DNA of 64,000 nt from Candidatus Woesearchaeota archaeon. Its GTDB lineage: Archaea > Nanobdellota > Nanobdellia > Woesearchaeales > JASKKU01. Where the stretch lies: positions 1,025-65,024 of the forward strand of contig JASKKU010000001.1 of assembly GCA_030154045.1 (NCBI GenBank). Reading direction: 5' to 3'. Numbering within the stretch: the first letter of the stretch is position 1; the number at the start of each line of letters is the position of its first letter. Shown one piece after another: positions 1 through 64,000 of the stretch. A model generated the notes under the pieces. That model was not told the origin of the DNA. It searched no databases and saw only the letters and a program-made list of their open reading frames with translations. A program made the position numbers and the translations under genes.

Positions 1-186
1 GAATCATTCAAGGAAATCTGTGACAACATGAACGAAAAAGCGCAGCTCAAACTTGGAAGCACTCCTATCAAATGCCATCAAAAAAGCGAAGACAAGTTTG
101 TATTTGTATGGGCGAGTTATAATGCAAACTACTCAGAGAAATCTAAAGACATATTTGATAAACTCGTTAAAGGCGTCAAGATTTAA
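1..186 (+). CDS. 3' end of a CDS running in from upstream (C-terminal ~61 aa ...KDIFDKLVKGVKI*)
   Basis: Open frame 1 from the window edge to a TAA at 184-186; no homology recognised. Confidence 0.3.
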   Translation, partial: ESFKEICDNMNEKAQLKLGSTPIKCHQKSEDKFVFVWASYNANYSEKSKDIFDKLVKGVKI

Positions 187-986
187 GATTTAAAAACAAA
201 ATAAAAGATTTCATTTTTTTCTTTTTTATAATAGAATTCTAAACCCAACCTAGCCAGCATTTTCTCCAGCCAGGTTCTTCTAGTGAAGCGCATTGGCTTC
301 CCTGAAAGAGTTCTCAAAGGAAAAGAGACAATTAAGTATTTCGCCTTCAATTTCTTAACAATCGTCTCAGCAAGTTTATGCCCTTTGTCTTCAATTAAAT
401 CTAAAACCTTAAACAGAAATACAACATCAGTCTCAGGCAAATCATCTAGATATTTCATAAAATCCTTTTGTTCTGCTACCCCATTATACTTTTTTTCCTT
501 AAAAAAAAGATTAACCCTTTCTACAACCTGCTTGTTTAAATCAAAAGCAAGATAACTCTCAATATTAATCTCATCAAAAGGAAATATTAACGGCGTTAGC
601 CCACAACCTAAATCAAGAACTTTTCTAACATTGTGCTCTTTGAGAAAATCAACTACGGTTTGAGGAAACATCTGCCGTTCAGTAATAGATAAATGTGTTT
701 CTCCTCTAAAATACATCGCAGATTTTTTGTAAAGTTTTGTCTTTATCAATGAAAGGAACTGCTTAAAATACTTTGACCTTTCAAGATTTTTTGCTTGCAT
801 AACTTTATTGAACAGAATCTCGTTTTTAGATACTACTTCTTCAAACACAGACCCAATAACTTCCTCATCAAAAACATTGTACCTCGGTTTATTACTTAAA
901 CTCTGCAAAACCTGTTTAAAAATAGTTTCCCTATCAAAATCCATAGCAAATATAAATAAACAAAAGATATTTAAAAACTGTTCCAT
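183..986 (-). CDS. class I SAM-dependent methyltransferase (possibly RNA methyltransferase)
   Basis: Rossmann motif I VLDLGCGLTPL followed by an acidic residue (LAFDLN); 267 aa. Confidence 0.55.
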   Translation of the reverse strand: MEQFLNIFCLFIFAMDFDRETIFKQVLQSLSNKPRYNVFDEEVIGSVFEEVVSKNEILFNKVMQAKNLERSKYFKQFLSLIKTKLYKKSAMYFRGETHLSITERQMFPQTVVDFLKEHNVRKVLDLGCGLTPLIFPFDEINIESYLAFDLNKQVVERVNLFFKEKKYNGVAEQKDFMKYLDDLPETDVVFLFKVLDLIEDKGHKLAETIVKKLKAKYLIVSFPLRTLSGKPMRFTRRTWLEKMLARLGLEFYYKKEKNEIFYFVFKS

Positions 987-1020
987 TCAAAATAAATTAA
1001 CTCAAAAAAGGGTGTGAAAT

Positions 1021-2769
1021 ATGGATAAAAAAGCAGCTCCTGAAAAAATAAATAAAGAACTGGAAGAATTACATAAGAAATTAAATTCTTTTAAGGATAA
1101 AATCCTGGAAAAATTCAGCGACTATGTTCTGGGCATAGCGTTATTGCCTCCTAAGAAGAATGAAAAAGGAGAAAAAGTCGATGACAAAATAAATGTAATG
1201 GTCTTAGTCAACGACCAGGATACTAAAAAACTAACACCAGCCGAGTTGGAAGATAAACTAAATGCTATCTTCCAAAGCATCGCAAAAGAAATTGATAAAA
1301 GATTGAATCCTTCTACTTTATTAATTAGTGAACTCTGGCAAAACTGCTACGAAGGTAAGTATGAATATCTAAAATTAATTGCAACAAGTGCTGCAATTTA
1401 TGACAAAGGAATGTTGGCGGCAATAAAACTTGCAGAAGTGCATAAGACTATGGTTCTAAACAAATTTGAAAGGTATATTGTTTCTTATGTGCTTTCAGGT
1501 TCTCTCACACAAGGAAAAGCTACTGAAAACTCTGATGTTGATGTATTCGTAGTAGTAGATGACACCGATGTAAGAAAGATGACTCGTGGAGAACTAAAAG
1601 AAAAGTTGAGAGCAATCATTATTGGAATGGGTATGGAAGCTGGAGAAGCTACAGGAATCCTTAACAAACTAAACATTCAGGTTTATATCCTTACTGAGTT
1701 CTGGGAGTCTTTAAGAGACGCAAATCCTGTAATCTTTACCCTATTAAGATACGGTGTTCCATTCTATGATAGAGGCATTTTCATGCCCTGGAAACAACTA
1801 CTCTCAATGGGCAAGATTAAGCCTAGCAGGGAAGCCATTGATATGTTTATGAATAGTGGTGAAAGAATCATTAGGAACGTAAAATCAAAAATAACAGAAA
1901 TCGGCATGGAAGACATATATTATGCATTATTAACACCTTCACAGGCAGCACTAATGCATTATGGTCTTGCTCCTCCAACTCCAAGAGAAACACCTAAACT
2001 TATGAAGGAAATTTTTGTGGATAAGGAAAAATTGCTTAATGAAGACGAAATTTCGGTATTAGAAGAAGTAATCTCCTTAAGAAAAGCCATAGAACACAAA
2101 CAAAAAGCTCGAATCTCAGGAAAAGAAATTGATGAACTGTTAGAAAAAGGAGAAGTATATCTAAAAAACATATCAAAGTTGTTTACGAAAATAGATAACA
2201 TCAAAAGCAAAGAATCTTTATCAAACCTAACAAGCACCATTAAGCAGATTATGCGCAAGATTCTAGTATACTTTGGATTCAAAAAAGTTGATGACGAATC
2301 TCTATTAGATACGTTTAAAAAAGAACTTGTTGATTCTGGGGAATTAGAAGAGAAGTATTTTAAAACAATTAAAGAGATTCTGAATTCAGAGAGCCGCAAA
2401 AAACTAAGCAAACAGGAAATCGAAAAGCTAGTGAAAAAAGGCGATTCTGTAATTAGGGCATTGCAGGACTACTTTGAAAAGAAAAGATTCTTTGATATTG
2501 AAAGAGCAAAATTAAGGATTACTTACGGAAAAGATAAATTAGCAGAGGCATTATTCACAAAGAACAAAGTTTTCGTAATAAAGGACCTTAAAACAAAAGA
2601 ATGTCTTGTTGCAAACACAAAAAGCTGGGATTTCAAAAAGATTGAGTATGACGAGCTTGATTCAGAGATCAGAAATGAAAAGACAGAATTCAAAACAGAG
2701 ATTAGTTTGAAGGAATTTAATAAAATAAAAGAGCTGTTTGGAGATAACTGCAAGATTCTGTTGAAATAA
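1021..2769 (+). CDS. nucleotidyltransferase-domain protein with two NTase-like modules
   Basis: Pol-beta-type motif GSLTQGKATENSDVDVFVVVDD, plus an earlier degenerate copy VMVLVNDQD; long Lys/Glu-rich helical C-terminus. Confidence 0.45.
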   Translation: MDKKAAPEKINKELEELHKKLNSFKDKILEKFSDYVLGIALLPPKKNEKGEKVDDKINVMVLVNDQDTKKLTPAELEDKLNAIFQSIAKEIDKRLNPSTLLISELWQNCYEGKYEYLKLIATSAAIYDKGMLAAIKLAEVHKTMVLNKFERYIVSYVLSGSLTQGKATENSDVDVFVVVDDTDVRKMTRGELKEKLRAIIIGMGMEAGEATGILNKLNIQVYILTEFWESLRDANPVIFTLLRYGVPFYDRGIFMPWKQLLSMGKIKPSREAIDMFMNSGERIIRNVKSKITEIGMEDIYYALLTPSQAALMHYGLAPPTPRETPKLMKEIFVDKEKLLNEDEISVLEEVISLRKAIEHKQKARISGKEIDELLEKGEVYLKNISKLFTKIDNIKSKESLSNLTSTIKQIMRKILVYFGFKKVDDESLLDTFKKELVDSGELEEKYFKTIKEILNSESRKKLSKQEIEKLVKKGDSVIRALQDYFEKKRFFDIERAKLRITYGKDKLAEALFTKNKVFVIKDLKTKECLVANTKSWDFKKIEYDELDSEIRNEKTEFKTEISLKEFNKIKELFGDNCKILLK

Positions 2770-2805
2770 ATTTTTTATTTCTTTTTCCAATTTTCTTTTT
2801 CTAAA

Positions 2806-3888
2806 TTAGATCAATGCTGAGAAGAATTTGCTCAATACTTTGACTAATATCGTGAATAAAATTAGAGAGGAAGCTAAAAAAGCAGGCACATACTTTATGC
2901 CAGATTTCAAGTTTCCATCTTTTATCTGAGAGATTATAAAAGATGAGAAAAGTGAAACTAAAGACAGAACTGCATAAGATAAATTAACAAACTGCTCAGG
3001 AGTCATAGTAGGCTCTTTAGCTTCAGTCAATCCTTTAAATAGTTGGAAAATACCCGAGCTCTGTGTTGAACTCAAAGAAGATAAATTCGCGCTGGACATT
3101 TTCTGTAAAAAAGATTGCAGTATAATTAAAAACTGAGTAGATAATGCAAACAAGAAAGGCGCCACAAAAACAACAATAACAACAATAAAAATCACATAAC
3201 TCAAGTTTGTGGTTGCAATGTCTTTTTTAAGTTGGAAAGTGTCTACCAACTCTTCTGCAATCATATCTATAATCGGCGTTAAATTTGAACCACTCTCTAA
3301 AGATTCAGCAATAATTGAAAAAGTTCTCTTAATCTCTGCAGAATCATATTTGTTTGCGAAACTCATTAATGCTGAGGAAGTATCCTCCCCCAAAGATATT
3401 CTTTTAACAACCAACTGCATCTCTTTTGCCAAATCACCAAACTCAGGTTTTATAGAGTTCCACAACGCCTGTTCAAGGGTGGTTCCTCCTTTCAAGTTTT
3501 CAGATAAAGATTTTAAAAAATCTGGCAACAACGCCTCCATCCTTCTAGTTCGTTGAAATGCCGAATAATCAAAATAGAGCATAATTGCTGAAAGAACTAT
3601 AAAGAAATAAACTGCCAAATAAGAGAAAGTTATCACAAAAATAGAAAATGGTTGAAGCAATAAGGATGCTTTATAACTTAAACCCAAAACTGAAGATAAA
3701 TCCACATTGGAAACAAACCAGAGGTCAACAAAGATTACTGAAATAAAACCTGCCAAAAATAGAATTCCAAACAAAAGATAAGGCGGTCTATCTAAGCCTG
3801 CTTTCAGAGAATTTTCTGCTAAACCTTTCTTAAGCCTGCTTGGAAACAAAGATTCTCCAATAATCCTAAAAAGAGCATCGAAACCCAT
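2806..3888 (-). CDS. TadC/FlaJ-like type II secretion system F-domain membrane protein
   Basis: Polytopic membrane protein with a T2SS-F-like cytoplasmic domain; immediately downstream of the TadB-like gene and the secretion ATPase. Confidence 0.5.
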   Translation of the reverse strand: MGFDALFRIIGESLFPSRLKKGLAENSLKAGLDRPPYLLFGILFLAGFISVIFVDLWFVSNVDLSSVLGLSYKASLLLQPFSIFVITFSYLAVYFFIVLSAIMLYFDYSAFQRTRRMEALLPDFLKSLSENLKGGTTLEQALWNSIKPEFGDLAKEMQLVVKRISLGEDTSSALMSFANKYDSAEIKRTFSIIAESLESGSNLTPIIDMIAEELVDTFQLKKDIATTNLSYVIFIVVIVVFVAPFLFALSTQFLIILQSFLQKMSSANLSSLSSTQSSGIFQLFKGLTEAKEPTMTPEQFVNLSYAVLSLVSLFSSFIISQIKDGNLKSGIKYVPAFLASSLILFTILVKVLSKFFSALI

Positions 3889-3889
3889 T

Positions 3890-4684
3890 TTACAAATTAA
3901 CCGTCGGTCTATTAACCCTTATAAGCACAATGAAAAAGTACTGAATGAAAGCCAAAAAAAACAAAATCAAACCAAAAAAGAAAAGATTAAGCTTAATTCC
4001 CAAAAAAGTCAAAAATATCGAAGATAAGCCTAAACCCAGTGAAGGAAAAACCACTGCTAAAATCAGATACATCAAAACAATTGTGTTGAGTTTTTTTCCA
4101 TAAGCCTTGATTTCTAATGAGAGTTCTTCTTTTATTGAATCTAATGTGTCTTTCAAAGTTTTACTTATCTCTGCACCGGTTTTAAAAGAAACAACAATAG
4201 GATACAACACTTTCTTAAACTTTTCAGAAGGCGTAACTTCTCTAGCCAATTCCAAAGCTTCTTCCACAGGCGTCCCTGAATTTATTGACATAACCAACCC
4301 TTTAAAGAAATCTCCAGAAACACCATAACTATTAGCTGCGTCATAAAGCACATTTAAAAGAGGTTCTCCAGCACTAACTTTCAACAAGATATATCTGCCA
4401 GCAAACAGAACTTCTTTATCTAATTCTCTGCGAAGTCTATATATTCGTTGGTCAAGCGCTTTTAAGTTATAATTAAAGAAGAAAAGATAAACTGCAAAAA
4501 ACACAACAGGATAAAACAGAATAAACTTAAACCTTAAAAATAAAGCCAAAGCCACAATTAGCATTGCAGAAAACATTAAAGAACTCTTCTTTAATTTGTT
4601 AAGATACTGTTTTGGTGTTAGATTTATCTTAGCAAGAATTAATTTTCTCCTCAAATCCGCTAAAGAAAGCTTGCTCTTAACCAT
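3890..4684 (-). CDS. TadB/FlaJ-like type II secretion system F-domain membrane protein
   Basis: N- and C-terminal TM bundles around a soluble domain; 1-nt spacing to its neighbours suggests an operon. Confidence 0.5.
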   Translation of the reverse strand: MVKSKLSLADLRRKLILAKINLTPKQYLNKLKKSSLMFSAMLIVALALFLRFKFILFYPVVFFAVYLFFFNYNLKALDQRIYRLRRELDKEVLFAGRYILLKVSAGEPLLNVLYDAANSYGVSGDFFKGLVMSINSGTPVEEALELAREVTPSEKFKKVLYPIVVSFKTGAEISKTLKDTLDSIKEELSLEIKAYGKKLNTIVLMYLILAVVFPSLGLGLSSIFLTFLGIKLNLFFFGLILFFLAFIQYFFIVLIRVNRPTVNL

Positions 4685-4685
4685 T

Positions 4686-6131
4686 TTATTTTTTAGACCT
4701 ATAATATTTTGATATCAACAAACCAACCTTGTTAACATCATTAATGTTGTTCTGAACTAGCCAATCCAAGAATTTCTTCTTCTCCTTAATTTCATTCTCA
4801 ACTTCCTCTTGGTTAAGTCCTGCATACAATGAAATTGCTGAAAGCAACCTATCAGGTGTATTCAATTGTACATACTTATTATTCTTTAAGTCATACTGGA
4901 AAATAACCTTCGCATCTCCAGTTTCGGTTATCTCTGCGACCTGTAAAGTAACTCTTTTTCCAGTCCTCCTGTTTCTATACTGAACAACCAATAATCCCAA
5001 AGATGAAAGCATTAATTTAGGAATATCAATCGGAGGGTTTGTTAATCTGGAAATCGCTTCGCTAGCATTATTGGCGTGCAAAGTAGCATAAACTGAATGT
5101 CCTGTGTGCATTGCTTCAAACAAAACTTCAGCTTCGCGTTTTCTTCTAATCTCTCCAACAAGAATCCTATCAGGCCTCATTCTCAAAGAGTTTACAACTA
5201 AGTCTAACATAGTTACTTCGCCCTTGCCCTCGGGATTTGGCAACCTGGTTTCCATAGGCACCCAATGTAAATGCTCTGGCAACGCAAGTTCTCGTGTATC
5301 TTCTATGCTAATTATCCTCTGGTTTGCAGGAAAGAAATTGCTTAAAGCATTTAACATAGATGTCTTACCTGAACCTGTCCCACCAACAATCAAAGTTGAA
5401 AGTTCAAACTCTATAGCCAACCAGATCCAAGCAGCAACTTCCGAAGTAATAGTTCCATTAAGAATCATATCAGTGATTGTCCAAGGTTTGTCCGCGAATT
5501 TTCTAATGGTTAAAGTATTGCCTTTAGTAGAAATTGGATGCAAAGTAGCATTAACTCTATCGCCTGTTCTTAAAGAAGCATCCATCAAAGGTTCTAAAAC
5601 TGTAATATCCTTACCAACATCTCTTCCAATTAAGGTTGCGTAATGCCTTATTTTCTTCTCATTTTCAATATATATGTTTGTCTTAACCCAACCAAATTTT
5701 CTATGATATGCCCAGACTGGTTCTTTTGAATTATTAACAACAATCTCTTCTAGGTTTTTATCGTGTAACAAAATCTCAATTTTGCCTAAACCTAAGCTTT
5801 CTTGAATCAAATGACTTACTAAGAAATCTGATGTGGGTTTATCAATATGCGGGAAATACTTTTTGATTAACAACTTAAGTTCTGCAATAAAGTTTTCTTC
5901 CAGAGACTTATAACCGCCTTCAAAAGAAAAACTAATTGCGCCAGTATTAACTTTTGAAACAAAGTCCTCTTTAATCTTTTCAAGAATACCTTCGGTAACT
6001 TTACTTAAGTTCAAAATAGAAACTAGATAAAATGGTACGAACTCATCCTCATAATCAACAATTCGAATATTAACTATTAACTTATTGAATCGTATTTCAT
6101 ACTCGTCCAAAATTTTCTCATGAGCGCTCAT
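4686..6131 (-). CDS. FlaI/CpaF/VirB11-family type II/IV secretion ATPase
   Basis: Walker A GGTGSGKTS, Walker B/Asp box RILVGEIR, His box ATLHANNASEAI; 481 aa. Confidence 0.8.
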   Translation of the reverse strand: MSAHEKILDEYEIRFNKLIVNIRIVDYEDEFVPFYLVSILNLSKVTEGILEKIKEDFVSKVNTGAISFSFEGGYKSLEENFIAELKLLIKKYFPHIDKPTSDFLVSHLIQESLGLGKIEILLHDKNLEEIVVNNSKEPVWAYHRKFGWVKTNIYIENEKKIRHYATLIGRDVGKDITVLEPLMDASLRTGDRVNATLHPISTKGNTLTIRKFADKPWTITDMILNGTITSEVAAWIWLAIEFELSTLIVGGTGSGKTSMLNALSNFFPANQRIISIEDTRELALPEHLHWVPMETRLPNPEGKGEVTMLDLVVNSLRMRPDRILVGEIRRKREAEVLFEAMHTGHSVYATLHANNASEAISRLTNPPIDIPKLMLSSLGLLVVQYRNRRTGKRVTLQVAEITETGDAKVIFQYDLKNNKYVQLNTPDRLLSAISLYAGLNQEEVENEIKEKKKFLDWLVQNNINDVNKVGLLISKYYRSKK

Positions 6132-6132
6132 T

Positions 6133-8241
6133 TTATGATTCCGTTGTTGGGGCTAAACTCTGTTTTATTTTTTCCATCTCAGAAACAAGTTTTTGATAAG
6201 TTTCCATAACTTTCTGCCTCAACTTTGCATTTTCCTCAAAGAAGCCTGGAGGAGATTTTTTAATCAATAGCAGTGCTTTATGATAGTATTCTCTTGCCGA
6301 ATCAAAACGTTTTTTATCAATCTCTTCATTAGTTTTTTGAAGCAATATGTCTACTAAACTTCTAAATTTATCATATTTTTCCAATCTTTCTTTTTCAATT
6401 AAATCCAATAGTCTTAGATACAATCTATCCAAGTCTGTAAGCAGTGTATATTTAAACTGAGAATCTTCTAATGAAAGGATTAGTTTCTGCATTTTCGAAT
6501 AAATCAGCATCATTCTAAGAGTATCTTTCTTATGTTCGGCAGCTTCAAAAAGATTTCTCAACTTAAAAAATTCTGATTTAACCTTTGAAAATTGTTCATC
6601 AATATTCTGATATCTTAGTACTTGTGCTTGAACGAGTTCTTTTAACAACATTATTTGTAAATGGTTTTTTTCAATACTAAACTGCTCAGGTATCTGAGAA
6701 ACAAGCTCTTTCAACTTCGAATAAAGTTCTGTAAATGACTTAAAGTCCTTTTGTTTGATGTATATATCTAATTGCTTAATTTTCTCGGAGATTTGTGAAA
6801 AAAGGTTATTAATACGCTCTTTGTTTTCTGCAACAAAGTTCTCTATAAGCTTAGATTCAAGAGAATATATTTCTTTTCCCAATTCAATTTTTTTCAAAAG
6901 ATAAAATCTATTAGAAATTTTAGCCAAGCTAGCTTTTGCCAAAGAAATTGTCTTTAGCGCCTCTTGAAGATTTTTCTCTTCAAAAAACCTCTTAGTTTTG
7001 ACAAGTAAAACCTGAACCTTTTTCAAATTCTCCAAGTCTTCACTAGAACCTTGTTCCTTTAAAACACTTTTTGGTTCAGTTATTTTCTTTTCAGTTTGTT
7101 CCTGCGAAGTTTCTTTTTGATTCTTGGAAAAAACCTGTTTCGAAAAGTTCTGTGAAGAATCTGGATTATTTAACACTTCATTTACTTGTTTAAAAAAAGC
7201 ATCTTTTACTTTCTTAAGCTCTTCAACATCTTTCGTATTTGTATCCTCCTGGGATTCAGATAACTCTTTTTCAACTTCTGAATTGAGATCAATTTCGTCT
7301 AAAGTAATGTTCTTAATAACTTGCTCTATAAGACTAACAAAGTTTTTAAAATACTCTTTCAAAGACTTAAGATCAGTTGAAACTGATGATACTATTGAAA
7401 GAGCTTTGCTCAACCCGAGTTTTTGTTCCTGATTTAATTCGGAGAGGTCATAAAAATTTTGTTCATTCAATAACTGAATGATTTTCTTACTATTTTCCTC
7501 TGCAACATTCAAATCTTGTTTGCGTAGCGCATCTAAAGTAGCGTAAAGTAACGAAAAGATCTCCTCCTTTTTTGAATTAAAAAGAACATATTTCTTAACA
7601 ACCTGTAAAACTTTTGAAACAGGTGTTGATAAAAAGTTGAGATGTTTTTCATCAAGAATCCTGTAAACTTGTCCCAGCAAAAGATAAAGTTCCTTAATGC
7701 GCTCAAAATAAGAACTAACATTTTTATCAATCAAACTTCTTTTTGCAGAATCTAAAGCTGATAAAACTTGCGCCATTACCTCATTCAATCGCTCAACAGT
7801 AATTGGGTCAAAGTAATTTATTGATGCAGTAATCAATGATAAAACCTTTTTAGTCAACACAAATAATTTTTTCCACTGAAACAACTCAACACTTAAATCA
7901 AGAAAAAGTAATTTCTCAAGAACAATTCTAATCTTTGATGCAGGTTTCTCAATTTCATCAGAACTTAAAGATGCAAAATGATACTCAAAATTGTCATCCT
8001 CTGCGGGTTTTTGCAGTTTTACCTTTGCTCCAGAGTTTTCAACAGCCTTAACAAAAGTGTTAGTAAGCTTGTACTCTAATTTCAAATATCCTTGCTCTTC
8101 AAGAAAATGCAATATTTCTTCAAGAATATCCCTATTAATATTGGTCTGTTTAGATAATTCATCTATGCTAATCTCTTTCTTTTTTTTAACAATATCTACA
8201 ATATTGTCTATTTCAGTCTTGACTTCGACAGGCATACTCAC
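6133..8241 (-). CDS. large coiled-coil protein with an N-terminal winged-helix-like domain, first gene of the pilus/secretion operon
   Basis: 702 aa, strongly heptad-like Lys/Glu/Leu-rich sequence; N-terminal IDELSKQTNINRDILEEILHFLEEQGYL resembles a wHTH. Confidence 0.35.
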   Translation of the reverse strand: MSMPVEVKTEIDNIVDIVKKKKEISIDELSKQTNINRDILEEILHFLEEQGYLKLEYKLTNTFVKAVENSGAKVKLQKPAEDDNFEYHFASLSSDEIEKPASKIRIVLEKLLFLDLSVELFQWKKLFVLTKKVLSLITASINYFDPITVERLNEVMAQVLSALDSAKRSLIDKNVSSYFERIKELYLLLGQVYRILDEKHLNFLSTPVSKVLQVVKKYVLFNSKKEEIFSLLYATLDALRKQDLNVAEENSKKIIQLLNEQNFYDLSELNQEQKLGLSKALSIVSSVSTDLKSLKEYFKNFVSLIEQVIKNITLDEIDLNSEVEKELSESQEDTNTKDVEELKKVKDAFFKQVNEVLNNPDSSQNFSKQVFSKNQKETSQEQTEKKITEPKSVLKEQGSSEDLENLKKVQVLLVKTKRFFEEKNLQEALKTISLAKASLAKISNRFYLLKKIELGKEIYSLESKLIENFVAENKERINNLFSQISEKIKQLDIYIKQKDFKSFTELYSKLKELVSQIPEQFSIEKNHLQIMLLKELVQAQVLRYQNIDEQFSKVKSEFFKLRNLFEAAEHKKDTLRMMLIYSKMQKLILSLEDSQFKYTLLTDLDRLYLRLLDLIEKERLEKYDKFRSLVDILLQKTNEEIDKKRFDSAREYYHKALLLIKKSPPGFFEENAKLRQKVMETYQKLVSEMEKIKQSLAPTTES

Positions 8242-8336
8242 TCAGAAATAGGCATATATACTTTAAAAGGATTTATATTCACTTGATTGTAGAGTCAAAA
8301 AGAAGTAAAAAAGTAGTTTTAATTTATTCTACAAAA

Positions 8337-9005
8337 CTACTCTTCTTTCTTTGCTTCTTTAGTTGACTTTAATTCAATAGTTTTGTTTTCTAATTCAGGC
8401 AGATATTTTTTAATCTGTTCTATTAGATACTTCTTTAATTTATCGTTTAAATCCAAATCTAATTCTGCACTAACCACATCGTCTTTAACAGTTATGTTCT
8501 TTGCGGTTTGATTTAAAATCATCTCAAAGACAACATTAAGCTTATCTTCTAATTTGTCAAAGATTTTTTGAATCTTGAACTTATACTTCACTTTCCTTCC
8601 AGCAAGAGGATGATTAAAATCAACCAAAACTCTACCACCAGTAACTGATTTAACGACACCAACCTGACCGTTTATTTCAACCTGTAAACCAACCACAGGA
8701 TTTAATTGATTCTCATAGAACTTTGTTAATGGAATTAACCTAATCAAATCCTTGGACCTCTTCCCAAAAGCCTGCTCAGGTTCAAGTTCTACTTCGTATT
8801 CTTTATCAACTTCTTTATCAATGATCGCTTCATCGAGTCCTTTAACAACGAAACCAGAACCTTGTTTAAACCTAAGAGGTTTCAGGTTTGAAGAATCCAA
8901 TCCTTGTGTTTTAGCGACAGCCTCATCATTCGTATCGAAAATCGTGCCATCCAATAAATAACCTGTATATATTATTTCTACAAAATCTTCTTTTTTAGCT
9001 TTCAT
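8337..9005 (-). CDS. FKBP-type peptidyl-prolyl cis-trans isomerase (long archaeal type with IF insert)
   Basis: YTGYLLDGTIFDTN ... GLDEAIIDKEVDKEYEVELEPEQAFG are FKBP signature segments. Confidence 0.8.
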   Translation of the reverse strand: MKAKKEDFVEIIYTGYLLDGTIFDTNDEAVAKTQGLDSSNLKPLRFKQGSGFVVKGLDEAIIDKEVDKEYEVELEPEQAFGKRSKDLIRLIPLTKFYENQLNPVVGLQVEINGQVGVVKSVTGGRVLVDFNHPLAGRKVKYKFKIQKIFDKLEDKLNVVFEMILNQTAKNITVKDDVVSAELDLDLNDKLKKYLIEQIKKYLPELENKTIELKSTKEAKKEE

Positions 9006-9080
9006 AACTTATGGATATAACGAGTTCTTTTAAAAATTTTTTTAAGAATCATTCAAAATAAAGATTCAAATCGTAAATAA

Positions 9081-9088
9081 TATAAATA
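9081..9088 (+). promoter_or_regulatory. archaeal TATA box (TATAAATA) about 25 nt upstream of tRNA-Thr
   Basis: AT-rich TATA-like octamer at the canonical -26 spacing from the tRNA 5' end. Confidence 0.4.
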
Positions 9089-9112
9089 AAACATTAAAAC
9101 TTTTTTTGATAC

Positions 9113-9185
<73 letters not shown>

Positions 9186-9241
9186 GTCTTCTATTAGAAT
9201 TCCAAAAGATAAATAAAGCCTAAAAAATCAATTAAATCAAA

Positions 9242-10000
9242 ATGCTAGTTGACTGTCACGCACATCTCGATTTTTACAAGGACAAGGATATTGAGGAAAT
9301 TATATCAAAAAGCAAAGAAAAAAATGTCAAATATATAATTCATGCAGGACTTGAAAAAGAGAGCAATACTTTTGGATTAATGTTAAATAAAAAATATCCT
9401 TTCATATTACCGGCTTTAGGTTTATATCCTGAGGAAGTTGTTAAAAAAAGCGAGTCTGAGATTAAAGAAGAATTAGATTTTATAACCACAAATTTGAACA
9501 AAGCTGTTGCAATAAGCGAAGTTGGCTTAGATGGAACTTACGGAAACTTAGACAAACAAAAAAAGATTCTAAAAGAGATTGTAAAGATCGCTATCAGAAA
9601 TAACAAACCTTTGATATTGCATACAAGAAAAGCCGAAGAAGAAACCATCAAACTTCTAGACGAGATTATTCCAAATGAAAACCTGCTTTACAGAAAAATC
9701 GTATTCCATTGTTTTACAGGTAAAAAGAAATTGATTCTCGAAATCCTAAAACGAGGCTGGTTCTTTTCTATCCCGCCAATCATTGCTAGAAACGAGCAGT
9801 TTAAACAGCTTGTAAAAGAAGTGCCTTTAAACAGGTTGCTCACAGAAACAGATTCTCCATTCTTGGCTCCTGTAAAGAATGAGACAAACTATCCGTGGAA
9901 TGTTTCATACAGCATAGAAGAAATATCTAAAATAAAAAAAGTAACTTATGAAGAAGCAGCAAACAACATCTTCATGAACTTTACTTATTTATTTTTATGA
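9242..10000 (+). CDS. TatD-family metal-dependent hydrolase/DNase
   Basis: N-terminal DCHAHLD motif, internal EVGLD, 252 aa. Confidence 0.8.
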   Translation: MLVDCHAHLDFYKDKDIEEIISKSKEKNVKYIIHAGLEKESNTFGLMLNKKYPFILPALGLYPEEVVKKSESEIKEELDFITTNLNKAVAISEVGLDGTYGNLDKQKKILKEIVKIAIRNNKPLILHTRKAEEETIKLLDEIIPNENLLYRKIVFHCFTGKKKLILEILKRGWFFSIPPIIARNEQFKQLVKEVPLNRLLTETDSPFLAPVKNETNYPWNVSYSIEEISKIKKVTYEEAANNIFMNFTYLFL

Positions 10001-10014
10001 TTCTCTTGTTAGAC

Positions 10015-11103
10015 TTATTTCTTAGGAAAGAACTTTTCATTCTTTTTCACGAAATCAAGATAGGGGTCAGAAACTTTATCAGAAATGCTTTTCAACGCTT
10101 TCTCAGTTGCTTTATCTAATTTGTACGAGCCTATTACTTTAACATAAAGGTCTCCACCATTGATGCCTTCGCCTTTGATTCTAAATAAAGTGTGCGTCTC
10201 TGTGCTTTTTGGAATATTTAGGATAATCCTTTGATTAGACAAGTTAGGAACCTCTATTTTAGTTCCTAAGGCTAATTTGACAAAAGAAACCGGAACCTCT
10301 ACATAAAGATCATTACCTTTCCGCTTGAAAACAGGATGCTCCCTCACATAAACCCTAATGTACAGATTGCCTTTAACTCCTGAATTAAGCCCTGCGCTAC
10401 CTTCTCCGCGAACCCTAAGAATCTCTCCGTTGTTTATTCCCTTAGGTATTTTCACAACTAATTGCTTCTTAGTTAGAAGTCTTCCAGTTCCTTTACATTT
10501 CTTACAAGGGTTAATGATTATCTTACCTTCGCCAGCGCACTTCTTACAAACAGTGGTTGTTGAAAACACTCCGAAGATTGTTCTTTTTACATTCTTTACA
10601 TAACCGTGACCTTTGCAAACATCGCAGATTTGAACATCATTATCATTAACAAAACCTCTACCATTGCAAACATCACAGACATCATATGCTGTATAACTCA
10701 CCTTTTTCTCGGAACCATGAACAACATCTTCTAAGTCAACTTCTAAATCTAAATAGATATCTTCACCGCGTTTTGTTGAAGAGCTTCTTCTTCTGGAAGA
10801 ATCCCCAAAGAACATATCAAAAATGTCATCAAAATCAAAATTAAATCCAAAGTCTGAACCGAAATTGCTTCCCGAGAAATCAAAATTAGCATCTGAGCCA
10901 TACAAATCGTACTGCCTTCGTTTCTCATCATCTAACAAAACAGCTGCTGCCTCATTAATCTCCTTAAACTTCTCAGCAGCAGAAGGGTCATCTTTATTCA
11001 AATCAGGGTGATACTTTTTAGCGAGCTTTCTATAAGCTTTCTTAATCTCTTCTTTAGTTGCATTCCTACTCACTCCCAAAATCTCATAATAATCTTTAGC
11101 CAT
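10015..11103 (-). CDS. dnaJ: chaperone DnaJ (Hsp40)
   Basis: J-domain DYYEILGV...HPD, G/F-rich linker, four CxxCxGxG zinc-finger repeats. Confidence 0.92.
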
Positions 11104-11162
11104 TTTAATGCACTTAAAAAATTATAAAACAAAACAGTTAAAAAATAATCAAAGAGTAAAAC

Positions 11163-13043
11163 TTACTCCTTTTTAAAATCAGCGTCTCTAACATTATCTT
11201 TATTTTCATCACTGTTTGCACTATCGGTGTTGTTTGCATTATTTGTGTTGGCTTGCGCTCCTTGTTGAGCTGCCGCATTATACATCTCTGTTGCCAAATC
11301 AGACACCATCTTGTTAACCTCATTACTTAACTTTTCTAGTTCATCAACTTCTGAATCGCTCACTTGAGACAATTCTTTCTTAATCAAAACATCAACCTTA
11401 GATTTTAACTCGTTAAGTTTATCTTCAATTTGTTTAATCTTGTCATCCTTTCCCTTACCTTTTAAATCATTTAGAGTTTTCTGCAAAGAGTAAACTAAAG
11501 CATCTGCATTATTGATAACCTCAGCTTTATGCTTTTTCTTTTCATCCTCTTTCCTATGCTCTTCAGCCTCTTTCCGCATTCTTTCTATTTCTTCTTCGCT
11601 TAAATTAGTAGTTGCTGTTATCTTAATCTGCTGTTCTTTTCCTGTTGCTTTGTCCTTTGCTGAAACATGCGTAATACCGTTAGCATCTATATCAAAAGTA
11701 ACTTCTATTTGTGGAACGCCTCTTGGTGCGGGAGGAATTCCAACTAAATCAAACTGACCCAACAGCTTATTATCTTCAGCCATAGGTCTTTCCCCCTGGA
11801 ATACTCTAATAGTTACCGCTGTCTGATTATCAGTTGCGGTTGTGAAAATCTTGCTTTTTCTTGTTGGAATCGTTGTATTCTTTGGTATTATTACAGTCAT
11901 GACTCCGCCAAGGGTTTCTATACCTAAACTAAGAGGTGTAACATCTAACAACAATAAGTCTTTGATCTCGCCAGAAAGCACACCGCCTTGAATTGCAGCA
12001 CCCAACGCAACAGCTTCATCAGGATTAACACTCTTATCCGGTTCTTTGCCTAAAACATCTTTAATCATTCTTTGCACTGCAGGAATCCTAGTGCTTCCAC
12101 CTACCAAAATAACCCTATCAATATCTTCCTTCTTAAAACCGCCATCCCTCAAAGCCTCTTCCAAAGGACCTTTCAACCTTTCAAGAATATCTTCAATCAA
12201 CTTTTCAAACAAAGCTCTGCTTAATTTCCTATTCAAATGCAAAGGCCCATTTTCTGTAGCCGTAATAAAAGGAAGATTAATTTCAGTTTCTGTTTTGCTT
12301 GACAACTCCTTTTTAGCCTGTTCCGCTGCTTCTTTCAATCTTTGCAAAGCTACTTTATCATTGCTTAAATCAATACCTGTTTCTTTCTTAAACTCATCAA
12401 TCAACCAATCCATAATAACTCTATCAACATCATCTCCTCCTAAGTGATTATCTCCTGAAGTAGATTTAACCTCAAAGACGCCGTCTCCTAATTCTAAAAT
12501 CGAAACATCAAAAGTACCGCCGCCAAAATCAAATACCAAAATCCTATGGTCCTCACTCTTATCTAAGCCATAAGCTAACGCTGCCGCAGTAGGTTCGTTA
12601 ATGATTCTAAGAACTTCTAAACCAGCAATCTTTCCAGCATCCTTGGTTGCCTGCCTTTGCGCATCAGTAAAATATGCTGGACAAGTGATTATTGCTTTCG
12701 TTATCTTTTCACCAAGGTACTCTTCAGCATCTCGTTTCAATTTTTGAAGAATGAATGCTGAAATCTGTTGCGGCGTGTACTCTTTACCATCTATGTTAAC
12801 TTTATAATCTTCACCCATTCTCCTCTTAATACTCATAACAGTATGCGCGGGGTCAACAATGGCTTGCCTTCTTGCAGGAGTTCCAACAACGATTTCGCCA
12901 TTCTTTATATGAACAACGCTCGGAGTTGTCCTCTCACCTTCAGCATTTGGAATAATCACAGGCTTTCCTCCTTGCAGAATAGCCATAGCTGAAAAGGTTG
13001 TTCCCAAATCAATACCTAAGATTTTCTCACTCATCTTTCTCAC
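11163..13043 (-). CDS. dnaK: chaperone DnaK (Hsp70)
   Basis: [26 protein letters not shown] signatures; 626 aa with a low-complexity N/Q/A-rich tail. Confidence 0.95.
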
Positions 13044-13638
13044 CTCGTTTTACCACGACAACTTTTGCCGGCCTAATCAAAACATCATTTAGAAAATATC
13101 CTTTTTGAATAACATCAACAATCTTCATATCTTCTTCTTTATCGTCAGTCTTTACTAGTAAAATCTCACAGGTTTTTGGGTCAAACTTCTCGCCCAAAGG
13201 ATTGTAAGGTTTCAATCCCTCTTGTTCTAAAAGAGACAACAATTGAGAGTAGATTAATTCAACACCTTTGACAAAAGGATCGTCCTTAAGTTTAGGATCC
13301 TTCAAAGCCAATTCAAAATTATCCAAAACAGGAAGTATTTTTTCAATAATCCTTCTGCTGGAGTTTTTTATCAGAAGGTCTTTTTCTCGCTCAACAGTTT
13401 TACGATAATTATCAAAATCTGCAGCAACTCTCTTGACTAATTTTTCCAATTCCTTTTTCTCATCTTCTAATTGTTGAATCCTATTAGAAAGTTCTTGTTC
13501 TATGTTTTCACCTTTCTTCATAGATTCAGATTTTTCCTTAGAATCTTTTTCATCAAGCTTCTCTTGTTTTTCGTGTTTTTCATTCATTTCATTCTTTTCG
13601 TTCTTCTTTTGTTTTTCTGAATCAGTCATTTTAACCAA
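13027..13638 (-). CDS. grpE: nucleotide exchange factor GrpE
   Basis: Coiled-coil N-terminus and GrpE C-terminal beta domain; overlaps the dnaK start; grpE-dnaK-dnaJ order. Confidence 0.85.
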
Positions 13639-13822
13639 ACCTCTGTCAACCTTAAATCAACAAAGTCAACTTTAAATAAACGAAATGGAAACTAATATTT
13701 AAAGCTTTCCTTAGATTATGCTTTAACAAAATTGGCACTCTTAAGAAAAACTTTATAAATGAACTTCTATCACTCTGAATTGGATGGTCTGGTAAAAAGC
13801 TGGGCCATGCCGGGTGAAAACA

Positions 13823-14278
13823 ATGGCACGAATGTACTCAAGAAAAAAAGGTAAATCTAGTTCAAAAAAGCCGTTAAAAAAAGAAGCCAAACATTGGCAA
13901 AGATACTCTGCTAAAGAAATTGAAAGGCTTGTTGTAAAGTTAGCCAAGGAAGGCAATACTGCTTCCAAAATCGGCTTAATCTTAAGAGATTCCTATGGAA
14001 TCCCTGATGTAAAAGAAGCTTGTGGAAAGAAGATCACTCAAATTCTAGAAGAAAAAGGAATGAAGCAAGAGATTCCCGAAGACTTATTAAACCTTATGAG
14101 AAAAGCTAACAGCATTAGAAAACATCTTGAAGCAAATCATAAAGATATGACCGCGAAGAGAGGTTTGCAACTAACAGAATCAAAGATTAGAAGACTTGTT
14201 AAATACTACATAAAAATTGGCAAACTGCCAAAGAACTGGAAGTATACTCCAGAACTTGCAGAATTAGTTTCTGCATAA
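13823..14278 (+). CDS. rps15: 30S ribosomal protein S15 (uS15/eS13 type)
   Basis: Starts MARMYSRKKGKS, typical of archaeal S15; the track ORF begins 9 nt upstream at a GTG, so the ATG at 13823 is the more likely start. Confidence 0.85.
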   Translation: MARMYSRKKGKSSSKKPLKKEAKHWQRYSAKEIERLVVKLAKEGNTASKIGLILRDSYGIPDVKEACGKKITQILEEKGMKQEIPEDLLNLMRKANSIRKHLEANHKDMTAKRGLQLTESKIRRLVKYYIKIGKLPKNWKYTPELAELVSA

Positions 14279-14336
14279 ATTTTTTTATTTCTCACTTTGT
14301 TTTTTTTATTTATTATTCTTGTTTTATTATTCTCAT

Positions 14337-14903
14337 TTACTTGTTTAGGATGTTCTTCTTCAAAACATCTGATTTTGTAATTATGCCTTCAATCTTGCCA
14401 TTATGGGAAACTATAATAACCATAGGATATTGTTCAAGCACTTCATAAATAATATCCAGACTTATATCCTCATCAAAAGTAGGCATAGGCCTTTCCATAA
14501 TTTCTTTAATCAATGTGTCCTCTTTGATTAAATTCTGTTTCTTTAATAGAATTTGTTCAGAGATATATCCTACAATAGAATTCTGCCTAGATAATACAGG
14601 CATCTGGGAAAAACCTTTTTCCAGCATTTTAGAAACAGCATCTTTAACAAGAGAATCTTCATAACAAAAAACTACTTTCTTATTCATTACATCCTTAGCC
14701 TTAATTTGGTTCTTTTTCCTAAGAGACTCTAATGTCAAAAATATCTTAACAACAATCTCATAAGAAGGAGAAACCTTGCCCTTTTCTATCTTGGCAATAA
14801 TTGATTGAGAAACACCCGCTAGCTCAGCCAACCTTTTTTGGCTAAGGTTCAATTGTAATCTTAAATGTCTAATTTCTTCAAGTTTAGGAAAGTACATTTT
14901 CAA
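14337..14903 (-). CDS. transcriptional regulator, XRE-type HTH fused to a CBS pair
   Basis: LSQKRLAELAGVSQSIIAKIEKG HTH followed by two CBS-like repeats. Confidence 0.55.
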   Translation of the reverse strand: MKMYFPKLEEIRHLRLQLNLSQKRLAELAGVSQSIIAKIEKGKVSPSYEIVVKIFLTLESLRKKNQIKAKDVMNKKVVFCYEDSLVKDAVSKMLEKGFSQMPVLSRQNSIVGYISEQILLKKQNLIKEDTLIKEIMERPMPTFDEDISLDIIYEVLEQYPMVIIVSHNGKIEGIITKSDVLKKNILNK

Positions 14904-14934
14904 ACCTAGCTAAAAAGTTAATAAAAATTAAAAA

Positions 14935-16365
14935 TTAAATCTGAGTTATTACAGAATTTGATTTTGTGATCCTCTCCTTATTTCCGACCTTATACTTTAC
15001 CAAAGTACTCTTCAAAAGCAACTCTCCGATAATACTTAACTTGGTTGTACTCCTGTAGATTATAATCCTCTCTTCTAAAGGCTCAAGCACATCAATCTTC
15101 CATTCTAATAATGTTCCTTTCTTTTCATGTTGGATAACTTTTGACGGCTCCAAGATGCCAATCTGTTTAATTAACTTAACACTCAAAATTGGAGGAACCA
15201 ATTCCTTAATAACTAAATCCTTTATCTGTTTATTTGACCTGTTCTTGACAATAATCTTTGTTTTGATCTTTGTTTCTGATTCAGTCTTTTCAATCTGAAC
15301 CTTTTTCTCACACACAATAGGGCTCCTAAATAGAAAATAACCTAAAACGATTAGTGCTATTAAAACAAGGATTATCACTAGACTCAAATAATTTTCTACA
15401 ATAACAATTTTTGTATTCTCTTTAGGAGCTAAAGCAACATCCCACGCTAAGTATAGATTACCATCCTCCTTTAAAGTGTAAGCGTCAGGGCTCGTTTTGA
15501 TAAACAGATTTCTAAAATAATTCGTTTTGACTTTGTATCTAAAATTAAGCTGTTGATTCCCATTATTAAGTATCGTAATCTCTTTTCTGATTATCAAATG
15601 TTTTTGGGTTTTATTAACATTGATTTGAGTATCATTATAAGGCAAAACATCAATAACTAAATCATCGTCTGTCGCTATAATCTTTCCATCTTTATCTAAA
15701 GCAACAGTAATATCTTTTTTTCCAGGAGATGTATGAGGGTCAATCTGTGCATCTATGTAATAATTCTTGCGGGTTTCTAAAGGACCAAGAGATATGCTCT
15801 TTTCGATATTAAGGCCTGCTCCAAAGATGATAACCCTCAAATCGCTTAAGTTCAAAACATTATAATTGTTTAAAATGAGTTTAAATCTAAAAGGCTCTCT
15901 GGGATCAATAGAATAACTAGGTTCTACTGTAACGAACATCTTAACAGTTGGTTTATACGCTTGCTCAGATTCTGGTATGTCACCATAAGTAATATAGAGA
16001 GTTTCAGAGATTTTCTCATCATCTGATTCAACTGTAAAAGGAATAACATAGTGATCAGAAGGCATCTCGCTCTTAGCTTTGACATATACATGAAAACTTC
16101 CACTTTCGCCAGGACCTAGTTCTAAGGTGTAAAGTGGTTGCGTAATAATACTCCACTGAGGCCTAATTCCAAAGTCAAGAGAATATTCCTTAGTAAAATT
16201 GTCCGTGTTTTCAATCTTTACCAGAAACTCGGCAAAACTGTTTCCTGAAATCTTGTTGTTAAGATTTTCAACAGTAACATTTGAGGCTACAGCAGTTTGC
16301 ACAGTAATCAAAAGCAGTACTAAAGATAAACAAAAGAGTATACTGATTCTATCTTTGAGTTTCAT
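14935..16365 (-). CDS. secreted/cell-surface protein with an N-terminal signal peptide and a C-proximal TM segment
   Basis: Signal-like LSLVLLLITVQTAVASN, beta-rich body, hydrophobic LSLVIILVLIALIVLGYFLF near the C-terminus. Confidence 0.35.
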   Translation of the reverse strand: MKLKDRISILFCLSLVLLLITVQTAVASNVTVENLNNKISGNSFAEFLVKIENTDNFTKEYSLDFGIRPQWSIITQPLYTLELGPGESGSFHVYVKAKSEMPSDHYVIPFTVESDDEKISETLYITYGDIPESEQAYKPTVKMFVTVEPSYSIDPREPFRFKLILNNYNVLNLSDLRVIIFGAGLNIEKSISLGPLETRKNYYIDAQIDPHTSPGKKDITVALDKDGKIIATDDDLVIDVLPYNDTQINVNKTQKHLIIRKEITILNNGNQQLNFRYKVKTNYFRNLFIKTSPDAYTLKEDGNLYLAWDVALAPKENTKIVIVENYLSLVIILVLIALIVLGYFLFRSPIVCEKKVQIEKTESETKIKTKIIVKNRSNKQIKDLVIKELVPPILSVKLIKQIGILEPSKVIQHEKKGTLLEWKIDVLEPLEERIIIYRSTTKLSIIGELLLKSTLVKYKVGNKERITKSNSVITQI

Positions 16366-16416
16366 GGTTGATAAAAGAGAGAGTGTTATATTTAAATTTT
16401 CTTCTTTTTAGTAGGA

Positions 16417-17772
16417 ATGTTTAAAAACGCGCTTTTCTTTCATCAATTTATGACTATAGAACTCTACACTTTAGGTGGTTTCCAGGAAATCGGGAGAAAC
16501 ATGACTCTAATCAAGTATAAAAACGAATCAATAGTGTTAGATTTAGGACTACACTTAGACAACTACATCCCTTTAATCAATGAAACGCAGGAAAGCAAGT
16601 TTATCAGTATAGATGAATTGTTAAATTCGGGTTCGGTGCCAGATATAAGAAGGGTCCAAAACCTATTAGATACAGTAAAGGCAATAATTCCTTCGCACGC
16701 TCACTTAGATCACGTTGGCGCTATTCCTTTCTTAGGCAAATTGTTTAAGAACGCAACAATCATCGCTACTCCTTATACAATTGCAGTATTAAAAGAACTT
16801 AAACGAGACATCTCTCCTGATACGAAGTTTAGAATAAAGGTTTCCAAACCAAACTCTAAAATCATTGTTTCTAAAAATTTCAAGGTGCATTTCATTGCAA
16901 GTTCTCATTCTGTGCCCCATACGGTTTTCATTGTTGTAGAAACACCTGAGGGAAACATAGTCTATGCAAATGATTATAAGATTGATTTTTCACCAATCGT
17001 TGGAGATAAACCCAACTTAAAAAGGCTTGCTAAATTTAGGAACCCTGAATTATTAATCATAGATTCATTATATGCTAACAGATTAGGAAAAACTCCTTCG
17101 GAATCTGTTGCAAGAGCTATGTTAAAAGATGTATTAACGGAAAGCAATGCATTAAGTTCAGCAATTTTCGTTACAACCTTTTCCTCTCACATTGCAAGAC
17201 TCAAAAGCCTTGTTGAATTATCAAAGAAAATCAGAAGACAGCCCATATTCATTGGTCGAAGTCTGTTTAAATACATTAAAGCTGCTGAATCTATTAATTT
17301 GGTAAAGTTCTCTTCAAAGTACAAACTAATCAGATTTAACAGACAACTTGTTAGAATTTTAAAAAGAGTTGAGAAAAACAAAAAACACTACCTAATCATC
17401 TGCACAGGCCACCAAGGTGAACCAAACTCAATACTTTCAAGAATTGTTTTCAACGATATGTTCAATTTCACGAGAAAAGACACAGTTATCTTTTCTAGTA
17501 ATATCATCCCAAACGAAGAGAACATGAGAAACCGTGAGAGATTAAGAGTTTCCCTAGAAAACAAAAATGTTAACATCTATGAAGATGTGCATGTTTCAGG
17601 ACACGCTTCAAGACAAGACCATCGCGAACTATTAGAACTGCTTTTGCCAAAGAGAGTTATTCCTGCTCACAGCACTCCTGAAAACAGCATTGTTTTCAAA
17701 GATTTTGTCGAAAAGAATTTTAAAAAAATCAAAGTAATTACTGCATCTGAAGGAGATGCTTATCAAATTTAG
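16417..17772 (+). CDS. beta-CASP metallo-beta-lactamase ribonuclease (archaeal RNase J-like)
   Basis: HAHLDHVGA motif and beta-CASP C-terminal His motifs; 451 aa; the true start may be the internal M at about 16450 (MTIELYTLGG). Confidence 0.75.
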   Translation: MFKNALFFHQFMTIELYTLGGFQEIGRNMTLIKYKNESIVLDLGLHLDNYIPLINETQESKFISIDELLNSGSVPDIRRVQNLLDTVKAIIPSHAHLDHVGAIPFLGKLFKNATIIATPYTIAVLKELKRDISPDTKFRIKVSKPNSKIIVSKNFKVHFIASSHSVPHTVFIVVETPEGNIVYANDYKIDFSPIVGDKPNLKRLAKFRNPELLIIDSLYANRLGKTPSESVARAMLKDVLTESNALSSAIFVTTFSSHIARLKSLVELSKKIRRQPIFIGRSLFKYIKAAESINLVKFSSKYKLIRFNRQLVRILKRVEKNKKHYLIICTGHQGEPNSILSRIVFNDMFNFTRKDTVIFSSNIIPNEENMRNRERLRVSLENKNVNIYEDVHVSGHASRQDHRELLELLLPKRVIPAHSTPENSIVFKDFVEKNFKKIKVITASEGDAYQI

Positions 17773-17790
17773 AAAAAGCAAACTAACAAA

Positions 17791-18117
17791 ATGAAAAAAA
17801 GCTCAGAATTATCAAAAATTTATAACGAATGGTTCAAAACAGCTAAGAAAGTTTTCTTTAAAAATCCGGAATTATCAAAAAAAATGGTTGAAGACATCCT
17901 ATACTTTTCAAGAAAAACAAAAACAAGCATTCCAAAAGAAGTTAAAAGGTTTATATGTAAAAAGTGCCACAGCGTTTTAATTCCTGGAATTAATCTAAGG
18001 GTAAGGTTACAAAAGAATCATGTAGTTTACTTATGTAAAGAATGCAAGACACTATATAGATATCCCTTCATAAAAGAGAAGAAACAAACAAGACAAACTA
18101 GAAAAAGTAAGGAATAA
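17791..18117 (+). CDS. rpp21: RNase P protein component 4 (Rpp21/Rpr2)
   Basis: RFICKKCHSVLIPGINLRVRLQ...CKECKTLYRYPFIKE closely matches the archaeal Rpp21 zinc-ribbon consensus. Confidence 0.8.
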   Translation: MKKSSELSKIYNEWFKTAKKVFFKNPELSKKMVEDILYFSRKTKTSIPKEVKRFICKKCHSVLIPGINLRVRLQKNHVVYLCKECKTLYRYPFIKEKKQTRQTRKSKE

Positions 18118-18498
18118 AGCCCAGATTACTCTCCGGATATCATTAATCAACCCGGCTTAAGGATCTGGGCTTAAAGGTTGTAGATTCACAGAAGTTTTTA
18201 AATTTAACCCTACACTTTTTTTAAACCTTTGAAAAAGTTCTATTGAAAATATATATTTTTTAGTAACATTTAAATACTAGTATTACTTACATTATAACAG
18301 AATCGCACTTTTATCTAACATTTTTGCGAAGGGGGTAAACAAATTGGGTAGACACTCGAAATCAGATTCCAAATATTTCCAAGAAATTCCAAAGGGTGAA
18401 GACGGAAAGACTTGGAAAAAAACAAATAAATGGAAGCCAGGTTATATGTACTTCTAAATTAGATAATTTTTTATTTTAGTTTTTTTTATTCTATACCA

Positions 18499-18753
18499 AT
18501 GCTATCTTTAAATCTAGATTTGAAATCTGTAGAAGAAGAATTAAGAACTGCTAACTACAAAAAAGTTTGTTTACAGTTTCCTGACGGCTTGAAGCCAAAA
18601 TCAAAAGATGTCGTAGATTCTTTAAGAAAAAAATTCCCTTCGATCACTTTCTTCTTATGGGCTGGCTCGAACTTTGGTGGGTGTGATATCCCTATACAAG
18701 TAAGAGATTTTGATTTAATAATCAACTTTGGCCATGCTGAATTCAAGAAGTAA
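18499..18753 (+). pseudogene. dph2: N-terminal ~84-aa remnant of diphthamide synthesis protein Dph2
   Basis: VCLQFPDGLKP...GGCDIPIQVRDFDLIINFGHA aligns with the Dph2 N-terminus (LIQSPEGL...YGACDP...GCDALIHLGHS); the frame stops ~260 aa early with no continuation in any frame. Confidence 0.5.
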
Positions 18754-18788
18754 AATTAATCAAAATAAAGTTATTTCAAAAGAAACAT

Positions 18789-19154
18789 CTATTTTAGGTT
18801 TTTATACTTTCTCCCTATAATCATCGAATATAATATCAAAAGAGGAAACAGCAAAAGATAATCTTCTTGAGATGAACTTGTCAGAACTATAATAAAACTT
18901 GCTATGAACCATAACAAAAAGTTTTGTTTCTTAAGCAGTAAAATTAAAAACGAGATTATCACCAAATCAAAAATAACCCTGAAAGTTTGAAAGCTAAAAA
19001 GAAGCTCAAACAACAACATCAAAATAATTGCAAACAAAATCAATTTCTCGATTACATCCAGACCAGAGTTCAATGCAGGAAACTCTTCCTTGCTTTCCTT
19101 GTAAACTACAAAACCTACAAAAAAAGCAAACATAATAATAACAAATTCAATCAT
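18789..19154 (-). CDS. small integral membrane protein
   Basis: 121 aa, three hydrophobic helices. Confidence 0.3.
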   Translation of the reverse strand: MIEFVIIMFAFFVGFVVYKESKEEFPALNSGLDVIEKLILFAIILMLLFELLFSFQTFRVIFDLVIISFLILLLKKQNFLLWFIASFIIVLTSSSQEDYLLLFPLLILYSMIIGRKYKNLK

Positions 19155-20643
19155 TTTCTACCAGCCATTTTTCCAAATCAGTCATCACTTCATCTCTTAC
19201 AGCTTTTATAAACCTTATTGAAGCGGCATGCATATGTCCGCCACCTTCAATTTCAGTATATGGCTTAACTTTTTGCTCCAAAGCAATAAAATCATTTATA
19301 TCCTTGTCAATTCCGTAAGTTCTAACAACCATGGAATCATCTCCATGAGCAATAACTGCAACCCTATCATACTTTTGTTTAAGCTCGTCAATTACTAAAC
19401 CTGCACTCTTCCCGCTAGAAGGGTAATCTCCGCGTTTAATCAGGTTCTCAAAATTAAACTTTGCAATGACAATGTTGTTCTTCTCAGATTTTTCCAAAAA
19501 CTTAAACAAAGTGTTTATCCTCTTTTTTTCAAGTTCAACCAACTCAGGATAAATCAAGTTTACGGTTTTCTGCTGGATTTTGTTCTTAAAATCGAAAAGG
19601 TTTTCAATGAACGTTTTAGATTCTTTCCTCCTAATAGAAGTAGTTAAATAATCTACCACTTTCGCTAATTTCTTAAGGAACTCTTCATCACAACCTTTGC
19701 TCTTCGCAAGTTCTAAGTAAGAGGTTAACTCCTCCGCATTAGACCTGTCAGCAATTCCAGACAGTGCTGCTAAACAATCCAAATCTTTCAAACTTGGATT
19801 AATCATATAAGCAATCTCTGAACCCAGCATGCCTGCAGTTATGTTTGAATCCGAACCAACCTTATATGGATTAATATGCACTTTTGTTAAAGAATCCACT
19901 TCAAAACTCCCATCTTCGTTAATCAACGGAACATGATGGTCAATAACAATAACATCAAAGTTGTATATTGCTAACTTTCTCAAACCTAAAACATCTTCGC
20001 TAGTTGAACCATTATCTATAAGAATAAGCAAAGGTTCTTTATCTAAAGACGAATCCAAGAAACTGCTGATATCAGAAACAGCCTCATCAAGGTCATAAAA
20101 AGGCAAGGTGCATGGAATTCTTTTCAGCAAATTGCGATTGTTTTGCATATCCCTGTTAATCTTCAAAGCTAAAGAAGTTATTGCCTTTTCAATAGCTATT
20201 GCGCCAGAGTACCCATCAGTATCAAAATGGTGTCTTATCAGGATTGGTCGCCTATCAATAACTGCTTGATTTATCAAATTGATTGCTTTAATAAATAAAG
20301 GTTTCAGCTTCTCGTAAGCTGTACTTTTAACAATATTGTCTTGAGTAACCGGGGCAACAAAGCTTTTGCTGAGATCCTCAAATTTATTCACAAAGTTATG
20401 GTCCAAATGAAGTTTTTCTATTCTAAGCAATCTCAACCTTTCAGAATTTCTATCTTTTACCACAACAACTCTAACAAAATCACCTACATCAATCTTATTA
20501 GATAATTGCTTTACATCAGCAATCTCTATTTCGTTATTCCCATCAAAAACAACAACAATATTTAAGGTTTTGAGCCTAATTAATCCTGAAACCTTTCCAT
20601 AGATTTCTCTTTCAAAATTCTGATTATTTCTCATTTTTATCAA
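19147..20643 (-). CDS. DHH/DHHA1 phosphoesterase, RecJ-like nuclease (GAN/Cdc45-like) with an N-terminal OB-like region
   Basis: DHH motifs IRHHFDTDGYSGA, VIVIDHHVP and DHHA1 GGGHMHAAS. Confidence 0.65.
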   Translation of the reverse strand: MIKMRNNQNFEREIYGKVSGLIRLKTLNIVVVFDGNNEIEIADVKQLSNKIDVGDFVRVVVVKDRNSERLRLLRIEKLHLDHNFVNKFEDLSKSFVAPVTQDNIVKSTAYEKLKPLFIKAINLINQAVIDRRPILIRHHFDTDGYSGAIAIEKAITSLALKINRDMQNNRNLLKRIPCTLPFYDLDEAVSDISSFLDSSLDKEPLLILIDNGSTSEDVLGLRKLAIYNFDVIVIDHHVPLINEDGSFEVDSLTKVHINPYKVGSDSNITAGMLGSEIAYMINPSLKDLDCLAALSGIADRSNAEELTSYLELAKSKGCDEEFLKKLAKVVDYLTTSIRRKESKTFIENLFDFKNKIQQKTVNLIYPELVELEKKRINTLFKFLEKSEKNNIVIAKFNFENLIKRGDYPSSGKSAGLVIDELKQKYDRVAVIAHGDDSMVVRTYGIDKDINDFIALEQKVKPYTEIEGGGHMHAASIRFIKAVRDEVMTDLEKWLVEND

Positions 20644-20823
20644 AAGCTAGTTTTAGACAAAATTTAAAAAGATTAGCATTATTTCTCTAATTAAAGTTTT
20701 CACAAAACTTAAAGCTTTCATTTTTTTTGAAAAGATTTATAAAGAAGCACAAACTCCAATATGTATAGCTTAAAGGTAATGTTTTAAAAGTTATTTTAAA
20801 AAGATACTTTTTTAAAAGAATTT

Positions 20824-21126
20824 TTGGAGGGGATACTTTTGAAGAAAAACGAGTTGTTCAATGTTCTGTTTCGGGAGAAGCCTGTAAATATGTTAATAAC
20901 ACTTTATAATTCAAAATCAAAGATCTATGCATCAGTAATTGCCAAAGAGATTGATTGCACTTATTCTCATGTTGTCAAGTTGCTTAAAACTTTAGAGGAG
21001 CACAAAATTGTTGAGTTCGTAAAAGACGGCAGACTAAAATACTTGTCTCTGACGCCTAAAGGGAAGAAACTAGCAGAAGCTTTGTACTCTGCAAAACAGA
21101 TAATCACTTCTGAAGACCTTGAATAA
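20824..21126 (+). CDS. small winged-helix DNA-binding protein (ArsR/MarR-like)
   Basis: 100 aa; YASVIAKEIDCTYSHVVKLLKTLEEHKIVEF is a typical wHTH recognition-helix segment. Confidence 0.45.
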   Translation: MEGILLKKNELFNVLFREKPVNMLITLYNSKSKIYASVIAKEIDCTYSHVVKLLKTLEEHKIVEFVKDGRLKYLSLTPKGKKLAEALYSAKQIITSEDLE

Positions 21127-21130
21127 CTTT

Positions 21131-22591
21131 TTAATCTATTTTTTCTTCTATCGCCATTAAAGATAAAACCCTTTGTGCATGTTCTAAGAACTGTTCCTCT
21201 TTCTCTATAGGTACAAAAGCTCCGGCAGCATTCTTATGCCCGCCGAATTCGTTTATTCCTAAACGCTCGCTTATCTGTTGTATAATCTCTTTTAAGTTAG
21301 AGTTTTCTTTTGTACTTCTCAAACTAGCCTTGATCAAGTTTTCCTCAGGAATTTGCGCTAAAGTGAGGATCATCAAATCATCTTCTGTATTCAAAGATTT
21401 TGATAAAATAGATGCAAAAGTTCCAATCATTGTATGTCTTATATTCTCTTTCCCATTCACTATCAAATAATTATTCCCTCTAATCACATATTCTGGATTA
21501 TCTTGATTTGCCCTGAACCAGCGCATCATTCTGATGATCTCTTTTTTATAATCTAATAACACCTGGTTAGAACGCTTCTTCAACCTTTCGTTATTTAAAC
21601 AAACTGCAATACCAATAGAAGCCTTGCCAAGTCTACCGCAGGCATTTAAAAAAGTTGCAAACTCCCTTGCATCTCTTAATTGTGAGCTTAAAGGTTCCTC
21701 AGTGATCTCATAAACAGGACCAATTATTTGCTCGGGATCATCTCGAGTATTTGCTAAAAGCATAACTAAGCCTGAAATCAACCTTTTCTTTTCGTCTTCA
21801 GAGAGGTCAACAAATTTCTTCCAGGAACCGTCTTTGTTCTGTAAAGGAATATTCAACCTCTTAAGAAACTGAATGGCATTACTTTCAGAACCACTCACTC
21901 CAGGAATATAAGGATCAGTAGAATACTCTAAAAGTTTATGTAACGGCCTAGAATGCGAACCATAGATCTTCAATCCAGGCTTTTCTATTAATTTACCGCT
22001 TTGAATCGCATGTTGTTTTATAATCTCGTTCAAACCAATAAAACCATTATTCTCTTGAATATCCCCTATCGCGCCAATAATTGCAAGATACGCTAATTCT
22101 TTATTAGAGTCATTCACAAAATAAGAAAACCAGTAGGAAACACCGCTCCCAGAGATCTCGCTGTTACCATCAATACCTTGCTTATGCGGATTCACTAAAA
22201 AAATATTTGAAGGCAACTCTAAGTTGTCAAGTTCAATCTCGTGGTGGTCCAAAATGAAAACTGCTTTCTTATCTTTAAGTGTTTCTTTTATCTCTTCAAG
22301 ATTTCCCGAACCTAAATCTGAGAATATAACAACCTCTGATGAATCTTTTTTAACCACATTAAGCAAAGTAGTATTAATTTTTTGAACAATAGACAAATTA
22401 TAAAGAATGCCCTCTTTATTCAACATCTTTACCAAGATAGCAGAAGATGAAATGCCATCAGCATCCAGATGAGATACAAGTCTAACTCTGTGCGGTTTTA
22501 AACTCTTAAAAGTTAGCGCTGCATTCTCAGCATCTTTCAAGAAAGTTTCAAAATTATTGCTTAAGTTAACCATCGCATTAAGAAAATTCAT
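21131..22591 (-). CDS. DHH/DHHA1 phosphoesterase, second RecJ-like paralog
   Basis: HLDADGISS, FILDHHE, GGHKNAAGA motifs. Confidence 0.65.
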   Translation of the reverse strand: MNFLNAMVNLSNNFETFLKDAENAALTFKSLKPHRVRLVSHLDADGISSSAILVKMLNKEGILYNLSIVQKINTTLLNVVKKDSSEVVIFSDLGSGNLEEIKETLKDKKAVFILDHHEIELDNLELPSNIFLVNPHKQGIDGNSEISGSGVSYWFSYFVNDSNKELAYLAIIGAIGDIQENNGFIGLNEIIKQHAIQSGKLIEKPGLKIYGSHSRPLHKLLEYSTDPYIPGVSGSESNAIQFLKRLNIPLQNKDGSWKKFVDLSEDEKKRLISGLVMLLANTRDDPEQIIGPVYEITEEPLSSQLRDAREFATFLNACGRLGKASIGIAVCLNNERLKKRSNQVLLDYKKEIIRMMRWFRANQDNPEYVIRGNNYLIVNGKENIRHTMIGTFASILSKSLNTEDDLMILTLAQIPEENLIKASLRSTKENSNLKEIIQQISERLGINEFGGHKNAAGAFVPIEKEEQFLEHAQRVLSLMAIEEKID

Positions 22592-22727
22592 TCAGCACTT
22601 TAAAAGGTTTGTTATACTTTTGTAATACTATTTTAATATAGATTTTAAGAAAGAAAATTTATAACGCTGCGTAAAAAACAAACACAAAACAAATCAAAAA
22701 ATTATAAAAGAAAAAGAAAAGCTAGGC

Positions 22728-23165
22728 TTACTTCCTAGCCTTCTCAATCTTGCCTTTTCTTAAGGCTTCCAAAGACTGGTCATTAACTTTAATAACTTTA
22801 AACCTAACTCCAGGAATATCTCCCATTGACCTGCCCATCTTACCGCCAATACGCTCGATTACAACTTCATCGTGTTCATCAACAAATTTAGTCGCACCAT
22901 CTCCTGGCAAGAATGCGGTCACGATTCTACCATTCTTTGTGAGTTGAACTTTAACACATTTTCTCATAGCTGAGTTAGGCTGTTTAGCTTCTAATTGAAC
23001 CTTTTCAACAACCAAACCTCTAGCCTGATGAGCTTTACCTAAAGGATCGAATTTCTCTTTAAGATTTAAAACTCTCTTAACATACTCTGAACTAGACCAT
23101 TTAAACTTCTTCCTCTTGTTTACAATTTTCTTAGCAGCAAATAAGCCGTTTGTTTTTTTTGCCAT
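22728..23165 (-). CDS. rps12: 30S ribosomal protein S12 (uS12)
   Basis: [23 protein letters not shown] and [10 protein letters not shown] signatures; probable start MAKKTNGLF, preceded by AGGTGA. Confidence 0.9.
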
Positions 23166-23174
23166 AATCTTCAC

Positions 23175-23597
23175 CTATATGACTTTTATCTCATTAACTT
23201 GTGGAAAGTATTTCTTTACGATTGATTCCAAGAACCTTAGGTTCTTAGCATTTCTTCCGATAAGCATTGACTTTTTCTGCCTATCGTTATCTTTTATAAT
23301 CACTAAACCATCATTAAACTCTACAGAGTTTACTTTTAGCGGATAAATGAGATTAGTTATAAATTTTTCTACATCTGGATTAAACTCCACAACCTTAATT
23401 TTTTTATTAATCAAAGAGGATGTTTTGTTAATATTGACCCCTCTCTTACCTATCGCTTTACTAGCTTCTCCAGGATACACTATGAAGATAAGATTCCCCA
23501 TTAGGTCTTCAAAGCAATCCTTAACTCTTGCTTGGGAAATTGATTCAAATAAATTAATATACCTTAAAAGATTTAAGTCAAGTTTTGTACGCGCCAT
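23175..23597 (-). CDS. nusA: archaeal NusA-like KH-domain transcription termination factor
   Basis: Two KH motifs (IGKRGVNINK, IGRNAKNLRFL); conserved position between L30e and S12. Confidence 0.85.
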   Translation of the reverse strand: MARTKLDLNLLRYINLFESISQARVKDCFEDLMGNLIFIVYPGEASKAIGKRGVNINKTSSLINKKIKVVEFNPDVEKFITNLIYPLKVNSVEFNDGLVIIKDNDRQKKSMLIGRNAKNLRFLESIVKKYFPQVNEIKVI

Positions 23598-23609
23598 TTG
23601 TTTCTCAGA

Positions 23610-23894
23610 TTATTTAGTTATTACTACTGTAGCTACATTGTGCTGCCTTCTGCACAAAATACCTAACTCCTTGCTATTTAGATTACTCTCTATAAAATCA
23701 ATTTTAGCCAAATCGCATAACTGCTTTAAAACATTCTTTCTGCTTTCTTCGCAAGTTGAAGATACAATAACTGCAGTTGCATTGCCTCCAACAACCGCCT
23801 CATGCACTTTATTAAACCCAAATATTAACTTGTTTTTATCTAAAGCTTCTCGAATACTTTTCTCCATATCTTTACTCTTCATTTGCATCACCAC
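23610..23894 (-). CDS. rpl30e: 50S ribosomal protein L30e
   Basis: [21 protein letters not shown] resembles the L30e/L7Ae fold signature; position after rpoA''. Confidence 0.85.
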
Positions 23895-25074
23895 CTTGAT
23901 TTAGTTTAGTTAAATCCATAGAAATCTCAACCAAACCTGTACCAACGGGCAAGATTCCATTAACCATTACTCTATCATTTACGCTCTTGAACTCATCAAC
24001 CTCTCCAGATAATGCGGCCTCAGTAAGATGCCTAATTGGGGTTTCAAACGCAGCTCTAGAGAGTGCGCTACTTTTACTTTTAATAATCCCATATCTTGTA
24101 ATTCCTGAAATTTTGCCACTAACGCACATTGCATCAGAAATCAGTTGAATATGTCTTCCATCAACATTCAAACCTTGCTGTTCGATAAGTGAATAAATCT
24201 CATTAAATATGGCTTGCCTCGCAGCTTCGATTCCTAACACATCATAGATCTCAAAGATGTTGTTCGTAATTGTTCTGGAAGGGTCAACAAAATCCAAAGC
24301 AAGCACGGCTTTTAGATTTGAGCCTGCAGTCTTAATAACATACTCTCCATTTTCTAAAACAGGCAATACTTGAGTTATATTATGGATGCCGCCAACAACA
24401 ACATCTTTTATCTTCTCTTTGATTTTAAAAATAGGGTCAACCTCTTGTTCCTTTGAGAGGGATTCAGGAATCTTCAACACAATTTTGTCCTTCTCGAACA
24501 CAATATCTTTCTCACTAAGCCCCCGAATCTGTTTCTTTATTGCTTTCTTTATAACTGTTTGTTTAAGCTCCAACGCTTTTATTTTATCCATATCCAAAGT
24601 AATTTCCACCTTTTGGTCTGCCAAGTCAACATCAATCTGTGTAGCAATTTCGTTAAGATGAGTCTCCTTAATTCTGTTTGCAAAGTTCTTAACTTCTTCC
24701 TTGCTAGCCTTATCGTAAGGTGGTTTAAGGTAAATATTCATTGAGGGAGTTGACAGAGTTTTTCTAGCATCAACAACCTCAATAATTCTTGGCAAACCTA
24801 AAGTAACGTTCATTTCTGCAACTCCTGAGAAGTGCTTTGTATTCAGAGTCATCTGCGTTGCAGGTTCGCCAATAGATTGTGCTGCAATTAGACCAACAGC
24901 TTCGCCTGGCTCAACCAAACTTTGTTCGTACTCCTCTACAGCTAAATCTAAAATTTTCTTTAATTTGTCTTTTGATATCCTCTTAGGAACCTTTAATTTA
25001 ATCTCTTCTAAAAGATTCTCGGGAAGTTTTCCCGAATATTCCTCAAAAATTTGAGCATTAGTCATGTGTTTCAC
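23872..25074 (-). CDS. rpoA2: DNA-directed RNA polymerase subunit A''
   Basis: Homology to the Rpb1 C-terminal region ([16 protein letters not shown], trigger-loop region); 400 aa. Confidence 0.9.
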
Positions 25075-27664
25075 CTTCCAAAACAGATGTTATAATTCCA
25101 TCAACATCAATGCTTCCTGCAAAAGATTTCGCAACATCAATTCCGTCACCGCCGTAAGAGAATTGAACAATTGTTCCAGAAGCGTTTCTTATTGAACCGT
25201 CAGGCCTTACAATAAGGTCAGTCAATGCATTGGATAGTCTTCTATACAAGTAACCAGACTTAGGCGTTCTCAACGCAGTATCCATCAAAGAGTCTCTTCC
25301 AGTCATAGCTGCATAGAAGAACTCATGAGGTTTCAGTCCTTGTTTAAAACCATTCTTAATAAAACCTCTTGCTTCAGGACTTAAGTCTCCTTTCTCAAAA
25401 CATGAAAGAGATCTTCCATGATATCCTCTGTCTATTCTCTTACCTCTCAAAGCCTGCTGTCCTACAAAAGATGAAATCTGAATCAAGTTTAACAAGCTAC
25501 CTCTTGCTCCGCTAAGAGCAAGCAATAAAGTGTTATTCTTCTCAAGAGATATTGTTTCTTTCACAACATCCTCTGCATCGTTCCTTACTTGATTAAGTCT
25601 ATTAAGCAATAACAATTCTAAAGTTTCTTCAACAGTTCTTCCAGGATATGGTTCAAGTTCGCCCTTCCTGTATTTCTCTATAAGTTCTTCACTGTCTTTC
25701 TTTGCTTCTTCCAAGAGTGCTTTAATCTTGTTTTTGGCTTCTTCTGGCAGATCAGTATCTGAAACATAAATAGAAAAGCCGTACTTCATCAGCACAGCGA
25801 TACCTAACCTAATAACTCTTCCCATAAACCTTAAAGTTTCTTCTGCACCGTATTTCTTGCTGAAAGCTCTCAACAACAAACCAGCACCTTGACCAAGGTT
25901 GGCCTTATCCATAACACCTTTGATTATTTTACCTTTCTTTATAACCAACTCAGGTTCGTCTTTATCTTTGGTTTTACCAACATAATCAAAATCTTTGGGT
26001 AAGAGTACACTAAACACTTCCTTACCACTTACATACTCTTTCTTAAGAACATCTTTAATATCAAACACTTCAGCATTAACTAATAAATCAACTGCATCTT
26101 TTTTTGGAATCTTTGTCAATCTCTTTGTCAAAAGATAACAACCGCTAATAGCATCTTGAATAGCTCCAATAATAGTTAAACCATCTCTTGGCGAAATCAT
26201 CTGATGAGGAATCAACATCAGAGTTTCTGCCTCTAATCTAGCCTCTTCAGTTTGCGGCACATGCAGATTCATTTCATCCCCATCAAAATCAGCATTGTAA
26301 GGCCTACAAACTGCAGGATTTAATCTAAAAGTTAAACCGTCAAGAACTCTAACCCTGTGAGCCATCATACTTAATCTATGCAAAGATGGCTGTCTGTTAA
26401 ATAAAACAACATCTCCATCTAAGAGATGTCTTTCTACAATATATCCTGGTTGAATCTCTTCAAGCAATGCTTCTTTAGTTTCTTCAGTAATCTTCTTTTT
26501 CTTACCGTCAGGCCTTATTAAATAATTAGCCCCTGGATATTTCTTTGGACCTCGCTTAATAAACTCTTTTAGATATTCAATATTCCATTCTGTTACTCTT
26601 TGAGGCACAGTAAGTTTCATAGCGACTTCGTAAGGTACGCCAACCTCATCAGGTTCTATTAATGGGTCGGGGGAAATCACTGTTCTTGCTGAGAAATTAG
26701 TTCTTTTACCTAAAAGGTTATGCCTAATCCTTCCTTCTTTAGAAGAGATTCTATCAACAAGTGTTTTCAAAGGAACACCACTTCTATGTCTTGCAATAGG
26801 TAATTTCGGAAGATTATTATTATAGAAAGTAGCAATATGATACTGTAACAAATCCCAAAGGTCTTCCACAATAATTTCAGGAGCTCCGGCATTTATGTTT
26901 TCAAACAATCTCTGATTAATTCTTACCACATCAACGAGCTTGTGTGTTAAATCATCCTCACTCTTTTCTCCGTTTTCTAAAGTAATCGAAGGCCTAACGG
27001 TTACAGGAGGTATTGGGAAAATTGTAAGCACTAACCATTCAGGTCTTGATGTTTCAGGATTTAGACCAAAGAATTTCAAGTCTGAATCAGGAATTCTCTC
27101 CAACCAACTCCTGATTTCGACACTATTCATCCTTCTGCCGTTGATCAAGAAGGTATATGGCTTCTCTAACTTTATCTTATCCTGCTTAGTACCACAGTGA
27201 GGACATTTAGATATGTGCTTTATCTCTGAAATAATCTTTGACAAGGTTGCTAACCTCTCCTCAATACCGCCCTCTTCCTCTACGCGTTTTAATTCCGCCT
27301 CATACTTCTTTAAAGATTCGTTATCTAACAAAATTCTTCCACAGTTCCTACAAGTTGACCTCAACAAAGAATAAATCTCATTTACAAAAAGAACATTAAT
27401 AACAGGCCTTGCCAGAGGCATATAACCAAAGTGTCCTGGACACTCATTCATCCTGCCGCCACAAGTTTTACACCTCAACCCTGGATCAACAACACCCATC
27501 CGAGTATCCATTAAACCGCCATCAACAGGATAACCTTCTTTATCATAAAGCTCTGGAGTAACAACTTTAACAGCAGCCATCTGTTTTATCTGAGCTGGGT
27601 TCCAGACCCCAAAATTTATCCTTGAAATATAAAACTCTCTAAGCTCGTTTTTCATAAAAATCAC
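25058..27664 (-). CDS. rpoA1: DNA-directed RNA polymerase subunit A'
   Basis: Zn-binding N-terminus and catalytic NADFDGDEM motif; 868 aa. Confidence 0.95.
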
Positions 27665-27670
27665 CTGGGT

Positions 27671-29482
27671 TTAAACTTTTTTATCCAAGCCCAATCTTGG
27701 CAAAATTTGCATAGACTTCAATTCGTCTAAAAACAATTTAAAAGCATAACTTGTTTGTACGAAAACAACATTTGACTTATCTCCACAAACAGGACAATAC
27801 GCTCTGTCTTTAATAACGTCATAAACTGCAATATTACCACAATTCTCACACACCGGAATAGTTGTATTATCTGAACTAAATCTCTCCTTTAAAACCATTG
27901 CAGCACCATGCGCGACAAAAGCATCCTTCTCCATTTCTCCTAATCTTAAACCACCCTCTCTCGAACGTCCTTCAGTAGGCTGTCTTGTAAGAATTTGTAC
28001 TGGACCTCTTGCTCTCGCCTGAATCTTGTTAGAAACAAGGTGTTTCAATCTTAGATAATACATTGAACCTATGAAGATTGTAACTTTATACATCTCTCCG
28101 GTTACTGGATTATACATAGTCTCAACACCATTCTCTCTAAAACCTAATTCTTGCAATTCCTTCCTCAAATCAAACTCAGATTCTGATTCAAAAGGCGTAC
28201 CATCAACGAATCTTCCATTCAAAGCTCCAACCTTGCCAGCAATCATCTCAATCATATGAGAGAAAGTCATTCTTGACGGCAAACTGTTGTGTGAGAAGAT
28301 AATATCAGGAACGATGCCAGATTCTGTAAAAGGCATATCTTCAGGGTCAACAATTAAACCGACAACACCTTTCTGACCATGCCTTGAAATAAACTTATCG
28401 CCAATTTCTGGAATCTTTAGGTCTCTAATCTTAATCTTAACCATTTTATTTCCTTCACTGCTTTCAGTAATAATTACAGAATCAACAATACCTTTTTCGC
28501 CGTGTTTCAAATAAACAGAAGATTCTCTGTCACCTTCAGATAGAAGTTCATACTCTTCTCCTGCTGAAAGAAATCGTGGAGGACTAACCTTACCAACCAA
28601 AACATCGTTCTCCGCAACATGAACTTCTGGACTAATAATACCATCTTCCTCGAGGTATCTATAATCATACTCAGACCTGTATCCTAAAACATCTTTGTCT
28701 GGAATTGTAATAGTATCATGTAAACCCCCAGGATACTTCAACTCTTCTGTAGATTCAACCCTATAATAATGGCTCCTGCCAAAACCCCTATCAATAGACC
28801 CTCTGTTAATAACGATAGCATCTTCCATATTATAACCCAAATAAGTCCCAACAGCAACAACCACATTTTGTCCTACGGGATGGTAATCTATGCCCGAAAC
28901 ATCTTCAGTTGCAGTCTTAAAAATAGGTTTTTGAGGATAATGCAAAGTATGTACATCCATGTCGAAACGGATATTATAATTCAGAGCATAGACGCCTACT
29001 GCCTGCTTTTGATTTTTAGCACCCACAGACATCCTTGCTCCTGGAGAATGGTTTATATCAGGAACTAATGAACCAGCCCATCCAAAAATGCCGAACGGTG
29101 CAATCTCCAAATGAGTATGCTTCTCAGTCAAATCTTCAGGTGTAATAGCAACCAAAGCATTTTCCTCCTCAGAGGCATCCAAGTATTCAATAATACCTTG
29201 CTTAATCAAATCATCCCATGAAATTTCGCCTTTTTCTAATTTTTTAATATGTTCGTCGGTAAGCAAAGGCTTACCATCTTTAACCACTATCAAAGGTCTC
29301 ATCACTCTGCCACTATCAGCTTCAATAAACACAGAATCATGAACTTCATCGTAAGAAATACTTACTGTAGCATCGACCTTTCCACTTCTTCTTAAAGACC
29401 TAAATTTCTCAACAAAACATTGAGCATCATCTGTTGAGCCTACAAACTTTCCATTTAGATAAACATCAACCATATTATTCAC
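27671..29482 (-). CDS. rpoB1: DNA-directed RNA polymerase subunit B' (C-terminal part of the split B)
   Basis: GDKFSSRHGQKGVVG and C-terminal CxxC...CxxC zinc motif. Confidence 0.95.
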   Translation of the reverse strand: MNNMVDVYLNGKFVGSTDDAQCFVEKFRSLRRSGKVDATVSISYDEVHDSVFIEADSGRVMRPLIVVKDGKPLLTDEHIKKLEKGEISWDDLIKQGIIEYLDASEEENALVAITPEDLTEKHTHLEIAPFGIFGWAGSLVPDINHSPGARMSVGAKNQKQAVGVYALNYNIRFDMDVHTLHYPQKPIFKTATEDVSGIDYHPVGQNVVVAVGTYLGYNMEDAIVINRGSIDRGFGRSHYYRVESTEELKYPGGLHDTITIPDKDVLGYRSEYDYRYLEEDGIISPEVHVAENDVLVGKVSPPRFLSAGEEYELLSEGDRESSVYLKHGEKGIVDSVIITESSEGNKMVKIKIRDLKIPEIGDKFISRHGQKGVVGLIVDPEDMPFTESGIVPDIIFSHNSLPSRMTFSHMIEMIAGKVGALNGRFVDGTPFESESEFDLRKELQELGFRENGVETMYNPVTGEMYKVTIFIGSMYYLRLKHLVSNKIQARARGPVQILTRQPTEGRSREGGLRLGEMEKDAFVAHGAAMVLKERFSSDNTTIPVCENCGNIAVYDVIKDRAYCPVCGDKSNVVFVQTSYAFKLFLDELKSMQILPRLGLDKKV

Positions 29483-31035
29483 CCATCAATCCTCTTTAAA
29501 CCAATATTTGATAAAGATGACAAAACAGAAGCCTCATCTGAAGATTCGGAAATCTTAGCAAAGATTGCTAAGTTTTTCTTAAGACCGATATTTGTACCTT
29601 CAGGAGTTTCCACAGGGCAAAGCCTGCCAAAATGCGTTCCGTGCAGTTCTCTGGCTGCAAAATTTTCTTCTGAAGAAGATAAAGGACTCACAACCCTTTG
29701 TAGATGGCTTAAAGACTCAAGATAATTTAACCTCATCATTCTCTGACTGATTCCCGTCCTTCCACCGACCCAGTTACCTGTAGCCATCGCACTATAAATT
29801 CTAGAAGTCAATAACTGGTTCCTTACCACTACGCTAAAAGAAGGGAACTTTCCTCTCTTAACAATCCTCTGGAAATTATACAAAACATCATTAATCAGAG
29901 TTGTCAAAGAAGATTGGAACAGGTCTGCCAAAAGCTCTCCTGCCAATTTTAGCCTCTTGTTTTTATAATGGTCTTTATCATCTTCGGGCAGATAGCCGTG
30001 AGAAACCAACAAAAACGACCTAACTAACCTGCATAAATTATGGGCTTTCATCAACCTATATTTCTCATCCCTACCAACATGAGGCAAGAACAAATTGTCA
30101 ATCAAGTTTGCTGTTCTTTCTAATCTCACTTCACGGGATTGGTTAATGCCGATAAGTTTTGAGATTTTGTCCATCGCCTCTTCTGAATCCTTAACTTCTA
30201 CAGCTTCATAAAGATTAGCAACAAGTTCTGGAAAATCATAACCTCTTGAAATAGATTCCATAATCTCTTGATCATTTGTCATACCCAAAGCTTTAAGCAA
30301 CAGCACAAAAGGAATCCTGTTTGCCCTAGAGAACGAAACATAAACAATTCCATCATTTAATTGTTCAAGGGTTGTAGGTATCCTGTATGAACCAAAAGTT
30401 GAAAATATTTTGCCTACGTATTTACTAGGTCCAGTTGATGTTGATTGTACTGTAAAATGGTTTGGAGCTAAGTCTTCAACAGCTACAAGAACCCTCTCAG
30501 TTCCATTAATGATAAAATAACCTCCTGGATCATAAGGATCCTCGCCTTTCTCGATTAACTCATCCTTGCTTAAACCTCTTAACAAACAATACTTTGACCT
30601 CAACATTATAGGAAGCATACCTATGTTTCGCTCAACAGTTTCTGTTAGCTTGCCGTCAACATATGTTTTAAAAGTAAGAAAAATTGGTGCTGCATAAGTC
30701 AAATTCCTAATTCTTGCTTCAGAAGGATAAAGCAATCTCTCTGAACCTTCGGCTTCAATGGTGATAGGCTTCCCAATTCTAACCTCCCCCAAAACAACCT
30801 TTAACTCTTCTACATTTGGCGGAATAATTGTTGGTTCAATCGTACCTACTTGGTCAACTATCTGCTGCATTCCCTCGTCAACAAACCATTCAAAAGACTT
30901 TATTGAGGAATCCACCAAACCTTTATCTTTAAAAATCGATTTTAATAAAATTCTAGAAGCTTTATTCACGGACAACCACCCTGTAATATATTGATGGCCC
31001 TCTGTAAGGGCATTTTCGGTAGATTTTAACAACAT
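29479..31035 (-). CDS. rpoB2: DNA-directed RNA polymerase subunit B'' (N-terminal part of the split B)
   Basis: Rpb2 N-terminal lobe/protrusion homology; the annotated start overlaps rpoH by 74 nt, so the real start may be an internal or non-ATG codon. Confidence 0.88.
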   Translation of the reverse strand: MLLKSTENALTEGHQYITGWLSVNKASRILLKSIFKDKGLVDSSIKSFEWFVDEGMQQIVDQVGTIEPTIIPPNVEELKVVLGEVRIGKPITIEAEGSERLLYPSEARIRNLTYAAPIFLTFKTYVDGKLTETVERNIGMLPIMLRSKYCLLRGLSKDELIEKGEDPYDPGGYFIINGTERVLVAVEDLAPNHFTVQSTSTGPSKYVGKIFSTFGSYRIPTTLEQLNDGIVYVSFSRANRIPFVLLLKALGMTNDQEIMESISRGYDFPELVANLYEAVEVKDSEEAMDKISKLIGINQSREVRLERTANLIDNLFLPHVGRDEKYRLMKAHNLCRLVRSFLLVSHGYLPEDDKDHYKNKRLKLAGELLADLFQSSLTTLINDVLYNFQRIVKRGKFPSFSVVVRNQLLTSRIYSAMATGNWVGGRTGISQRMMRLNYLESLSHLQRVVSPLSSSEENFAARELHGTHFGRLCPVETPEGTNIGLKKNLAIFAKISESSDEASVLSSLSNIGLKRIDG

Positions 31036-31210
31036 CCCCTGGTTTAAGACCCATGTCCTTTATAGCAGGGTCTGTTATAAGGATCTTTGGAAGGTCCCAC
31101 ACAGAAATATCATACTTCTTGATAAGAGCATCTAATTCTTTTTTACCTACTTTTTCATGCTTAAAAGATAGAAAATGTTTGCTAACATCTAAATTTGCCA
31201 TATTTTTCAC
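30962..31210 (-). CDS. rpoH: DNA-directed RNA polymerase subunit H (Rpb5-like)
   Basis: 82 aa; KILITDPAIKDMGLKPGDVVKIYRKCPYRGPSIYYRVVV is the RpoH signature. Confidence 0.8.
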   Translation of the reverse strand: MKNMANLDVSKHFLSFKHEKVGKKELDALIKKYDISVWDLPKILITDPAIKDMGLKPGDVVKIYRKCPYRGPSIYYRVVVRE

Positions 31211-31226
31211 CAGCAGAGTGTATGAG

Positions 31227-31300
31227 TGAGCTGGACGGGATTTGAACCCGCGACCCCCAGGTTAAAAGCCTGGTGCTCTTCCAAGCTAAGCTACCAGCTC
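31227..31300 (-). tRNA. tRNA-Lys (anticodon TTT)
   Basis: Reverse complement folds: acceptor GAGCTGG/CCAGCTC, anticodon stem CCAGG/CCTGG with loop CTTTTAA, T-arm GCGGGTTCAAATCCCGT. Confidence 0.8.
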
Positions 31301-31306
31301 ATAAGA

Positions 31307-31379
31307 CGCCTTGGCCGGGATTCGAACCCGGGTCTCAGCCTCGACAGGGCTGAATGCTAGGCCTCTACACTACCAAGGC
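31307..31379 (-). tRNA. tRNA-Asp (anticodon GTC)
   Basis: Acceptor GCCTTGG/CCAAGGC, anticodon stem CAGCC/GGCTG with loop CTGTCGA, T-arm CCGGGTTCGAATCCCGG. Confidence 0.8.
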
Positions 31380-31489
31380 TTCTTATGTGTGGGAAAACCC
31401 AAGCCATTTATAAAACTTATCTTTTAAAAAACAAGCTTTAGCATAAAACTTTCGAATCACAATCAACAATGCATAAAAATAACAAAAAG

Positions 31490-31609
31490 TCCCCGCCCCC
31501 GGACTTGAACCGGGAACCTTTCGGTTTCGGCTGTCTTCACGTCATCCAATTCCAAAGAACCGTCTTGAAGAATCTACAGCCGAACGCTCTACCATTGAGC
31601 TAGGCGGGG
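31490..31609 (-). tRNA. tRNA-Tyr (anticodon GTA) with a ~48-nt intron at the canonical 37/38 position
   Basis: Acceptor CCCCGCC/GGCGGGG (C1:G72, the archaeal/eukaryal Tyr identity pair), D-arm GCTCAATGGTAGAGC, anticodon stem TTCGG...CCGAA with loop CTGTAG|intron|A, T-arm CCCGGTTCAAGTCCGGG. Confidence 0.75.
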
Positions 31610-31865
31610 CATAACAAGCTCATATGGAAAAAAGGGCTATTTATAAAATTTTTTATTATAAATCCAACTGATAAAAAACAGAAAAGCAGCTCTCTGGAAA
31701 TAATAACTTAACCAAACTTAAACAAAAAATATAAAAAACGTCTAAAACAGAAAACCAAAAACAGAAGGAAAATAACAAAACAGAATATAAAGCCAAGGCT
31801 ATAAATTAAAGCTATAAAAAGTTTTAAATAATTTGAATATTGTGTTATCTTTAAGTGTCTAGAAA

Positions 31866-33092
31866 ATGAAATACGCAAATAAAAATCTTGAGAAAAAGTT
31901 TGAAGTGCTTTTTAGAAGTTTGTTGATGTGTCTGTTTTTGATAATCCTTGTAAGCAAAAATGTTTATTCTCTAGGGATAACGCCTTCAGAACAATTTTTT
32001 GAATATGTTCCAGGCAGTGTTGAAAAAGCTCGTATAACAGTCATCAATACTCTACCTTATCCAATTGAGGTTGAACTAAGCGCAACAGATGTCTTAAGTA
32101 ACGAAGTGAGTTTTCCAGAAGGCACCAAAATTTCTGTTGGAGCAAACCAAAAAGCAAGTGCCCCTATTACAGTAACTCTTCCTGAAGAGAATACTGTTTA
32201 TGGAAAAGTTTGTGCAATAGTCTGGGCTCGGAGGGTGCCCCCAAAAAGTTCTACAATTAGTGCTACTGAAAAAGTTGGTGCCAAATTCTGTACGGAAATT
32301 CCATACCCTGGAAAATATCTAGAATTACAGGTTTCTCCAAAGAGCGTAAACGTAGGAAGTCCAACAACGATTGTGCTAATAAAGTACAGTTCTAAGGGTA
32401 AAGAAATCATAAATTCGATTGTAAGCACTGTTTCAATTCTAGACAAGAACGGAACTTTACTAAAACAATACCAAACAAAGGAAGTAAAAAATTTATTTAC
32501 AGGAGCTGAGGAAACTGTTGCTCTTGAAGTTGATACTTCAGACTTGTTAGGTGGAGAATACATTGTAAAAGTAGACACTAATTATGATGGTAATCTTATC
32601 TCAAAGAATGCTACTTTGACAATAGGTTATCCGGACATTGAAATTAAAGATTATAGTAAAAACATCGCGGTAAACTTTGCAGATGAATTTACAATCTCAT
32701 TAAAAAACAAGTATCTTGAGAATTTTAAATATGTGTATGCTGAAATCATTATTCAAACACCAGATGGCAAAGAATTAACTTATTCTACAGCACCAATAAC
32801 CCTTAACGCAAATTCTTATGGAACGATTAAAACAGTAATACCTACTCAAAACTTAAACATTGGAGAGTATCCTGTCAAAATTATTCTTCATTTTGATGGG
32901 AAGACTAAAGAAATTAATGGAAAAGTCCTTGTTACTGAAAAAACGAAACCAAAATCCGAAACACAAACGCCTGCAAGCCAATTCAATCTTAGCATAATAA
33001 TTACCTTAGTTGTGTTATCGAACGGATTAATCCTAATCCTCTTGTTGGTTTTGATAAACAGAAATCATAAAATCAAAGAAGACGAACTTTAA
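31866..33092 (+). CDS. secreted cell-surface protein (signal peptide, beta-rich body, C-terminal TM anchor)
   Basis: N-terminal LLMCLFLIILVSKNVYS signal, C-terminal LSIIITLVVLSNGLILILLLVLI anchor followed by basic residues. Confidence 0.4.
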   Translation: MKYANKNLEKKFEVLFRSLLMCLFLIILVSKNVYSLGITPSEQFFEYVPGSVEKARITVINTLPYPIEVELSATDVLSNEVSFPEGTKISVGANQKASAPITVTLPEENTVYGKVCAIVWARRVPPKSSTISATEKVGAKFCTEIPYPGKYLELQVSPKSVNVGSPTTIVLIKYSSKGKEIINSIVSTVSILDKNGTLLKQYQTKEVKNLFTGAEETVALEVDTSDLLGGEYIVKVDTNYDGNLISKNATLTIGYPDIEIKDYSKNIAVNFADEFTISLKNKYLENFKYVYAEIIIQTPDGKELTYSTAPITLNANSYGTIKTVIPTQNLNIGEYPVKIILHFDGKTKEINGKVLVTEKTKPKSETQTPASQFNLSIIITLVVLSNGLILILLLVLINRNHKIKEDEL

Positions 33093-33111
33093 ACAGAAAC
33101 TTCAGAGTAAA

Positions 33112-33588
33112 ATGGAACGCAGAAAAAAATCAAGATACTCTCGCATTATCTTGTTATTAACTATTCTTTTAGTAGTTATTTTAACAATATCCTTGACTTT
33201 GTTGTATTATCTCAACCAATTCAAAAAGCCTGTAAAAACTCTAGTTCTCAAAACTAATGTAACAATTAGTGAACATAAAATAGCTTTCGACTTAGGTCAT
33301 AATGATTCTATAAATTTTGGTACTATAAAACGAGGAAGCGAATCAAAAAGGAGTTTAATCCTATACAACACCTTCAACTTCCCGGTTAAAGCCGAGATTA
33401 GTTGCAATGGTTCAATTTGCAACCTTTTGCTATTTGATAACGAAGTTTATCTTCAACCCAAAAGCCAGAAAGACCTTGAGTTCTTAGCCAAAGCTAACCC
33501 TTTTGAAGTTTTAGGTTACAAAGAAGGCAACATAACAATCGAAATTTATAGAGCCGTAGTTCCTAAGAATTATTCAACAAAACCATAA
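33112..33588 (+). CDS. small N-terminally anchored membrane protein
   Basis: Basic N-terminus then TM IILLLTILLVVILTISLTLLYYL; 158 aa. Confidence 0.3.
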   Translation: MERRKKSRYSRIILLLTILLVVILTISLTLLYYLNQFKKPVKTLVLKTNVTISEHKIAFDLGHNDSINFGTIKRGSESKRSLILYNTFNFPVKAEISCNGSICNLLLFDNEVYLQPKSQKDLEFLAKANPFEVLGYKEGNITIEIYRAVVPKNYSTKP

Positions 33589-33718
33589 AAAACAACTTAA
33601 AACCGAAAACTCATTCTGAAAAACATATCCGTTTATAAAAAGATCTTTAAATTCAACTTAAATTAAGTGCTCAAAAAAATCAAAAAGAATTTAAGTTAAT
33701 CCCAAATAAACCAAGAAA

Positions 33719-34900
33719 ATGTTTGATTTTCACAAAGACCCATACAAAGATTGTGGAGAATACCTTGTCGTTAAAACTGAAACGAACCCTGAAAACAAGA
33801 ATCTTTTAGACCTTTACTTCACAAACAATATTTTCTATCCTGGAGGTGCAGGCCAACCTGCTGACAAAGGGTGGCTTGAATTTAACAATTCTAAAATCGA
33901 AATCGTTGCCGCAAGAAAAAGTAACGATTATATTATTCTAAGCATTGAAAAAAACAAAGTTAAATACGAACTTCCAAAGATAGTTAAAGTGAAGATTAAT
34001 ATAAATCGAAGAAAAAAGTTAACAATCGCTCATTCTTCTGAGCATATCCTCTTTAAAACAATATTAAACAAATTTCCAAATGCAAAAAACCTTAAAGTAA
34101 AACTTGGCGAAGAGATAAGCGAAGTCTTTTTCGAATGCAAAGATTTTGATGAATCTGTGATAAGCGAAATTGAAGCAGATGCAAATGAAATCATTAAAAG
34201 AGAACTTGAAGTAAAAAGCGAACTCTTTGAAAAAAACGAATCAGAAAACATTAAAGAATTAAGAATAAAAAAAGACAGAATAAAAGACAATAAAGTAAGA
34301 GTTGTTAAAATTGGCGATTTTGACATATCAGCATGCGCAGGCACGCATGTCAAGAACACAAAGGAAATCCCTTTTATATTCATAGTTGGAATCAACAGAA
34401 AAAACAACGAAATCAAATTAAAGTTTACAAACAGCAGTGATGTATTATTTAACTTTGCCACGTTATCCAGAGATTTAATGCAAACTTACAAAAAAGAAAA
34501 CCTCAAAGAATTCTTAAGAAACACAATACACCAACAAAGTTATCTAAAACGGGATTTACGCTGGTTAATTAAAAATATAGAGAATCTAAAATCGACTCAT
34601 GAAAACAACATAATCAGAATAATTAACCTAGAAGGAATTACTAATGACTTACAAAACTTCATAATAAAAAATCTCAATAAAATAATCATCATTTCAAGAA
34701 TCCCTGGAACTGAAAAAACAAAAATACTTATCAAAGGTTTAGAAGGTTATACTATAAATTCATTAATAAGATCTTTTGAACTTAAAGGAAATCTCAACAA
34801 GGAAAAAGCAGTATTCCAAGGCGTTAGTGAAAAAGCTAATCCTGAAAAAATAATTGAGTTCCTCAAGAAACAGAATCTTATATTCATTGAATTAAAGTAA
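33719..34900 (+). CDS. alaX: AlaX-like tRNA editing protein (AlaRS/ThrRS second-additional-domain family)
   Basis: Zinc-binding HxxxH (HSSEHIL) and CxxxH (CAGTHV) motifs characteristic of AlaX/editing domains. Confidence 0.6.
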   Translation: MFDFHKDPYKDCGEYLVVKTETNPENKNLLDLYFTNNIFYPGGAGQPADKGWLEFNNSKIEIVAARKSNDYIILSIEKNKVKYELPKIVKVKININRRKKLTIAHSSEHILFKTILNKFPNAKNLKVKLGEEISEVFFECKDFDESVISEIEADANEIIKRELEVKSELFEKNESENIKELRIKKDRIKDNKVRVVKIGDFDISACAGTHVKNTKEIPFIFIVGINRKNNEIKLKFTNSSDVLFNFATLSRDLMQTYKKENLKEFLRNTIHQQSYLKRDLRWLIKNIENLKSTHENNIIRIINLEGITNDLQNFIIKNLNKIIIISRIPGTEKTKILIKGLEGYTINSLIRSFELKGNLNKEKAVFQGVSEKANPEKIIEFLKKQNLIFIELK

Positions 34901-35054
34901 ACCACAATTGAACTAAACTTTTTAATCTCTGAGCATAAAATATTTTCCAAATTTCTAAACTCTGAAAAAGATCTAATTTATGCAAGCTCCTTTTGAAAAG
35001 TTTTTGATTTTTTTCTAAGAATGCTATTAAAAACAAATAGCAAAAGAATGCTTT

Positions 35055-36335
35055 ATGAAAATAGACAAGATCGTTGAACGCGAGTTTGAATCTAAAAAAG
35101 CAAAAATAAACACATCAGACCTGCAAGCGTTCAGGCGCAACATTATAAAAAAAGTTATTCAAGAATACAAATCAGAGTTTGATCTTTTGGTCAGAACAAG
35201 AAAAGTAAACAGGCCTTTAATTAAGTTCCTAAATAAAATTGGCGAAGTAAAATACAAATACAAACACATACCTTACATAGCACTAACCACCTCAGAAAGA
35301 GAAGGAAAGGAATTATTAAAGTACTTTTATGAAGAAAGGGATTCAACTTTAATTCGTGAATACAGAAATCAAATAAACCTTTTAACATCAATAGACCTTG
35401 CCTCTAGCATTACAATCGAGCCACCAAAAAGGTCTAAAGTCGTCAAATCAGTTCTTGAAGAAGAGCTATGGAATTTATCGTTAATTGGCGCGTATTACGC
35501 ACAAAGAATCTCACTTGGAGATGATGTTACAATTGCTATAATAGATACAGGTGTAGATTATGAACATAAAGAATTAAAAGGCAACTTTGGCATGAAAAAA
35601 GGTTATGATTTCATAAGAGACAAAAATGATCCTTTTGATTATAACGGGCATGGCACTCACGTTGCTGGAATAATTGCTGGAAAAAATACTGGAATATCTC
35701 ACAATTCTAGGTTAATAGCCTTGCGTATTCTTGACGAAGACGGCTCAGGTACTGAATTTGACTTGATAAGAGCTTTAGAATATTGCTACGATAACAACAT
35801 TGATTTGATCAATATGAGTTTAGGTAGTCCCTATGCTTCAGAGGCACTTGAAGAGATTTGTTACAAAACTTCAACTAAAAGTATACTTATTGCCGCTGCA
35901 GGAAACGATGGAAATTATTTGCCAAATTATCCTGCTGCATTTGGCGAAGCAGTAATTTCTGTTGCTTCAATAAATCAGTATAAACAACATTCTTACTTTA
36001 GCAACCTCCATGAAACTGTTGATATTTGCGCACCTGGAGAGAATATTTACTCCAGCATTCCAAATGACAAGTATGATGTTTTTAGTGGAACATCTATGGC
36101 TACACCACACGTAACAGGTTCTCTTGCTTTAGCACTCTCGTTAGCAAAGAATTCAAGTTTCTTAGAAGAGTTAATGAAGAGTTCTGCAGAAAAACTCAAT
36201 CAAGAATTTGAATTCCCAAAAGAATACGCTTTTGGTTTCGGTTTAGTTAGAGTTGATAAAATGGTTAGCAAACTGAATAACGAAAATTCCCGAAGAATCA
36301 GAAAATTATTCAAAAAGATATATTCACGAAGGTGA
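35055..36335 (+). CDS. subtilisin-like serine protease (peptidase S8), no obvious signal peptide
   Basis: Catalytic triad motifs IAIIDTGVD (Asp), HGTHVAGIIAG (His), GTSMATPHVTG (Ser). Confidence 0.85.
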   Translation: MKIDKIVEREFESKKAKINTSDLQAFRRNIIKKVIQEYKSEFDLLVRTRKVNRPLIKFLNKIGEVKYKYKHIPYIALTTSEREGKELLKYFYEERDSTLIREYRNQINLLTSIDLASSITIEPPKRSKVVKSVLEEELWNLSLIGAYYAQRISLGDDVTIAIIDTGVDYEHKELKGNFGMKKGYDFIRDKNDPFDYNGHGTHVAGIIAGKNTGISHNSRLIALRILDEDGSGTEFDLIRALEYCYDNNIDLINMSLGSPYASEALEEICYKTSTKSILIAAAGNDGNYLPNYPAAFGEAVISVASINQYKQHSYFSNLHETVDICAPGENIYSSIPNDKYDVFSGTSMATPHVTGSLALALSLAKNSSFLEELMKSSAEKLNQEFEFPKEYAFGFGLVRVDKMVSKLNNENSRRIRKLFKKIYSRR

Positions 36336-36341
36336 TACAAA

Positions 36342-36749
36342 ATGCCAAACCTTGAGGATAAAGAAAACATAGCTAAAAAAGTGGATGATGCATACAAAGA
36401 TAAAGTATACAAATTAGATGATGACAAAGATATCGTAAATGAAAATCCCAAAGAAGGAACAGATACAATTGATGAAATAATCAAAAACCACGAACAAATT
36501 TACTTGAGAGTAAAACCCAAAGCTGAACTAAAAATTGCGACAATTTATGACAAAATCATTAATGATCTATCAAACAGATATGATTCAATGTTAAAACTTT
36601 ACAGACTAAAGATGATTGATGGATTGTTAATTGATTATTCTAAATTAAGCGATATTGAAAAAGAAACCTTTAAACAATACCTAACTGAGATTTATAACGA
36701 CGAAAACACAGAACTGTTTGTAGAAGGGTTAAACAAAGTTTCTTTTTAA
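36342..36749 (+). CDS. hypothetical acidic protein
   Basis: 135-aa ORF 6 nt after the protease stop; no recognisable motif. Confidence 0.3.
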   Translation: MPNLEDKENIAKKVDDAYKDKVYKLDDDKDIVNENPKEGTDTIDEIIKNHEQIYLRVKPKAELKIATIYDKIINDLSNRYDSMLKLYRLKMIDGLLIDYSKLSDIEKETFKQYLTEIYNDENTELFVEGLNKVSF

Positions 36750-36799
36750 TTAAACATTTTTTATGAATAAATTTTATTTTAAATATACTCTAAACTTTA

Positions 36800-38038
36800 T
36801 TAAAATTTCAACAAAGTCTTCAGCTCAGACTTTAAACGTTGCTCAAAACTTTTTTCTGTTTCGCCATCCTTCTTTTCTTCAGACAGAATCTTAAAGAGAG
36901 ATAAAATAAACTCCTTTTCCTGTTCTTTGTTTTCGTAAAGTTTTCCAAGGTTCTCGTTAATAACATCCTGTTCGATTTCTTTCGGAGTCCTGACTTCTAC
37001 AAAAACATCTTCGTAATCTGAACCAACAAGTTTGCTAGTATTCCTCATCACAAAGTACGCTGATTTACCCTTAATAAGTTCAGTAATCTTGTTAAAATCC
37101 ACTTCTGTTAAACTTGAGGTTAGTTTGCCTTCAAACCTCAACAAAACAATTGTATCAAAAAACTCTTCATGGGACAACTCAGTTAAGACCCTTTCTGTAA
37201 GTTCTTTTCCTGATAAACCGTTTGCATTAAACTTAAAGCATCTCACATTTTTCATCACTAAATCCTGTTTCTGTGTTTTAATTTGAGAATCTTCAACATC
37301 TACTATAAAGAAACTGCCTTTAAGTAACCTTTCAAGCTCTTCAAAGTTTGTTGGAAAAGTAGGCCCGGGAAAAACTATGCGACCATAACCTTCAACATCT
37401 TGGTCAAAAACATAATGGATATGGCCTCCAGCATAATAGTTAAAACCCTTTGGTAAAAGAGATAAAGGAATTCCTTTAATATTGGAAAACTGTTTTGAAG
37501 TCAACTCATCAATCGCGTTGTGGAACATAAAAATCTTGAAACCTTGCTCATCCTCTAATTCTTTCCTATTCAACAGCCTATATAACTCCAAATCCAAAGC
37601 GTTCCTCTTTCCAAGAATACCCGCAATCTTAACTTTTGTTTTCTCATCCTCAACAAAAGACAATTTTAACTCTTGCTCATTCAACTCACTAATTCTTGTC
37701 GCGTTCCTAATCAAACCAACGCTTGAAAGTATTCTTAAGAAAGTTTTATTGCTTGCCGAAAAATCATGACTGCCAGCAATAACATAAACAGGAATATCTT
37801 TTGTTCTCAACTTCTTAAGTGCTGCAATAACTCTTTCAAAAACATCGACACCAGGCAAAGGCGTATCAAAAAGGTCTCCAGAAATCAGAACAAAATCACA
37901 GTTTAAATCAACAATTTTCTCTAAAGCTGTTTCAAAAGCTTTTACAGACAACTCTTTCATTAAGGGATGATTCCAAGAACCTACATGACAATCAGCAAGA
38001 TGTGCAAACCTAAATTTCATAACCTTCACCAGATTCAA
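36800..38038 (-). CDS. mre11: DNA double-strand-break repair nuclease Mre11
   Basis: Phosphoesterase motifs [22 protein letters not shown]; 412 aa. Confidence 0.75.
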
Positions 38039-39648
38039 AATAATTCAAACTCTTTCTTATTCAAAGGAGTTTTTTCACTATCTCTTTTTTGAAGGAAATT
38101 TTCTTTATTAAACAAAGGCACTTTCACAGGGATTGCAAAACCGAAAAAGCTTGAAGACAAAATCGCTTCTCCAACATTAAGTGAAGCAATGCTTCTTTCA
38201 TCAGATGAAAGGTCATTTGGACACGATTCAATAATAGCTTGCCTCTCTGGTTTCATTTCAATTCCTAAAATAATTTTAGTATTCATATTTGCAAGAATCT
38301 CTCTAGGAATAAGAGAAGGCAACTGCGTTATTGCATACAATCCAATCTTAAACTTCCTTCCTTCTCGGGCAATTGTTGAAAATATATTTGAACCTGATTT
38401 AAGAACATCTTTGCCTAAAACTCTTGGCGCCTCTTCTAAAAGAATAACTATTTGAGCAGCATTATCTAAGGTGCCTTCTTTTTTGTAATGCATATACTTA
38501 TTAAAAAGTTTTGAAGCTATTGCTGAACCGATTAAAATCTCCTGAGAACTAGAAATATTTGAAGTATCTACAATTACTGTCTTTCCTTGTTCAAGAAGTT
38601 TGCAAATCCTATCAATAGCGCCCTCGCCAGCATTGTTGTTGTCGTTAAAGATTCCATTAAAAATTAACTGACCATTAGGACCGTCTTCAACATCCAATAG
38701 ATTAGCCAGCCTTCTCTTTAGAACCATTAAACTAGGTAATTGAACTGAGATAATTGACGGCTCCTCATCATTGAAAATTTGGAGTATCCAGGAATCTTTA
38801 TATTTCGCTTGGTATGCTAGCATCGCTTCTTTTTGTGCAGTGCTCCAATCAGCAACCGCAAAGAAATGAGTTGGTTTAAGTGTCCTTATATTTATTTTCA
38901 AACTCTGCGCTCCAGGAGGAACATTGTAGTTAGTAAAGTAAACAACATTTTCCTTATTGGGGTAATCCTTCAAACCAAAATGGCTCCGACCATAATACTC
39001 ATCATGAGGATCGAGTACAAGAAAACCTATCTTGTAATTTTCAACAAGATTCCATAATAAAACAGAGGTCAAATTAGACTTACCCCTACCAGTTGTAGCC
39101 GCAACAAGAACATGATGTCTAAAAACCTTCTCAGCATCAATATAAACAGGTACATTAACTTCATTAGAACCTGACCTTAAAAAACCAACAAAGGTAGCAT
39201 TCTCAGGTTTAGTTATTATCTCCAGATCTTTTGAATATAGTCTTCTAAACTTAGAGAATAAAGGTGGCAAAGACTTTGTCACACTTAAAGCCTTGTTTTT
39301 CTTATCAAAAAACAACAGGTTCTTGCAGAATGCAACAGAATAAAGTTGAAGCTCTTCGTCAAAAAAATCCGCATTGAAATCATGCTCTAGATCCATCCCT
39401 GAAATCATCTCTAAATTTGACAAAGAAATTTGACTGCTATAAGTTAAATCAAAAACCTGAATAAAAAACTTCGAATCATCATTCTCAAAAACTAAGATTT
39501 CGCCTAGTTGAACAAAAGAATCCTTCTTTAATCTAAGAATCAAAGAATCGAAACTGCCTCCAATCAGTTGGCCAACATATTCCATACATATAAAAGAGAA
39601 ATGCGTTTTATATAAAGATTTTGAAAAGAAAGATTTGAATCTAAACAC
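38035..39648 (-). CDS. herA: HerA-like (DUF87/FtsK-type) P-loop ATPase, translationally coupled upstream of mre11
   Basis: Walker [10 protein letters not shown] about 190 aa in, Walker-B-like VIVDTS; 4-nt overlap with mre11. Confidence 0.5.
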
Positions 39649-39725
39649 AACAGTTTCGTTAAAAATAAGTTGTCCTCAAAACAAACACAACTTTTTTATT
39701 TAACAATATTTGTCCTTAAATATGT

Positions 39726-39799
39726 GCCCCGTTAGTTTAGTTTGGAGAGAATGCGAGCCTGCGGAGCTTGTGGCCCGGGTTCAAATCCCGGACGGGGCG
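39726..39799 (+). tRNA. tRNA-Arg (anticodon GCG)
   Basis: Acceptor GCCCCGT/ACGGGGC, anticodon stem CGAGC/GCTTG with loop CTGCGGA, T-arm CCGGGTTCAAATCCCGG. Confidence 0.8.
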
Positions 39800-39848
39800 T
39801 ATAATATAAAAAAATTTAAAAAGAATCCAACATTAACGAGAGTAAATC

Positions 39849-40547
39849 ATGAACCTGCCGTTTATAGAGAACACAACCCAAAGAAATATTGGAATTATCT
39901 ACTTTCATCACATTAAGAATGTTCTTGCCATTGAAGTAGAATATCCTGAATTAAATGTAGACACTTTAATTCTTTCAAAACCAGATGTTACTGATTTCAA
40001 ACAAATCATTAAAGAATTTTTAGAGCACAATAACTTAACAAATTCAAGGAAAATTGAGTTCTTTAAAGAAGAATTCGAGATTCTATCAAATAAAGATATA
40101 AGAAATTATCATTTTAAACTAACAAATATTGGAGAACTATATCCCAAAGAGGTATTTTCAAATTTTCCAAAAAATGTGCTGGAGTATTTAATTACTTTAA
40201 ATTTTAATTTCAACTATTCGTTTGAAGTAGATTATCTAAAACATTCGGTTTCTGTTTATGGAGGTGTATATGAAAAAAATGATGATGTACAAACAAAAAA
40301 ACATTTTTTCATATTGGATTTCTGCGAATGTGATATTCTCTTACCTGAAGACTTAGAAAAAGAAACCGTTAAAATGTTAACTATTTGGTCAAAAAAATTA
40401 AAAAAAGATTTCGACTTTTTAAACAAGAGAAGAACATATCTTATTTTTGAGAAGGACCTAAACAGACAGGAAATCATAGAAAAATTTTCGAAACTTTTTA
40501 ATAGTCTTTCTGAACTTAAGAATAAAATAAGAATATTCACAAAATAA
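39849..40547 (+). CDS. hypothetical protein, first gene of the accessory region
   Basis: 232-aa ORF with no recognisable motif. Confidence 0.3.
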   Translation: MNLPFIENTTQRNIGIIYFHHIKNVLAIEVEYPELNVDTLILSKPDVTDFKQIIKEFLEHNNLTNSRKIEFFKEEFEILSNKDIRNYHFKLTNIGELYPKEVFSNFPKNVLEYLITLNFNFNYSFEVDYLKHSVSVYGGVYEKNDDVQTKKHFFILDFCECDILLPEDLEKETVKMLTIWSKKLKKDFDFLNKRRTYLIFEKDLNRQEIIEKFSKLFNSLSELKNKIRIFTK

Positions 40548-40559
40548 TTAAAGGCAAAA

Positions 40560-41357
40560 ATGAAAAGTTTCAAGAAAATTAAGCCTTTTAAGTTAGTCCT
40601 TTCATCATTCTTGATTTTATTGATCGGATTTTTAATCTGGACATCTTTGAATCATAATTTGAATTTTAAAAGGGAAAATATTGTAACCTTTGTACCAGTT
40701 ATTTCTAAATATATTTCAACTGCAAGCACATCTTACAAAAACCTTTCGTGCAAGGATTTCATAAACTTAAGCAATAAAAAGCTCATTAAAGAACATGCGT
40801 ACAATCGAACAGTGAAAGATTCAAAAACAGGTTCACTTTATAAGAACTACATTTTAACTAAAGTTCAAAAAGAGTATTTCAACGCCACCCCTTTTACAGT
40901 TTATACTTCTACACAATATGAGTATTTAAACAACAAAACAATATTTTGTGGAATTAAAAAGAAATATGTAATTAATAGCTCTGATAGAGAATCTTTAAAG
41001 AGATTATATCAGCTTTTCTTAAATAACTTCTCAAAGAAATTTGAACCTATTGAAAAGTTTCAATGTGAAAATTCAGATATTGAATTTATCCTTGGAAAAA
41101 GAGGAGAAATTTATGGGATTTTAGGCGTTTTTACAATAGATCCTGATGTGAAGGTATCTTATAACATAAATGATCCTAACGCGAGAATAGTTACTGCGAG
41201 CGAATGGTTCAAAGGAGAATTTGATGAGTATGTTCTTTTTACTGAATTTAAGGATATCTCGCCCTTGGATAGGTTCAGGGTTACACTAGAATACATCTTA
41301 GACCATGTTTGTTACCCCAAAGAACGGCAAAAGTTTTTTTATTCAAAGATAATTTAA
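40560..41357 (+). CDS. N-terminally anchored membrane/secreted hypothetical protein
   Basis: TM LVLSSFLILLIGFLIW; convergent with, and 4 nt overlapping, the stop of HXS-repeat gene 1. Confidence 0.3.
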   Translation: MKSFKKIKPFKLVLSSFLILLIGFLIWTSLNHNLNFKRENIVTFVPVISKYISTASTSYKNLSCKDFINLSNKKLIKEHAYNRTVKDSKTGSLYKNYILTKVQKEYFNATPFTVYTSTQYEYLNNKTIFCGIKKKYVINSSDRESLKRLYQLFLNNFSKKFEPIEKFQCENSDIEFILGKRGEIYGILGVFTIDPDVKVSYNINDPNARIVTASEWFKGEFDEYVLFTEFKDISPLDRFRVTLEYILDHVCYPKERQKFFYSKII

Positions 41358-41983
41358 TTAACACAACAAATAGGATAACTTGGATTAGAACAATCTTTTG
41401 CACCTACAGAAGTACCACCATAGCCACGACATATTGATACTGATTCAACGCACGCACCATTTTCTGACAAACAATTTGCGTGAGTACTATGGCTAGCATG
41501 ACTAGAATGACTACCATGACTTGAGTGACTGCCGTGACTTGAGTGACTGCCATGACTGCCGTGACTTGAGTGACTGCCATGACTGCCGTGACTTGAGTGA
41601 CTGCCATGACTACCATGAGTTGTATGACTAGCATGAGTAGCATGAGCGATATGACTTGAATGACTGCCGTGAGTTGCATGACTACTGTGACTTGAGTGAG
41701 TGCCGTGAGTGCCATGAGTGGCGTGACTGCTGTGACTACCATGACTACCATGAGTACCATGAGTAGCATGGCTGCTGTGACTCGCATGAGTGCCATGAGT
41801 ACCATGGGTAGCATGATGTGCGTGTTTTGCCGTAGCTGAATTAACTAAAACAGGGGCATTAAAAAAATTAAAGAACGCAGCTGCTGATAGAAAAACACCC
41901 GTACTTACCAAAGAATGCTTATTTGTCAAACCGTCTTCACTTTTAATAAAATACCTTATCCTTTTTTTAAATTTAGGAAACAT
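41354..41983 (-). CDS. His-Xaa-Ser/Thr tripeptide-repeat protein 1: conserved signal/leader-like N-terminus, 40 consecutive H-x-x repeats, C-terminal 6-Cys domain
   Basis: aa 54-173 are strictly periodic HAT/HGT/HGS/HSS... tripeptides; N-terminus MFPKFKKRIRYFIKSEDGLTNKHSL plus a hydrophobic stretch ending VNSATA; C-terminus CLSENGACVESVSICRGYGGTSVGAKDCSNPSYPICCVN. Confidence 0.8.
   Translation of the reverse strand: MFPKFKKRIRYFIKSEDGLTNKHSLVSTGVFLSAAAFFNFFNAPVLVNSATAKHAHHATHGTHGTHASHSSHATHGTHGSHGSHSSHATHGTHGTHSSHSSHATHGSHSSHIAHATHASHTTHGSHGSHSSHGSHGSHSSHGSHGSHSSHGSHSSHGSHSSHASHSTHANCLSENGACVESVSICRGYGGTSVGAKDCSNPSYPICCVN
41465..41824. repeat. tandem 9/27-bp DNA repeats encoding the HxS/T tripeptide array of gene 1
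   Basis: Near-perfect 27-mer gtgacttgagtgactgccatgactgcc repeated 3x around 41527-41610; the antisense ORF 41404..41814 in the track is an artefact of this repeat. Confidence 0.85.
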
Positions 41984-41985
41984 TT

Positions 41986-42420
41986 TTAGGTTATATTGGG
42001 CAGAGATGAACAGTGAGTGGCATGATTGCTGTGACTCGCATGGGTAGCGTGAGTGCCATGGGTAGCATGAGTACTATGACTACCATGACTGCCATGAGTA
42101 GCATGAGTAGCGTGGCTGCTGTGGCTTGAGTGAGTACCGTGAGTAGCATGACTGCTGTGGCTACCGTGAGCAAGATGGCTGGCATGACTAGAATGACTGC
42201 CGTGAGTTTGATGAGAAAAATGACTAGAATGACTAGAATGACTAGAATGACTACTATGACTACTATGACTACCATGCGCCACTGCTAATTTTGAAGTTAT
42301 AATAGAACTTACAGCAAAAGAAGTAAAGAATACTCCAGCACTAATTAAAGAATGCTTATTACTCAACCCTTCTTCACTTTTTATGAAATACATTATCCTC
42401 TTTTTAAACTTTGGAAACAT
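41986..42420 (-). CDS. His-Xaa-Ser/Thr tripeptide-repeat protein 2 (paralog): same conserved N-terminus, 30 repeats, short SLPNIT tail
   Basis: N-terminus MFPKFKKRIMYFIKSEEGLSNKHSL is nearly identical to gene 1 at both protein and DNA level; aa 49-138 are HGS/HSS/HAT... tripeptides; 2-nt spacing to gene 1 and 9 nt to the upstream radical-SAM gene. Confidence 0.8.
   Translation of the reverse strand: MFPKFKKRIMYFIKSEEGLSNKHSLISAGVFFTSFAVSSIITSKLAVAHGSHSSHSSHSSHSSHSSHFSHQTHGSHSSHASHLAHGSHSSHATHGTHSSHSSHATHATHGSHGSHSTHATHGTHATHASHSNHATHCSSLPNIT
42007..42276. repeat. tandem 9-bp-unit DNA repeats encoding the tripeptide array of gene 2
   Basis: catgac/tagtcat-type 9-mers repeated; the antisense ORF 41991..42275 is an artefact. 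Confidence 0.8.
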
Positions 42421-42428
42421 GCAAACAC

Positions 42429-43931
42429 CTATTTTACAGGCTTAAGTTCATCATCACCAAAAATCTTAAGATATTCTCTATGCACGCCTTCACAAATATC
42501 AAAATACTTACATTCTCTACATTTTAAAGTTTTTGCTTTTAAATTATTCTTGCGAGTTGTGTTATACTCCTTATCCAATCCATCAGGATTGGCCATAAAT
42601 CTTTTTTCAGCCATATGTAATTCAACCACATGATTTTCATAACCCTGCATATAACACAAAGGAATTGCTTCAACATTTAACATATAATTATTCTCAATTG
42701 CTAAATCCAGAGCTTGATGAACATATGGAACAACATCTCTAATTCTTGGAATTAAAAGGTCAACATGTTTCAACGCATTACCTTCTGGACTAATAAACAT
42801 AAATTCAGAAAACATTCTCGGTAAATCTTTGTTTAAATTAATAAGGAACCTTACAATATCTGTAAGATGCTTATAATTAAGCTTGTTAATAACAGTAATT
42901 GTAGTATAAAGCACCTCAGGATACTTTTTCGCGTTTTCAAAAGCTTTCATTAATTGCTTGTAGTTGCCTTTAACGCTGGAAAGAGTATCTACAATCTTTT
43001 CATCAACATCGTCAAATGAAAAAGCTATATGATTCGCTCCGGATTCAACAAGTTTATCAAAAAAAGGTTGATAAGACAGCATGCGACCATTTGTAATAAC
43101 CTGCACTTCATAATAACCCATATCTCTAGCTGCCCTCGTTATGAAAAAGATATCCTTTCTTATCGTTGGCTCGCCACCTGTAAAGCTTACTTTCATTGCT
43201 CCAGCCTTCCTTCCGATAAACAAATCATTTAATATATCTTTTGTTGATTTTAATTTCTCTCCAAGATGACCTACGCAACAATACAAACAATTGTTGTTGC
43301 ATAAATAACCAGTTCTTATATCTATCCTAGGCATCTCTTTTCCAGAATTAGGAATCTTCTTCAAATCATAATACTTCTTATAATAAATGTAAAACCCTTT
43401 ACAAAATTTCTTTAGTTCACAACCATTGCATTTTTCTAAGTAAATGTGTTCTTTACCAGGATCATTATCAGAATCAAATTGTCCCTCCCTATTAATGAAC
43501 TTCTGATCAAATTCGTAGTTTCTCGCTTTTAAATCTGAGACATACTTAAAGAATTTCTTATCAATAAAACAGAGAGGAACCCCATCAACTCTAACCTCAA
43601 AACCCTTAGAATCACAAAACTCTAAAGTCTTATTCAAAACGTCTTGAAAAAGTTCAAGAGGAGTAGCTAACGGAACAACCTCATCAATATTTTGTGAGAA
43701 GCGAACAAGATTTGTTATCTGTAAATAAAAGTTATCAGATATTGAAAAAACTCTTCTAGCAACATCAAACAGTTCAGAATAATTCAAACTGTTCACAACA
43801 AAAACAACCCCGGTTTTAATTTTGGTCTTAGCGAGAGCCTCCAAAGCATCAAACTTCTTCTCTAACAATTCAACAGAGGATTTTGATAAAAACGAAAACA
43901 GGAACTTATCCCGGGTAGGAACATGAACCAA
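42429..43931 (-). CDS. two-module radical-SAM protein: N-terminal degenerate half-domain fused to a complete radical-SAM/twitch-like module
   Basis: Module 1 has PLCFID and CNGCELKKFCKG but no CxxxCxxC. Module 2 has CNNNCLYCC, GGEPT, IPLCYMQGY, CRECKYFDICEG and the tail LKIFGDDELKPVK. Confidence 0.8.
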   Translation of the reverse strand: MVHVPTRDKFLFSFLSKSSVELLEKKFDALEALAKTKIKTGVVFVVNSLNYSELFDVARRVFSISDNFYLQITNLVRFSQNIDEVVPLATPLELFQDVLNKTLEFCDSKGFEVRVDGVPLCFIDKKFFKYVSDLKARNYEFDQKFINREGQFDSDNDPGKEHIYLEKCNGCELKKFCKGFYIYYKKYYDLKKIPNSGKEMPRIDIRTGYLCNNNCLYCCVGHLGEKLKSTKDILNDLFIGRKAGAMKVSFTGGEPTIRKDIFFITRAARDMGYYEVQVITNGRMLSYQPFFDKLVESGANHIAFSFDDVDEKIVDTLSSVKGNYKQLMKAFENAKKYPEVLYTTITVINKLNYKHLTDIVRFLINLNKDLPRMFSEFMFISPEGNALKHVDLLIPRIRDVVPYVHQALDLAIENNYMLNVEAIPLCYMQGYENHVVELHMAEKRFMANPDGLDKEYNTTRKNNLKAKTLKCRECKYFDICEGVHREYLKIFGDDELKPVK

Positions 43932-44212
43932 AAGAGAGTCTAAGCCTGCAGATTCCAGTTTTTTCGCAACCTCTTCCGTAATTAAAGTGCCGTTTGTTTG
44001 AAGATGAACCTTAGCTTTTTTCTTGGCTTCTTTAATAACTTCAAAGATATCTGGCCTAAGCAGAGGTTCTCCCCCTGTAATTATAATCTGTTCAACTGAA
44101 TCGAAAGAATTTATTTTTTCAACTAAGTCTTCAAAAGAAGGTTCTCTTAACCCCCTCTTACGAGTACAATAAATACAATTTTGGTTGCAATCACTCGTTA
44201 CCTGTAATAAAC

Positions 44213-45232
44213 CTATTTTAATTCTCTCACCTCTGAATAAACTTCAAGATATTGTTTCCAAAAACCAGGGCATTTGTTCTTAAAAGGACAAACTTTGCAT
44301 TTTTTAACCCTTTCCCTAAACTGATTTAAGGTATAAAGCATATTCTTCTCAGGCTTTGAAAGATAGCATAAGGGAATGTTCTTTGTAAAAACCTTGTTCT
44401 GCTTATCAAACTCAAAACACTTATAAAAGTACTCCTTTAAATCTTCAAACTTTGGTGCAAGTATAGAATATCTTAATTGAGCATCACCGCCAGGCTCAAC
44501 ATAACTTAACTGAATCTCATCCACAAGATTATAAAAAAGTTTTACCATCTCAAAGATTTCTTCAAAATTCTGTTTTAAGATCACAAAGTTTATTTTAAGA
44601 ATTAAATCATCGTATTTTAAATCGTAGAGGTTCTTTAAACCTTGTACGGCTTGTTTAAAACTCCGAGGAGTTCGAGTAATTGCATCATGAGTTCTTTCAT
44701 TAGAACCAAGAATAGTAAAAGCGATCATCAAAGGCAACTTCAATTCAACAAGCCTTTTAGCAAACTCTTTGTAAGCAAACATACGACCGTTTGTTGGGAA
44801 GAAGATAGGAAAGTTGTACTTTTTAAGATGTTCAAGAATTTGAAAAATATCTCTACGCAAAGTAGGCTCTGCACCGTGTAAAACTATTAGTTTTTCTTTT
44901 CCAGTTAACAAAGAATCAAAGCTTGAAATAATCTCTTCAAAACTCGGGTCATCAACTTTGTTCCTAGATGATTCAAAACACATAATGCAATTATTATTGC
45001 ATTTTTTTGTTATAAAGAACTTCTTTATACCTGAAAGATTCAAATTAATTGCGCCAGGTTCACAAACATTAACGCACTTCATACAGCCTAAACAAATGTC
45101 TGCATCAGGAGCAAACACCTTGCCGTTTTCAAATTTAAACAGTTGTTGTGGGCAGACATCAATACATTTTAAACATGAATTACACTTTTTTTCGTCCACT
45201 TCAATCCGTGAAAGAGAATTTATTGCTTTCAT
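44213..45232 (-). CDS. 2x[4Fe-4S] ferredoxin domain fused to a radical-SAM/twitch-like enzyme
   Basis: N-terminal CNSCLKCIDVCP and CLGCMKCVNVCEP; radical-SAM CNNNCIMC, GAEPT, IPLCYLS, C-terminal CKVCPFKNKCPGFW. Confidence 0.8.
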   Translation of the reverse strand: MKAINSLSRIEVDEKKCNSCLKCIDVCPQQLFKFENGKVFAPDADICLGCMKCVNVCEPGAINLNLSGIKKFFITKKCNNNCIMCFESSRNKVDDPSFEEIISSFDSLLTGKEKLIVLHGAEPTLRRDIFQILEHLKKYNFPIFFPTNGRMFAYKEFAKRLVELKLPLMIAFTILGSNERTHDAITRTPRSFKQAVQGLKNLYDLKYDDLILKINFVILKQNFEEIFEMVKLFYNLVDEIQLSYVEPGGDAQLRYSILAPKFEDLKEYFYKCFEFDKQNKVFTKNIPLCYLSKPEKNMLYTLNQFRERVKKCKVCPFKNKCPGFWKQYLEVYSEVRELK

Positions 45233-46098
45233 TTTTTAACATCTTTAACAGGTTTAAAGTCTGAATAATTTTTGAATATCAAAAGATTTTGTTTATAGTA
45301 ACCATTACAATTCTGCTTTAAAACACAGGAATTGCATTCTGACAACGGGAAAACATACCTATCATCATGAATAAAGTCTTCTCCAATAACGTGCTTTCTA
45401 AATTCATCTTCAAAAATACACGGGGGTATATTAAAAACAAAAACACGATCATCAACTAAAGCATCTTCTATATGGGGTTTAATTTGTGAGAGAGAAACAT
45501 AAATCAGATCTTTATTATTAAGACTTCTATTCAAGTAGAGAGGATAATCTAAATAAACATTTTTCGTGGGAAAAAAATTCCTAAGAAACAATACTGTTTC
45601 CTTGAGTTGTTTATAATTTTGCTTAAGAATAACAATCATAAAATAAATATTCAAATCAGCTTCTTTTATAAATTCTAAAGCCTTAACAACTTGATAAAAA
45701 CTACCTTTAACCTTTGTGATTTCATCAAACGTTTCAGGATCTTTTGAATGAAAAGTTGTTCTGATTATATCAATATGTTCTTTGACTTTTTCAAAAAACG
45801 GCTTAACCGAAAGCATTCTGATATTTGACTGCAAACTAATTCGTGTATTCGGATAATTTCTTCGTAAAAATTTCAGGAAATCCAAGAAATAAGGCACTAT
45901 TGTTGGTTCTCCACCGGTTATTTGTATCTCCACAGCAGATTTTGGAATTTGTTTTAAAACCTCTTTTTTTACAAAGGAATATTCAAAAAAAGGTTCATAA
46001 TTTGTTTCAGTATGACAATAAACGCAATGATTATTGCATTTTGTTGTTAAGATAATTGCAAACTTGTTTCCAATAGACTTATGGATCTCAAAAGGCAT
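45229..46098 (-). CDS. radical-SAM/twitch-like enzyme (paralog)
   Basis: CNNHCVYC, GGEPT, IPPCIFED, C-terminal CNSCVLKQNCNGYY; 4-nt overlap with the downstream gene. Confidence 0.8.
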   Translation of the reverse strand: MPFEIHKSIGNKFAIILTTKCNNHCVYCHTETNYEPFFEYSFVKKEVLKQIPKSAVEIQITGGEPTIVPYFLDFLKFLRRNYPNTRISLQSNIRMLSVKPFFEKVKEHIDIIRTTFHSKDPETFDEITKVKGSFYQVVKALEFIKEADLNIYFMIVILKQNYKQLKETVLFLRNFFPTKNVYLDYPLYLNRSLNNKDLIYVSLSQIKPHIEDALVDDRVFVFNIPPCIFEDEFRKHVIGEDFIHDDRYVFPLSECNSCVLKQNCNGYYKQNLLIFKNYSDFKPVKDVKK

Positions 46099-46219
46099 GC
46101 TTTTAATAAAAGAAAGTTGTTTTTATATATCTTATTATTTTTGTGAAATCACTAATTTAACATCAAAGCATTAAAATAAAAAAAGCTTATAAAAACCTAA
46201 GTGTTATCTAATAGCTAGA

Positions 46220-46783
46220 GTGAACAAACTTTTATTTCAACTAATCTTGTATTTTATAATTTACTTATGTGGATCTTTTCCATCAGCTTATGTTGTAACA
46301 AAAATTTTTGCAAAAAAAGACATTCTAAAAATTGGTTCTGGTAATGTCGGGGCGCGAAATGTTTACGAGAATGTTAGTAAAAAATTAGGAATTATCACCT
46401 TTGCCTTAGACTTCAGCAAAGCAGTTGTAGCTTTTATTATATACTCAAAATACAATCTGTTTTTCACCTTGTCTCTATTAATGCTGGTCTTGGGACATAA
46501 TTTCTCGATCTATTTGAAATTTAAAGGAGGCAAAGGACTCGCGAGTACACTTACGTTCTTATTACTAAAAAATCCACTTCTCGCTATTTTTTCTATAATA
46601 ATCTATCTCATCACAAACAAAACTATCAAAAATATGGCTCTAAGCGTAATGTTGACAATTGCTCTATTATTAATTTTAACCAACATTTTTATTGAAAGAG
46701 ATATATTTATAAGCCTACTCCTTTGGATGGCTCTAACAATAAAATGGCTCCCGAACAAGAGGAACTTAGCAAACAAGAACTAA
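46220..46783 (+). CDS. plsY: PlsY-family acyl-phosphate:glycerol-3-phosphate acyltransferase
   Basis: YLCGSFPSA, GSGNVGARNV and LGHNFSIYLKFKGGKGLAS match the PlsY signatures YLxGSIxSA, GSGNPGATNV, LGHxxPxFxxFKGGKGVAT. Confidence 0.75.
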   Translation: MNKLLFQLILYFIIYLCGSFPSAYVVTKIFAKKDILKIGSGNVGARNVYENVSKKLGIITFALDFSKAVVAFIIYSKYNLFFTLSLLMLVLGHNFSIYLKFKGGKGLASTLTFLLLKNPLLAIFSIIIYLITNKTIKNMALSVMLTIALLLILTNIFIERDIFISLLLWMALTIKWLPNKRNLANKN

Positions 46784-47925
46784 TTAATAAGATCAAAGCA
46801 ATTATACCTGAATTCAAAGAGTATGTTAACTTAATAAATAGTATTAATGTATTTCCAATAGCTGACAAAGATACAGGCACGAACATTTATCTCACTCTCA
46901 AAAAATTTCTAGAATTAAATCGCTTTGAAGGTTTCGGAAATTCAGGCAATATTCTTGAGATCTTTGGGAACTCTCTCTTAAACAATCTTGGAGAAAAATT
47001 TACAATAAAACAGTTAACATCCGCAATTAAATCAGCTATATCTGAAGTTGAAAAATCTATTTTAAACCTTAAAGAGGGAACAATCTATACTGCTATGAAA
47101 AGACTATACGCTTCTTTAATTCAAAACAAAAACTTAAACGAAATAATCATAGGCTTATATCAACAAGTATTAGAAAGTAAAGAATATATGAAAGATTACA
47201 CTAACCAAGATGTTGTTGATTCTGGTGCTTTAGGATTTCTTATTTTTCTATGGTTGTTTAACAACAAAAAACCAGAGATAAACTTTAAAGATTTACAAAA
47301 ACCAATTGACAAAAAAGATTTCGAAGTTTATTGTATAAACATAACTTGTACTGATTATGAAGAAGAAAAGATAAAGACTCTTGATTCGGTAATTATTCAC
47401 AAGACACATAATGAGTATAAAATTCACTTTCATTCTCCCGATCTAAAATCAGCTCTTGAATTTAATAATCCAAAAATATTAAAAATAACTTTGCCAGAGA
47501 GTAATCAAAAAAAGACAAAAATATGTTATTTTTGTGAAAATGAAGAGGAAAAAGAGTTCTTTAGTAATTTGGGCTTAGAAACCGTAAGTTCAATTGAAGA
47601 AATAATTCTAAAAACAAACCCTTTACAAACCTTATATATAATCCCTGAAAGAAAAAAAGAGATTTTAGACTTGATCAATTTAGATGCAATAATTATTCAA
47701 AAAAGTGAAGAAGTATTAGCCTTATTAGAGGTTATCAGTTTAAAAACAGAATTTGACAAAGATGAGATAAATAACAAATTAAAAAAATATGCTTTAGTTG
47801 AAAATCCAAGTGAAGAACATGAAGTTATTTTCAAAATAAGTCGAAAAGTTAAAGAGGATTCTGTTTATTTCCCTTTCTTACATTGCAAAGAAAAGTTTTT
47901 GGTCAAAAAGAAAGATGTCTCATAG
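46723..47925 (+). CDS. DAK2-domain protein (fatty-acid kinase FakA-like / DhaL-like)
   Basis: INVFPIADKDTGTNIYLTL and FGNSGNILEIFGNS match the DAK2 signatures NVYPVPDGDTGTNM and RGNSGVILSQ; the start may be the second Met (MAPEQ, ~46744). Confidence 0.6.
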   Translation: MDGSNNKMAPEQEELSKQELINKIKAIIPEFKEYVNLINSINVFPIADKDTGTNIYLTLKKFLELNRFEGFGNSGNILEIFGNSLLNNLGEKFTIKQLTSAIKSAISEVEKSILNLKEGTIYTAMKRLYASLIQNKNLNEIIIGLYQQVLESKEYMKDYTNQDVVDSGALGFLIFLWLFNNKKPEINFKDLQKPIDKKDFEVYCINITCTDYEEEKIKTLDSVIIHKTHNEYKIHFHSPDLKSALEFNNPKILKITLPESNQKKTKICYFCENEEEKEFFSNLGLETVSSIEEIILKTNPLQTLYIIPERKKEILDLINLDAIIIQKSEEVLALLEVISLKTEFDKDEINNKLKKYALVENPSEEHEVIFKISRKVKEDSVYFPFLHCKEKFLVKKKDVS

Positions 47926-48988
47926 ATTTAAAAAATAAATAAAGAATAAAAAACAAGAAAGTAAAGATTAAAAAAGATTTTACATATTTAAGAATATAAG
48001 ACACCAGAGAAACATCTTCAAAAGCCTTAGAAAAAATATAAGCCTTAGAAAAATTTCCACCAGGATACTGAGAATATATCCTTTCGGCATATATATAGAA
48101 AAGTTGCCTTTTGGAAAACAGATCACTAAAAAAAATTTTAGAGATCTTTATTAAAGGCAAGATTCTGAAATCTTTAGAATAAATATAAAGCCAGCGAATA
48201 TTTAATTTAGCTTTTTCATAACAGTTATCTTTAAGTTGTTTGGGTACTTTAATCCCTAAAAGATTTTCTAAACGATAAATCTTAAAAGAGCAATCATAAA
48301 AATCATCATGAACCAAAAAGAATTCTAAATGTGAAGAAATATTTTTAAGAAGTGAATCTTTAAAGCTACAGTTAATCAAACTACAATAATAGGCAAAGTG
48401 TACATTTGAAACGAAATCAAAATTATGGGGTGTAGAAATATTCTTTTCAAAAACTTCAAAAAGACCGTATGTTTTATTTAAATTAAAAGAATCAATAAAA
48501 TTTGCATTAAAATTAAAGTCAGAAAAATTGTGTTTGAGATCCTGAAAAATAAAAGTATATGTTAAAGCTGTGTCATCTAAATCAGCGCCATATAATGAAT
48601 AAAGAGGAGTATAAGTGAAAGCAATTGGAATATTATCTTGCTTTAGATTGATTCTTAATTTTAAATAATTAAAAAGCGCTTCTTTAAAAGACTGAGGCAT
48701 AATGTTTTTAAATTCTCCGATAGAGCAGATTAAAGGAAAGAAAATATTCTCATCGAGATATTTATATGAATCCGTAAACTCTGATCTAGAAAGATAAGCA
48801 TTCTCAAGTTTTGAAATTGATAATGTTGATTGCTTTGAAGCATACGTTCTCAAAAAGAATCCATCAATAACCTCAGATTTAAACTCTTGATAAAAATAAA
48901 AAAACTGAACTAAGAAAAAAAGAGTGAGAACTAAAAAGAAAACGAACAAAAAACAAGAGCTCCTTTCTAATAACTTTAGTTTATTCAT
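47903..48988 (-). CDS. N-terminally anchored membrane protein of unknown function
   Basis: TM FLFVFFLVLTLFFLVQFFYF then an Asn/Phe/Tyr-rich domain. Confidence 0.3.
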   Translation of the reverse strand: MNKLKLLERSSCFLFVFFLVLTLFFLVQFFYFYQEFKSEVIDGFFLRTYASKQSTLSISKLENAYLSRSEFTDSYKYLDENIFFPLICSIGEFKNIMPQSFKEALFNYLKLRINLKQDNIPIAFTYTPLYSLYGADLDDTALTYTFIFQDLKHNFSDFNFNANFIDSFNLNKTYGLFEVFEKNISTPHNFDFVSNVHFAYYCSLINCSFKDSLLKNISSHLEFFLVHDDFYDCSFKIYRLENLLGIKVPKQLKDNCYEKAKLNIRWLYIYSKDFRILPLIKISKIFFSDLFSKRQLFYIYAERIYSQYPGGNFSKAYIFSKAFEDVSLVSYILKYVKSFLIFTFLFFILYLFFKSMRHLSF

Positions 48989-49844
48989 CTTTATGAACTA
49001 CAATCCCAAAAACATCGGGTCCAAAATGAGATGTAGGCACAAGATTTGTCTTAAAATGATATAAGAAATTTGACTTTGAACCAAAATACGCAAAAATCTG
49101 CTGGTTCAAATTGTTTGCAAGACTCTCACTTTCCACAGAACCCGACAGAAGACCATATGTAAAAGATGAATCTAAGACAAAATTTTTAATATGCTTCTTT
49201 AATTTAAGATAAACGTTTCTTAAACCTACTGCTTTATCAACAACTACAGGTACACCATTTTCTTGAGAACCTATCGGATAAACATTTAACAGTTTTCCAA
49301 ATAATCCTTGAACAGGTTTTAGCCTTCCACCTCTAACCAAGTATGAAAGATCATATACAACATAGTAAAATTTCAAATTTTTCTTTACTTTTAACAAAAA
49401 ATGGTTTATTTGATCAAAAGACCAAGAATTAAAATCTTGTTTTGATAAAAGCAAAGCTTGAATTCCTAACTCTGCAGATGTTGAACCAGAATCAAATAAT
49501 AATGATTTTGAAGATAGAAGATTATCAGATTCAATTAAAGTTTTACAAAGATTATAAATTCCGCTTATTTTCTGACTACTCGTTATAAATATAAACCTAT
49601 CAAATCCTTTTGAAATCACATCAAAAACAGTTTTTTTAACTTCATTTAATGTGGGTACCGAAGTCTTTGGAAAATCCTTTGAACTTTTTACTAAGGAGAT
49701 ATATTCTTCTCTAGTAATATTTTGATTAAGAACAAAGTCTCTGCCATCGATCATCGCATGAAACTTTATTAAGAAAATATCTCGTTTATTAGCATACTGC
49801 TCATCAATATCACTTGCGGAATCTACAAAAATTGCTGTTTTCAT
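48981..49844 (-). CDS. DegV-family fatty-acid-binding protein (FakB-like)
   Basis: MKTAIFVDSASD, PKTSVPTLNEV, SSQKISGIYN match DegV/FakB signatures (MKIAVMTDSTS, PTTSQPAIGE, SSGISGSY). Confidence 0.65.
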   Translation of the reverse strand: MKTAIFVDSASDIDEQYANKRDIFLIKFHAMIDGRDFVLNQNITREEYISLVKSSKDFPKTSVPTLNEVKKTVFDVISKGFDRFIFITSSQKISGIYNLCKTLIESDNLLSSKSLLFDSGSTSAELGIQALLLSKQDFNSWSFDQINHFLLKVKKNLKFYYVVYDLSYLVRGGRLKPVQGLFGKLLNVYPIGSQENGVPVVVDKAVGLRNVYLKLKKHIKNFVLDSSFTYGLLSGSVESESLANNLNQQIFAYFGSKSNFLYHFKTNLVPTSHFGPDVFGIVVHKDE

Positions 49845-49881
49845 AATAAAAACAAAGTAATATTTAAAAAGTATTTAATCT

Positions 49882-51105
49882 TTGTGGTTTCCAATGAAAG
49901 TAAAGACTCTTACATTGTTAATAATCTCAGTATATAGTGTAGCACTACTGAGTCAAACTTTGGAACTGTTACCATTTACAATCTTTTTTCTTTCACTCAT
50001 TGCAATAAAAAGAAAAGCCAACCTCGATAAGCTTATAGTGTCTCTAACATTACCTCTAATATATTTCTTCCCATTCAATCTCTGGGTTGATATGAAATTA
50101 AGTTGGTATCTAATTCCTGTACTATTAAGCGCATTAATTTTAGTCCTATTCTTTAAAATTTCTGAGAAAATAATTTATATTTTTAAAAATTATAAGAAGG
50201 ATCCTCTGTTTCTATCAATAATCCTTTCCTTGACTTGGGTTGGCCTTTTATATTTAACTTATAAGATTTTAGGAACCGAACCAACTTGGATGTTTTTCTC
50301 ATATCGATGGTTTAAATCAAATTTAGCGCAGCTAAATATATACTCTTTTGAATCAATCGTCTTTTTCACAATATCCTATTTCTCAATTTCGTTAACCGAA
50401 AAAACAAATTCTGAAAAAAAGAGATGGGTACACATAAGTCTCTCTACTATCTTAATAATCATACTTTTACTCAGTTTTCTCAAACCAATAAAAATAGAGC
50501 ATCCGCAAAAAGCATTGTTGATAAACTTAAATCTAGATTTTTCTTATACACATAGAGTTGAAAACCAAAAAGAGATCTTGTATAAATATATCGAAGCAAT
50601 CAAAAATTCTACTTCAAAAGTTGATTTCATAATCTTACCAGAGTATGTAATCGTCACAGATTGGCGAAAAGAACCAAAAATCATTGAGTTATTCAAAAAC
50701 ACCTCTTCTGAATTAAACACACCCATTCTCGTAGGTTCAAAAGAAGATATAAACACAACGCATTTTTATAATGTGGCTGTGATCTTTGACAAGAATAAAA
50801 GTTATTCTGTAAGAGATGTATTCCCTATGAGTTTGTCTAAAAACACTGTTAAAGGTAACAGGCTTCCGACAATTGATTTAAAAAATAACTCTTATGCCAT
50901 TTTACTTTGTTTTTCAACAACACAGTCTAGATTTTGGAAAGAAATTAAAGAAAACCCTAAAATAGACGGAGTGTTGATTTTAGCAAATGAACAAGCATTA
51001 CATTGGTTCCTAAAAAAAGACGTATATTATCTAATCAGATATTTTGAAATATATTCTAAAAAGCCAATTTATAAAGCAGTAAACAACGGGATCACTTATC
51101 CATAA
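49882..51105 (+). CDS. polytopic membrane protein with a C-terminal CN-hydrolase-like domain (apolipoprotein N-acyltransferase Lnt-like?)
   Basis: About 6 TM helices, then IILPEY (Glu), KNKSYSVRDVFP (Lys), AILLCFS (Cys) in Lnt-like order. Confidence 0.35.
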   Translation: MWFPMKVKTLTLLIISVYSVALLSQTLELLPFTIFFLSLIAIKRKANLDKLIVSLTLPLIYFFPFNLWVDMKLSWYLIPVLLSALILVLFFKISEKIIYIFKNYKKDPLFLSIILSLTWVGLLYLTYKILGTEPTWMFFSYRWFKSNLAQLNIYSFESIVFFTISYFSISLTEKTNSEKKRWVHISLSTILIIILLLSFLKPIKIEHPQKALLINLNLDFSYTHRVENQKEILYKYIEAIKNSTSKVDFIILPEYVIVTDWRKEPKIIELFKNTSSELNTPILVGSKEDINTTHFYNVAVIFDKNKSYSVRDVFPMSLSKNTVKGNRLPTIDLKNNSYAILLCFSTTQSRFWKEIKENPKIDGVLILANEQALHWFLKKDVYYLIRYFEIYSKKPIYKAVNNGITYP

Positions 51106-51610
51106 AAAGTTCGTTAAAAATTCTTAAAAACTGTTCAAAATCAATTTGTGATTCCTTTTTAAAGTTACCTTTTTTGGCGTCATCAAAGAATTCTTTGTTA
51201 GAGATTATTTTTCTTAAATCTTGAGAAACTTTGAAACAAGTATTCCCATAAACCAAAATGTTAACACATTTCAAATCCTGAAGAATTTTTGTGTATGGGA
51301 ACGGATTACAAGTTAAACCCACAAACAAAGAGAAATTTTCTTTTTGTTCATTAATTGTTTTTTCTAGATGCTCATAAGAAGTTATCTGAAAAAATTTTAT
51401 TCTTTGTTCTTGCAAAAACCTTGTGATCTTTCCATAAACACAAGTCTTTCTTGTACACGTAGAGTCACAAAAATTCTTTTTCCTATACTTGCAATCCAAT
51501 GGCTTTAAACAGTAAGGCAGTAAGAAAACAATTTTCGGTCTCGACGTTTTTTTAACTTCTTGTAAAGAGCAATCCTTCAATTGAAAACCATCAAAAGGCA
51601 CCCATATCAT
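51092..51610 (-). CDS. small Cys-rich protein (8 Cys), unknown function
   Basis: Cys-rich segment LPYCLKPLDCKYRKKNFCDSTCTRKTCVYG. Confidence 0.3.
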   Translation of the reverse strand: MIWVPFDGFQLKDCSLQEVKKTSRPKIVFLLPYCLKPLDCKYRKKNFCDSTCTRKTCVYGKITRFLQEQRIKFFQITSYEHLEKTINEQKENFSLFVGLTCNPFPYTKILQDLKCVNILVYGNTCFKVSQDLRKIISNKEFFDDAKKGNFKKESQIDFEQFLRIFNELFMDK

Positions 51611-51613
51611 GTT

Positions 51614-52525
51614 TTATCTCCTATTTTGAATAACAGGCTCATGCTCTCCAAATCCATAAAACTGAACATAACTCTTTAACAAATGAGGACATTCATTATA
51701 ATAAATACATCTCTTGCATTCCGGTCCATTATCCATAAAAGCCCCACCAACACAACCCGACTTAACAACAAATTGTCTAAATCTTGGAGAAAAAAGAGCT
51801 TTTGGTAACAAATGAATTTGTATTTTTTCTGAAGAAAATCCTGCATTAATCAAGTTGGCTATTGCTTTTTCTATTTCAGGAGCAATCTCTAAATGAGAAA
51901 CTAACATTCTGTCTTTATTCTGCAAAGCCATCCCAATAACATCCATTCCTATAAAAGTAAACGAAGAAATTCTATACAAATTCTCTTTACGAATCATATC
52001 GCCATAAAACTTTAAAGTTTTATAGTTCATTTTGCTAACTACCGTTCTAATACCTACATCAAACCCCCTAGAGAGCAGATTTTTTAACCCAATCAAACTT
52101 TTATCCCAAGAGCCTTTAACTTGTGTAATTTGGTCATGGACAATTGAAAAAGGACTATAAAAACCAAATTCAATATGAAAATCAAATCCTCTTTCTTTCA
52201 AAAATAGAAACTTATCACAGAACGCTTGATAATAAAACATCATTCCATTTGAATTGATATGTATTCTTAAGTCTCTCTTCTTTTTTAAAACATGGAAAAG
52301 AATATCAAACAAAAAAGGACTGATTGTCGGCTCACCACCAATAAAAGAAACTATACGAATATCATCGCCCCAATTTTCATCAATAAACTTAAGAACCTCA
52401 TCTTTTGTAAGATTATAAGCCCTAAAATTATCATCGTTAGGGCAGTTTAAACACATCTGATTACATTTAGTTGTGGCATTAACCACTAATTCTCCAGGAT
52501 TCCTAAATCCATAAATTGAACCCAT
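51614..52525 (-). CDS. radical-SAM/twitch-like enzyme (paralog)
   Basis: CNQMCLNC, GGEPT, C-terminal CKRCIYYNECPH. Confidence 0.8.
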   Translation of the reverse strand: MGSIYGFRNPGELVVNATTKCNQMCLNCPNDDNFRAYNLTKDEVLKFIDENWGDDIRIVSFIGGEPTISPFLFDILFHVLKKKRDLRIHINSNGMMFYYQAFCDKFLFLKERGFDFHIEFGFYSPFSIVHDQITQVKGSWDKSLIGLKNLLSRGFDVGIRTVVSKMNYKTLKFYGDMIRKENLYRISSFTFIGMDVIGMALQNKDRMLVSHLEIAPEIEKAIANLINAGFSSEKIQIHLLPKALFSPRFRQFVVKSGCVGGAFMDNGPECKRCIYYNECPHLLKSYVQFYGFGEHEPVIQNRR

Positions 52526-52567
52526 GTTTTTAGATACCAGAAATTAACATAAAAATCTTTCCAAAAA

Positions 52568-54448
52568 TTACAACGGCTTAAGCTCATCAGTTCCATAAAG
52601 GTCAAAATACTCTTTTAAAACACCTTGACAAACATTGTTATACTTGCACATTTTACATTCTTCAGATTTATAACCAAACAAATCTCGTTCATTATTCCTC
52701 AATCTATCATCCATCCATTTGTCAAATCCACCTACAGATTTAATCTCATTAAACTCTACACTAAAAGTTCTAAATTCTTCAGGAACTTGACAAAGAGGAA
52801 AGTTCTCTAAGCCAATGGAAATGTTTTTAGTTTTGAGTTTATTCAGACCTTTAACAAGATAAGGCAATACTTTAGAATATTTTGGCGTGAGTTCTTGATT
52901 TAATTTTGTAGAGAATCTATTCGGTTTCACCATACTTACACTCAAACCAAGATGTATCCCTTTTTCTAAAGCTTCTGGATAAAATTCCTGCAACATAAAA
53001 TCAACAAAATCTGGAAAATATATGTAATTTCCTTTGTACAAAACATGAACAAGCATAACATCTATACTTAAAGCAATAGCATTATGTATGCCTTTAACAG
53101 TTTTATCAAAGTTTCCTTTGACTCTTGAAACTTTCTCAGAAATTTCGGTAGTATGTCCGTGCAACGAAATCATAAAACTATCTAACCCCGCTCGTTTCAA
53201 TCTTTCAACAAAAGCATAAGAACTTAAAAGAACACCATTTGTGTTTACAATAACTTGATTTGCATATCTCTTAGCAAGTTTAATAAGATAATCTAAATCC
53301 TTGTTTAAAGTTGGTTCACCACCCATAAAAACAATTTTATCAAACTCGTTCAGGATAATCTTCTTAACAATATCAATTAAAGGCAAAGACGAATCCAACG
53401 ATGGTTTTTCAAAAAAGGGTTTTTCTGCTGCAGGGTCCTGAGTGTCAATTCTAAGGAATTTATCATAAGTACAAAAAATACACCTTTGATTACACGAACC
53501 TGACGCGTTTATGATATTCAATCCTGACTTAAGTTGTTTATCTTTAAGAAAGAAAGGTACATAGTCCTGACTTTTAGATTTGATAGAATTAAACTCAAAA
53601 GTCCCGACAAAGTGAGTATAACTCCTCCAAGGTTTAGCGCATGAATCTTGTAGAGCACAATCCTTGCATGAATCCAAAAGGTCCAACCTTTTCTCAACAA
53701 CCGAAACTCCGCTTGCATATCTCCAATATTTCGATGGCAAAACACATTTAGGCATATGTAATAGAATAACCTCCAAATTCTTTTGTTTACAATATTCTAT
53801 CGCTTCAATAACGTATGGAATGAATTCCGCATAAGTAATCATAAGTTCTCTCCGATTCTTAGCAGCATTTCCAATAATATCTATAGGAAAAATAACAAAC
53901 CTATTGATTCCTAAACTTTCACCAATCTTGACTATATCCAAGATCTTTTCAAAATTTAATCTATGAATTACTAACCTTTGCTCAATAAACCAACCCAAAA
54001 TCTTTTTGATATTTTTAATACCTTCAATTGTCTGTTTAAAACTACCTTTAACCCCTGTAATCTTGTCGTGCAAGTCTTCACGTCCATGAATTTCTGTAAT
54101 TAAAAGAACTCTTTTTGGATCAATATCTTTAAAGGATTTGCAAAAATCAGAATAATAAAAAAGACGGGCATTGGTAACAAGCTTGATTTCTGCTTTTGAG
54201 TTATCCTGAATAAATCGCATAACTTCGTGTAATTGTTTTGGATAAAGTGTAGGTTCACCGCCCGTAATCACAAAAAAAGAAGCGTTTGGGTCTTTAGCCA
54301 ACGTACTTTTTATTTTGTTTATCTGTTCACGTAATGGCTGAGACTTCTGTTTTGAAGGCATCACATTGGTACACATAATGCAATTGTTATTACATACTTG
54401 ACCAAAATAAACTTCATAATCCAACATATTCATTTTGAATTCCACCAA
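52568..54448 (-). CDS. tandem double radical-SAM protein (two complete modules)
   Basis: Module 1 CNNNCIMC...GGEPT...CKDCALQDSCAKPW; module 2 CNQRCIFC...GGEPT...FPLCQV...CKMCKYNNVCQG and tail YGTDELKPL. Confidence 0.8.
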   Translation of the reverse strand: MVEFKMNMLDYEVYFGQVCNNNCIMCTNVMPSKQKSQPLREQINKIKSTLAKDPNASFFVITGGEPTLYPKQLHEVMRFIQDNSKAEIKLVTNARLFYYSDFCKSFKDIDPKRVLLITEIHGREDLHDKITGVKGSFKQTIEGIKNIKKILGWFIEQRLVIHRLNFEKILDIVKIGESLGINRFVIFPIDIIGNAAKNRRELMITYAEFIPYVIEAIEYCKQKNLEVILLHMPKCVLPSKYWRYASGVSVVEKRLDLLDSCKDCALQDSCAKPWRSYTHFVGTFEFNSIKSKSQDYVPFFLKDKQLKSGLNIINASGSCNQRCIFCTYDKFLRIDTQDPAAEKPFFEKPSLDSSLPLIDIVKKIILNEFDKIVFMGGEPTLNKDLDYLIKLAKRYANQVIVNTNGVLLSSYAFVERLKRAGLDSFMISLHGHTTEISEKVSRVKGNFDKTVKGIHNAIALSIDVMLVHVLYKGNYIYFPDFVDFMLQEFYPEALEKGIHLGLSVSMVKPNRFSTKLNQELTPKYSKVLPYLVKGLNKLKTKNISIGLENFPLCQVPEEFRTFSVEFNEIKSVGGFDKWMDDRLRNNERDLFGYKSEECKMCKYNNVCQGVLKEYFDLYGTDELKPL

Positions 54449-55368
54449 AAAACTTTATTCCTTTTTTTAGGTTCTTCAAATATTGGATAGAGTTCTTCTA
54501 ACCCAAACATCTCAGCATACTCTTTCCAAACACCAGGACAAACATTATTAAGAACACACAACTCGCAATCTTTTGATTTTTTCTTCAGTTCGGAAAACTG
54601 TTTTTTGAGAAGGTTATATTTGCCTGTTTGAGAATTGATATATTCTTGCTGATGATATCTTTCAGTATTTAACCGAATATACTCTGAAGAATATTCCTTA
54701 AATTCAAGCATATAACATAAAGGCACACCTTCAACCTCATAGATAATGTCCTCTTGTTTATCCAGAAAAGTTAAAACTTTATACAAATGGTATTGAACTT
54801 TATAAAGTCGTGGAACCAATTCAGGATGTTGTTGTGTTCTACCGTTTGGCCTGATAAATCCAAAATAAAATTTCACCTTACCAACATTTGATAGAATAAA
54901 TTTTACGAAATTAAGCAAATCTTTATAATTCAACTCGTTGATAACATGAGAAATTGCAACAAAAAGTCTTGCATCAACTAATCGTTTAAGATTTTTGATA
55001 ATAGTATCAAAATTATCAACGCCTGAGAGATATTTATGAACTTCTCGTTTGTGAGAATGCAATGAAGCCATAATCTGTGTAACATTCGTTGAAATCAAAG
55101 TTTCAAAGATCTCATCAGTTATGTTTGAAACATTTGTTTGTAGTTCAATATTCTTTCCTAAAGAATGAGCGAATTTAACTAATTCAATAAAATCTTTTCT
55201 TATCGTTGGTTCGCCACCTGTAAATACAACTGTGTGTGCATCTGTTTCTCTGATGATTTTTTTAACATGTTCAGTTGAGAGCGTTGCCTCGTTAGTGCCA
55301 TAAACAGTACAAAATTTGCACAGGTGGTTGCATTCGTGTCCTAAGCGAATATTCAACACTGAAGTCAT
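54430..55368 (-). CDS. radical-SAM/twitch-like enzyme (paralog)
   Basis: CNHLCKFC, GGEPT, VPLCYML, CELCVLNNVCPGVW, tail FGLEELYP. Confidence 0.8.
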   Translation of the reverse strand: MTSVLNIRLGHECNHLCKFCTVYGTNEATLSTEHVKKIIRETDAHTVVFTGGEPTIRKDFIELVKFAHSLGKNIELQTNVSNITDEIFETLISTNVTQIMASLHSHKREVHKYLSGVDNFDTIIKNLKRLVDARLFVAISHVINELNYKDLLNFVKFILSNVGKVKFYFGFIRPNGRTQQHPELVPRLYKVQYHLYKVLTFLDKQEDIIYEVEGVPLCYMLEFKEYSSEYIRLNTERYHQQEYINSQTGKYNLLKKQFSELKKKSKDCELCVLNNVCPGVWKEYAEMFGLEELYPIFEEPKKRNKVFWWNSK

Positions 55369-55392
55369 TTATGATGTAGATAAAATATATCT

Positions 55393-57045
55393 TTAAATGT
55401 TTTTTTGAAAATTTGGCGATTTGGTTAATTTAATCGCACCGTAAGGACAAACTTCGTGACAAGTATAGCAATGAATACACTTATCCTCAATAACTTTTAA
55501 TCGCTTGCCAATTTCGTCAAAAACAATAGCGCCAACAGGACATGAATTAAAACAAGTTTTACAAAGAGTACATTTGTGTTGGTCGATTGAAACTTTATAT
55601 ATATAGGCCTTCCCAAACTCTGCTTCATTTTTAATAGGATTCAGAAGATTAAATAGAGAATGTTTTTTAAAATTGGGATGAATAATCTCAACTACATCTT
55701 TGAAATCGCCAACAATTTGTATATTATCAGTATAACCTTCGCCCAGATACTTCTCTGTTGCAAACTTTACAGTAGGTAAATGCTCAGGCTCATAACCCAT
55801 AACCTTACTAACAACAGTATCAACAGCAACCCCGTCTTTTCCAAAGAATAACAATCCAACATTTACTGGGTCGCCATAAGAAGGTCCTTCGTCTCCTTCC
55901 ATTCCAATAATGCCATCAACAACATGCAAAGCAAACTTATCTTTTAGTCTTGAATAAACATCTACAACACCTTTAGCAAAATTAAATCTATCAACAAAAG
56001 AATGAATATATTTTCTTTCGTCTGGATGAATTAAACCAAAACAGGATTTTACACAACAGGTGAAAAAAGTAAGTCCGTGTGTTTTCATCTTAGGAACATT
56101 AATGATTAAATCAACCTTGTCCAAAAAAGAAAGAAAATCTGTTTTCTCAACTAAATAATAGTTTGGAATCCTCTTAACAGTATAACCATCTTTGCTCATA
56201 TCAACAATCTTAACATTTTCACTCAAAGCAACATCCTTCATTCCTGTAACTGTCATAAGTCTATCAAACGCCTGATAATTTGTACCTGCTGCCAAATCTG
56301 AGATGTAAATTTCATTTGTAACTTGCTTTAAAACTCTAACAATTGCTTTGATAACAACAGGGTGTGTTGTTGCAACTTTTTCCGGTGGCAAAGGCTCAGC
56401 AAGGTTTGGTTTTATCAATACCTTTGAACCTTTTGGAACTAATTTTTCAACACCGCCAAAAGAATCAAACCCTTTCTTCACTGCTTTAAGAATTGATTCA
56501 AAATCATTATAATCCTTAAATTTTCCAAAGACAGCAACTTTTTCTTTTAGACCAAATCCTCTCTTAGCCTTGATCAAAATCTCGTCTTTCGGTTTAAAAA
56601 TAGGATACACCTGATTCTCAAATCTTAAATCTGCACCTGGACAGAAAGATCTTACTGCACAGCTATCGCATGCAAGGAACTTTTTCTTAATAATTCTTTC
56701 AGGATTTTTTAGTTTGATTAACCCTTCTTCAAACAACAACTTAAGTTTAAGATCATAACTCAACCACGGAAAATCTTGAAGATAACATAAAGGTACATCC
56801 TTTACTTGAAGAACAACATCATTTTTCTTAGCCCACCTAATTAACCTGTTCAATTTAAGCTCGTTTGTATAAATTTCTCCAGAACATGAAACCAAAACAA
56901 ACTTCTTTTGCAAAGTTTTAATCTTAGAAGTGATTTCCTCAAAAGTTTCCTTACATATGTCAACCTCAATAAAATCTTGATTAGGGAGCGCTTCAACACT
57001 GCTATTTGTTTGTAAATTCCCTGATTCAAAGACAAACAGTTTCAT
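55393..57045 (-). CDS. fusion protein: degenerate radical-SAM C-terminal half-domain + DUF362 + 2x[4Fe-4S] ferredoxin
   Basis: N-terminus VPLCYLQDF...CDSCAVRSFCPG; middle HGLTFFTCCVKSCFGLIHPDERKY (DUF362-like); C-terminus CTLCKTCFNSCP and CIHCYTCHEVCP. Confidence 0.6.
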   Translation of the reverse strand: MKLFVFESGNLQTNSSVEALPNQDFIEVDICKETFEEITSKIKTLQKKFVLVSCSGEIYTNELKLNRLIRWAKKNDVVLQVKDVPLCYLQDFPWLSYDLKLKLLFEEGLIKLKNPERIIKKKFLACDSCAVRSFCPGADLRFENQVYPIFKPKDEILIKAKRGFGLKEKVAVFGKFKDYNDFESILKAVKKGFDSFGGVEKLVPKGSKVLIKPNLAEPLPPEKVATTHPVVIKAIVRVLKQVTNEIYISDLAAGTNYQAFDRLMTVTGMKDVALSENVKIVDMSKDGYTVKRIPNYYLVEKTDFLSFLDKVDLIINVPKMKTHGLTFFTCCVKSCFGLIHPDERKYIHSFVDRFNFAKGVVDVYSRLKDKFALHVVDGIIGMEGDEGPSYGDPVNVGLLFFGKDGVAVDTVVSKVMGYEPEHLPTVKFATEKYLGEGYTDNIQIVGDFKDVVEIIHPNFKKHSLFNLLNPIKNEAEFGKAYIYKVSIDQHKCTLCKTCFNSCPVGAIVFDEIGKRLKVIEDKCIHCYTCHEVCPYGAIKLTKSPNFQKNI

Positions 57046-57075
57046 TTTTAATACCTAAAAAATGAGAAAATAAGC

Positions 57076-58125
57076 TCAACTTAGTGTTGAAATATAAGTC
57101 TTTACAGATTTTCCATCATTCACCATAAGAACTGCTTTATCTATGTTTTTACATAAAGCACGTGAAGAATTATACCCAAAATGCACCTTGAAACTATTAT
57201 CAACAAAAGAATCTGTATTAACAATCCCTGGTTTAACACAATCTCCACTTAACGTTGGTGTATTGGATTCAAAATCAAGGGTATAATCAAATAACTTTTC
57301 ATCATTAAAATAGAGGGACAAGCCCAAAGTCTTAATATCTTCTTGTTTTATAGGAGAAAAAGAAATTACATACTCATCTGTTCCCTGTTGTGACAAACTA
57401 ATTGAACTAATCGGACTCTCGTTTATAAAAGAAAAGACAATCTTATTGTCAAGAACACTCGCAGATCCTTGATTAAGCTCTGAGCCTTGTAATTGGTTCG
57501 GTTTTAAAGCTAAGGAACCTTGGAATGAAATAAAAAAAAGCGAGATAACCAGGACTAAAATAATAACATTAAAAATCCAAAGCAGAGTAACTTGTTTATA
57601 TAACCTTTTTATATCATGGTTTTGTTTTTCGCGTTCAATTTTGCTTTCACCCATAATTTTTAAATTTCGTAAGGAAGAATTATCAACTTGTCCTTTGAAA
57701 TATTTTTCTAAAAGTTTAATATTTGACAAATAAAGACCACTTATGCTAAACTCATCCTCTTCATCCTCTTCGTCTAGAAAAGAAATTTTTATCGAAAAAG
57801 TATCAAAGAATTTATCAAAAAAAGTCTGATAAACCTTTATTGATTTGATTTTATTTTTAGGAATAATTGCCCTAAAAACATGTAACGTCTCAACAACAAA
57901 TTCATTTTTATTGTTAAGATAAATTCTTTGAAAGAAATAAAAACCGTTAAAAATCCACAAGATAAGCAAAACGGAAAATGACCACAAGATTGTATTAAAT
58001 AAAACATCAGTAGGGTGCCTCAAATTCATTAAAAGGAAAGGTAGAACTAGTAAAATTGCCAGTTTAAATGAAAAACTAAAAACCGAACCCAAAGTCGCAG
58101 GCCAATATTTTCTTTTTAATTCCAT
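57076..58125 (-). CDS. membrane protein (2-3 TM) with an acidic DEEDEEDE patch and a C-terminal extracytoplasmic domain
   Basis: TM helices LAILLVLPFLL, ILWSFSVLLILWIF, LLWIFNVIILVLVISLFFI. Confidence 0.3.
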   Translation of the reverse strand: MELKRKYWPATLGSVFSFSFKLAILLVLPFLLMNLRHPTDVLFNTILWSFSVLLILWIFNGFYFFQRIYLNNKNEFVVETLHVFRAIIPKNKIKSIKVYQTFFDKFFDTFSIKISFLDEEDEEDEFSISGLYLSNIKLLEKYFKGQVDNSSLRNLKIMGESKIEREKQNHDIKRLYKQVTLLWIFNVIILVLVISLFFISFQGSLALKPNQLQGSELNQGSASVLDNKIVFSFINESPISSISLSQQGTDEYVISFSPIKQEDIKTLGLSLYFNDEKLFDYTLDFESNTPTLSGDCVKPGIVNTDSFVDNSFKVHFGYNSSRALCKNIDKAVLMVNDGKSVKTYISTLS

Positions 58126-58172
58126 TCAAACCACCGTTGATCTTTATTTGCAAAAATATAAAAATATCTATT

Positions 58173-59138
58173 TTAATCTTTCGGTATTATTGGAAACTCC
58201 TTCTCATTATTCAAGATTTCCTGCTTTGATTTGATGATTTCTCCTGGAACAGGTTTGAACTCCTCAATACCCATTTTTTCAGGGTATTCTTTCCAAGGAC
58301 CTTCACAAACAAACCTAAATCTACAAGTCTTGCATTGAGGAAACAATTTTTTTCCTTCTCTTTTTCGAACTTCTTCAAAATTATCTATCCAAAAATTAGG
58401 CTCTTTAATCATCGTGTCAGGCATATAAAGTTCAGCAGCATACCTTTCGTAACCTTTAAGCATACAAAAAGGTACGGCTTCCACCATTACACCGATACCA
58501 TTTAAGATTCCAATCTTCAAACCTCTCTTAATATAAGGCATAGCTAAAGACATCACCGGCATCATTTTCTCATAGTATTTTGCGGCATTGCCTAAAGCAT
58601 GCACAAACGCAAACTGAAACTGGTCTACATGCAATTTAACGAACAATTTTGCAAGTTGAGGAGTATATCTATAATTTGGTTTAACAACCACAGAATTCAC
58701 AACAACTCTTAAACCTAGTTTTTTAGCGTTTATAATTCCTTTAACAGTCTGAGACCAAGAACCCGGAGCCCTTGTTAGATATTCGTGAATTTCTGGTTTA
58801 TAACCATGCAATGAGGGACCAAACTCATTTGCACCTGCAGCAACCATCCTCTTAGCAAAATCCATGTTTGCAAACATTCGTCCATTTGTCTGAAGCTGAA
58901 TACTCTCAAAACCAAGTTCTTTAGCAAATGCAACCAACTCAACAGCATCCTTTCTAATAGTAAATTCACCACCTGTAAAAACAACACCATTTGCACCCTT
59001 TTTTTTCGCTGTAATCAACGCATCTTTTATTTCCTGTGTGGTCCGATTCCCATAATGCCTATTCTGTGCCTGAACGCAGAAATAACAATTATTGTTGCAA
59101 AGGTATCCAGTTTTTATATCAACCCGATATAAATTCAT
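58173..59138 (-). CDS. radical-SAM/twitch-like enzyme (paralog)
   Basis: CNNNCYFC, GGEFT, VPFCMLKGY, CKTCRFRFVCEGPW, tail MGIEEFKPV. Confidence 0.8.
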   Translation of the reverse strand: MNLYRVDIKTGYLCNNNCYFCVQAQNRHYGNRTTQEIKDALITAKKKGANGVVFTGGEFTIRKDAVELVAFAKELGFESIQLQTNGRMFANMDFAKRMVAAGANEFGPSLHGYKPEIHEYLTRAPGSWSQTVKGIINAKKLGLRVVVNSVVVKPNYRYTPQLAKLFVKLHVDQFQFAFVHALGNAAKYYEKMMPVMSLAMPYIKRGLKIGILNGIGVMVEAVPFCMLKGYERYAAELYMPDTMIKEPNFWIDNFEEVRKREGKKLFPQCKTCRFRFVCEGPWKEYPEKMGIEEFKPVPGEIIKSKQEILNNEKEFPIIPKD

Positions 59139-60671
59139 CTACTCACCATATTTTGATTCGAACTCTTTAACCAAAGCATCAAACTCCTCCTCTGAAGGAA
59201 TCTTCTCAGGAATCTTATTATCTAAAGAATCTCCCCATTTTCTTAGATAAGGGGCATCCTCAGGAGAATGTAACAACAAATCAAAGAGATAATCAATCAT
59301 TGCTTTATGGATCTTGCACCTGTGCGTTGAAGGAAGGTTTACAACTAGAGAACCATGCATTTTATAATTTTCCACAGGACAAATACCACAATACGGATAC
59401 CATGGACAATTATCGCAGTTAAAAGATAACAAAGATGAGTTTGAAACCATTGTTTTACATAGCTTATTTCTCGTTAGATCATAGAAAGTGTCTTCATATA
59501 CGTTTCCAATCTTAAACTCTTCATCCATTGTCCTTGCTTCATCACAAGTATAAATAGAACCATCGTAATCATAAAGTGCTTGACCTATGAAAGCGCCACA
59601 AGGTCTTTCCAATTCAGCAAAACCCGGGTCTCTGTTATTTACAATCTTCATAAGAATGTACGACGCCAAGTTTTCCTGGGCACGAATACCCTTCTTGTTC
59701 AAAAACAATAAAAATCGAATCACTCTTTTCCAAGCTTCTATAAATTCCTCTGGCTCATAAAACAGAGATTCCCAACCCTTAACAGCGAATCCAAAGTAAG
59801 TGACATATTTGAATCTAAAAATTGGCAAACCATGAAGCACATACTCTTTTATGATATCTTTATATCTATTCAAAGAATACTTTGTAATAACCGGAATCGC
59901 AAATGTTCGATTATAACCTTTTTCCAAACGATAAAACTTGATCTTTCGAGAAACATCTTCGTAAGAAGACTTTTTTGGATCGTGAGTAAATTTTCTGTGA
60001 AAATCATGCAAATCTTTTGGGCCATCCAAAGAAAAACACAATCCAATCTTGTTTTTTCTTATAAACTCAAACTTTTCATCATCTAGCAAATTTCCATTAG
60101 TTACTATTGCAAAATCTAAAATCTTTTTATGCTTTTTATTCAACTCTTTAGCATACTCAACAACAAATTTAATGATATCGAACTTTAATAATGGTTCTCC
60201 GCCAGTAAATTCAATAACCATGCTTTTAGCTGGTGATTGAAAGATGAAATCAACAGTTTTTTTTGCAGTCTCTTCAGTCATATCAAAGCCCTGCTCATCA
60301 ACGTTTCTTCTTAAAGCATAACAATACTTGCAAGTAAAATTGCATCTCAAGGTTGGAACCAATATCTGCAAACTTGTACCATTACCTACATTCCAGTTGT
60401 AATTCCTAAAGCTCTCAAGAATATCCCTGGCATTCTCTGGGGTCCTGATAATGTGATTTTCTTCTAACTTTTTAAACAAAACTTCATCCATATCGTCAAA
60501 AAGATATTTTTTATATTCCTCTTCCTTTAAAAGAACCCATTTGCCATAATCATTAATTAATAATTTCTCTTTTCTTTCAGGATAATTCTTAATACGAACA
60601 TTTAACCTTGTATAATCCCTATTTAATTTGAACTTACTCATTTTAAAACCTTTTAAAATAAAAACAAACAA
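59139..60671 (-). CDS. radical-SAM enzyme with a full SPASM domain and a ~95-aa N-terminal extension (candidate RRE/peptide-binding domain)
   Basis: CNFTCKYC, GGEPL, SPASM cysteines CGAF...TCDE...LCKT...CDNCPWYPYCGIC; N-terminal extension precedes the radical-SAM core. Confidence 0.75.
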   Translation of the reverse strand: MFVFILKGFKMSKFKLNRDYTRLNVRIKNYPERKEKLLINDYGKWVLLKEEEYKKYLFDDMDEVLFKKLEENHIIRTPENARDILESFRNYNWNVGNGTSLQILVPTLRCNFTCKYCYALRRNVDEQGFDMTEETAKKTVDFIFQSPAKSMVIEFTGGEPLLKFDIIKFVVEYAKELNKKHKKILDFAIVTNGNLLDDEKFEFIRKNKIGLCFSLDGPKDLHDFHRKFTHDPKKSSYEDVSRKIKFYRLEKGYNRTFAIPVITKYSLNRYKDIIKEYVLHGLPIFRFKYVTYFGFAVKGWESLFYEPEEFIEAWKRVIRFLLFLNKKGIRAQENLASYILMKIVNNRDPGFAELERPCGAFIGQALYDYDGSIYTCDEARTMDEEFKIGNVYEDTFYDLTRNKLCKTMVSNSSLLSFNCDNCPWYPYCGICPVENYKMHGSLVVNLPSTHRCKIHKAMIDYLFDLLLHSPEDAPYLRKWGDSLDNKIPEKIPSEEEFDALVKEFESKYGE

Positions 60672-60699
60672 TGAAATTTTCTAAGTATTAACTAAAAAA

Positions 60700-60954
60700 T
60701 CATTTAATATCAGCTGCACGCATCAACCCTAAAAGATAATTAAAAAACTCACCGTAAGCAATCTCAACATTTGCTGAAGAATCTTTCGGCTCAATATATA
60801 CTTTGAAATTAGTTTGATCTTCCCCATATATTGCGACCCAACAGCTCTCTTTAAACTCATTTAAAACTTCAACAACTAACTCAAAAGGATAAACAGAATC
60901 TTTAAAGGTTACAACAACCGTATTGTCTTTAAAAGTTCTATGCAACATAATCAC
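60700..60954 (-). CDS. small (84 aa) hypothetical protein, candidate accessory/chaperone of the cluster
   Basis: ORF with 4-nt overlap to its upstream neighbour; no motif recognised. Confidence 0.3.
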   Translation of the reverse strand: MIMLHRTFKDNTVVVTFKDSVYPFELVVEVLNEFKESCWVAIYGEDQTNFKVYIEPKDSSANVEIAYGEFFNYLLGLMRAADIK

Positions 60955-61496
60955 TCACCAGAGCTTTTCCCATACTTTTCATCCCAAGGTATCGCTATAC
61001 CTTCAGGATCATCAAAATCAAAACTATCAACAATCTCATCAACGTCAATACCATCATTTATAGTGGATGACTCACAATTGTCTCCATTCTCAGTAGTATC
61101 ACAAACTTCACAAGAACTTCTATTATCTGTATCAAAAGATTCTGCCATCTCTACATCTTCAGGTTGACCAAACAATGCTGCCCTCGTGATTACCTCCCGA
61201 ACACCTTTTGTCCTCGCAGACTGTATCTCGTAAAAAGCATAATTAATAAGTTGATTATTAAATTCCTTTGCAAGCTCCAAGAGAGATGTTTGCGAATTGC
61301 TGTCTTGTAATCTAACTTCCACAATCATTTCTTTTTCAGGATCACCATCTATCACAAAATATCCCTTATCCATTAAATCATACGCTGCAGATACAACTAT
61401 CGATAAAGGAAATATTTTAGAGTTTACCTTAACCAAGGCAAAATCAGCAAATAAATCAATATTTGCAAAAGATTGTAGAGGTTTCTCATCACTCAT
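60951..61496 (-). CDS. acidic 181-aa protein, first gene of the radical-SAM array
   Basis: Globular N-terminal half, then a highly acidic Asp/Glu/Ser tail containing CEVCDTTENGDNC. Confidence 0.35.
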   Translation of the reverse strand: MSDEKPLQSFANIDLFADFALVKVNSKIFPLSIVVSAAYDLMDKGYFVIDGDPEKEMIVEVRLQDSNSQTSLLELAKEFNNQLINYAFYEIQSARTKGVREVITRAALFGQPEDVEMAESFDTDNRSSCEVCDTTENGDNCESSTINDGIDVDEIVDSFDFDDPEGIAIPWDEKYGKSSGE

Positions 61497-61607
61497 GATA
61501 ACACCTAAAAATTAAAAAACAGATTTTCTTATTAAATATTTCGTTATAAAGAAACCCCTTAACTGAAAAAACAAAACATCAGAAGTTTCATAAAAATATT
61601 CGTTAGA

Positions 61608-61615
61608 TTTAAATA
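61608..61615 (+). promoter_or_regulatory. archaeal TATA box (TTTAAATA) about 23-25 nt upstream of the SRP RNA 5' end
   Basis: Canonical archaeal TATA octamer at the expected distance from the GC-rich RNA start. Confidence 0.45.
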
Positions 61616-61637
61616 CAATTCAAACAAACACAACTAA

Positions 61638-61901
61638 GGGCTAGACCGGGCAGCTAGCCCCTGCCTGTACCGCAAACGGGCTTATGGCGGGGTCGAAAAG
61701 GGATGGGGCGGCCCGAGCCTTGCTTGCCCTGCCCAGATTCACAATGAATTTCTGCCCTCCAGGATCGATTTTAGAGGGAACCTGGTCAGGTCCGGAAGGA
61801 AGCAGCCATAACCTCTAAAATTGATGCTTGGAGAACGTGGAAAGGATGTGGAGCTGGGAGAAACAGGGCAGGTGGGTTAAGGTCCACCCATCCCAGCCCA
61901 C
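61638..61901 (+). ncRNA. signal recognition particle RNA (7S/SRP RNA)
   Basis: GC-rich island in AT-rich DNA carrying the invariant SRP domain-IV motif GGTCAGGTCCGGAAGGAAGCAGCC (identical to the E. coli 4.5S core); TATA box upstream, T5 stretch downstream at ~61904. Confidence 0.8.
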
Positions 61902-62014
61902 ACTTTTTAAATTATTAAACTAAAAATAGAAACAAATTCTAGGACATATTTAAAACCAGAGATTTATAGAATGAACTGAAAATAGAAAAATGGTGCAAAA
62001 TAAGATAAACAAAT

Positions 62015-62218
62015 TTAGAACTTAAGAGCTATCTTTTTATTCTTCATCAACCTGGTGATGTAGCCAGCGATAGAGTTTCTAATCTTTTTGGAATCATTAA
62101 CCAAAAGTCTTGATAATACTTTTTTGTTCTCCTCAAAGTTCTCAGTAAAAACATCCTTATGCTTTTTTATAAGCTCAAAAGTAATCCTTTTGATTTGTGT
62201 AGTTTTAATTCGACCCAT
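62015..62218 (-). CDS. rps17e: 30S ribosomal protein S17e
   Basis: MGRIKTTQIKRITFELIKKH...KIRNSIAGYITRLMK matches eS17 (MGRVRTKTVK...KLRNKIAGYVTHLMK); the track ORF is over-extended upstream from a TTG; start coordinate +/-1. Confidence 0.8.
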   Translation of the reverse strand: MGRIKTTQIKRITFELIKKHKDVFTENFEENKKVLSRLLVNDSKKIRNSIAGYITRLMKNKKIALKF

Positions 62219-62365
62219 GGTGTAAAAAGGTAAAAGAGTTTCTTTAAAAAGCTTTCTATAAACAAAAGGCCAAGACTTGATTAGATATAAGGAGTATAAG
62301 TAAGTATATACTGTATAAAAAATATTGTGAAAAAAATATAAGGACTTTTCCACAAAGAAAGATGT

Positions 62366-62875
62366 ATGAAAATCGCAAAAAAAGATCAAAAAATCATAGC
62401 ATACCTAAGGCAAGATTCAAGGATACAACTAACAAAATTAAGCAGAAAAACAGGAATTCCGGTATCAACACTTTTTGAAAGGATAAAAAGTTTAACAAAC
62501 ACAGTCATCAGAAAACCAACAATTACTTTGAGATTCTCTGAGATTGGGTACCAACTCCAAGTATTTGTAATGATAAAAAGCCAAGGCAAAAATCGCTCTG
62601 ATATAATAGAATTTCTCGCAAAAAACAAGAACGTTAATAGCGTATGGAGGATAAACAACCACTTTGATATCTTGGCAGAAATGGTCTTTAGAAACTTAGC
62701 TGACTTCGACGAATTTATTCAAAATTTGGAAGAAAGATTTATCCTAAGAGACATTGAATTTGAGTTTGTTGTGAATGAAGTTGAAAGAGAAAAATTCTTC
62801 GCAGATCCGAATCTCATCGAACTTTTAAACAATGAAATAAAAACAAAAACTCTTCAGAAAAGTGAGCTTTTTTGA
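62366..62875 (+). CDS. Lrp/AsnC-family transcriptional regulator
   Basis: N-terminal HTH (KIIAYLRQDSRIQLTKLSRKTGIPVSTLFERIKSL) and C-terminal RAM-like domain. Confidence 0.7.
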   Translation: MKIAKKDQKIIAYLRQDSRIQLTKLSRKTGIPVSTLFERIKSLTNTVIRKPTITLRFSEIGYQLQVFVMIKSQGKNRSDIIEFLAKNKNVNSVWRINNHFDILAEMVFRNLADFDEFIQNLEERFILRDIEFEFVVNEVEREKFFADPNLIELLNNEIKTKTLQKSELF

Positions 62876-62897
62876 GCCTAGAATAATAAAAAATGAG

Positions 62898-62970
62898 CGC
62901 CCCGGGGAGGATTTGAACCCCCGACCTCACGGTTAACAGCCGTGCGCTCCAACCACTGAGCTACCAGGGC
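62898..62970 (-). tRNA. tRNA-Asn (anticodon GTT)
   Basis: Acceptor GCCCTGG/CCGGGGC (one G-U), anticodon stem CACGG/CCGTG with loop CTGTTAA, T-arm GGGGGTTCAAATCCTCC. Confidence 0.8.
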
Positions 62971-63106
62971 TTATATGTGTTGGAGAAGCATTCATTTTAA
63001 AAAAGTTTTCTTTTTTATGTTTAAACGCGGCACTAATGAAATTAAAAACATGCTTACTTCAAAAGTTAAAAAAATTTTTAAATCAGCGAAAAAATCCTTA
63101 CAGAAA

Positions 63107-63298
63107 ATGGGCTTCAAAATAGTGTTCCACGAGGAAAAATGTATTGGTTGTGGCGCATGTAGTGCAGTTTGTCCAGACAACTGGGAGCTTAATGGAGACA
63201 AAGCTCAGCCTAAAGTGACAGAACTCACTGAAAAAGGATGTAATGCTGATGCACAAGACATTTGCCCAACAGGTGCAATAGAAATCGTTGAAGAGTAG
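63107..63298 (+). CDS. small single-cluster [4Fe-4S] ferredoxin
   Basis: MGFKIVFHEEKCIGCGACSAVCPDNWELNGDKAQPKVTELTEKGCNADAQDICPTGAIEIVEE closely resembles Thermococcales ferredoxin (…[30 protein letters not shown]…); the track ORF is over-extended upstream. Confidence 0.75.
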   Translation: MGFKIVFHEEKCIGCGACSAVCPDNWELNGDKAQPKVTELTEKGCNADAQDICPTGAIEIVEE

Positions 63299-63381
63299 AA
63301 TAATAATTTTTTATCTGCTGCCTTTAAACACCTATTGAGTTTTGAAATAAATTTAAAAACTTCTCATTTAGTTAAGTATAT

Positions 63382-64000
63382 ATGGAAAAATCCAGATTAA
63401 ATCTATCATTCTTGAAAGCAGTCTTTCTTTTACTCTTTGTTGTAGCAGTTTCCTCGAACATTACCTATTCGCTTAAACTAGAAACAAAAACCAGTGGAGA
63501 CTTTTTAATTGTAGAAGCGGTTACACAAAAAGCTACAAACTGCGAACTAAAAATAGGAAGAAAAACATTACAATTCTCTTCACAAAATAACCAGTTGCAT
63601 GAACTTAAACTAAACCTAACACTTTTCAAAGATATTGATGAGGCTGAGGTTTTTTGTTATAATCAACAGAATTTACTGGATTTTGAGAGAACAACTTTAA
63701 AAATCCCCAACCCACCAAGGAATAAAGAAAATGTTGTAAACAACACTGATGCAAACGAAAAGGCTGAAGTGGTTTTAGAAGCATCTGCGAAATCTAATGA
63801 AATAGATTCAGAACTAAATCAACTAATCTTAATTATCGTATTGGTCAGTTTTGCAACAATCTTTATTCTATTTTTAATTATTTTTAGAGTTCACAGTTCA
63901 AATCTAAAAATTAAGTTTGAGAAGAATTCACCTATACTAACAACAAATATGGATCCAGTCCAAAAAAATGAAGTTAATGAAAATAAAGAACACTTTGACG
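63382..64000 (+). CDS. 5' part of a secreted protein (signal peptide), running off the window end
   Basis: MEKSRLNLSFLKAVFLLLFVVAVSSNITYS signal; a hydrophobic LILIIVLVSFATIFILFLIIF segment near aa 150; open to the window end. Confidence 0.4.
   Translation, partial: MEKSRLNLSFLKAVFLLLFVVAVSSNITYSLKLETKTSGDFLIVEAVTQKATNCELKIGRKTLQFSSQNNQLHELKLNLTLFKDIDEAEVFCYNQQNLLDFERTTLKIPNPPRNKENVVNNTDANEKAEVVLEASAKSNEIDSELNQLILIIVLVSFATIFILFLIIFRVHSSNLKIKFEKNSPILTTNMDPVQKNEVNENKEHFD

What the first reader, a model, noticed from the sequence alone, without database searches (positions are those of the whole stretch)
42429..57045. Modular evolution of the radical-SAM family: a standalone Cys half-domain, a tandem double enzyme, and ferredoxin/DUF362 fusions
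The C-terminal half of every paralog (PLC(Y/F)...CxxCx5CxG) also occurs without a radical-SAM core in two places. One is the N-terminus of ORF 42429..43931, fused ahead of a complete enzyme. The other is the N-terminus of ORF 55393..57045, fused to DUF362 plus a 2x[4Fe-4S] ferredoxin. ORF 52568..54448 carries two complete enzymes in one polypeptide. ORF 44213..45232 has a ferredoxin domain fused N-terminally. The four-Cys arrangement (PLC plus CxxCx5C) looks like an auxiliary [4Fe-4S] site. The ferredoxin/DUF362 fusions suggest a dedicated electron-delivery chain for the cluster.
Basis: seen in the sequence. Interest (0 to 1): 0.7.

Follow-up and report, generated by a model that had tools for sequence, protein, structure and literature searches.

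The report
Expanded archaeal His-Xaa-Ser maturase cluster
This part of a DPANN archaeon's genome is an unusually large version of the known His-Xaa-Ser (HXS) protein-maturation system, with nine HxsC-type radical-SAM modules.

Summary
The ORFs and motifs are real, but the finding needs one correction and a name.

**Name.** The locus is a His-Xaa-Ser (HXS) system in a Candidatus Woesearchaeota MAG. It holds HxsD, an HxsD-like gene, HxsB (above the curated cutoff), nine HxsC-like radical-SAM modules in seven genes, and two His-x-Ser/Thr repeat proteins (HxsA).

**Correction.** The "half-domain" at the N-terminus of ORF 42429..43931 comes from the choice of start codon. The frame is open to 44243 and encodes a complete first module (CNQNCIYC, GGEPLL). 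That stretch is under purifying selection, and the ortholog is a 592-aa double enzyme. This gene is therefore a second tandem double enzyme, probably starting at ATT 44222.

**The real half-domain.** The half-domain in ORF 55393..57045 is genuine:
- 30.6 bits against a profile of the C-terminal halves, versus at most 10.8 in 2000 shuffles.
- All four Cys are conserved in orthologs.
- The AlphaFold model has pLDDT 95.
- The half-only copies form one clade in 193 of 200 bootstraps.
- Every copy examined lies in an Hxs locus.

**Cys pattern.** Klebsiella HxsC has the same four Cys (C317, C342, C345, C351). Published C342A/C345A mutants lose antiphage defence.

**Still inferred.** DUF362-ferredoxin is repeatedly fused to HxsC-like enzymes in related archaea. 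This supports a functional link; electron delivery is an inference. I rate it a new variant of a known kind.

The parts
60951..61496 (-). HxsD-like protein
   Evidence: TIGR03976 HxsD scores 48.0 bits against a cutoff of 50. Pfam PF27806 HxsD is on record for the identical gene in L001.
60700..60954 (-). Small HxsD-related protein
   Evidence: NF038315 HxsD_rel scores 32.3 bits against a cutoff of 41. A small gene occupies the same position in L002, L003, L005 and L007.
59139..60671 (-). HxsB, the radical-SAM/SPASM maturase
   Evidence: TIGR03978 scores 414.9 bits, above the cutoff of 370. Pfam finds Radical_SAM plus SPASM.
58173..59138 (-). Module H: the core HxsC-like radical-SAM enzyme, directly downstream of HxsB
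   Evidence: Best NCBIfam hit is HxsC4 at 158.5 bits, with HxsC at 101 bits; both are below their cutoffs. Motifs are CNNNCYFC, PFC225 and CKTCRFRFVC. The AlphaFold model has pLDDT 97.2. An H-type gene lies next to HxsB in L002, L003, L005, L009 and L012.
57076..58125 (-). Conserved membrane protein with no family assignment
   Evidence: No Pfam or NCBIfam hit. Hydrophobic segments lie at aa 9-65 and 175-209. A gene of 348-376 aa sits at the same position in L002, L003 and L005.
55393..57045 (-). Gene G: HxsC-type C-terminal half-domain, then DUF362, then a 2x[4Fe-4S] ferredoxin. It has no radical-SAM cluster motif.
   Evidence: Pfam and motif results. Full-length orthologs P0002-P0005 are 39-69% identical.
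56566..57045 (-). Half-domain of G (aa 1-160), with PLC85-87 and C126xxC129x5C135
   Evidence: HMM score is 30.6 bits against at most 10.8 in 2000 shuffles. P85, C126, C129 and C135 are invariant, and C87 is present in at least 90% of sequences, across orthologs and modules. The AlphaFold model has pLDDT 95.3.
55810..56421 (-). DUF362 domain of G (aa 209-412)
   Evidence: PF04015 at E 1e-43.
55423..55596 (-). Dicluster ferredoxin domain of G (aa 484-541)
   Evidence: Fer4 family hits. Two CxxCxxCxxxCP motifs are visible in the translation.
54430..55368 (-). Module F: HxsC-like radical-SAM enzyme
   Evidence: F corresponds to the radical-SAM part of the DUF362-ferredoxin-radical-SAM fusion proteins P0008-P0014.
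52568..54448 (-). Gene E: tandem double enzyme (modules E1 and E2)
   Evidence: Two Radical_SAM stretches and two full motif sets. The L002 ortholog is also 626 aa and double.
51614..52525 (-). Module D: HxsC-like enzyme that lacks the PLC cysteine
   Evidence: HxsC scores 121.7 bits against a cutoff of 267.9. It has LPKAL in place of PLC and an alternative SGC Cys, and the L002 ortholog shows the same.
51092..51610 (-). DUF116 Cys-rich protein; whether it belongs to the system is uncertain
   Evidence: PF01976 at 5.7e-08. It is adjacent to D here and in L001 but absent from the L002 cluster.
45229..46098 (-). Module C: HxsC-like enzyme
   Evidence: HxsC scores 115.1 bits. Motifs are CNNHCVYC, PPC and CNSCVLKQNC.
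44213..45232 (-). Gene B: dicluster ferredoxin (aa 10-62) fused to an HxsC-like module
   Evidence: The L002 ortholog has the same 339-aa architecture.
42429..44222 (-). Gene A: a second tandem double enzyme (modules A1 and A2). The proposed start is ATT 44222, and the frame is open to 44243.
   Evidence: Translation. Two module hits. The L002 ortholog is a 592-aa double enzyme. Over the first 104 codons, 38 differences are synonymous and 23 change the amino acid. A GGTGA motif lies 4 nt upstream of the ATT in both genomes.
41986..42420 (-). HxsA-like precursor 2, with 28 H-x-S/T motifs in the open frame (41989-42441)
   Evidence: HxsA3 scores 51.8 bits and HxsA4 41.3 bits, both below cutoff. 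Motif count. One hydrophobic helix at aa 24-48.
41354..41983 (-). HxsA-like precursor 1, with 36 H-x-S/T motifs in the open frame (41357-42073) and a Cys-rich C-terminal tail
   Evidence: NF038313 HxsA4 scores 73.3 bits, above the cutoff of 55. Motif count. Hydrophobic helix at aa 29-47.

Best explanation
The region is an archaeal (Woesearchaeota, DPANN) variant of the His-Xaa-Ser (HXS) maturation system.

**Shown**
- HxsD, an HxsD-like gene, HxsB, nine HxsC-like radical-SAM modules (H, F, E1, E2, D, C, B, A1, A2) and two membrane-anchored His-x-Ser/Thr repeat proteins (HxsA) are all present on one strand.
- Each module has the SAM-cluster motif CxxxCxxC. Each also has the HxsC-type C-terminal Cys set: one upstream Cys plus CxxCx5C.
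- Two genes (E and A) are head-to-tail fusions of two complete modules.
- B carries an N-terminal dicluster ferredoxin.
- G keeps only the last beta-alpha units and the Cys site of an HxsC-like module, fused to DUF362 and a dicluster ferredoxin.
- This half-domain has a single evolutionary origin inside the radiation of full modules. It is retained, with its Cys, in every ortholog found.

**Inferred**
- HxsB and the HxsC-like modules modify the long H-x-S/T repeat tracts of the two HxsA proteins by radical chemistry. The paralogs would divide the work by repeat context or by reaction step.
- The C-terminal four-Cys site binds an auxiliary [4Fe-4S] cluster, as proposed for bacterial HxsC.
- The ferredoxin domains of B and G feed low-potential electrons to the radical-SAM clusters.
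- G's half-domain acts as an Fe-S relay or docking surface that imitates the face of an HxsC module.
- Gene A is translated from ATT 44222, coupled to termination of gene B.
For: **Family assignment**
- HxsB passes its curated cutoff, and every paralog's best family is HxsC or HxsC4.
- HxsA4 passes its cutoff. HxsD scores 48 against a cutoff of 50.
- An archaeal SRP RNA lies in the window. NCBI names the source Candidatus Woesearchaeota.

**Cys site**
- Klebsiella HxsC aligns with PLC (C317) and CDECTQKSSC (C342/C345/C351).
- The C342A/C345A mutant reduces HxsA cleavage and abolishes defence (PMC13128918).

**Gene A is a double enzyme**
-.

**G's half-domain is real**
- HMM match against shuffles; invariant P85, C126, C129 and C135.
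- pLDDT 95.3, with a secondary-structure order that parallels residues 156-271 of module H.
- Six half-only domains are monophyletic in 193 of 200 bootstraps.

**Link to Hxs loci**
- G-like or P0242-like genes sit in Hxs loci in L001-L005 and L009.
- DUF362-ferredoxin is fused directly to F-type or H-type modules in P0008-P0015. Of these, P0008 lies in the radical-SAM-rich locus L006, which holds an HxsA-like ORF (no HxsD gene was called there). P0015 lies in the Hxs locus L007.
- HxsA-like ORFs with the same leader occur in L002, L006 and L007.
Against: - No HxsC-like module reaches the curated HxsC or HxsC4 cutoff.
- Nothing here shows cluster binding, electron transfer or any modification of HxsA.
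- DUF362 belongs to the LarA-like clan and has no known redox function.
- G's half-domain evolves faster than the rest of G: 43-61% amino-acid identity against 74-76% versus L002.
- Fold searches of the isolated half-domain found no significant match.
- L003 and L005 contain G but no His-rich ORF within the fetched 21 kb.
- An H-like gene in L011 has no Hxs neighbours.
- The ATT start rests only on motif spacing and on conservation in two genomes.
Confidence: 0.6

Rival explanations
1. G's half-domain is a functionless relic. It would have been left at the junction of a duplication or deletion, for example from tandem DUF362-ferredoxin-radical-SAM fusion genes, and simply tolerated at the N-terminus of a working DUF362-ferredoxin protein.
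For: - The domain evolves about twice as fast as the DUF362-ferredoxin part.
- Fusion proteins in the order DUF362-ferredoxin-radical-SAM exist, which makes such a junction easy to imagine.
- The family is rare: six hits at E up to 0.001 among 1.84 billion representatives, four of which carry the half-domain.
Against: - All four Cys and P85 are kept in orthologs down to 24% identity in this domain, and also in P0242 and P0243, which lack DUF362 altogether.
- The half-only domains form a single old clade (193 of 200 bootstraps).
- The predicted fold is confident, at pLDDT 95.
Confidence: 0.15
2. DUF362-ferredoxin is a catalytic tailoring enzyme related to LarA, acting on HxsA or on a cofactor, rather than an electron supplier. 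In this reading the half-domain is a substrate-binding or partner-docking module.
For: - DUF362 shares Pfam clan CL0471 with the LarA N-terminal domain (PMC11770544).
- Hundreds of standalone DUF362-ferredoxin proteins (369-430 aa among the 120 listed) occur in source-named Methanobacterium, Omnitrophota, Firestonebacteria and Cloacimonetes, so the unit has a role of its own.
- P0242 and P0243 carry the half-domain with no ferredoxin at all.
Against: - Fusion of a dicluster ferredoxin directly to radical-SAM modules (gene B, P0008-P0015) is most simply read as electron supply.
- No catalytic residues or cofactor could be identified here.
Confidence: 0.25
3. Most of the extra paralogs do not act on HxsA. 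They would be a gene family expansion serving other substrates, such as lipids, cofactors or glycans, that happens to sit beside the Hxs core.
For: - H-like proteins are very common in DPANN archaea: 1320 hits at E up to 1e-10, and 53-71% identity for all but the closest of the 120 listed.
- One sampled locus, L011, has no HxsB or HxsD nearby.
- The minimal loci L003 and L005 work with H alone.
- In the window, a 5-kb block of unrelated genes splits the cluster.
Against: - In L002 all paralogs form one uninterrupted same-strand array that ends in HxsA.
- L006, L007 and L012 also combine many HxsC-like modules: L006 with an HxsA-like ORF, L007 with HxsD and an HxsA-like ORF, L012 with HxsD.
- The HxsA proteins here have 28-36 repeats, against five in E. 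coli, which fits a need for more enzymes.
Confidence: 0.15
4. Gene A has lost its start codon and is decaying, or is expressed only from the internal TTG at 43931. That would yield the truncated product (half-domain plus one enzyme) that the first reader described.
For: - No ATG, GTG or TTG lies in frame between 44243 and 43931.
- The TTG that the gene caller used in L002 is TTA in the window.
Against: - The 104 upstream codons have no stop or frameshift, and show 38 synonymous against 23 amino-acid-changing differences versus L002, similar to the rest of the gene.
- A GGTGA motif sits 4 nt before a conserved ATT in both genomes. Gene H has the same spacing before its ATG.
- The L002 TTG would leave only 5 residues before the first Cys and would remove strand beta-1.
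Confidence: 0.1

Closest known systems
Bacterial HXS antiphage system (HxsD-HxsB-HxsC-HxsA; TIGR03976-03979; Li et al., Nat Commun 2026, PMC13128918)
   Same: - Both have HxsB (radical SAM/SPASM), an HxsC-type radical-SAM enzyme with the same four-Cys C-terminal site, HxsD, and a His-x-Ser repeat protein.
- Both follow the gene order D-B-C...A.
   Different: - This system is archaeal; the published survey covered bacteria only, and 99.7% of systems were in Pseudomonadota.
- It has nine HxsC-like modules instead of one, including two tandem doubles.
- The modules lack the roughly 80-90-aa N-terminal extension of bacterial HxsC.
- It has extra conserved genes: a membrane protein and G.
- HxsA has 28-36 H-x-S/T repeats, a hydrophobic anchor and no peptidoglycan-binding domain.
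- No module reaches the HxsC cutoff.
NCBIfam rare Hxs variants (HxsC4 NF038332, HxsA4 NF038313, HxsA3 NF038309, HxsD_rel NF038315)
   Same: - These are the best-scoring models for H, F, A, the HxsA-like proteins and the small HxsD-like protein.
- HxsA4 passes its cutoff for 41354-41983.
   Different: - HxsC4 scores are 82-158 bits for single modules (H, F, B; 156 bits for the extended double enzyme A) against a cutoff of 500.
- HxsA3 and HxsD_rel are below their cutoffs.
- These models do not describe G or the paralog expansion.
SPASM and twitch-domain radical-SAM enzymes (anSME, SuiB, PqqE; BtrN, SkfB, MoaA)
   Same: - Both have a C-terminal extension after the partial TIM barrel that carries a CxxCx5C motif and probably an auxiliary [4Fe-4S] cluster.
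- SkfB, SuiB, PqqE, MoaA and BtrN are among the nearest solved relatives of the core.
   Different: - The modules have only four Cys, with the fourth ligand candidate upstream (PLC).
- Pfam SPASM does not hit the modules.
- hhalign against the window's own HxsB gives probability 1.5%.
- Structural matches cover only the core, at 207-260 columns.
Radical-SAM activases with built-in ferredoxin domains (glycyl-radical enzyme activases, TIGR02494 and YjjW types)
   Same: A dicluster ferredoxin lies in the same polypeptide as a radical-SAM core, as in gene B and P0008-P0015. B hits the YjjW activase model over aa 45-221.
   Different: - In those activases the ferredoxin-like insert lies after the CxxxCxxC motif (from my own knowledge).
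- Here a separate N-terminal ferredoxin, or a DUF362-ferredoxin unit, precedes the whole core.
- The substrates are peptides or proteins, not glycyl-radical enzymes.
DUF362 (PF04015), in the LarA-like clan CL0471
   Same: G aa 209-412 is a clear DUF362 domain (E 1e-43) followed by the usual dicluster ferredoxin.
   Different: The N-terminal HxsC-type half-domain (G, P0002-P0005), or a C-terminal full HxsC-like module (P0008-P0015), is added to the common DUF362-ferredoxin protein of about 375 aa.

Membership tests
HXS (His-Xaa-Ser) system | HxsB radical-SAM/SPASM maturase (TIGR03978) | tested here: met
   414.9 bits against a cutoff of 370 for 59139-60671.
HXS (His-Xaa-Ser) system | HxsC radical-SAM maturase reaching the curated TIGR03977 score | tested here: not met
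   The best single module is D at 121.7 bits, and the double enzyme E totals 229.6, against a cutoff of 267.9. HxsC or HxsC4 is still the top family for every module.
HXS (His-Xaa-Ser) system | HxsC Cys pattern: CxxxCxxC plus an upstream Cys plus CxxCx5C | tested here: met
   The alignment with Klebsiella HxsC (C101/105/108; C317; C342/345/351) matches 8 of 9 modules in full. Module D lacks only the upstream Cys.
HXS (His-Xaa-Ser) system | His-Xaa-Ser repeat protein (HxsA) encoded in the locus | tested here: met
   HxsA4 scores 73.3 bits against a cutoff of 55 for 41354-41983. The two open frames hold 36 and 28 H-x-S/T motifs.
HXS (His-Xaa-Ser) system | HxsD (TIGR03976) | tested here: inconclusive
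   48.0 bits against a cutoff of 50. Pfam PF27806 HxsD is recorded for the identical gene in L001, but Pfam-A here returned no hit at E up to 0.01.
HXS (His-Xaa-Ser) system | Antiphage or antiviral activity through matured HxsA | not testable with these tools
   Shown only for E. coli (PMC13128918). PADLOC 2023 has no Hxs model.
Radical SAM superfamily | CxxxCxxC cluster motif and a PF04055 core | tested here: met
   Met for all nine modules. Gene G has neither feature and is not a radical-SAM enzyme.
SPASM domain (PF13186) | Seven-Cys motif CX9-15GX4C...CX2CX5CX3C...C binding two auxiliary clusters | tested here: not met
   No SPASM hit for any HxsC-like module; only HxsB hits. The modules have four Cys in this region.
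Twitch domain (one auxiliary cluster) | A shortened SPASM-like beta-hairpin and helix binding a single [4Fe-4S] cluster | tested here: inconclusive
   N_Twi_rSAM scores 28-45 bits against a cutoff of 170. The fold search matches only the core of SkfB, BtrN and MoaA.
DUF362 (PF04015) | Pfam gathering score | tested here: met
   150.2 bits against a cutoff of 24 for G aa 209-412.
2x[4Fe-4S] ferredoxin | Two CxxCxxCxxxC(P) motifs and Fer4 family hits above cutoff | tested here: met
   Met for G aa 484-541 and for B aa 10-62.

The most novel reading that the evidence does not exclude
DPANN archaea carry a distinct, so far undescribed class of HXS-type systems. In it, a standalone Fe-S 'half radical-SAM' domain, alone or fused to DUF362-ferredoxin, is a dedicated accessory. 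It would wire low-potential electrons into, or scaffold, a battery of HxsC-like enzymes that heavily modify long His-x-Ser/Thr repeat envelope proteins. If so, DUF362-ferredoxin would be the physiological partner that was missing when in-vitro reconstitution of HxsB/HxsC failed. The system might be an archaeal envelope-level antiviral barrier.
Probability: 0.3. Interest if true: 0.65.

Novelty: new variant of a known kind. Interest (0 to 1): 0.5.

Why it matters
**Taxonomic reach.** The HXS system was shown only in 2026 to be an antiphage defence in E. coli. Its chemistry (a +8 Da change) is unsolved, and in-vitro reconstitution failed; the authors suggest missing host factors. The archaeal loci described here extend the system beyond bacteria.

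**Candidate partner.** Natural gene fusions (DUF362-ferredoxin with an HxsC-like module; ferredoxin with an HxsC-like module) nominate a partner protein that could be tried in reconstitution.

**A set to dissect.** The nine paralogs and the two 28-36-repeat substrates offer material for working out what HxsC-type enzymes do.

**Protein evolution.** The locus documents a radical-SAM enzyme reduced to its auxiliary Cys domain and reused as a separate module. It also documents two independent head-to-tail double enzymes.

**Practical lesson.** One of the two "half-domains" came from restricting starts to ATG, GTG and TTG. The gene probably uses ATT.

Tried and rejected
1. **Programmed -1 frameshift joining gene B to gene A.** The A frame is -1 relative to B, and the two overlap by 19-30 nt. 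Reading the overlap in either genome shows no X XXY YYZ slippery site. I rejected this in favour of an ATT start with an SD-like GGTGA motif.
2. **Showing that the C-terminal Cys domain is SPASM or twitch.**
   - Pfam SPASM gave no hit on the modules.
   - The PDB profile search matched only core positions, up to about 220.
   - hhalign of the half-domain profile against HxsB gave probability 1.5%.
   - The question stays unresolved.
3. **Fold searches of the isolated G half-domain.**
   - Foldseek against PDB gave nothing at E up to 0.001.
   - The afdb50 library was unavailable.
4. **PADLOC.** It returned only generic viperin-like radical-SAM similarity and has no Hxs models.
5. **Solved structure for DUF362 by sequence.** None was found; only the ferredoxin part matched.
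6. **L009 1-462 as a possible third half-only gene.** It falls inside the H clade and abuts the contig end, so it is an H-type enzyme cut off by the assembly.
7. **P0241 and P0244.** These are 4369-aa and 1870-aa proteins with 10 short matched stretches each. I treated them as compositional or repeat matches and did not follow them up.

Full report
**What is in the sequence.** All ORFs named in the finding exist on the minus strand.
- 59139-60671 is HxsB (TIGR03978, 414.9 bits against a cutoff of 370).
- Every other radical-SAM paralog has HxsC (TIGR03977) or HxsC4 (NF038332) as its best family, always below the curated cutoffs.
- 60951-61496 is HxsD-like (48 bits against 50), and 60700-60954 is HxsD-related.
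- Just outside the stated range, 41354-41983 and 41986-42420 are His-x-Ser/Thr repeat proteins. HxsA4 scores 73.3 bits against a cutoff of 55 for the first. Their open frames hold 36 and 28 H-x-S/T motifs, and each has an N-terminal leader and one hydrophobic helix.
- The window is archaeal: an SRP RNA lies at 61634-61903. An identical protein is recorded in NCBI as coming from a Candidatus Woesearchaeota MAG.

The finding therefore concerns a His-Xaa-Ser (HXS) system. That family was defined in silico by Haft and Basu in 2011 (from my own knowledge). In 2026 it was shown in E. coli to be an antiphage system in which HxsB, HxsC and HxsD mature HxsA (PMC13128918).

**The family and its Cys pattern.** I cut the paralogs into nine modules: H, F, E1, E2, D, C, B, A1 and A2.
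- All nine have CxxxCxxC, and CxxCx5C is invariant.
- The upstream 'PLC' Cys is present in eight. Module D has LPKAL there and a Cys 15 residues downstream, and its ortholog shows the same arrangement.
- A Klebsiella plasmid HxsC shows the same arrangement: CNNLCLFC at 101-108, PLC at C317, and CDECTQKSSC at 342-351.
- The numbering matches the E. coli protein in the paper. [quoted passage not shown]

It is a family trait, not something peculiar to this locus. Cluster binding itself has not been shown here.

**The first 'half-domain' comes from the start-codon call.**
- Upstream of the TTG at 43931 the frame stays open to 44243. It encodes IKIGLLQVTSDCNQNCIYC...ITGGEPLL, the missing N-terminal half of a radical-SAM core.
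- With this extension the protein gives two hits to radical-SAM families and two half-domain hits, each preceded by CxxxCxxC.
- In the closest related contig (L002) the ortholog is called as a 592-aa double enzyme.
- Over the 104 'extra' codons the two genomes differ by 38 synonymous and 23 amino-acid-changing codons. That ratio is similar to the rest of the gene.
- No ATG, GTG or TTG lies in frame in the window. The TTG used in L002 is TTA here, and it would in any case leave only five residues before the first Cys.
- Both genomes have GGTGA four nucleotides before a conserved ATT (44222). Gene H has the same motif and spacing before its ATG, and most genes in the cluster have GGTG(A) 4-8 nt upstream of their starts.

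I infer an AUU start coupled to termination of gene B, whose stop codon is at 44215-44213. A -1 frameshift fusion of B and A was considered and rejected, because the overlap holds no slippery heptamer. Gene A is thus a second tandem double enzyme.

**The second half-domain is real.**
- ORF 55393-57045 (gene G) begins at the first start codon after an in-frame stop. It lies 30 nt from the upstream membrane-protein gene, so no hidden N-terminal half can exist.
- G has no CxxxCxxC motif.
- Its aa 64-137 match an HMM of the nine C-terminal halves at 30.6 bits, against at most 10.8 in 2000 shuffles.
- Full-length orthologs exist (P0002-P0005, 39-69% identical). P85, C126, C129 and C135 are invariant, and C87 is nearly so, across orthologs and modules.
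- AlphaFold2 gives pLDDT 95.3 for aa 1-165. The helix and strand order parallels residues 156-271 of the module H model, which has pLDDT 97.2.
- An exhaustive phmmer search of 1.84 billion representatives found six hits at E up to 0.001. Two are G-like (P0002, P0005). Two are proteins of 349 and 360 aa (P0242, P0243) with the same domain at the N-terminus, followed by about 190 residues with no family assignment. The other two look compositional.
- P0242 also lies beside an HxsD-HxsB-HxsC-like cluster (L009).
- In a neighbour-joining tree of 48 C-terminal domains rooted on Klebsiella HxsC, the six half-only domains form one clade in 193 of 200 bootstraps. The clade sits inside the radiation of full modules. 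Its sister group, F-type or A1-type, is unresolved.

The half-domain therefore derives from a full enzyme, once, and has been kept. It does evolve faster than the rest of G: 43-61% amino-acid identity against 74-76% versus L002.

**Context in relatives.**
- L002 has the same genes in one uninterrupted array: HxsD, small gene, HxsB, H, membrane protein, G, F, double, D, C, ferredoxin-B, double A, HxsA. The window's 5-kb block at 46220-51105 and the DUF116 gene are therefore lineage-specific interruptions.
- L003/L004 and L005 have a minimal set of HxsD, small gene, HxsB, H, membrane protein and G, with one extra 163-aa gene before G in L005. G and the membrane protein belong to the conserved core, while F through A are an expansion.
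- In other DPANN contigs, DUF362-ferredoxin is fused in front of a full F-type module (P0008-P0014) or H-type module (P0015). P0008 lies in L006, a locus with many radical-SAM genes and an HxsA-like ORF. P0015 lies in L007, an Hxs locus with HxsD and an HxsA-like ORF.
- L012 is a further Hxs locus with many modules, including one radical-SAM-like gene without CxxxCxxC.
- H-like proteins are very common in DPANN archaea. One sampled locus, L011, has no Hxs neighbours, so not every family member need be part of such a system.

**How it probably works.** Shown: the anatomy above. Inferred:
- HxsB and the HxsC-like modules modify the long H-x-S/T tracts of the two HxsA proteins, with the paralogs dividing the work.
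- The four-Cys site holds an auxiliary cluster.
- The ferredoxin domains of B and G supply electrons.
- G's half-domain acts as a relay or docking face.

The recurrent fusions are good evidence for a functional link between DUF362-ferredoxin and HxsC-type enzymes. They do not show what DUF362 does. It belongs to the LarA-like clan CL0471, has no solved relative by sequence, and occurs widely as a standalone DUF362-ferredoxin protein of about 375 aa. A catalytic role is a serious rival.

**Comparison with known systems.**
- As a system, this has HxsB, the HxsC Cys pattern, HxsA repeats and the D-B-C...A gene order. It fails the curated HxsC and HxsC4 scores and is borderline for HxsD.
- The published survey of HXS covered bacteria only. 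It found 99.7% of systems in Pseudomonadota, and four-gene systems in more than 99.8% of cases.
- My literature searches found no description of an archaeal version, of the half-domain protein, or of the DUF362 link.
- Structurally, the nearest solved enzymes to module H are BlsE, GDGT-MAS, viperins, SuiB, SkfB and MoaA, and the matches cover only the core.
- SPASM membership is not met, and twitch membership could not be decided.

**Verdict.** This is a new variant of a known kind: an expanded archaeal HXS-type locus with two double enzymes, one ferredoxin fusion, and a conserved accessory that combines a half-domain, DUF362 and a ferredoxin. Interest is moderate, at 0.5. The family and its second cluster are already known. 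The archaeal architecture and the fusion-based pointer to a partner protein are new and testable.

Noticed in passing
window 44207-44246 (minus strand): Gene A has no canonical start codon. An SD-like GGTGA sits 4 nt before a conserved ATT (44222), which overlaps the end of gene B. L002 has the same ATT, and the TTG that the gene caller picked there is TTA in the window. This is probably an AUU start with translational coupling.
   Followed up: partly
window 41354-41480 (minus strand): After the repeats, HxsA-like protein 1 ends in a Cys-rich tail (CLSENGACVESVSICRGYGGTSVGAKDCSNPSYPICCVN, 7 Cys). HxsA-like protein 2 lacks it. Bacterial HxsA instead has a peptidoglycan-binding domain.
   Followed up: no
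window 46220-51610: A block of unrelated genes on both strands, including a DegV-family gene (Pfam record for the identical gene in L001), splits the radical-SAM array, together with a DUF116 Cys-rich gene. The array is uninterrupted in the closest relative, L002.
   Followed up: partly
window 57076-58125 (minus strand): A 349-aa membrane protein with no family assignment is conserved between the H-type enzyme and G in L002, L003 and L005. It is a candidate exporter or anchor for HxsA.
   Followed up: partly
L012 11392-12210: This gene is called Radical_SAM by Pfam and has the HxsC-type C-terminal domain but no CxxxCxxC motif. It may be a 'pseudo-SAM' stage between a full enzyme and the half-domain.
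   Followed up: no
L007 5826-8177; L006 8431-9987: Two further fusions occur in related loci: a B12-binding radical-SAM enzyme joined to an HxsC-like module (783 aa), and an HxsC-like module joined to a SAM-dependent methyltransferase (518 aa).
   Followed up: no
window 61634-61903 (+): An archaeal SRP RNA (Rfam RF01857, 137.7 bits) lies just upstream of the Hxs locus. A tRNA-Asn is at 62897-62970.
   Followed up: yes
window 36800-39648 (minus strand): An Mre11-like phosphoesterase and a HerA-type ATPase (PADLOC HerA models, E 1e-27) sit side by side. This may be the archaeal DNA-repair pair or a defence-type HerA module.
   Followed up: no
window 41404-41814, 41991-42275 (minus strand, other frame): Long ORFs in an alternative frame of the same strand, overlapping the HxsA genes, are by-products of the repeat sequence and not separate genes.
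   Followed up: no
L011 8001-8930: An H-like radical-SAM gene (54% identical) in an Aenigmatarchaeota genome sits beside a glycosyltransferase and a B12 radical-SAM enzyme. No HxsB or HxsD lies within 8 kb, so the H family is broader than Hxs loci.
   Followed up: partly

Follow-up and report, generated by a model that had tools for sequence, protein, structure and literature searches.

A divergent fatty-acid-kinase and PlsY-type gene module inside a His-Xaa-Ser radical-SAM cluster of a DPANN-type archaeon

The window (the whole stretch of DNA that was analysed, 64,000 nucleotides) encodes five proteins between positions 46220 and 51105 (Table 1). A preliminary description had named four of them, and profile searches located the named genes at these coordinates, with family-level scores far above chance expectation. 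Every motif quoted in that description was found. The fifth gene, which encodes a 361-aa protein, was absent from it. The GenBank depositor also names three module genes: MDK2849378 (PlsY') is called 'acyl phosphate:glycerol-3-phosphate acyltransferase', MDK2849379 (FakA') 'fatty acid kinase', and MDK2849381 (DegV) 'fatty acid kinase fatty acid binding subunit'; Lnt' is a 'hypothetical protein'. The module had been described as running opposite to the surrounding radical-SAM array. This holds for PlsY', FakA' and Lnt' only, and the DegV and 361-aa genes share the strand of the array. The 3' end of the PlsY' gene overlaps FakA' by 40 nt, which suggests that the two genes form one transcription unit. 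The module arrangement was recovered by independent assembly in six sequencing runs and is therefore not a chimera. The contig carries an archaeal SRP RNA, split RpoB and RpoA'/A'', with TBP and MCM genes immediately downstream; the source is a DPANN-type archaeon, as had been supposed.

Table 1. Genes of the module and of the flanking cluster (positions in the window)
Feature	Position	Strand	Product length and remarks	Profile match
Two tandem His-Xaa-Ser repeat proteins (HxsA-like)	41354..42420	-	N-terminal hydrophobic anchor each	NF038313 (HxsA4), 73 bits, cutoff 55; HxsA3 also matched
Three HxsC-like radical SAM genes, left of module	42429-43931, 44213-45232, 45229-46098	-	mutually paralogous	HxsC or HxsC4 as top NCBIfam match, all below cutoffs
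PlsY-family membrane acyltransferase (PlsY')	46220..46783	+	187 aa	PF02660
FakA-like fatty acid kinase (FakA')	46744..47925	+	393 aa; 400 aa from an alternative TTG start at 46723
Unknown membrane-anchored protein	47903..48988	-	361 aa; 348 aa in GenBank
DegV/FakB fatty-acid binding protein	48981..49844	-	287 aa	PF02645, TIGR00762
Divergent, C-terminally short Lnt-family protein (Lnt')	49894..51105	+	403 aa (ATG); TTG start at 49882 gives 407 aa
DUF116 protein, first flanking-cluster gene on this side	51092..51610	-		PF01976, 32.8 bits
Right Hxs flank	51614..61496	-
HxsC-like radical SAMs, right flank	51614-52525, 52568-54448, 54430-55368, 58173-59138	-	second has two domains
DUF362/ferredoxin, right flank	55393-57045	-
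Unknown gene, right flank	57076-58125	-
HxsB	59139-60671	-		TIGR03978, 415 bits, cutoff 370
HxsD	60951-61496	-		TIGR03976, 48 bits, cutoff 50; PF27806

The radical-SAM cluster in which the module had been reported to be embedded is a genuine His-Xaa-Ser (Hxs) system, with HxsB above its cutoff. No lipobox Cys was found near the anchor in the translations of the HxsA proteins. The lipid anchoring of the His-rich protein that the preliminary description suggested is speculative, as would be any functional tie between the module and the Hxs system.

The DegV protein matched PF02645 with 160 bits, TIGR00762 with 173.6 bits (cutoff 99.7), and FakB/DegV structures in the PDB at 1e-22. It keeps all four ligands of the fatty-acid carboxylate, the equivalents of Thr61, Ser93, Arg170 and His264 (PMC10848957). 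The Arg that docks onto FakA_C is absent, and the aligned column is Val. FakA' scored 27.1 bits against Dak2 and 67 bits against YloV TIGR03599, far under the FakA and YloV equivalog cutoffs of NCBIfam. Its closest solved structures were FakA N-domains, and its top fold match was full-length S. suis FakA. It has three parts: the Dak2/ATP domain, then a middle domain that holds a Cys-His-His triad, and finally a lineage-specific C-terminal region of ~150 aa. Among 21 homologues, D41 and D43 (the Mg/ATP ligands), GNSG at 65-68, and C197, H228 and H230, which correspond to SaFakA Cys240, His282 and His284, were invariant. The canonical FakA_C (PF13684) was not detectable in FakA', and the lineage-specific tail stands in its place. 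FakA_N and FakA_L alone suffice for kinase activity (PMC9136124). The triad of FakA' and the DegV ligands bear out the earlier naming of the core trio as FakA-like, FakB/DegV and PlsY-family.

PlsY' matched PF02660 with 122 bits (E 2.6e-35) and the Aquifex PlsY structure (PDB 5xj5) at E 6e-17; against TIGR00023 it reached 101 bits, below the NCBIfam equivalog cutoff of 137. By sequence it has the same seven-TM family fold as Aquifex aeolicus PlsY and shares the GSGN motif, His92 and the FKGGKG phosphate hole. In alignment to bacterial PlsYs, S35, H92 and GGKG were retained, so that the 'phosphate hole' for acyl-phosphate (His92 and Gly-Gly-Lys-Gly; PMC5700162) is intact. Compared with these proteins, T41 is replaced by R, R45 by E and S142 by V, His177 is missing, and the conserved H-R-x-N-I-x-R-L tail at the C-terminus is lacking or shortened. 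Arg45, Ser142 and His177 have roles in the glycerol-3-phosphate pocket; in Aquifex PlsY, S142A loses 70% of activity, and R45K and His177 mutants lose >90% (PMC5700162). The acyl-phosphate site is kept and the glycerol-3-phosphate pocket altered. Acyl-glycerol-3-phosphate had been proposed as the product, and this is not assured for an enzyme that lacks the three pocket residues.

Lnt' alone failed the Pfam thresholds (CN_hydrolase, E 0.087). A phmmer search with Lnt' reached CN_hydrolase/LNT_N proteins at E 2.5e-12 and weaker, and a family profile built from these matches met E. coli Lnt at 1.4e-51, over the full length and both domains. The gene once listed as possibly Lnt-like is thereby placed in the Lnt family and is a conserved member of the module. 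Like the E. coli and P. aeruginosa Lnt structures, Lnt' has a polytopic N-terminal domain and a CN-hydrolase-like (nitrilase-fold) domain, periplasmic or extracellular in location, and it retains the catalytic Glu and Cys (E254 and C343). In contrast to these enzymes, Lnt' has no residue that aligns as the Lys of the Glu-Lys-Cys triad (the column is Asp, with an Arg one residue before). The protein is also ~100 aa shorter, stopping after an NTGIT-like motif ahead of the final strands and of the last TM helix (TM8), and the gene lies in an archaeon and without Lgt or Lsp context. Each end of the 361-aa protein carries a single TM helix, and residues 136-141 form a DLDDTA motif. The protein had no match in Pfam, NCBIfam or PDB searches, and its AF2 model (pLDDT 45) was unusable.

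Gene order was compared with three related contigs. Two of them, L005 and L017, keep the order PlsY-FakA'-DegV-Lnt', and the third, L016, keeps DegV-Lnt'; amino-acid identities are 43-61%. Neither L005 nor L017 has the 361-aa gene between FakA' and DegV. Across lineages, many residues have been retained, those of the FakA' C-terminal domain included, with identities of about 50%. This conservation of order and residues indicates that the four-gene module has been under purifying selection. The GC, GC3 and codon usage of the module were ordinary for the window, and no flanking repeats of the module were found. Base composition gives no sign of recent transfer, and the secondary insertion that the preliminary description had considered is not supported as a recent event.

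Compared with the FakA/FakB-PlsY systems of Staphylococcus, Streptococcus and Bacillus, the two Asp and the GNSG loop of the Dak2 ATP domain, the Cys-His-His middle domain, and a DegV partner with Thr/Ser/His/Arg carboxylate ligands are common to both. A PlsY-family gene adjoins Fak here, as in many bacteria, where Fak(-DegV)-PlsY adjacency is widespread. The differences are the unrelated-looking tail in place of FakA_C, a DegV without the docking Arg, the archaeal host, the attached Lnt-like gene, and no PlsX or PlsC nearby. The nearest sequence relatives of FakA' outside its own lineage are short FakA_NL and DegV pairs, and Dak2-M-DegV fusions followed by PlsY, in Wenzhouxiangella, Prolixibacteraceae, Patescibacteria and a Promethearchaeota (Asgard) MAG (L043). 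FakA without FakA_C is therefore a recurrent natural architecture, and Fak-DegV-PlsY occurs as an operon. Unlike these relatives, FakA' has its own extra C-terminal domain, and DegV is encoded separately, on the other strand; their bacterial PlsY partners retain Arg45 and His177. PlsY/PlsC homologues in DPANN, Asgard and MG-II archaea have been reported and interpreted as inter-domain transfer (Villanueva 2017; Coleman 2019, PMC6431249). Together with the Promethearchaeota FakA-DegV-PlsY operon, they make the earlier statement that archaea lack this route too strong. Those reports also concern bacterial-type acyltransferase genes in uncultured archaea, but they describe no acyl-phosphate source. 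In the present contig, Fak genes that would provide acyl-phosphate are physically linked, and the acceptor pocket of PlsY' is different. The presence of PlsY in DPANN and Asgard archaea and the depositor's names for three genes were already known; the four-gene order in related contigs, the FakA' tail, the pocket loss of PlsY' and the changes in Lnt' are new.

The module is genuine and represents a divergent form of the established Fak-PlsY route. We believe that the region is probably the Woesearchaeal form, conserved and maintained vertically, of the bacterial-type route from fatty acid kinase to PlsY, joined to an Lnt-family acyltransferase. We infer the substrates, the direction of flow and the part of Lnt' as follows. 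DegV/FakB would take a free fatty acid out of a membrane of the host or the environment. The ATP-binding Dak2 domain and the Cys-His-His middle domain of FakA' would phosphorylate the DegV-bound carboxylate to acyl-phosphate, with the lineage-specific C-terminal domain presumably docking DegV. PlsY' would move the acyl group to a glycerol-phosphate-type acceptor, which may be G3P, G1P or something else because the pocket is remodelled. Lnt' would then form an acyl-thioester on Cys343 with the PlsY'-made ester lipid as donor, and pass the acyl chain to a second acceptor, either a lysolipid or a surface protein, at its N-terminus. Since two enzymes have altered active sites, the product may differ from an ordinary bacterial lipid. 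The altered pocket and sub-cutoff score of PlsY', the loss of FakA_C and of the docking Arg, the low equivalog scores of FakA' and the incomplete Lnt' count against this route, and the ~73 kb read showed no PlsC, CdsA or glycerol-phosphate dehydrogenase.

The module might instead supply acyl donors for protein or peptide acylation rather than for bulk membrane synthesis, which we regard as possible but unlikely. The host membrane would offer no acyl esters because it is ether-linked, and Fak with PlsY' would make 1-acyl-glycerol-phosphate as donor for an Lnt-family enzyme acting on surface lipoproteins, or possibly on the neighbouring membrane-anchored His-Xaa-Ser proteins. E. coli Lnt uses the sn-1 acyl chain of phospholipids, the position acylated by PlsY. 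The conservation of Lnt' as fourth member and the lack of PlsC in the DNA read agree with this use. A high frequency of lipobox proteins has been predicted for DPANN, and no N-acyltransferase is known from archaea (PMC12462473). The module also lies inside the Hxs cluster with its anchored HxsA proteins, and in a phage-like contig an HxsC-like radical SAM lies 9 kb away from DegV-FakA_NL. However, Lnt' is truncated and without an alignable Lys, related Lnt-like genes in other putative archaea do not adjoin Fak genes, and the HxsA anchors are without a lipobox Cys. Linkage to Hxs genes has been seen in no more than one or two independent lineages, and the related contigs are too short to show their flanks.

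FakA' also shares its Dak2 domain with DhaL, the dihydroxyacetone kinase subunit, and weakly matched the DhaL fold (3pnl_B, 3e-4). A DhaL-type enzyme that is paired with an EDD-fold protein and has nothing to do with fatty acids is nevertheless extremely improbable: the E-values of FakA structures are better than that of DhaL by several orders of magnitude, the FakA-specific middle-domain triad is present, the partner is a DegV with fatty-acid ligands, and the kinase gene is overlapped by that of PlsY', an acyl-phosphate consumer. No DhaK gene, which had been raised earlier as the possible companion of a DhaL, was found in the ~73 kb read. It is rather more conceivable, though still improbable, that the module goes back to an old bacterial transfer and is now a decaying or repurposed remnant with no role in lipid synthesis. 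The PlsY and Lnt homologues would then be catalytically dead for the textbook reactions, and Fak alone might serve in, for example, fatty-acid sensing or detoxification; Fak has regulatory roles in staphylococci. The lost residues of PlsY', the lost Lys and C-terminus of Lnt' and the sub-threshold equivalog scores would fit such decay. Against it, all reading frames are intact, and the four-gene order, many residues and the FakA' C-terminal domain are conserved across lineages. T41R and R45E/D are common to two lineages, and the site looks remodelled rather than degraded.

Six ORFs occupied positions 46220-51610 of the window. The genes of the PlsY-family acyltransferase (PlsY') and the divergent FakA-like kinase (FakA') overlapped by 40 nt, the genes of DegV and a 361-aa protein overlapped by 8 nt, and a spacer of 37-49 bp separated the divergent genes of DegV and the polytopic Lnt-family protein (Lnt'). 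These overlaps and the divergent spacer indicate three small transcription units, two on the plus strand and one on the minus strand. The motifs quoted for PlsY, the Dak2 kinase and DegV in the preliminary description were all found in the window. The same description gave the module an orientation opposite to that of the radical-SAM array; this holds for some of the genes and not for the module overall, as one of the three units lies on the minus strand.

Coordinates and profile scores of the lipid module and of the surrounding His-Xaa-Ser (Hxs) genes
Feature	Position (nt)	Strand	Profile match
PlsY-family (PlsY')	46220-46783	+	PF02660 122 bits
Dak2/FakA-like (FakA')	46744-47925	+	Dak2 27.1 bits, YloV 67, FakA 37
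361-aa protein	47903-48988	-	no family match
DegV	48981-49844	-	PF02645 160 bits (cutoff 27); TIGR00762 173.6 bits (cutoff 99.7)
Polytopic protein, 403/407 aa (Lnt')	49882/49894-51105	+	no direct family match
DUF116 protein	51092-51610	-	
Two tandem HxsA-like repeat proteins, N-terminal anchors	41354-42420		HxsA4 73 bits (cutoff 55)
HxsB	59139-60671		415 bits (cutoff 370)
HxsD	60951-61496		48 bits (cutoff 50); PF27806

Identical proteins were found in GenBank in a MAG of Candidatus Woesearchaeota archaeon (104,563-bp contig, locus tags PWR32_44-50). For the three core genes the depositor has already given functional names there: 'acyl phosphate:glycerol-3-phosphate acyltransferase', 'fatty acid kinase' and 'fatty acid kinase fatty acid binding subunit'. 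Those of Lnt', the 361-aa protein and the DUF116 protein are 'hypothetical', like all radical SAM and Hxs genes that were checked. The window encodes split RpoB, RpoA', RpoA'', the S12 and S15/S13e ribosomal proteins and HerA-Mre11, together with an archaeal SRP RNA (137.7 bits), and TBP and MCM lie immediately downstream. The gene order was identical in six independently assembled runs. This, together with the archaeal markers on the contig, rules out an assembly or binning artefact.

DegV aligned end to end with solved FakB/DegV structures (1e-22) and scored over both curated cutoffs. The fatty-acid carboxylate is coordinated by Thr61, Ser93, His264 and Arg170 in FakB2 numbering (PMC10848957). 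Equivalents of all four were kept in DegV, where PKTS, ISG, SHFG and GGR align. The N-terminal 175 residues of FakA' could be aligned to FakA_N of S. aureus, with neither the Mg/ATP ligands nor the GNSG loop altered, and FakA_N structures in the PDB matched at 1.5e-6. Across 21 aligned homologues, many of them with PF21645, D41, D43, G65-N-S-G68, C197, H228 and H230 were invariant. The last three correspond to Cys240, His282 and His284 of the FakA middle (FakA_L/M) domain. These residues have been called catalytic, and FakA_N with FakA_L restores kinase activity (PMC9136124). In the AF2 model of FakA', both domains were confident (middle domain pLDDT 70-87). The best fold match of the model was full-length S. 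suis FakA (7e-11), and the FakA_N structures came next (TM 0.62-0.74, target-normalised).

FakA' scored under the cutoffs of two curated equivalogs (NF038248, 36.7 bits vs 975; TIGR03599, 67.4 bits vs 396). Canonical FakA_C (PF13684) consists of two FakB-like subdomains with a conserved terminal Glu and binds FakB. PF13684 was not detected in residues 245-393 of FakA' even at E 10, and the C-terminal ~150 residues gave no family match. The model was poor in this part, with moderate to low confidence at residues 250-309 and pLDDT < 50 from residue 310 to the end. The same ~150 residues were conserved at ~50% identity among three orthologues, which indicates a real lineage-specific domain where FakA_C would be. 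The nearest other kinase relatives took two forms: FakA_NL-only proteins of 260 aa beside a DegV gene, and Dak2-M-DegV fusions of ~580 aa. This indicates that loss or replacement of FakA_C is a recurrent natural architecture. In DegV, Val was found at the column of the Arg202/205 wedge that docks on FakA_C, which fits the missing FakA_C.

PlsY' was aligned with Aquifex PlsY and ten bacterial PlsYs from the fetched loci. Its family membership was clear from PF02660 and from structure 5xj5 (6e-17), and its score stayed below the TIGR00023 equivalog cutoff (101 bits vs 137.2). Ser35, His92 and Gly102-Gly103-Lys104-Gly105 were retained; His92 and this loop form the acyl-phosphate 'phosphate hole'. 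In the G3P phosphate clamp, Ser35 and Lys104 were retained and Arg45 was replaced by Glu (Asp in the orthologue on contig L017). Thr41 was replaced by Arg and Ser142 by Val, the C-terminal 40 residues held no His at all to stand in for His177, and the C-terminal H-R-x-N-I-x-R-L motif was missing. Asn180 was retained in the PlsY' of the window only, in a tail whose alignment is uncertain. In Aquifex PlsY, Arg45 is part of the G3P phosphate clamp, Ser142 and His177 hold the 2-OH of G3P, and R45K and every His177 mutant lose more than 90% of activity (PMC5700162). From the residues kept, changed and missing, PlsY' seems to have an intact donor site and a remodelled acceptor site. The phosphate ligand lost with Arg45 may have moved to the Arg at position 41, which is one helical turn away. 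Bacterial PlsY was shown in 2026 to accept G1P as well as G3P (PMC13400652). For an archaeon, this turns the choice of acceptor into a concrete question, and the altered pocket offers a handle on G1P versus G3P.

The sequence of Lnt' alone failed in Pfam (CN_hydrolase, E 0.087) and in a PDB sequence search. Residues 1-207 contain six to seven hydrophobic segments. An exhaustive phmmer search with Lnt' matched 19 proteins; among the 20 aligned sequences, Lnt' included, CN_hydrolase was present in 17 and LNT_N in 8. The profile of this alignment matched E. coli and P. aeruginosa Lnt at 1.4e-51, with both domains covered. Glu254 (LPEY) and Cys343 (LLCFS) of Lnt' aligned with Glu267 and Cys387 of Lnt. 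The Lys335 column held Asp in Lnt', with Arg311 one residue earlier, and Lys was also missing at this column from most of the divergent subfamily. Lnt' ends in NNGITYP, directly after an NTGIT-like motif, and has neither the last strands nor TM8; its closest homologues (P0022 and P0070) likewise stop at or just past this motif. By this profile, Lnt' probably belongs to the Lnt/CN-hydrolase lineage, but it is not a textbook Lnt. Other Lnt-like relatives, on contigs that look archaeal, were not adjacent to Fak genes. A 465-aa Lnt-like CN_hydrolase membrane protein was located between SRP54/FtsY-type genes at 8001-9398 of a contig (L078) from NCBI MAG GCA_053533135.1, apparently a further archaeal genome. 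Small archaea may have Lnt-family proteins more often than is recognised.

In this study, we believed that the module probably forms one route from DegV through FakA' and PlsY' to Lnt', and this is the most likely reading. DegV would take up free fatty acid, FakA' would make the acyl-phosphate, PlsY' would move the acyl group onto a glycerol-phosphate-type acceptor, and Lnt' would pass the ester-bound chain on to a further acceptor. What was directly observed for this route is the family membership of its proteins, the conservation of residues and the synteny, and its substrates are those that we infer from them. The main rival is that the route serves chiefly as the source of acyl donor when proteins or peptides are acylated, in an organism with ether lipids of its own. 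DPANN archaea are predicted to be rich in lipobox proteins, and no archaeal N-acyltransferase is known (PMC12462473). These points favour the rival, which we consider unlikely. Still more doubtful is a Woesearchaeota four-enzyme 'ester-acyl shuttle', in which a PlsY with a rebuilt pocket would acylate a non-canonical acceptor, such as sn-glycerol-1-phosphate, and a Lys-less Lnt-type enzyme would move the acyl group to archaeal surface proteins or Hxs products. If true, this would mean fatty-acid lipidation on scavenged fatty acids in an ether-lipid organism and the first archaeal N-acyltransferase system.

That the module is a degenerate remnant is improbable, as its conservation across lineages disfavours decay. 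A dihydroxyacetone kinase of the DhaL/DhaK type is effectively excluded. The model of FakA' matched the DhaL fold at 3e-4 only, far behind FakA, and the Cys-His-His triad and the carboxylate ligands of DegV are present.

The order and orientation PlsY-FakA'-DegV-Lnt' were repeated in two other contigs (L005 and L017) by tblastn of the window proteins, and DegV-Lnt' occurred in the same order in a third (L016). Identities across the three were 43-61%, and the contigs are only 2-3 kb long. No close relative with a long contig was found in GTDB species genomes or JGI metagenomes; the former gave distant Dak2 proteins only (22-34% identity) and the latter one 1.3-kb contig. FakA(N+M)-DegV followed by PlsY, with the first two often fused, is common in bacteria (Wenzhouxiangella, Prolixibacteraceae, Spirochaetota, Patescibacteria). 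Dak2-M-DegV was directly followed by canonical PlsY in loci L044, L058, L061-L076 (Wenzhouxiangella), L027/L039 (Prolixibacteraceae) and L018, apparently as single fusions of ~570-600 aa like the proteins P0009-P0021. This compact operon type was not covered in the Firmicute literature examined. A Promethearchaeota (Asgard) MAG (DZ3S.51, contig L043, 9219-11973) carried an operon of FakA_NL (357 aa), DegV (295 aa) and a PlsY-like protein (265 aa), which would supply acyl-phosphate for the published Asgard PlsY homologues. In a Patescibacteria MAG (contig L020, 4894-7615), a FakA-like gene was flanked by two PlsY paralogues, the second with Thr in place of Ser35 and Met in place of Thr41.

The closest matches of DegV came from its own lineage (60% and 49% identity). 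Beyond that lineage, the nearest named relatives were Bacilli at ~31% identity, which is too distant for naming a donor. In GC (0.26-0.31), GC3 and codon-usage distance, the module genes all fell inside the spread of the other genes in the window, and no flanking repeats were found round the module except chance AT-rich ones. On the suggested secondary insertion, neither composition nor repeats support a recent horizontal event or a mobile element. Bacterial transfer, if any, was ancient. PlsC, CdsA and GGGPS were sought in the 9 kb beyond the right end of the window, where no lipid genes were found.

The module was said to lie inside a radical-SAM cluster, and the flanking genes proved to be a real His-Xaa-Ser system. 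HxsC was the top match for seven paralogous genes, every one below cutoff and one with two radical-SAM domains, and these paralogues lay on both sides of the lipid module. This archaeal Hxs cluster (41354-61496) is unusually large and also contains DUF362/ferredoxin and DUF116 proteins. One of the two HxsA-like proteins has a Cys-rich C-terminus. Several long ORFs at 41404-42288, in frames other than those of the HxsA genes or on the opposite strand, overlapped these genes and are artefacts of the His-Xaa-Ser repeats. The CAT/AGC-rich DNA of these repeats also lifts local GC to 0.41-0.43. On a phage-like contig (L014), DegV-FakA_NL was located ~9 kb from an HxsC-like radical SAM gene, whose product matched all HxsC paralogues of the window at 1e-13 to 3e-25. 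The link between module and Hxs genes, seen on the window and on this contig, is suggestive and amounts to one or two independent cases. On L014 (98-11187) and on a second phage-like contig, L002 (7225-14880), a DegV of 256 aa and a FakA_NL-only kinase of 261-262 aa lay beside a YcaO gene and several radical SAM genes. The short DegV was without the His and Arg ligands, and both contigs also had genes for PolA and for repeat proteins resembling tail fibres, along with numerous orphan ORFs. They seem to carry a Fak-like pair of viral or mobile character, together with RiPP-type enzymes.

PlsY homologues from archaea have been on record for years, to our knowledge without a known source of acyl-phosphate, their unusual substrate, and without PlsX alongside. 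PlsX was likewise not found near the module. PlsY in DPANN and Asgard archaea has already been published (PMC6431249), and in the open-access literature no paper dealing with Fak or DegV was found for DPANN or Woesearchaeota. The physical linkage of Fak, PlsY and Lnt' in archaea is new, as are the replacement of FakA_C, the seemingly remodelled acceptor pocket of PlsY' and the predicted Lys-less, truncated Lnt relative. Fak genes predicted to make acyl-phosphate are physically tied to PlsY in a DPANN archaeon, and likewise in an Asgard MAG. With this linkage, whether some archaea build ester-linked fatty-acyl lipids can be addressed in vitro with three proteins. The N-acylation step that is missing for archaeal lipoproteins has a candidate in the Lnt-like gene. 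In DPANN biology, the module points to a way of using host or environmental fatty acids.

The 361-aa protein has a TM helix at either end, and the stretch between them is predicted to be all-helical. It had no family or PDB sequence match and no detectable homologue outside the species, and its single-sequence AF2 model reached pLDDT 45. Its gene was absent from the module in the related short contigs, which indicates a lineage-specific insertion. Residues 136-141 read DLDDTA, an unexplained motif that may be due to chance; DxDDTA is the signature motif in class II terpene cyclases and their alpha/alpha-toroid relatives.

Elsewhere in the window, a 120-nt Rfam tRNA match (31490-31609, minus strand) adjoined tRNA-Lys and tRNA-Asp and was not called by ARAGORN in bacterial mode. 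Judged by its length, it is probably an archaeal tRNA with an intron. A locus at 2806-8241 on the minus strand, probably for a type IV pilus or an archaellum-like surface filament, comprised two T2SSF-like genes, a T2SSE ATPase gene and the gene of a 702-aa protein with an AprA_N-like N-terminus.

What the first reader, a model, noticed from the sequence alone, without database searches (positions are those of the whole stretch)
59139..60671. SPASM-domain radical SAM with an N-terminal ~95-aa extension is the best candidate precursor-recognising (HxsB-like) maturase
This is the only member with a full seven-Cys SPASM domain (CGAF...TCDE...LCKT...CDNCPWYPYCGIC). It has a sizeable N-terminal extension before the CNFTCKYC motif. 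That architecture is typical of RiPP maturases carrying a fused PqqD-like RiPP recognition element. It is translationally adjacent to another radical SAM (58173..59138 ends 1 nt before it).
Basis: inference. Interest (0 to 1): 0.6.

Follow-up and report, generated by a model that had tools for sequence, protein, structure and literature searches.

The report
Archaeal HxsB radical SAM maturase
This gene encodes HxsB, a known type of iron-sulfur enzyme that modifies proteins made of His-x-Ser repeats. This archaeal copy keeps a complete second iron-sulfur domain that six sampled bacterial copies have partly lost, but its extra front domain could not be shown to be the usual peptide-recognition module.

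Summary
The ORF is real and is an HxsB radical SAM/SPASM maturase. It scores 414.9 bits against NCBIfam TIGR03978 (cutoff 370), and the source organism is a Woesearchaeota-like DPANN archaeon. The true start is most likely the ATG at 60641, giving 500 aa, not the TTG at 60671.

It sits in the conserved order HxsD, small HxsD-like protein, HxsB, HxsC-like rSAM. Two His-x-Ser/Thr repeat proteins with a shared N-terminal motif lie 17 kb away. It is the only one of nine rSAM domains in the window with a SPASM domain. The conserved seven Cys are C348, C366, C409, C412, C418, C421 and C442.

The N-terminal ~90 aa is a confidently predicted strand-strand-strand-helix-helix-helix domain found in HxsB from bacteria to archaea. 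I could not show it to be PqqD-like:
- no Pfam PqqD hit in 40 homologues;
- profile comparison gave about 1% probability against PqqD and 2-7% against the CteB recognition domain, while the CteB-versus-PqqD control gave 40%;
- Foldseek found no solved recognition domain.

So "HxsB-like" is supported, and "fused PqqD-like RRE" is untested at best. One new detail emerged: six bacterial HxsB lack two or three of the seven SPASM Cys, whereas the DPANN clade keeps all seven.

The parts
59139..60641 (-). hxsB: radical SAM/SPASM maturase, 500 aa from the ATG. The mechanical ORF extends to TTG 60671.
   Evidence: TIGR03978 scores 414.9 bits against a cutoff of 370, matching residues 34-479 (TTG numbering) to profile positions 12-465 of 466. 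Homologues start at MSKFKLN. AF2 model pLDDT is 95.7 and pTM 0.94. The best PDB matches are CteB, anSME, TigE, ChlB and SuiB.
60357..60641 (-). N-terminal HxsB-specific domain, residues 1-95. Predicted strands are 15-20, 25-30 and 35-39; helices are 40-47, 53-61 and 71-86.
   Evidence: AF2 secondary structure, block-mean pLDDT 89-98 across residues 1-90 in the full-length model and 83 mean when modelled alone. It matches TIGR03978 positions 12-90. A profile search found 595 hits, all at the N-termini of HxsB-type proteins. No PqqD or RRE signal was found.
60321..60344 (-). Radical SAM cluster motif CNFTCKYC (C100, C104, C107).
   Evidence: Invariant in 106 homologues.
59316..59600 (-). SPASM domain with seven conserved Cys: C348, C366, C409, C412, C418, C421 and C442.
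   Evidence: Pfam PF13186 hit. Conservation is 81-100% in 106 homologues. All seven align with CteB Cys residues, whereas six bacterial HxsB lack two or three of them.
58173..59138 (-). HxsC-like radical SAM protein (321 aa) abutting hxsB. It has CX3CX2C at residue 14 and a four-Cys C225...C269X2CX5C module.
   Evidence: HxsC4 model 158.5 bits and TIGR03977 101 bits, both below cutoff. Cys map. The same B-C adjacency occurs in L001, L003 and L004.
60700..60954 (-). Small HxsD-like protein (84 aa).
   Evidence: NF038315 HxsD_rel scores 32.3 bits against a cutoff of 41. A 72-92 aa gene occupies the same position in all four relatives' loci.
60951..61496 (-). HxsD (181 aa, acidic C-terminal tail).
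   Evidence: TIGR03976 scores 48 bits against a cutoff of 50. The positional homologues in relatives carry Pfam PF27806 HxsD.
41354..41983 (-). HxsA-like repeat protein 1 (209 aa). It has 36 H-x-S/T triplets, an N-terminal motif MFPKFKKRIRYFIKSEDG followed by a hydrophobic segment, and a Cys-rich tail.
   Evidence: NF038313 HxsA4 scores 73.3 bits against a cutoff of 55. Triplet count. Leader alignment.
41986..42420 (-). HxsA-like repeat protein 2 (144 aa), with 28 H-x-S/T triplets and the same N-terminal motif.
   Evidence: NF038309 HxsA3 scores 51.8 bits against a cutoff of 65, and HxsA4 scores 41.3 bits.
51092..58125 (-). Rest of the downstream block. It holds a membrane protein (57076-58125), a DUF362 plus 2x[4Fe-4S] protein (55393-57045), three more HxsC-like ORFs (54430-55368; 52568-54448 with two rSAM domains; 51614-52525) and a DUF116 protein (51092-51610).
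   Evidence: L003 shows the same order: HxsB, rSAM, 348-aa membrane protein, DUF362-ferredoxin.
42429..46098 (-). Three further HxsC-like radical SAM genes next to the repeat proteins (42429-43931, 44213-45232, 45229-46098).

Best explanation
The ORF encodes the HxsB maturase of a His-Xaa-Ser (HXS) system in a Woesearchaeota-like DPANN archaeon.

Shown here. It is a three-domain enzyme. It has a ~90-aa N-terminal alpha/beta domain specific to HxsB, a radical SAM core (C100/C104/C107) and a complete seven-Cys SPASM domain predicted to hold two auxiliary [4Fe-4S] clusters. It is encoded in the conserved order HxsD, HxsD-like, HxsB, HxsC-like rSAM. The genome also carries two secretion-signal-bearing proteins made of 28-36 H-x-S/T repeats.

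Inferred from the E. coli HXS work (PMC13128918) and from SPASM enzymes such as CteB. HxsB cleaves SAM reductively and abstracts a hydrogen atom from the repeat protein before export. Together with the HxsC-like enzymes and HxsD it installs a covalent modification in the HxS repeats.

My best guess for the N-terminal domain is a docking module that holds the substrate HxsA or the HxsD partner next to the active site. It occupies the place of the RRE in related maturases. It is about 20 residues (one helix) shorter than the CteB RRE and is not demonstrably PqqD-like.

Rough probabilities: HxsB identity 0.95; acts on the HxS-repeat proteins 0.8; N-terminal domain binds HxsA directly 0.45.
For: Family: TIGR03978 414.9 bits against a cutoff of 370, over the full length.

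Fold: AF2 pLDDT 95.7. Best structural matches are CteB at E = 2.9e-21 over 466 columns and anSME. The PDB profile search gave CteB at 8.6e-46.

Cofactor sites: seven SPASM Cys are conserved in 81-100% of 106 homologues.

Context: HxsD and HxsD-like genes lie upstream and an rSAM gene abuts downstream. The same core order occurs in four related DPANN loci and matches the bacterial D-B-C-A order.

Substrate: the repeat proteins pass or approach the HxsA4/HxsA3 models. In relatives they sit beside the module (L001) or directly after hxsB (L005).

Leader: the motif [FI]PK[FL]K[KR][KR][IV]..[FY][LI]..E[DE]G is conserved across genomes whose HxsB are only about 42-52% identical.

N-terminal domain: it is as conserved as the core (43% versus 42% mean column identity). 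It aligns collinearly with bacterial HxsB. It is the only non-Fe-S N-terminal domain among the nine rSAM domains here.

Genetics in E. coli: the HxsB cluster Cys are required for HxsA processing and for phage defence (PMC13128918).
Against: No biochemistry exists for any archaeal system. Even in E. coli it is not resolved which enzyme installs the +8 Da change, or what HxsB contributes.

The repeat-protein genes are 17 kb from hxsB in this window, with about 5 kb of unrelated genes between the two rSAM blocks.

The N-terminal domain showed no detectable similarity to PqqD, the CteB RRE or any solved RRE.

Bacterial and archaeal HxsA N-termini are unrelated: a Sec-like signal peptide versus the FPKFKKK motif. 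The HxsB N-terminal domain is nevertheless shared between the two. This fits recognition of a common feature, such as the repeats or HxsD, better than recognition of a specific leader.

The adjacent rSAM gene and both HxsD genes score below their NCBIfam cutoffs.
Confidence: 0.6

Rival explanations
1. First reader's model. The N-terminal ~95 aa is a genuine, highly diverged PqqD-like RRE (winged helix-turn-helix). It binds the conserved FPKFKKK..YL..EDG leader of the repeat proteins by adding the leader as a strand next to beta3, as CteB binds CteA.
For: The secondary-structure order is three strands followed by three helices, as in RREs (RRE definition in PMC6231123). The domain sits where CteB, SuiB, TigE and SkfB carry their RRE, and these are among the best fold matches. 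The Foldseek alignment to CteB spans 466 columns against about 380 for the RRE-less anSME. HMM alignments to CteB reach back to the LExxG(I/L)(I/L) helix. The HxsA leader is conserved and has a strand-prone segment, RIRYFIK.
Against: There was no Pfam PqqD hit in 40 homologues at E <= 10. hhalign gave about 1% against PqqD and 1.6-6.8% against the CteB RRE, while the CteB-PqqD control reached 40% with the correct beta3-alpha1-alpha2 register. Foldseek of the isolated domain found no RRE and nothing better than E = 2. The stretch from beta1 to the LExxG helix is about 20 residues shorter than in CteB, so the RRE alpha2 helix appears to be missing. The domain is shared with bacterial HxsB, whose substrates have a quite different N-terminus.
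Confidence: 0.25
2. Recognition is done in trans by the two HxsD-type proteins. The HxsB N-terminal domain docks HxsD or another enzyme of the complex, or is a purely structural cap, and does not bind the precursor.
For: In E. coli, HxsD forms a complex with HxsC, and conserved HxsD motifs are needed for processing (PMC13128918). HxsD plus a small HxsD-like gene always precede hxsB in the DPANN loci. HxsD and the HxsB N-terminal domain are both conserved between bacteria and archaea, whereas HxsA N-termini are not. The pTM of 0.94 suggests that the N-terminal domain packs rigidly on the core rather than acting as a mobile arm.
Against: The E. coli pull-downs used only HxsC as bait. They did not detect an HxsB-HxsC complex and never tested HxsB-HxsD directly. 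No structural or sequence evidence links HxsD to peptide binding either.
Confidence: 0.25
3. The enzyme is unrelated to the repeat proteins. It would be a generic SPASM enzyme, such as an anSME-like or cofactor maturase, that happens to lie in an rSAM-rich region.
For: anSME is a strong structural and sequence match. The repeat-protein genes are 17 kb away.
Against: The protein scores above the HxsB equivalog cutoff, while every other family in the top 25 listed, including anSME (103 bits against a cutoff of 349), is far below its cutoff. HxsD genes lie directly upstream. In relatives the HxS-repeat genes sit inside or next to the same module.
Confidence: 0.03

Closest known systems
Bacterial HxsB (TIGR03978) of the HXS antiphage system, as in E. 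coli/Klebsiella (Li et al., Nat Commun 2026, PMC13128918)
   Same: It scores above the equivalog cutoff. It has the same three-part layout: N-terminal extension with the first cluster Cys at about residue 94-100, rSAM core and C-terminal Cys-rich domain. It has the same D-B-C gene order and the same class of substrate, His-x-Ser repeat proteins.
   Different: Identity is about 30-34% over the top-matching plasmid-borne bacterial HxsB. All six bacterial HxsB examined lack the Cys equivalent to C366 and C421, and five of six also lack C348. They retain only the Aux-II-type set C409/C412/C418/C442, whereas the DPANN clade keeps all seven plus a clade-specific C202. Here the partners are eight short HxsC-like domains that lack the bacterial HxsC N-terminal extension. 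There are two HxsD-type genes. The substrates have 28-36 repeats, a different N-terminus and no peptidoglycan-binding domain. The host is an archaeon, whereas the paper reports 99.7% of HXS systems in Pseudomonadota.
CteB, the SCIFF sactionine synthase (PDB 5WGG)
   Same: It is the best solved-structure match. It has the rSAM core plus a full seven-Cys SPASM domain with all Cys aligned, and an N-terminal domain in front of the core.
   Different: The CteB N-terminal domain is a proven RRE that binds its leader peptide. The HxsB domain aligns with it only from the last helix onward, is about 20 residues shorter, and gives 2-7% hhalign probability. The HxsB substrate has no Cys-rich core in its repeat array (only isolated Cys and, in HxsA-1, a Cys-rich C-terminal tail), so thioether chemistry is not expected.
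PqqD-family RiPP recognition element (Pfam PF05402)
   Same: It has the same position relative to an rSAM/SPASM catalytic domain and the same order of three strands then helices.
   Different: No sequence or Foldseek similarity was detectable, although a CteB-versus-PqqD control was positive.
NCBIfam variant HXS models (HxsA3 NF038309, HxsA4 NF038313, HxsC4 NF038332, HxsD_rel NF038315)
   Same: The window's repeat proteins, several of its rSAM proteins and the small HxsD-like protein have these models as their best hits. Multi-paralogue HXS variants are therefore already recognised by curators.
   Different: Only HxsA4 is passed (73 bits against a cutoff of 55). The HxsC4 scores of 42-165 bits are far below the cutoff of 500, so this cluster is not the variant those models were built on.

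Membership tests
HxsB (NCBIfam TIGR03978, His-Xaa-Ser system radical SAM maturase) | Full-length score above the curated equivalog cutoff | tested here: met
   414.9 bits against a cutoff of 370. Residues 34-479 match profile positions 12-465 of 466.
HxsB (NCBIfam TIGR03978, His-Xaa-Ser system radical SAM maturase) | Paired with an adjacent HxsC-type radical SAM gene | tested here: inconclusive
   An rSAM gene abuts hxsB with no spacer, and its best hits are the HxsC4 and HxsC models. It scores 158.5 bits (cutoff 500) and 101 bits (cutoff 267.9), so it is not an HxsC equivalog.
HxsB (NCBIfam TIGR03978, His-Xaa-Ser system radical SAM maturase) | HxsD gene in the same operon | tested here: met
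   The upstream gene scores 48 bits against TIGR03976, just under the cutoff of 50. Its positional homologues in four relatives carry Pfam PF27806 HxsD.
HxsB (NCBIfam TIGR03978, His-Xaa-Ser system radical SAM maturase) | A His-Xaa-Ser repeat protein (HxsA) encoded with the system | tested here: met
   Two repeat proteins lie in the same window. One scores 73.3 bits against HxsA4 (cutoff 55). They are 17 kb away here but adjacent to the module in L001 and L005.
HxsB (NCBIfam TIGR03978, His-Xaa-Ser system radical SAM maturase) | Modifies HxsA in a radical SAM-dependent way | not testable with these tools
   Only genetic evidence exists, and only for the E. coli system (PMC13128918).
Radical SAM / SPASM subfamily | CX3CX2C cluster motif | tested here: met
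   C100/C104/C107 are invariant. Pfam PF04055 scores 67 bits.
Radical SAM / SPASM subfamily | Seven-Cys SPASM motif (C-x9-15-G-x4-C ... CX2CX5CX2-3C ... C) | tested here: met
   C348-x12-G361-x4-C366, then C409X2C412X5C418X2C421, then C442. Conservation is 81-100%. PF13186 scores 22.4 bits against a cutoff of 21.5. All seven align with CteB Cys residues.
RiPP recognition element (PqqD-like RRE) | Sequence-profile similarity to PqqD/RRE families | tested here: not met
   0 of 40 sequences hit Pfam PqqD at E <= 10. hhalign gave about 1% against PqqD and 1.6-6.8% against the CteB RRE, with a positive control at 40%. RRE-Finder and HHpred libraries were not available.
RiPP recognition element (PqqD-like RRE) | Winged helix-turn-helix fold: a three-stranded antiparallel sheet plus three helices that superposes on solved RREs | tested here: inconclusive
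RiPP recognition element (PqqD-like RRE) | Binds the precursor leader peptide | not testable with these tools
   This needs a binding assay or a co-folding prediction. A conserved leader motif does exist.

The most novel reading that the evidence does not exclude
DPANN archaea carry an expanded, ancestral-looking form of the HXS system. A full two-auxiliary-cluster SPASM HxsB would use an HxsB-specific, non-PqqD docking domain to hold the substrate. Up to eight stripped-down HxsC-like domains would then iteratively modify 28-36 H-x-S/T repeats on exported proteins. The result would be an archaeal cell-surface polymer that blocks viral DNA entry, as the bacterial HXS system does, or binds metals. 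That would extend a defence mechanism described in 2026 as almost exclusively proteobacterial to episymbiotic archaea. It would also define a new class of substrate-recognition domain for radical SAM maturases.
Probability: 0.15. Interest if true: 0.7.

Novelty: new member of a known kind. Interest (0 to 1): 0.35.

Why it matters
On its own the gene is an annotatable HxsB, so the finding is mostly ordinary. It matters in three modest ways.

[quoted passage not shown] The archaeal HxsB keeps the complete SPASM Cys set that six sampled bacterial HxsB have lost. It is therefore a natural comparison point for asking what the auxiliary clusters do.

Second, the published survey put 99.7% of HXS systems in Pseudomonadota. 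Hundreds of DPANN homologues, set in a much larger rSAM cluster, show that the system's range and diversity are under-described.

Third, the N-terminal domain is conserved from E. coli-type to archaeal HxsB but does not score as an RRE. If it does bind the substrate, RRE-based genome-mining tools would miss this family.

Tried and rejected

2. Foldseek of the isolated domain against the PDB found no significant hit. I treat this as weak negative evidence because the domain is short.

3. HMMER scans of 40 N-terminal regions against Pfam, and of their profile against PDB sequences, returned only chance-level hits.

4. hhalign against the CteB RRE and PqqD alignments built here was negative, with a working positive control. 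No secondary-structure scoring was used, and the template alignments are shallow (at least 72% and at least 52% identity).

5. A profile search with the N-terminal domain against 1.84 billion representative proteins looked for the domain in other contexts. All 595 hits are HxsB-type N-termini or fragments, so there is no sign of a mobile stand-alone domain.

6. I tested whether the bacterial HxsC N-terminal extension is the same domain as the HxsB N-terminus. It is not: 3% probability.

7. PADLOC returned only generic viperin-type rSAM hits. The 2023 library has no HXS model.

8. The Haft & Basu 2011 paper (PMC3133131) is not held. No supplement is held for the Mitchell-lab rSAM compendium.

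9. I considered and rejected an anSME-like or cofactor-maturase role, because every non-HxsB model in the top 25 listed scores far below its cutoff.
Full report
OBSERVATION

The minus-strand ORF ending at 59139 is real. Mechanically it runs from TTG 60671 and gives 510 aa. The closest homologues begin MSKFKLN or MSEFKLN, and the ATG at 60641 lies 58 nt after the upstream stop codon. I therefore take 59139..60641 (500 aa) as the gene and number residues from that ATG.

The radical SAM motif CNFTCKYC is at C100/C104/C107, so 99 residues precede the first cluster Cys. Pfam finds Radical_SAM and, just above threshold, SPASM.

Across 106 homologues, C348, C366 and C421 are invariant. C409, C412 and C418 are 95% conserved, and C442 (HRCKIH) is 81% conserved. 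The 'LCKT' Cys (C395) is present in only 4% of sequences.

The window contains nine CX3CX2C domains in eight ORFs. The other eight carry only a four-Cys C...CX2CX5C module and none hits Pfam SPASM, so 'the only SPASM member' holds. The next rSAM gene starts at 59138, directly abutting the HxsB stop codon.

IDENTITY

The protein scores 414.9 bits against NCBIfam TIGR03978, 'His-Xaa-Ser system radical SAM maturase HxsB'. The cutoff is 370 and the match covers almost the whole profile. The next best family, PapB, scores 158 bits against a cutoff of 340.

A 100%-identical partial protein is deposited from a Candidatus Woesearchaeota MAG. Of the 120 best homologues, nearly all that carry a source name are from DPANN archaea (Woesearchaeota, Pacearchaeota, Aenigmarchaeota, Nanoarchaeota), and several are already named HxsB; most of the 120 carry no name.

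The AF2 model is confident (pLDDT 95.7, pTM 0.94). Its best solved relatives are the sactionine synthase CteB, anSME, TigE, ChlB and SuiB.

CONTEXT

Upstream on the same strand lie an HxsD gene (48 bits against a cutoff of 50) and a small HxsD-like gene. Downstream lie:
- an HxsC-like rSAM gene;
- a 349-aa membrane protein;
- a DUF362-ferredoxin protein;
- three more HxsC-like ORFs, one with two rSAM domains;
- a DUF116 protein.

About 5 kb of unrelated genes separate this block from three further HxsC-like rSAM genes and two repeat proteins at 41354-42420. Those proteins carry 36 and 28 H-x-S/T triplets. One of them passes the HxsA4 model.

The core order HxsD, small HxsD-like, HxsB recurs in four related DPANN loci. 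An rSAM gene follows hxsB directly in L001, L003 and L004, whereas in L005 an 82-aa repeat protein follows it. L003 also repeats the order membrane protein, DUF362-ferredoxin. In L001 two repeat-protein genes lie inside the cluster.

The repeat proteins of three genomes share an N-terminal motif, [FI]PK[FL]K[KR][KR][IV]..[FY][LI]..E[DE]G, followed by a hydrophobic segment.

The bacterial reference order hxsD-hxsB-hxsC-hxsA is seen on Aeromonas and Klebsiella plasmids. It is described as near-universal in the 2026 Nature Communications paper. That paper showed HXS to be an antiphage system in which HxsB, HxsC and HxsD mature HxsA through N-terminal processing and a +8 Da change in an SHRSS motif. 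HxsC and HxsD form a complex. The specific role of HxsB is unresolved. The paper does not mention SPASM, RRE or archaea.

THE N-TERMINAL DOMAIN

In the full-length model, residues 10-88 form strands at 15-20, 25-30 and 35-39, followed by helices at 40-47, 53-61 and 71-86. Block-mean pLDDT is 89-98. Modelled alone, the same elements appear with a mean pLDDT of 83.

The domain is as conserved as the catalytic core: 43% versus 42% mean column identity. It matches the N-terminal part of the HxsB model (E = 1.2e-4). It aligns collinearly with bacterial HxsB.

A profile of the domain, searched against 1.84 billion representative proteins, finds 595 hits at E <= 1e-3. All are at the N-termini of HxsB-sized proteins, fragments of them, or HxsB fusions. 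The domain is therefore a family-wide, HxsB-specific feature.

Three strands followed by three helices is the order that defines an RRE (PMC6231123). Every similarity test I could run was nevertheless negative:
- None of 40 N-terminal regions hits Pfam PqqD, even at E <= 10.
- The profile finds no RRE-containing PDB chain.
- Foldseek of the isolated model against the PDB gives nothing better than E = 2, and no RRE appears among the 50 hits listed.
- hhalign against a CteB/SCIFF-maturase N-terminal alignment gives 6.8% (residues 1-97) or 1.6% (residues 1-68).
- hhalign against a PqqD alignment gives about 1%.

The control worked. The CteB RRE against PqqD gives 40% (P = 3e-4), with beta3-alpha1-alpha2 in the correct register.

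Full-length profile alignments to CteB begin only at HxsB residue 56 against CteB residue 65. That is the LExxG(I/L)(I/L) end of the last RRE helix plus the linker. From the start of the first strand to that point, HxsB has about 41 residues and CteB about 61. The CteB strand boundaries here are my own reading of its sequence, not taken from coordinates. The T..EI...L..Y helix (alpha2) that links CteB to PqqD has no counterpart in HxsB.

I aligned five DPANN HxsB, six PGAP-annotated bacterial HxsB and CteB. The bacterial set comprised Aeromonas, Methylobacter, Leptospira, Novosphingobium, Klebsiella and Agrobacterium.

All DPANN proteins and CteB have Cys at all seven SPASM positions. All six bacterial proteins lack the Cys at positions 366 and 421, and five of six also lack C348. 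All six retain C409, C412, C418 and C442. By analogy with anSME and CteB, which is established knowledge and not tested here, the missing residues are the Aux I ligands and the retained ones are the Aux II ligands.

The Klebsiella protein has Cys at 98/101 and 399/402. Those are the positions mutated in the E. coli study, so it represents the characterised type.

The 'full seven-Cys SPASM' is therefore real and distinguishes the archaeal clade from all six bacterial HxsB sampled, including the characterised type. The DPANN clade also has a conserved C202 in the core (97%) that the six bacterial HxsB sampled lack.

Bacterial HxsC proteins carry a 95-120 aa N-terminal extension that the window's HxsC-like enzymes lack. 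That extension is unrelated to the HxsB N-terminus (3% probability).

MECHANISM

Shown: the domain architecture, the cofactor-binding residues, the gene context and the candidate substrates.

Inferred: HxsB acts in the cytoplasm on the repeat proteins before export. It uses 5'-deoxyadenosyl radical chemistry with two auxiliary clusters, and it acts together with HxsC-like enzymes and HxsD.

The N-terminal domain is the only plausible dedicated docking module on any of the nine rSAM domains. By elimination, HxsB is a sensible candidate for the recognition step.

The target of recognition is less clear. The HxsB N-terminal domain is shared by bacteria and archaea, but HxsA N-termini are not: a Sec-type signal peptide in bacteria against the FPKFKKK motif here. 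The conserved target could therefore equally be the repeats themselves or HxsD. I put direct HxsA binding at about 0.45, a canonical RRE mechanism at about 0.25 and HxsD or partner docking at about 0.25.

VERDICT

The finding is a correct identification of a known enzyme family. The structural interpretation (PqqD-like RRE) is attractive but unconfirmed. This is a new member of a known kind, with variant features at the system level.

LIMITS

- The template alignments for hhalign are shallow.
- The bacterial comparison rests on six sequences.
- No biochemistry exists for archaeal HXS.

Noticed in passing
window 59316-59600 compared with loci L006-L011: All six bacterial, PGAP-named HxsB examined lack the SPASM Cys equivalent to C366 and C421, and five of six also lack C348. 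They keep C409/C412/C418/C442. All DPANN HxsB and CteB keep all seven. Bacterial HxsB may therefore hold only one auxiliary cluster.
   Followed up: partly
window 60036-60038 (codon for C202 of HxsB): A Cys in the rSAM core motif GLCFSLDG is 97% conserved in 106 DPANN homologues. It is Ser in six bacterial HxsB and Val in CteB. It could be a clade-specific cluster ligand or a hydrogen-atom donor.
   Followed up: no
P0095, P0244, P0248 and P0245 (relatives found): Some HxsB homologues are fused at the C-terminus to an APH-type phosphotransferase domain or to a family 9 glycosyltransferase. This hints that Ser/Thr of the repeats may also be phosphorylated or glycosylated in some systems.
   Followed up: partly
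window 55393-57045 and 42429-43931 (N-terminal parts): Two 'orphan' C...CX2CX5C four-Cys modules occur without a CX3CX2C radical SAM motif. One is at the N-terminus of the DUF362/2x[4Fe-4S] protein (Cys 87, 126, 129, 135). The other is at the N-terminus of the 500-aa rSAM protein (Cys 121, 168, 171, 177). They look like remnants or donated HxsC C-terminal modules.
   Followed up: no
window 41354-42420, L001 5375-6219, L005 11418-11666: HxS/T-repeat proteins from three DPANN genomes share the N-terminal motif [FI]PK[FL]K[KR][KR][IV]..[FY][LI]..E[DE]G ahead of a hydrophobic segment. The window proteins have 36 and 28 H-x-S/T triplets, against 5-8 in bacterial HxsA. They lack a peptidoglycan-binding domain. 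HxsA-1 ends in a Cys-rich tail.
   Followed up: partly
window 46220-51105: About 5 kb of apparently unrelated genes splits the HXS-type rSAM genes into two blocks. By eye they look like PlsY-like, DegV-like and CN-hydrolase/Lnt-like membrane proteins, but I did not test this. In relative L001 the repeat genes and the D-B-C module are contiguous.
   Followed up: no
window 61634-61903 (+): An archaeal SRP RNA (Rfam RF01857, 137.7 bits) lies about 140 nt upstream of, and divergent from, the hxsD start.
   Followed up: no
window 31490-31609 (-): Rfam calls a 120-nt tRNA that ARAGORN does not report. It is probably an intron-containing archaeal tRNA, next to tRNA-Asp and tRNA-Lys.
   Followed up: no
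loci L006-L011 compared with window 58173-59138, 54430-55368 and 51614-52525: Bacterial HxsC proteins have a 95-120 aa, apparently strand-rich N-terminal extension before CX3CX2C. The window's HxsC-like proteins start the motif at residue 13-21. The domain that might dock HxsD in bacteria is therefore missing here.
   Followed up: partly
P0241: A 6424-aa protein is the top hit of the N-terminal-domain profile (172 bits). Its best matching stretch is only a 30-residue piece (profile positions 23-52, residues 2692-2721). This is probably a repetitive or low-complexity artefact.
   Followed up: no
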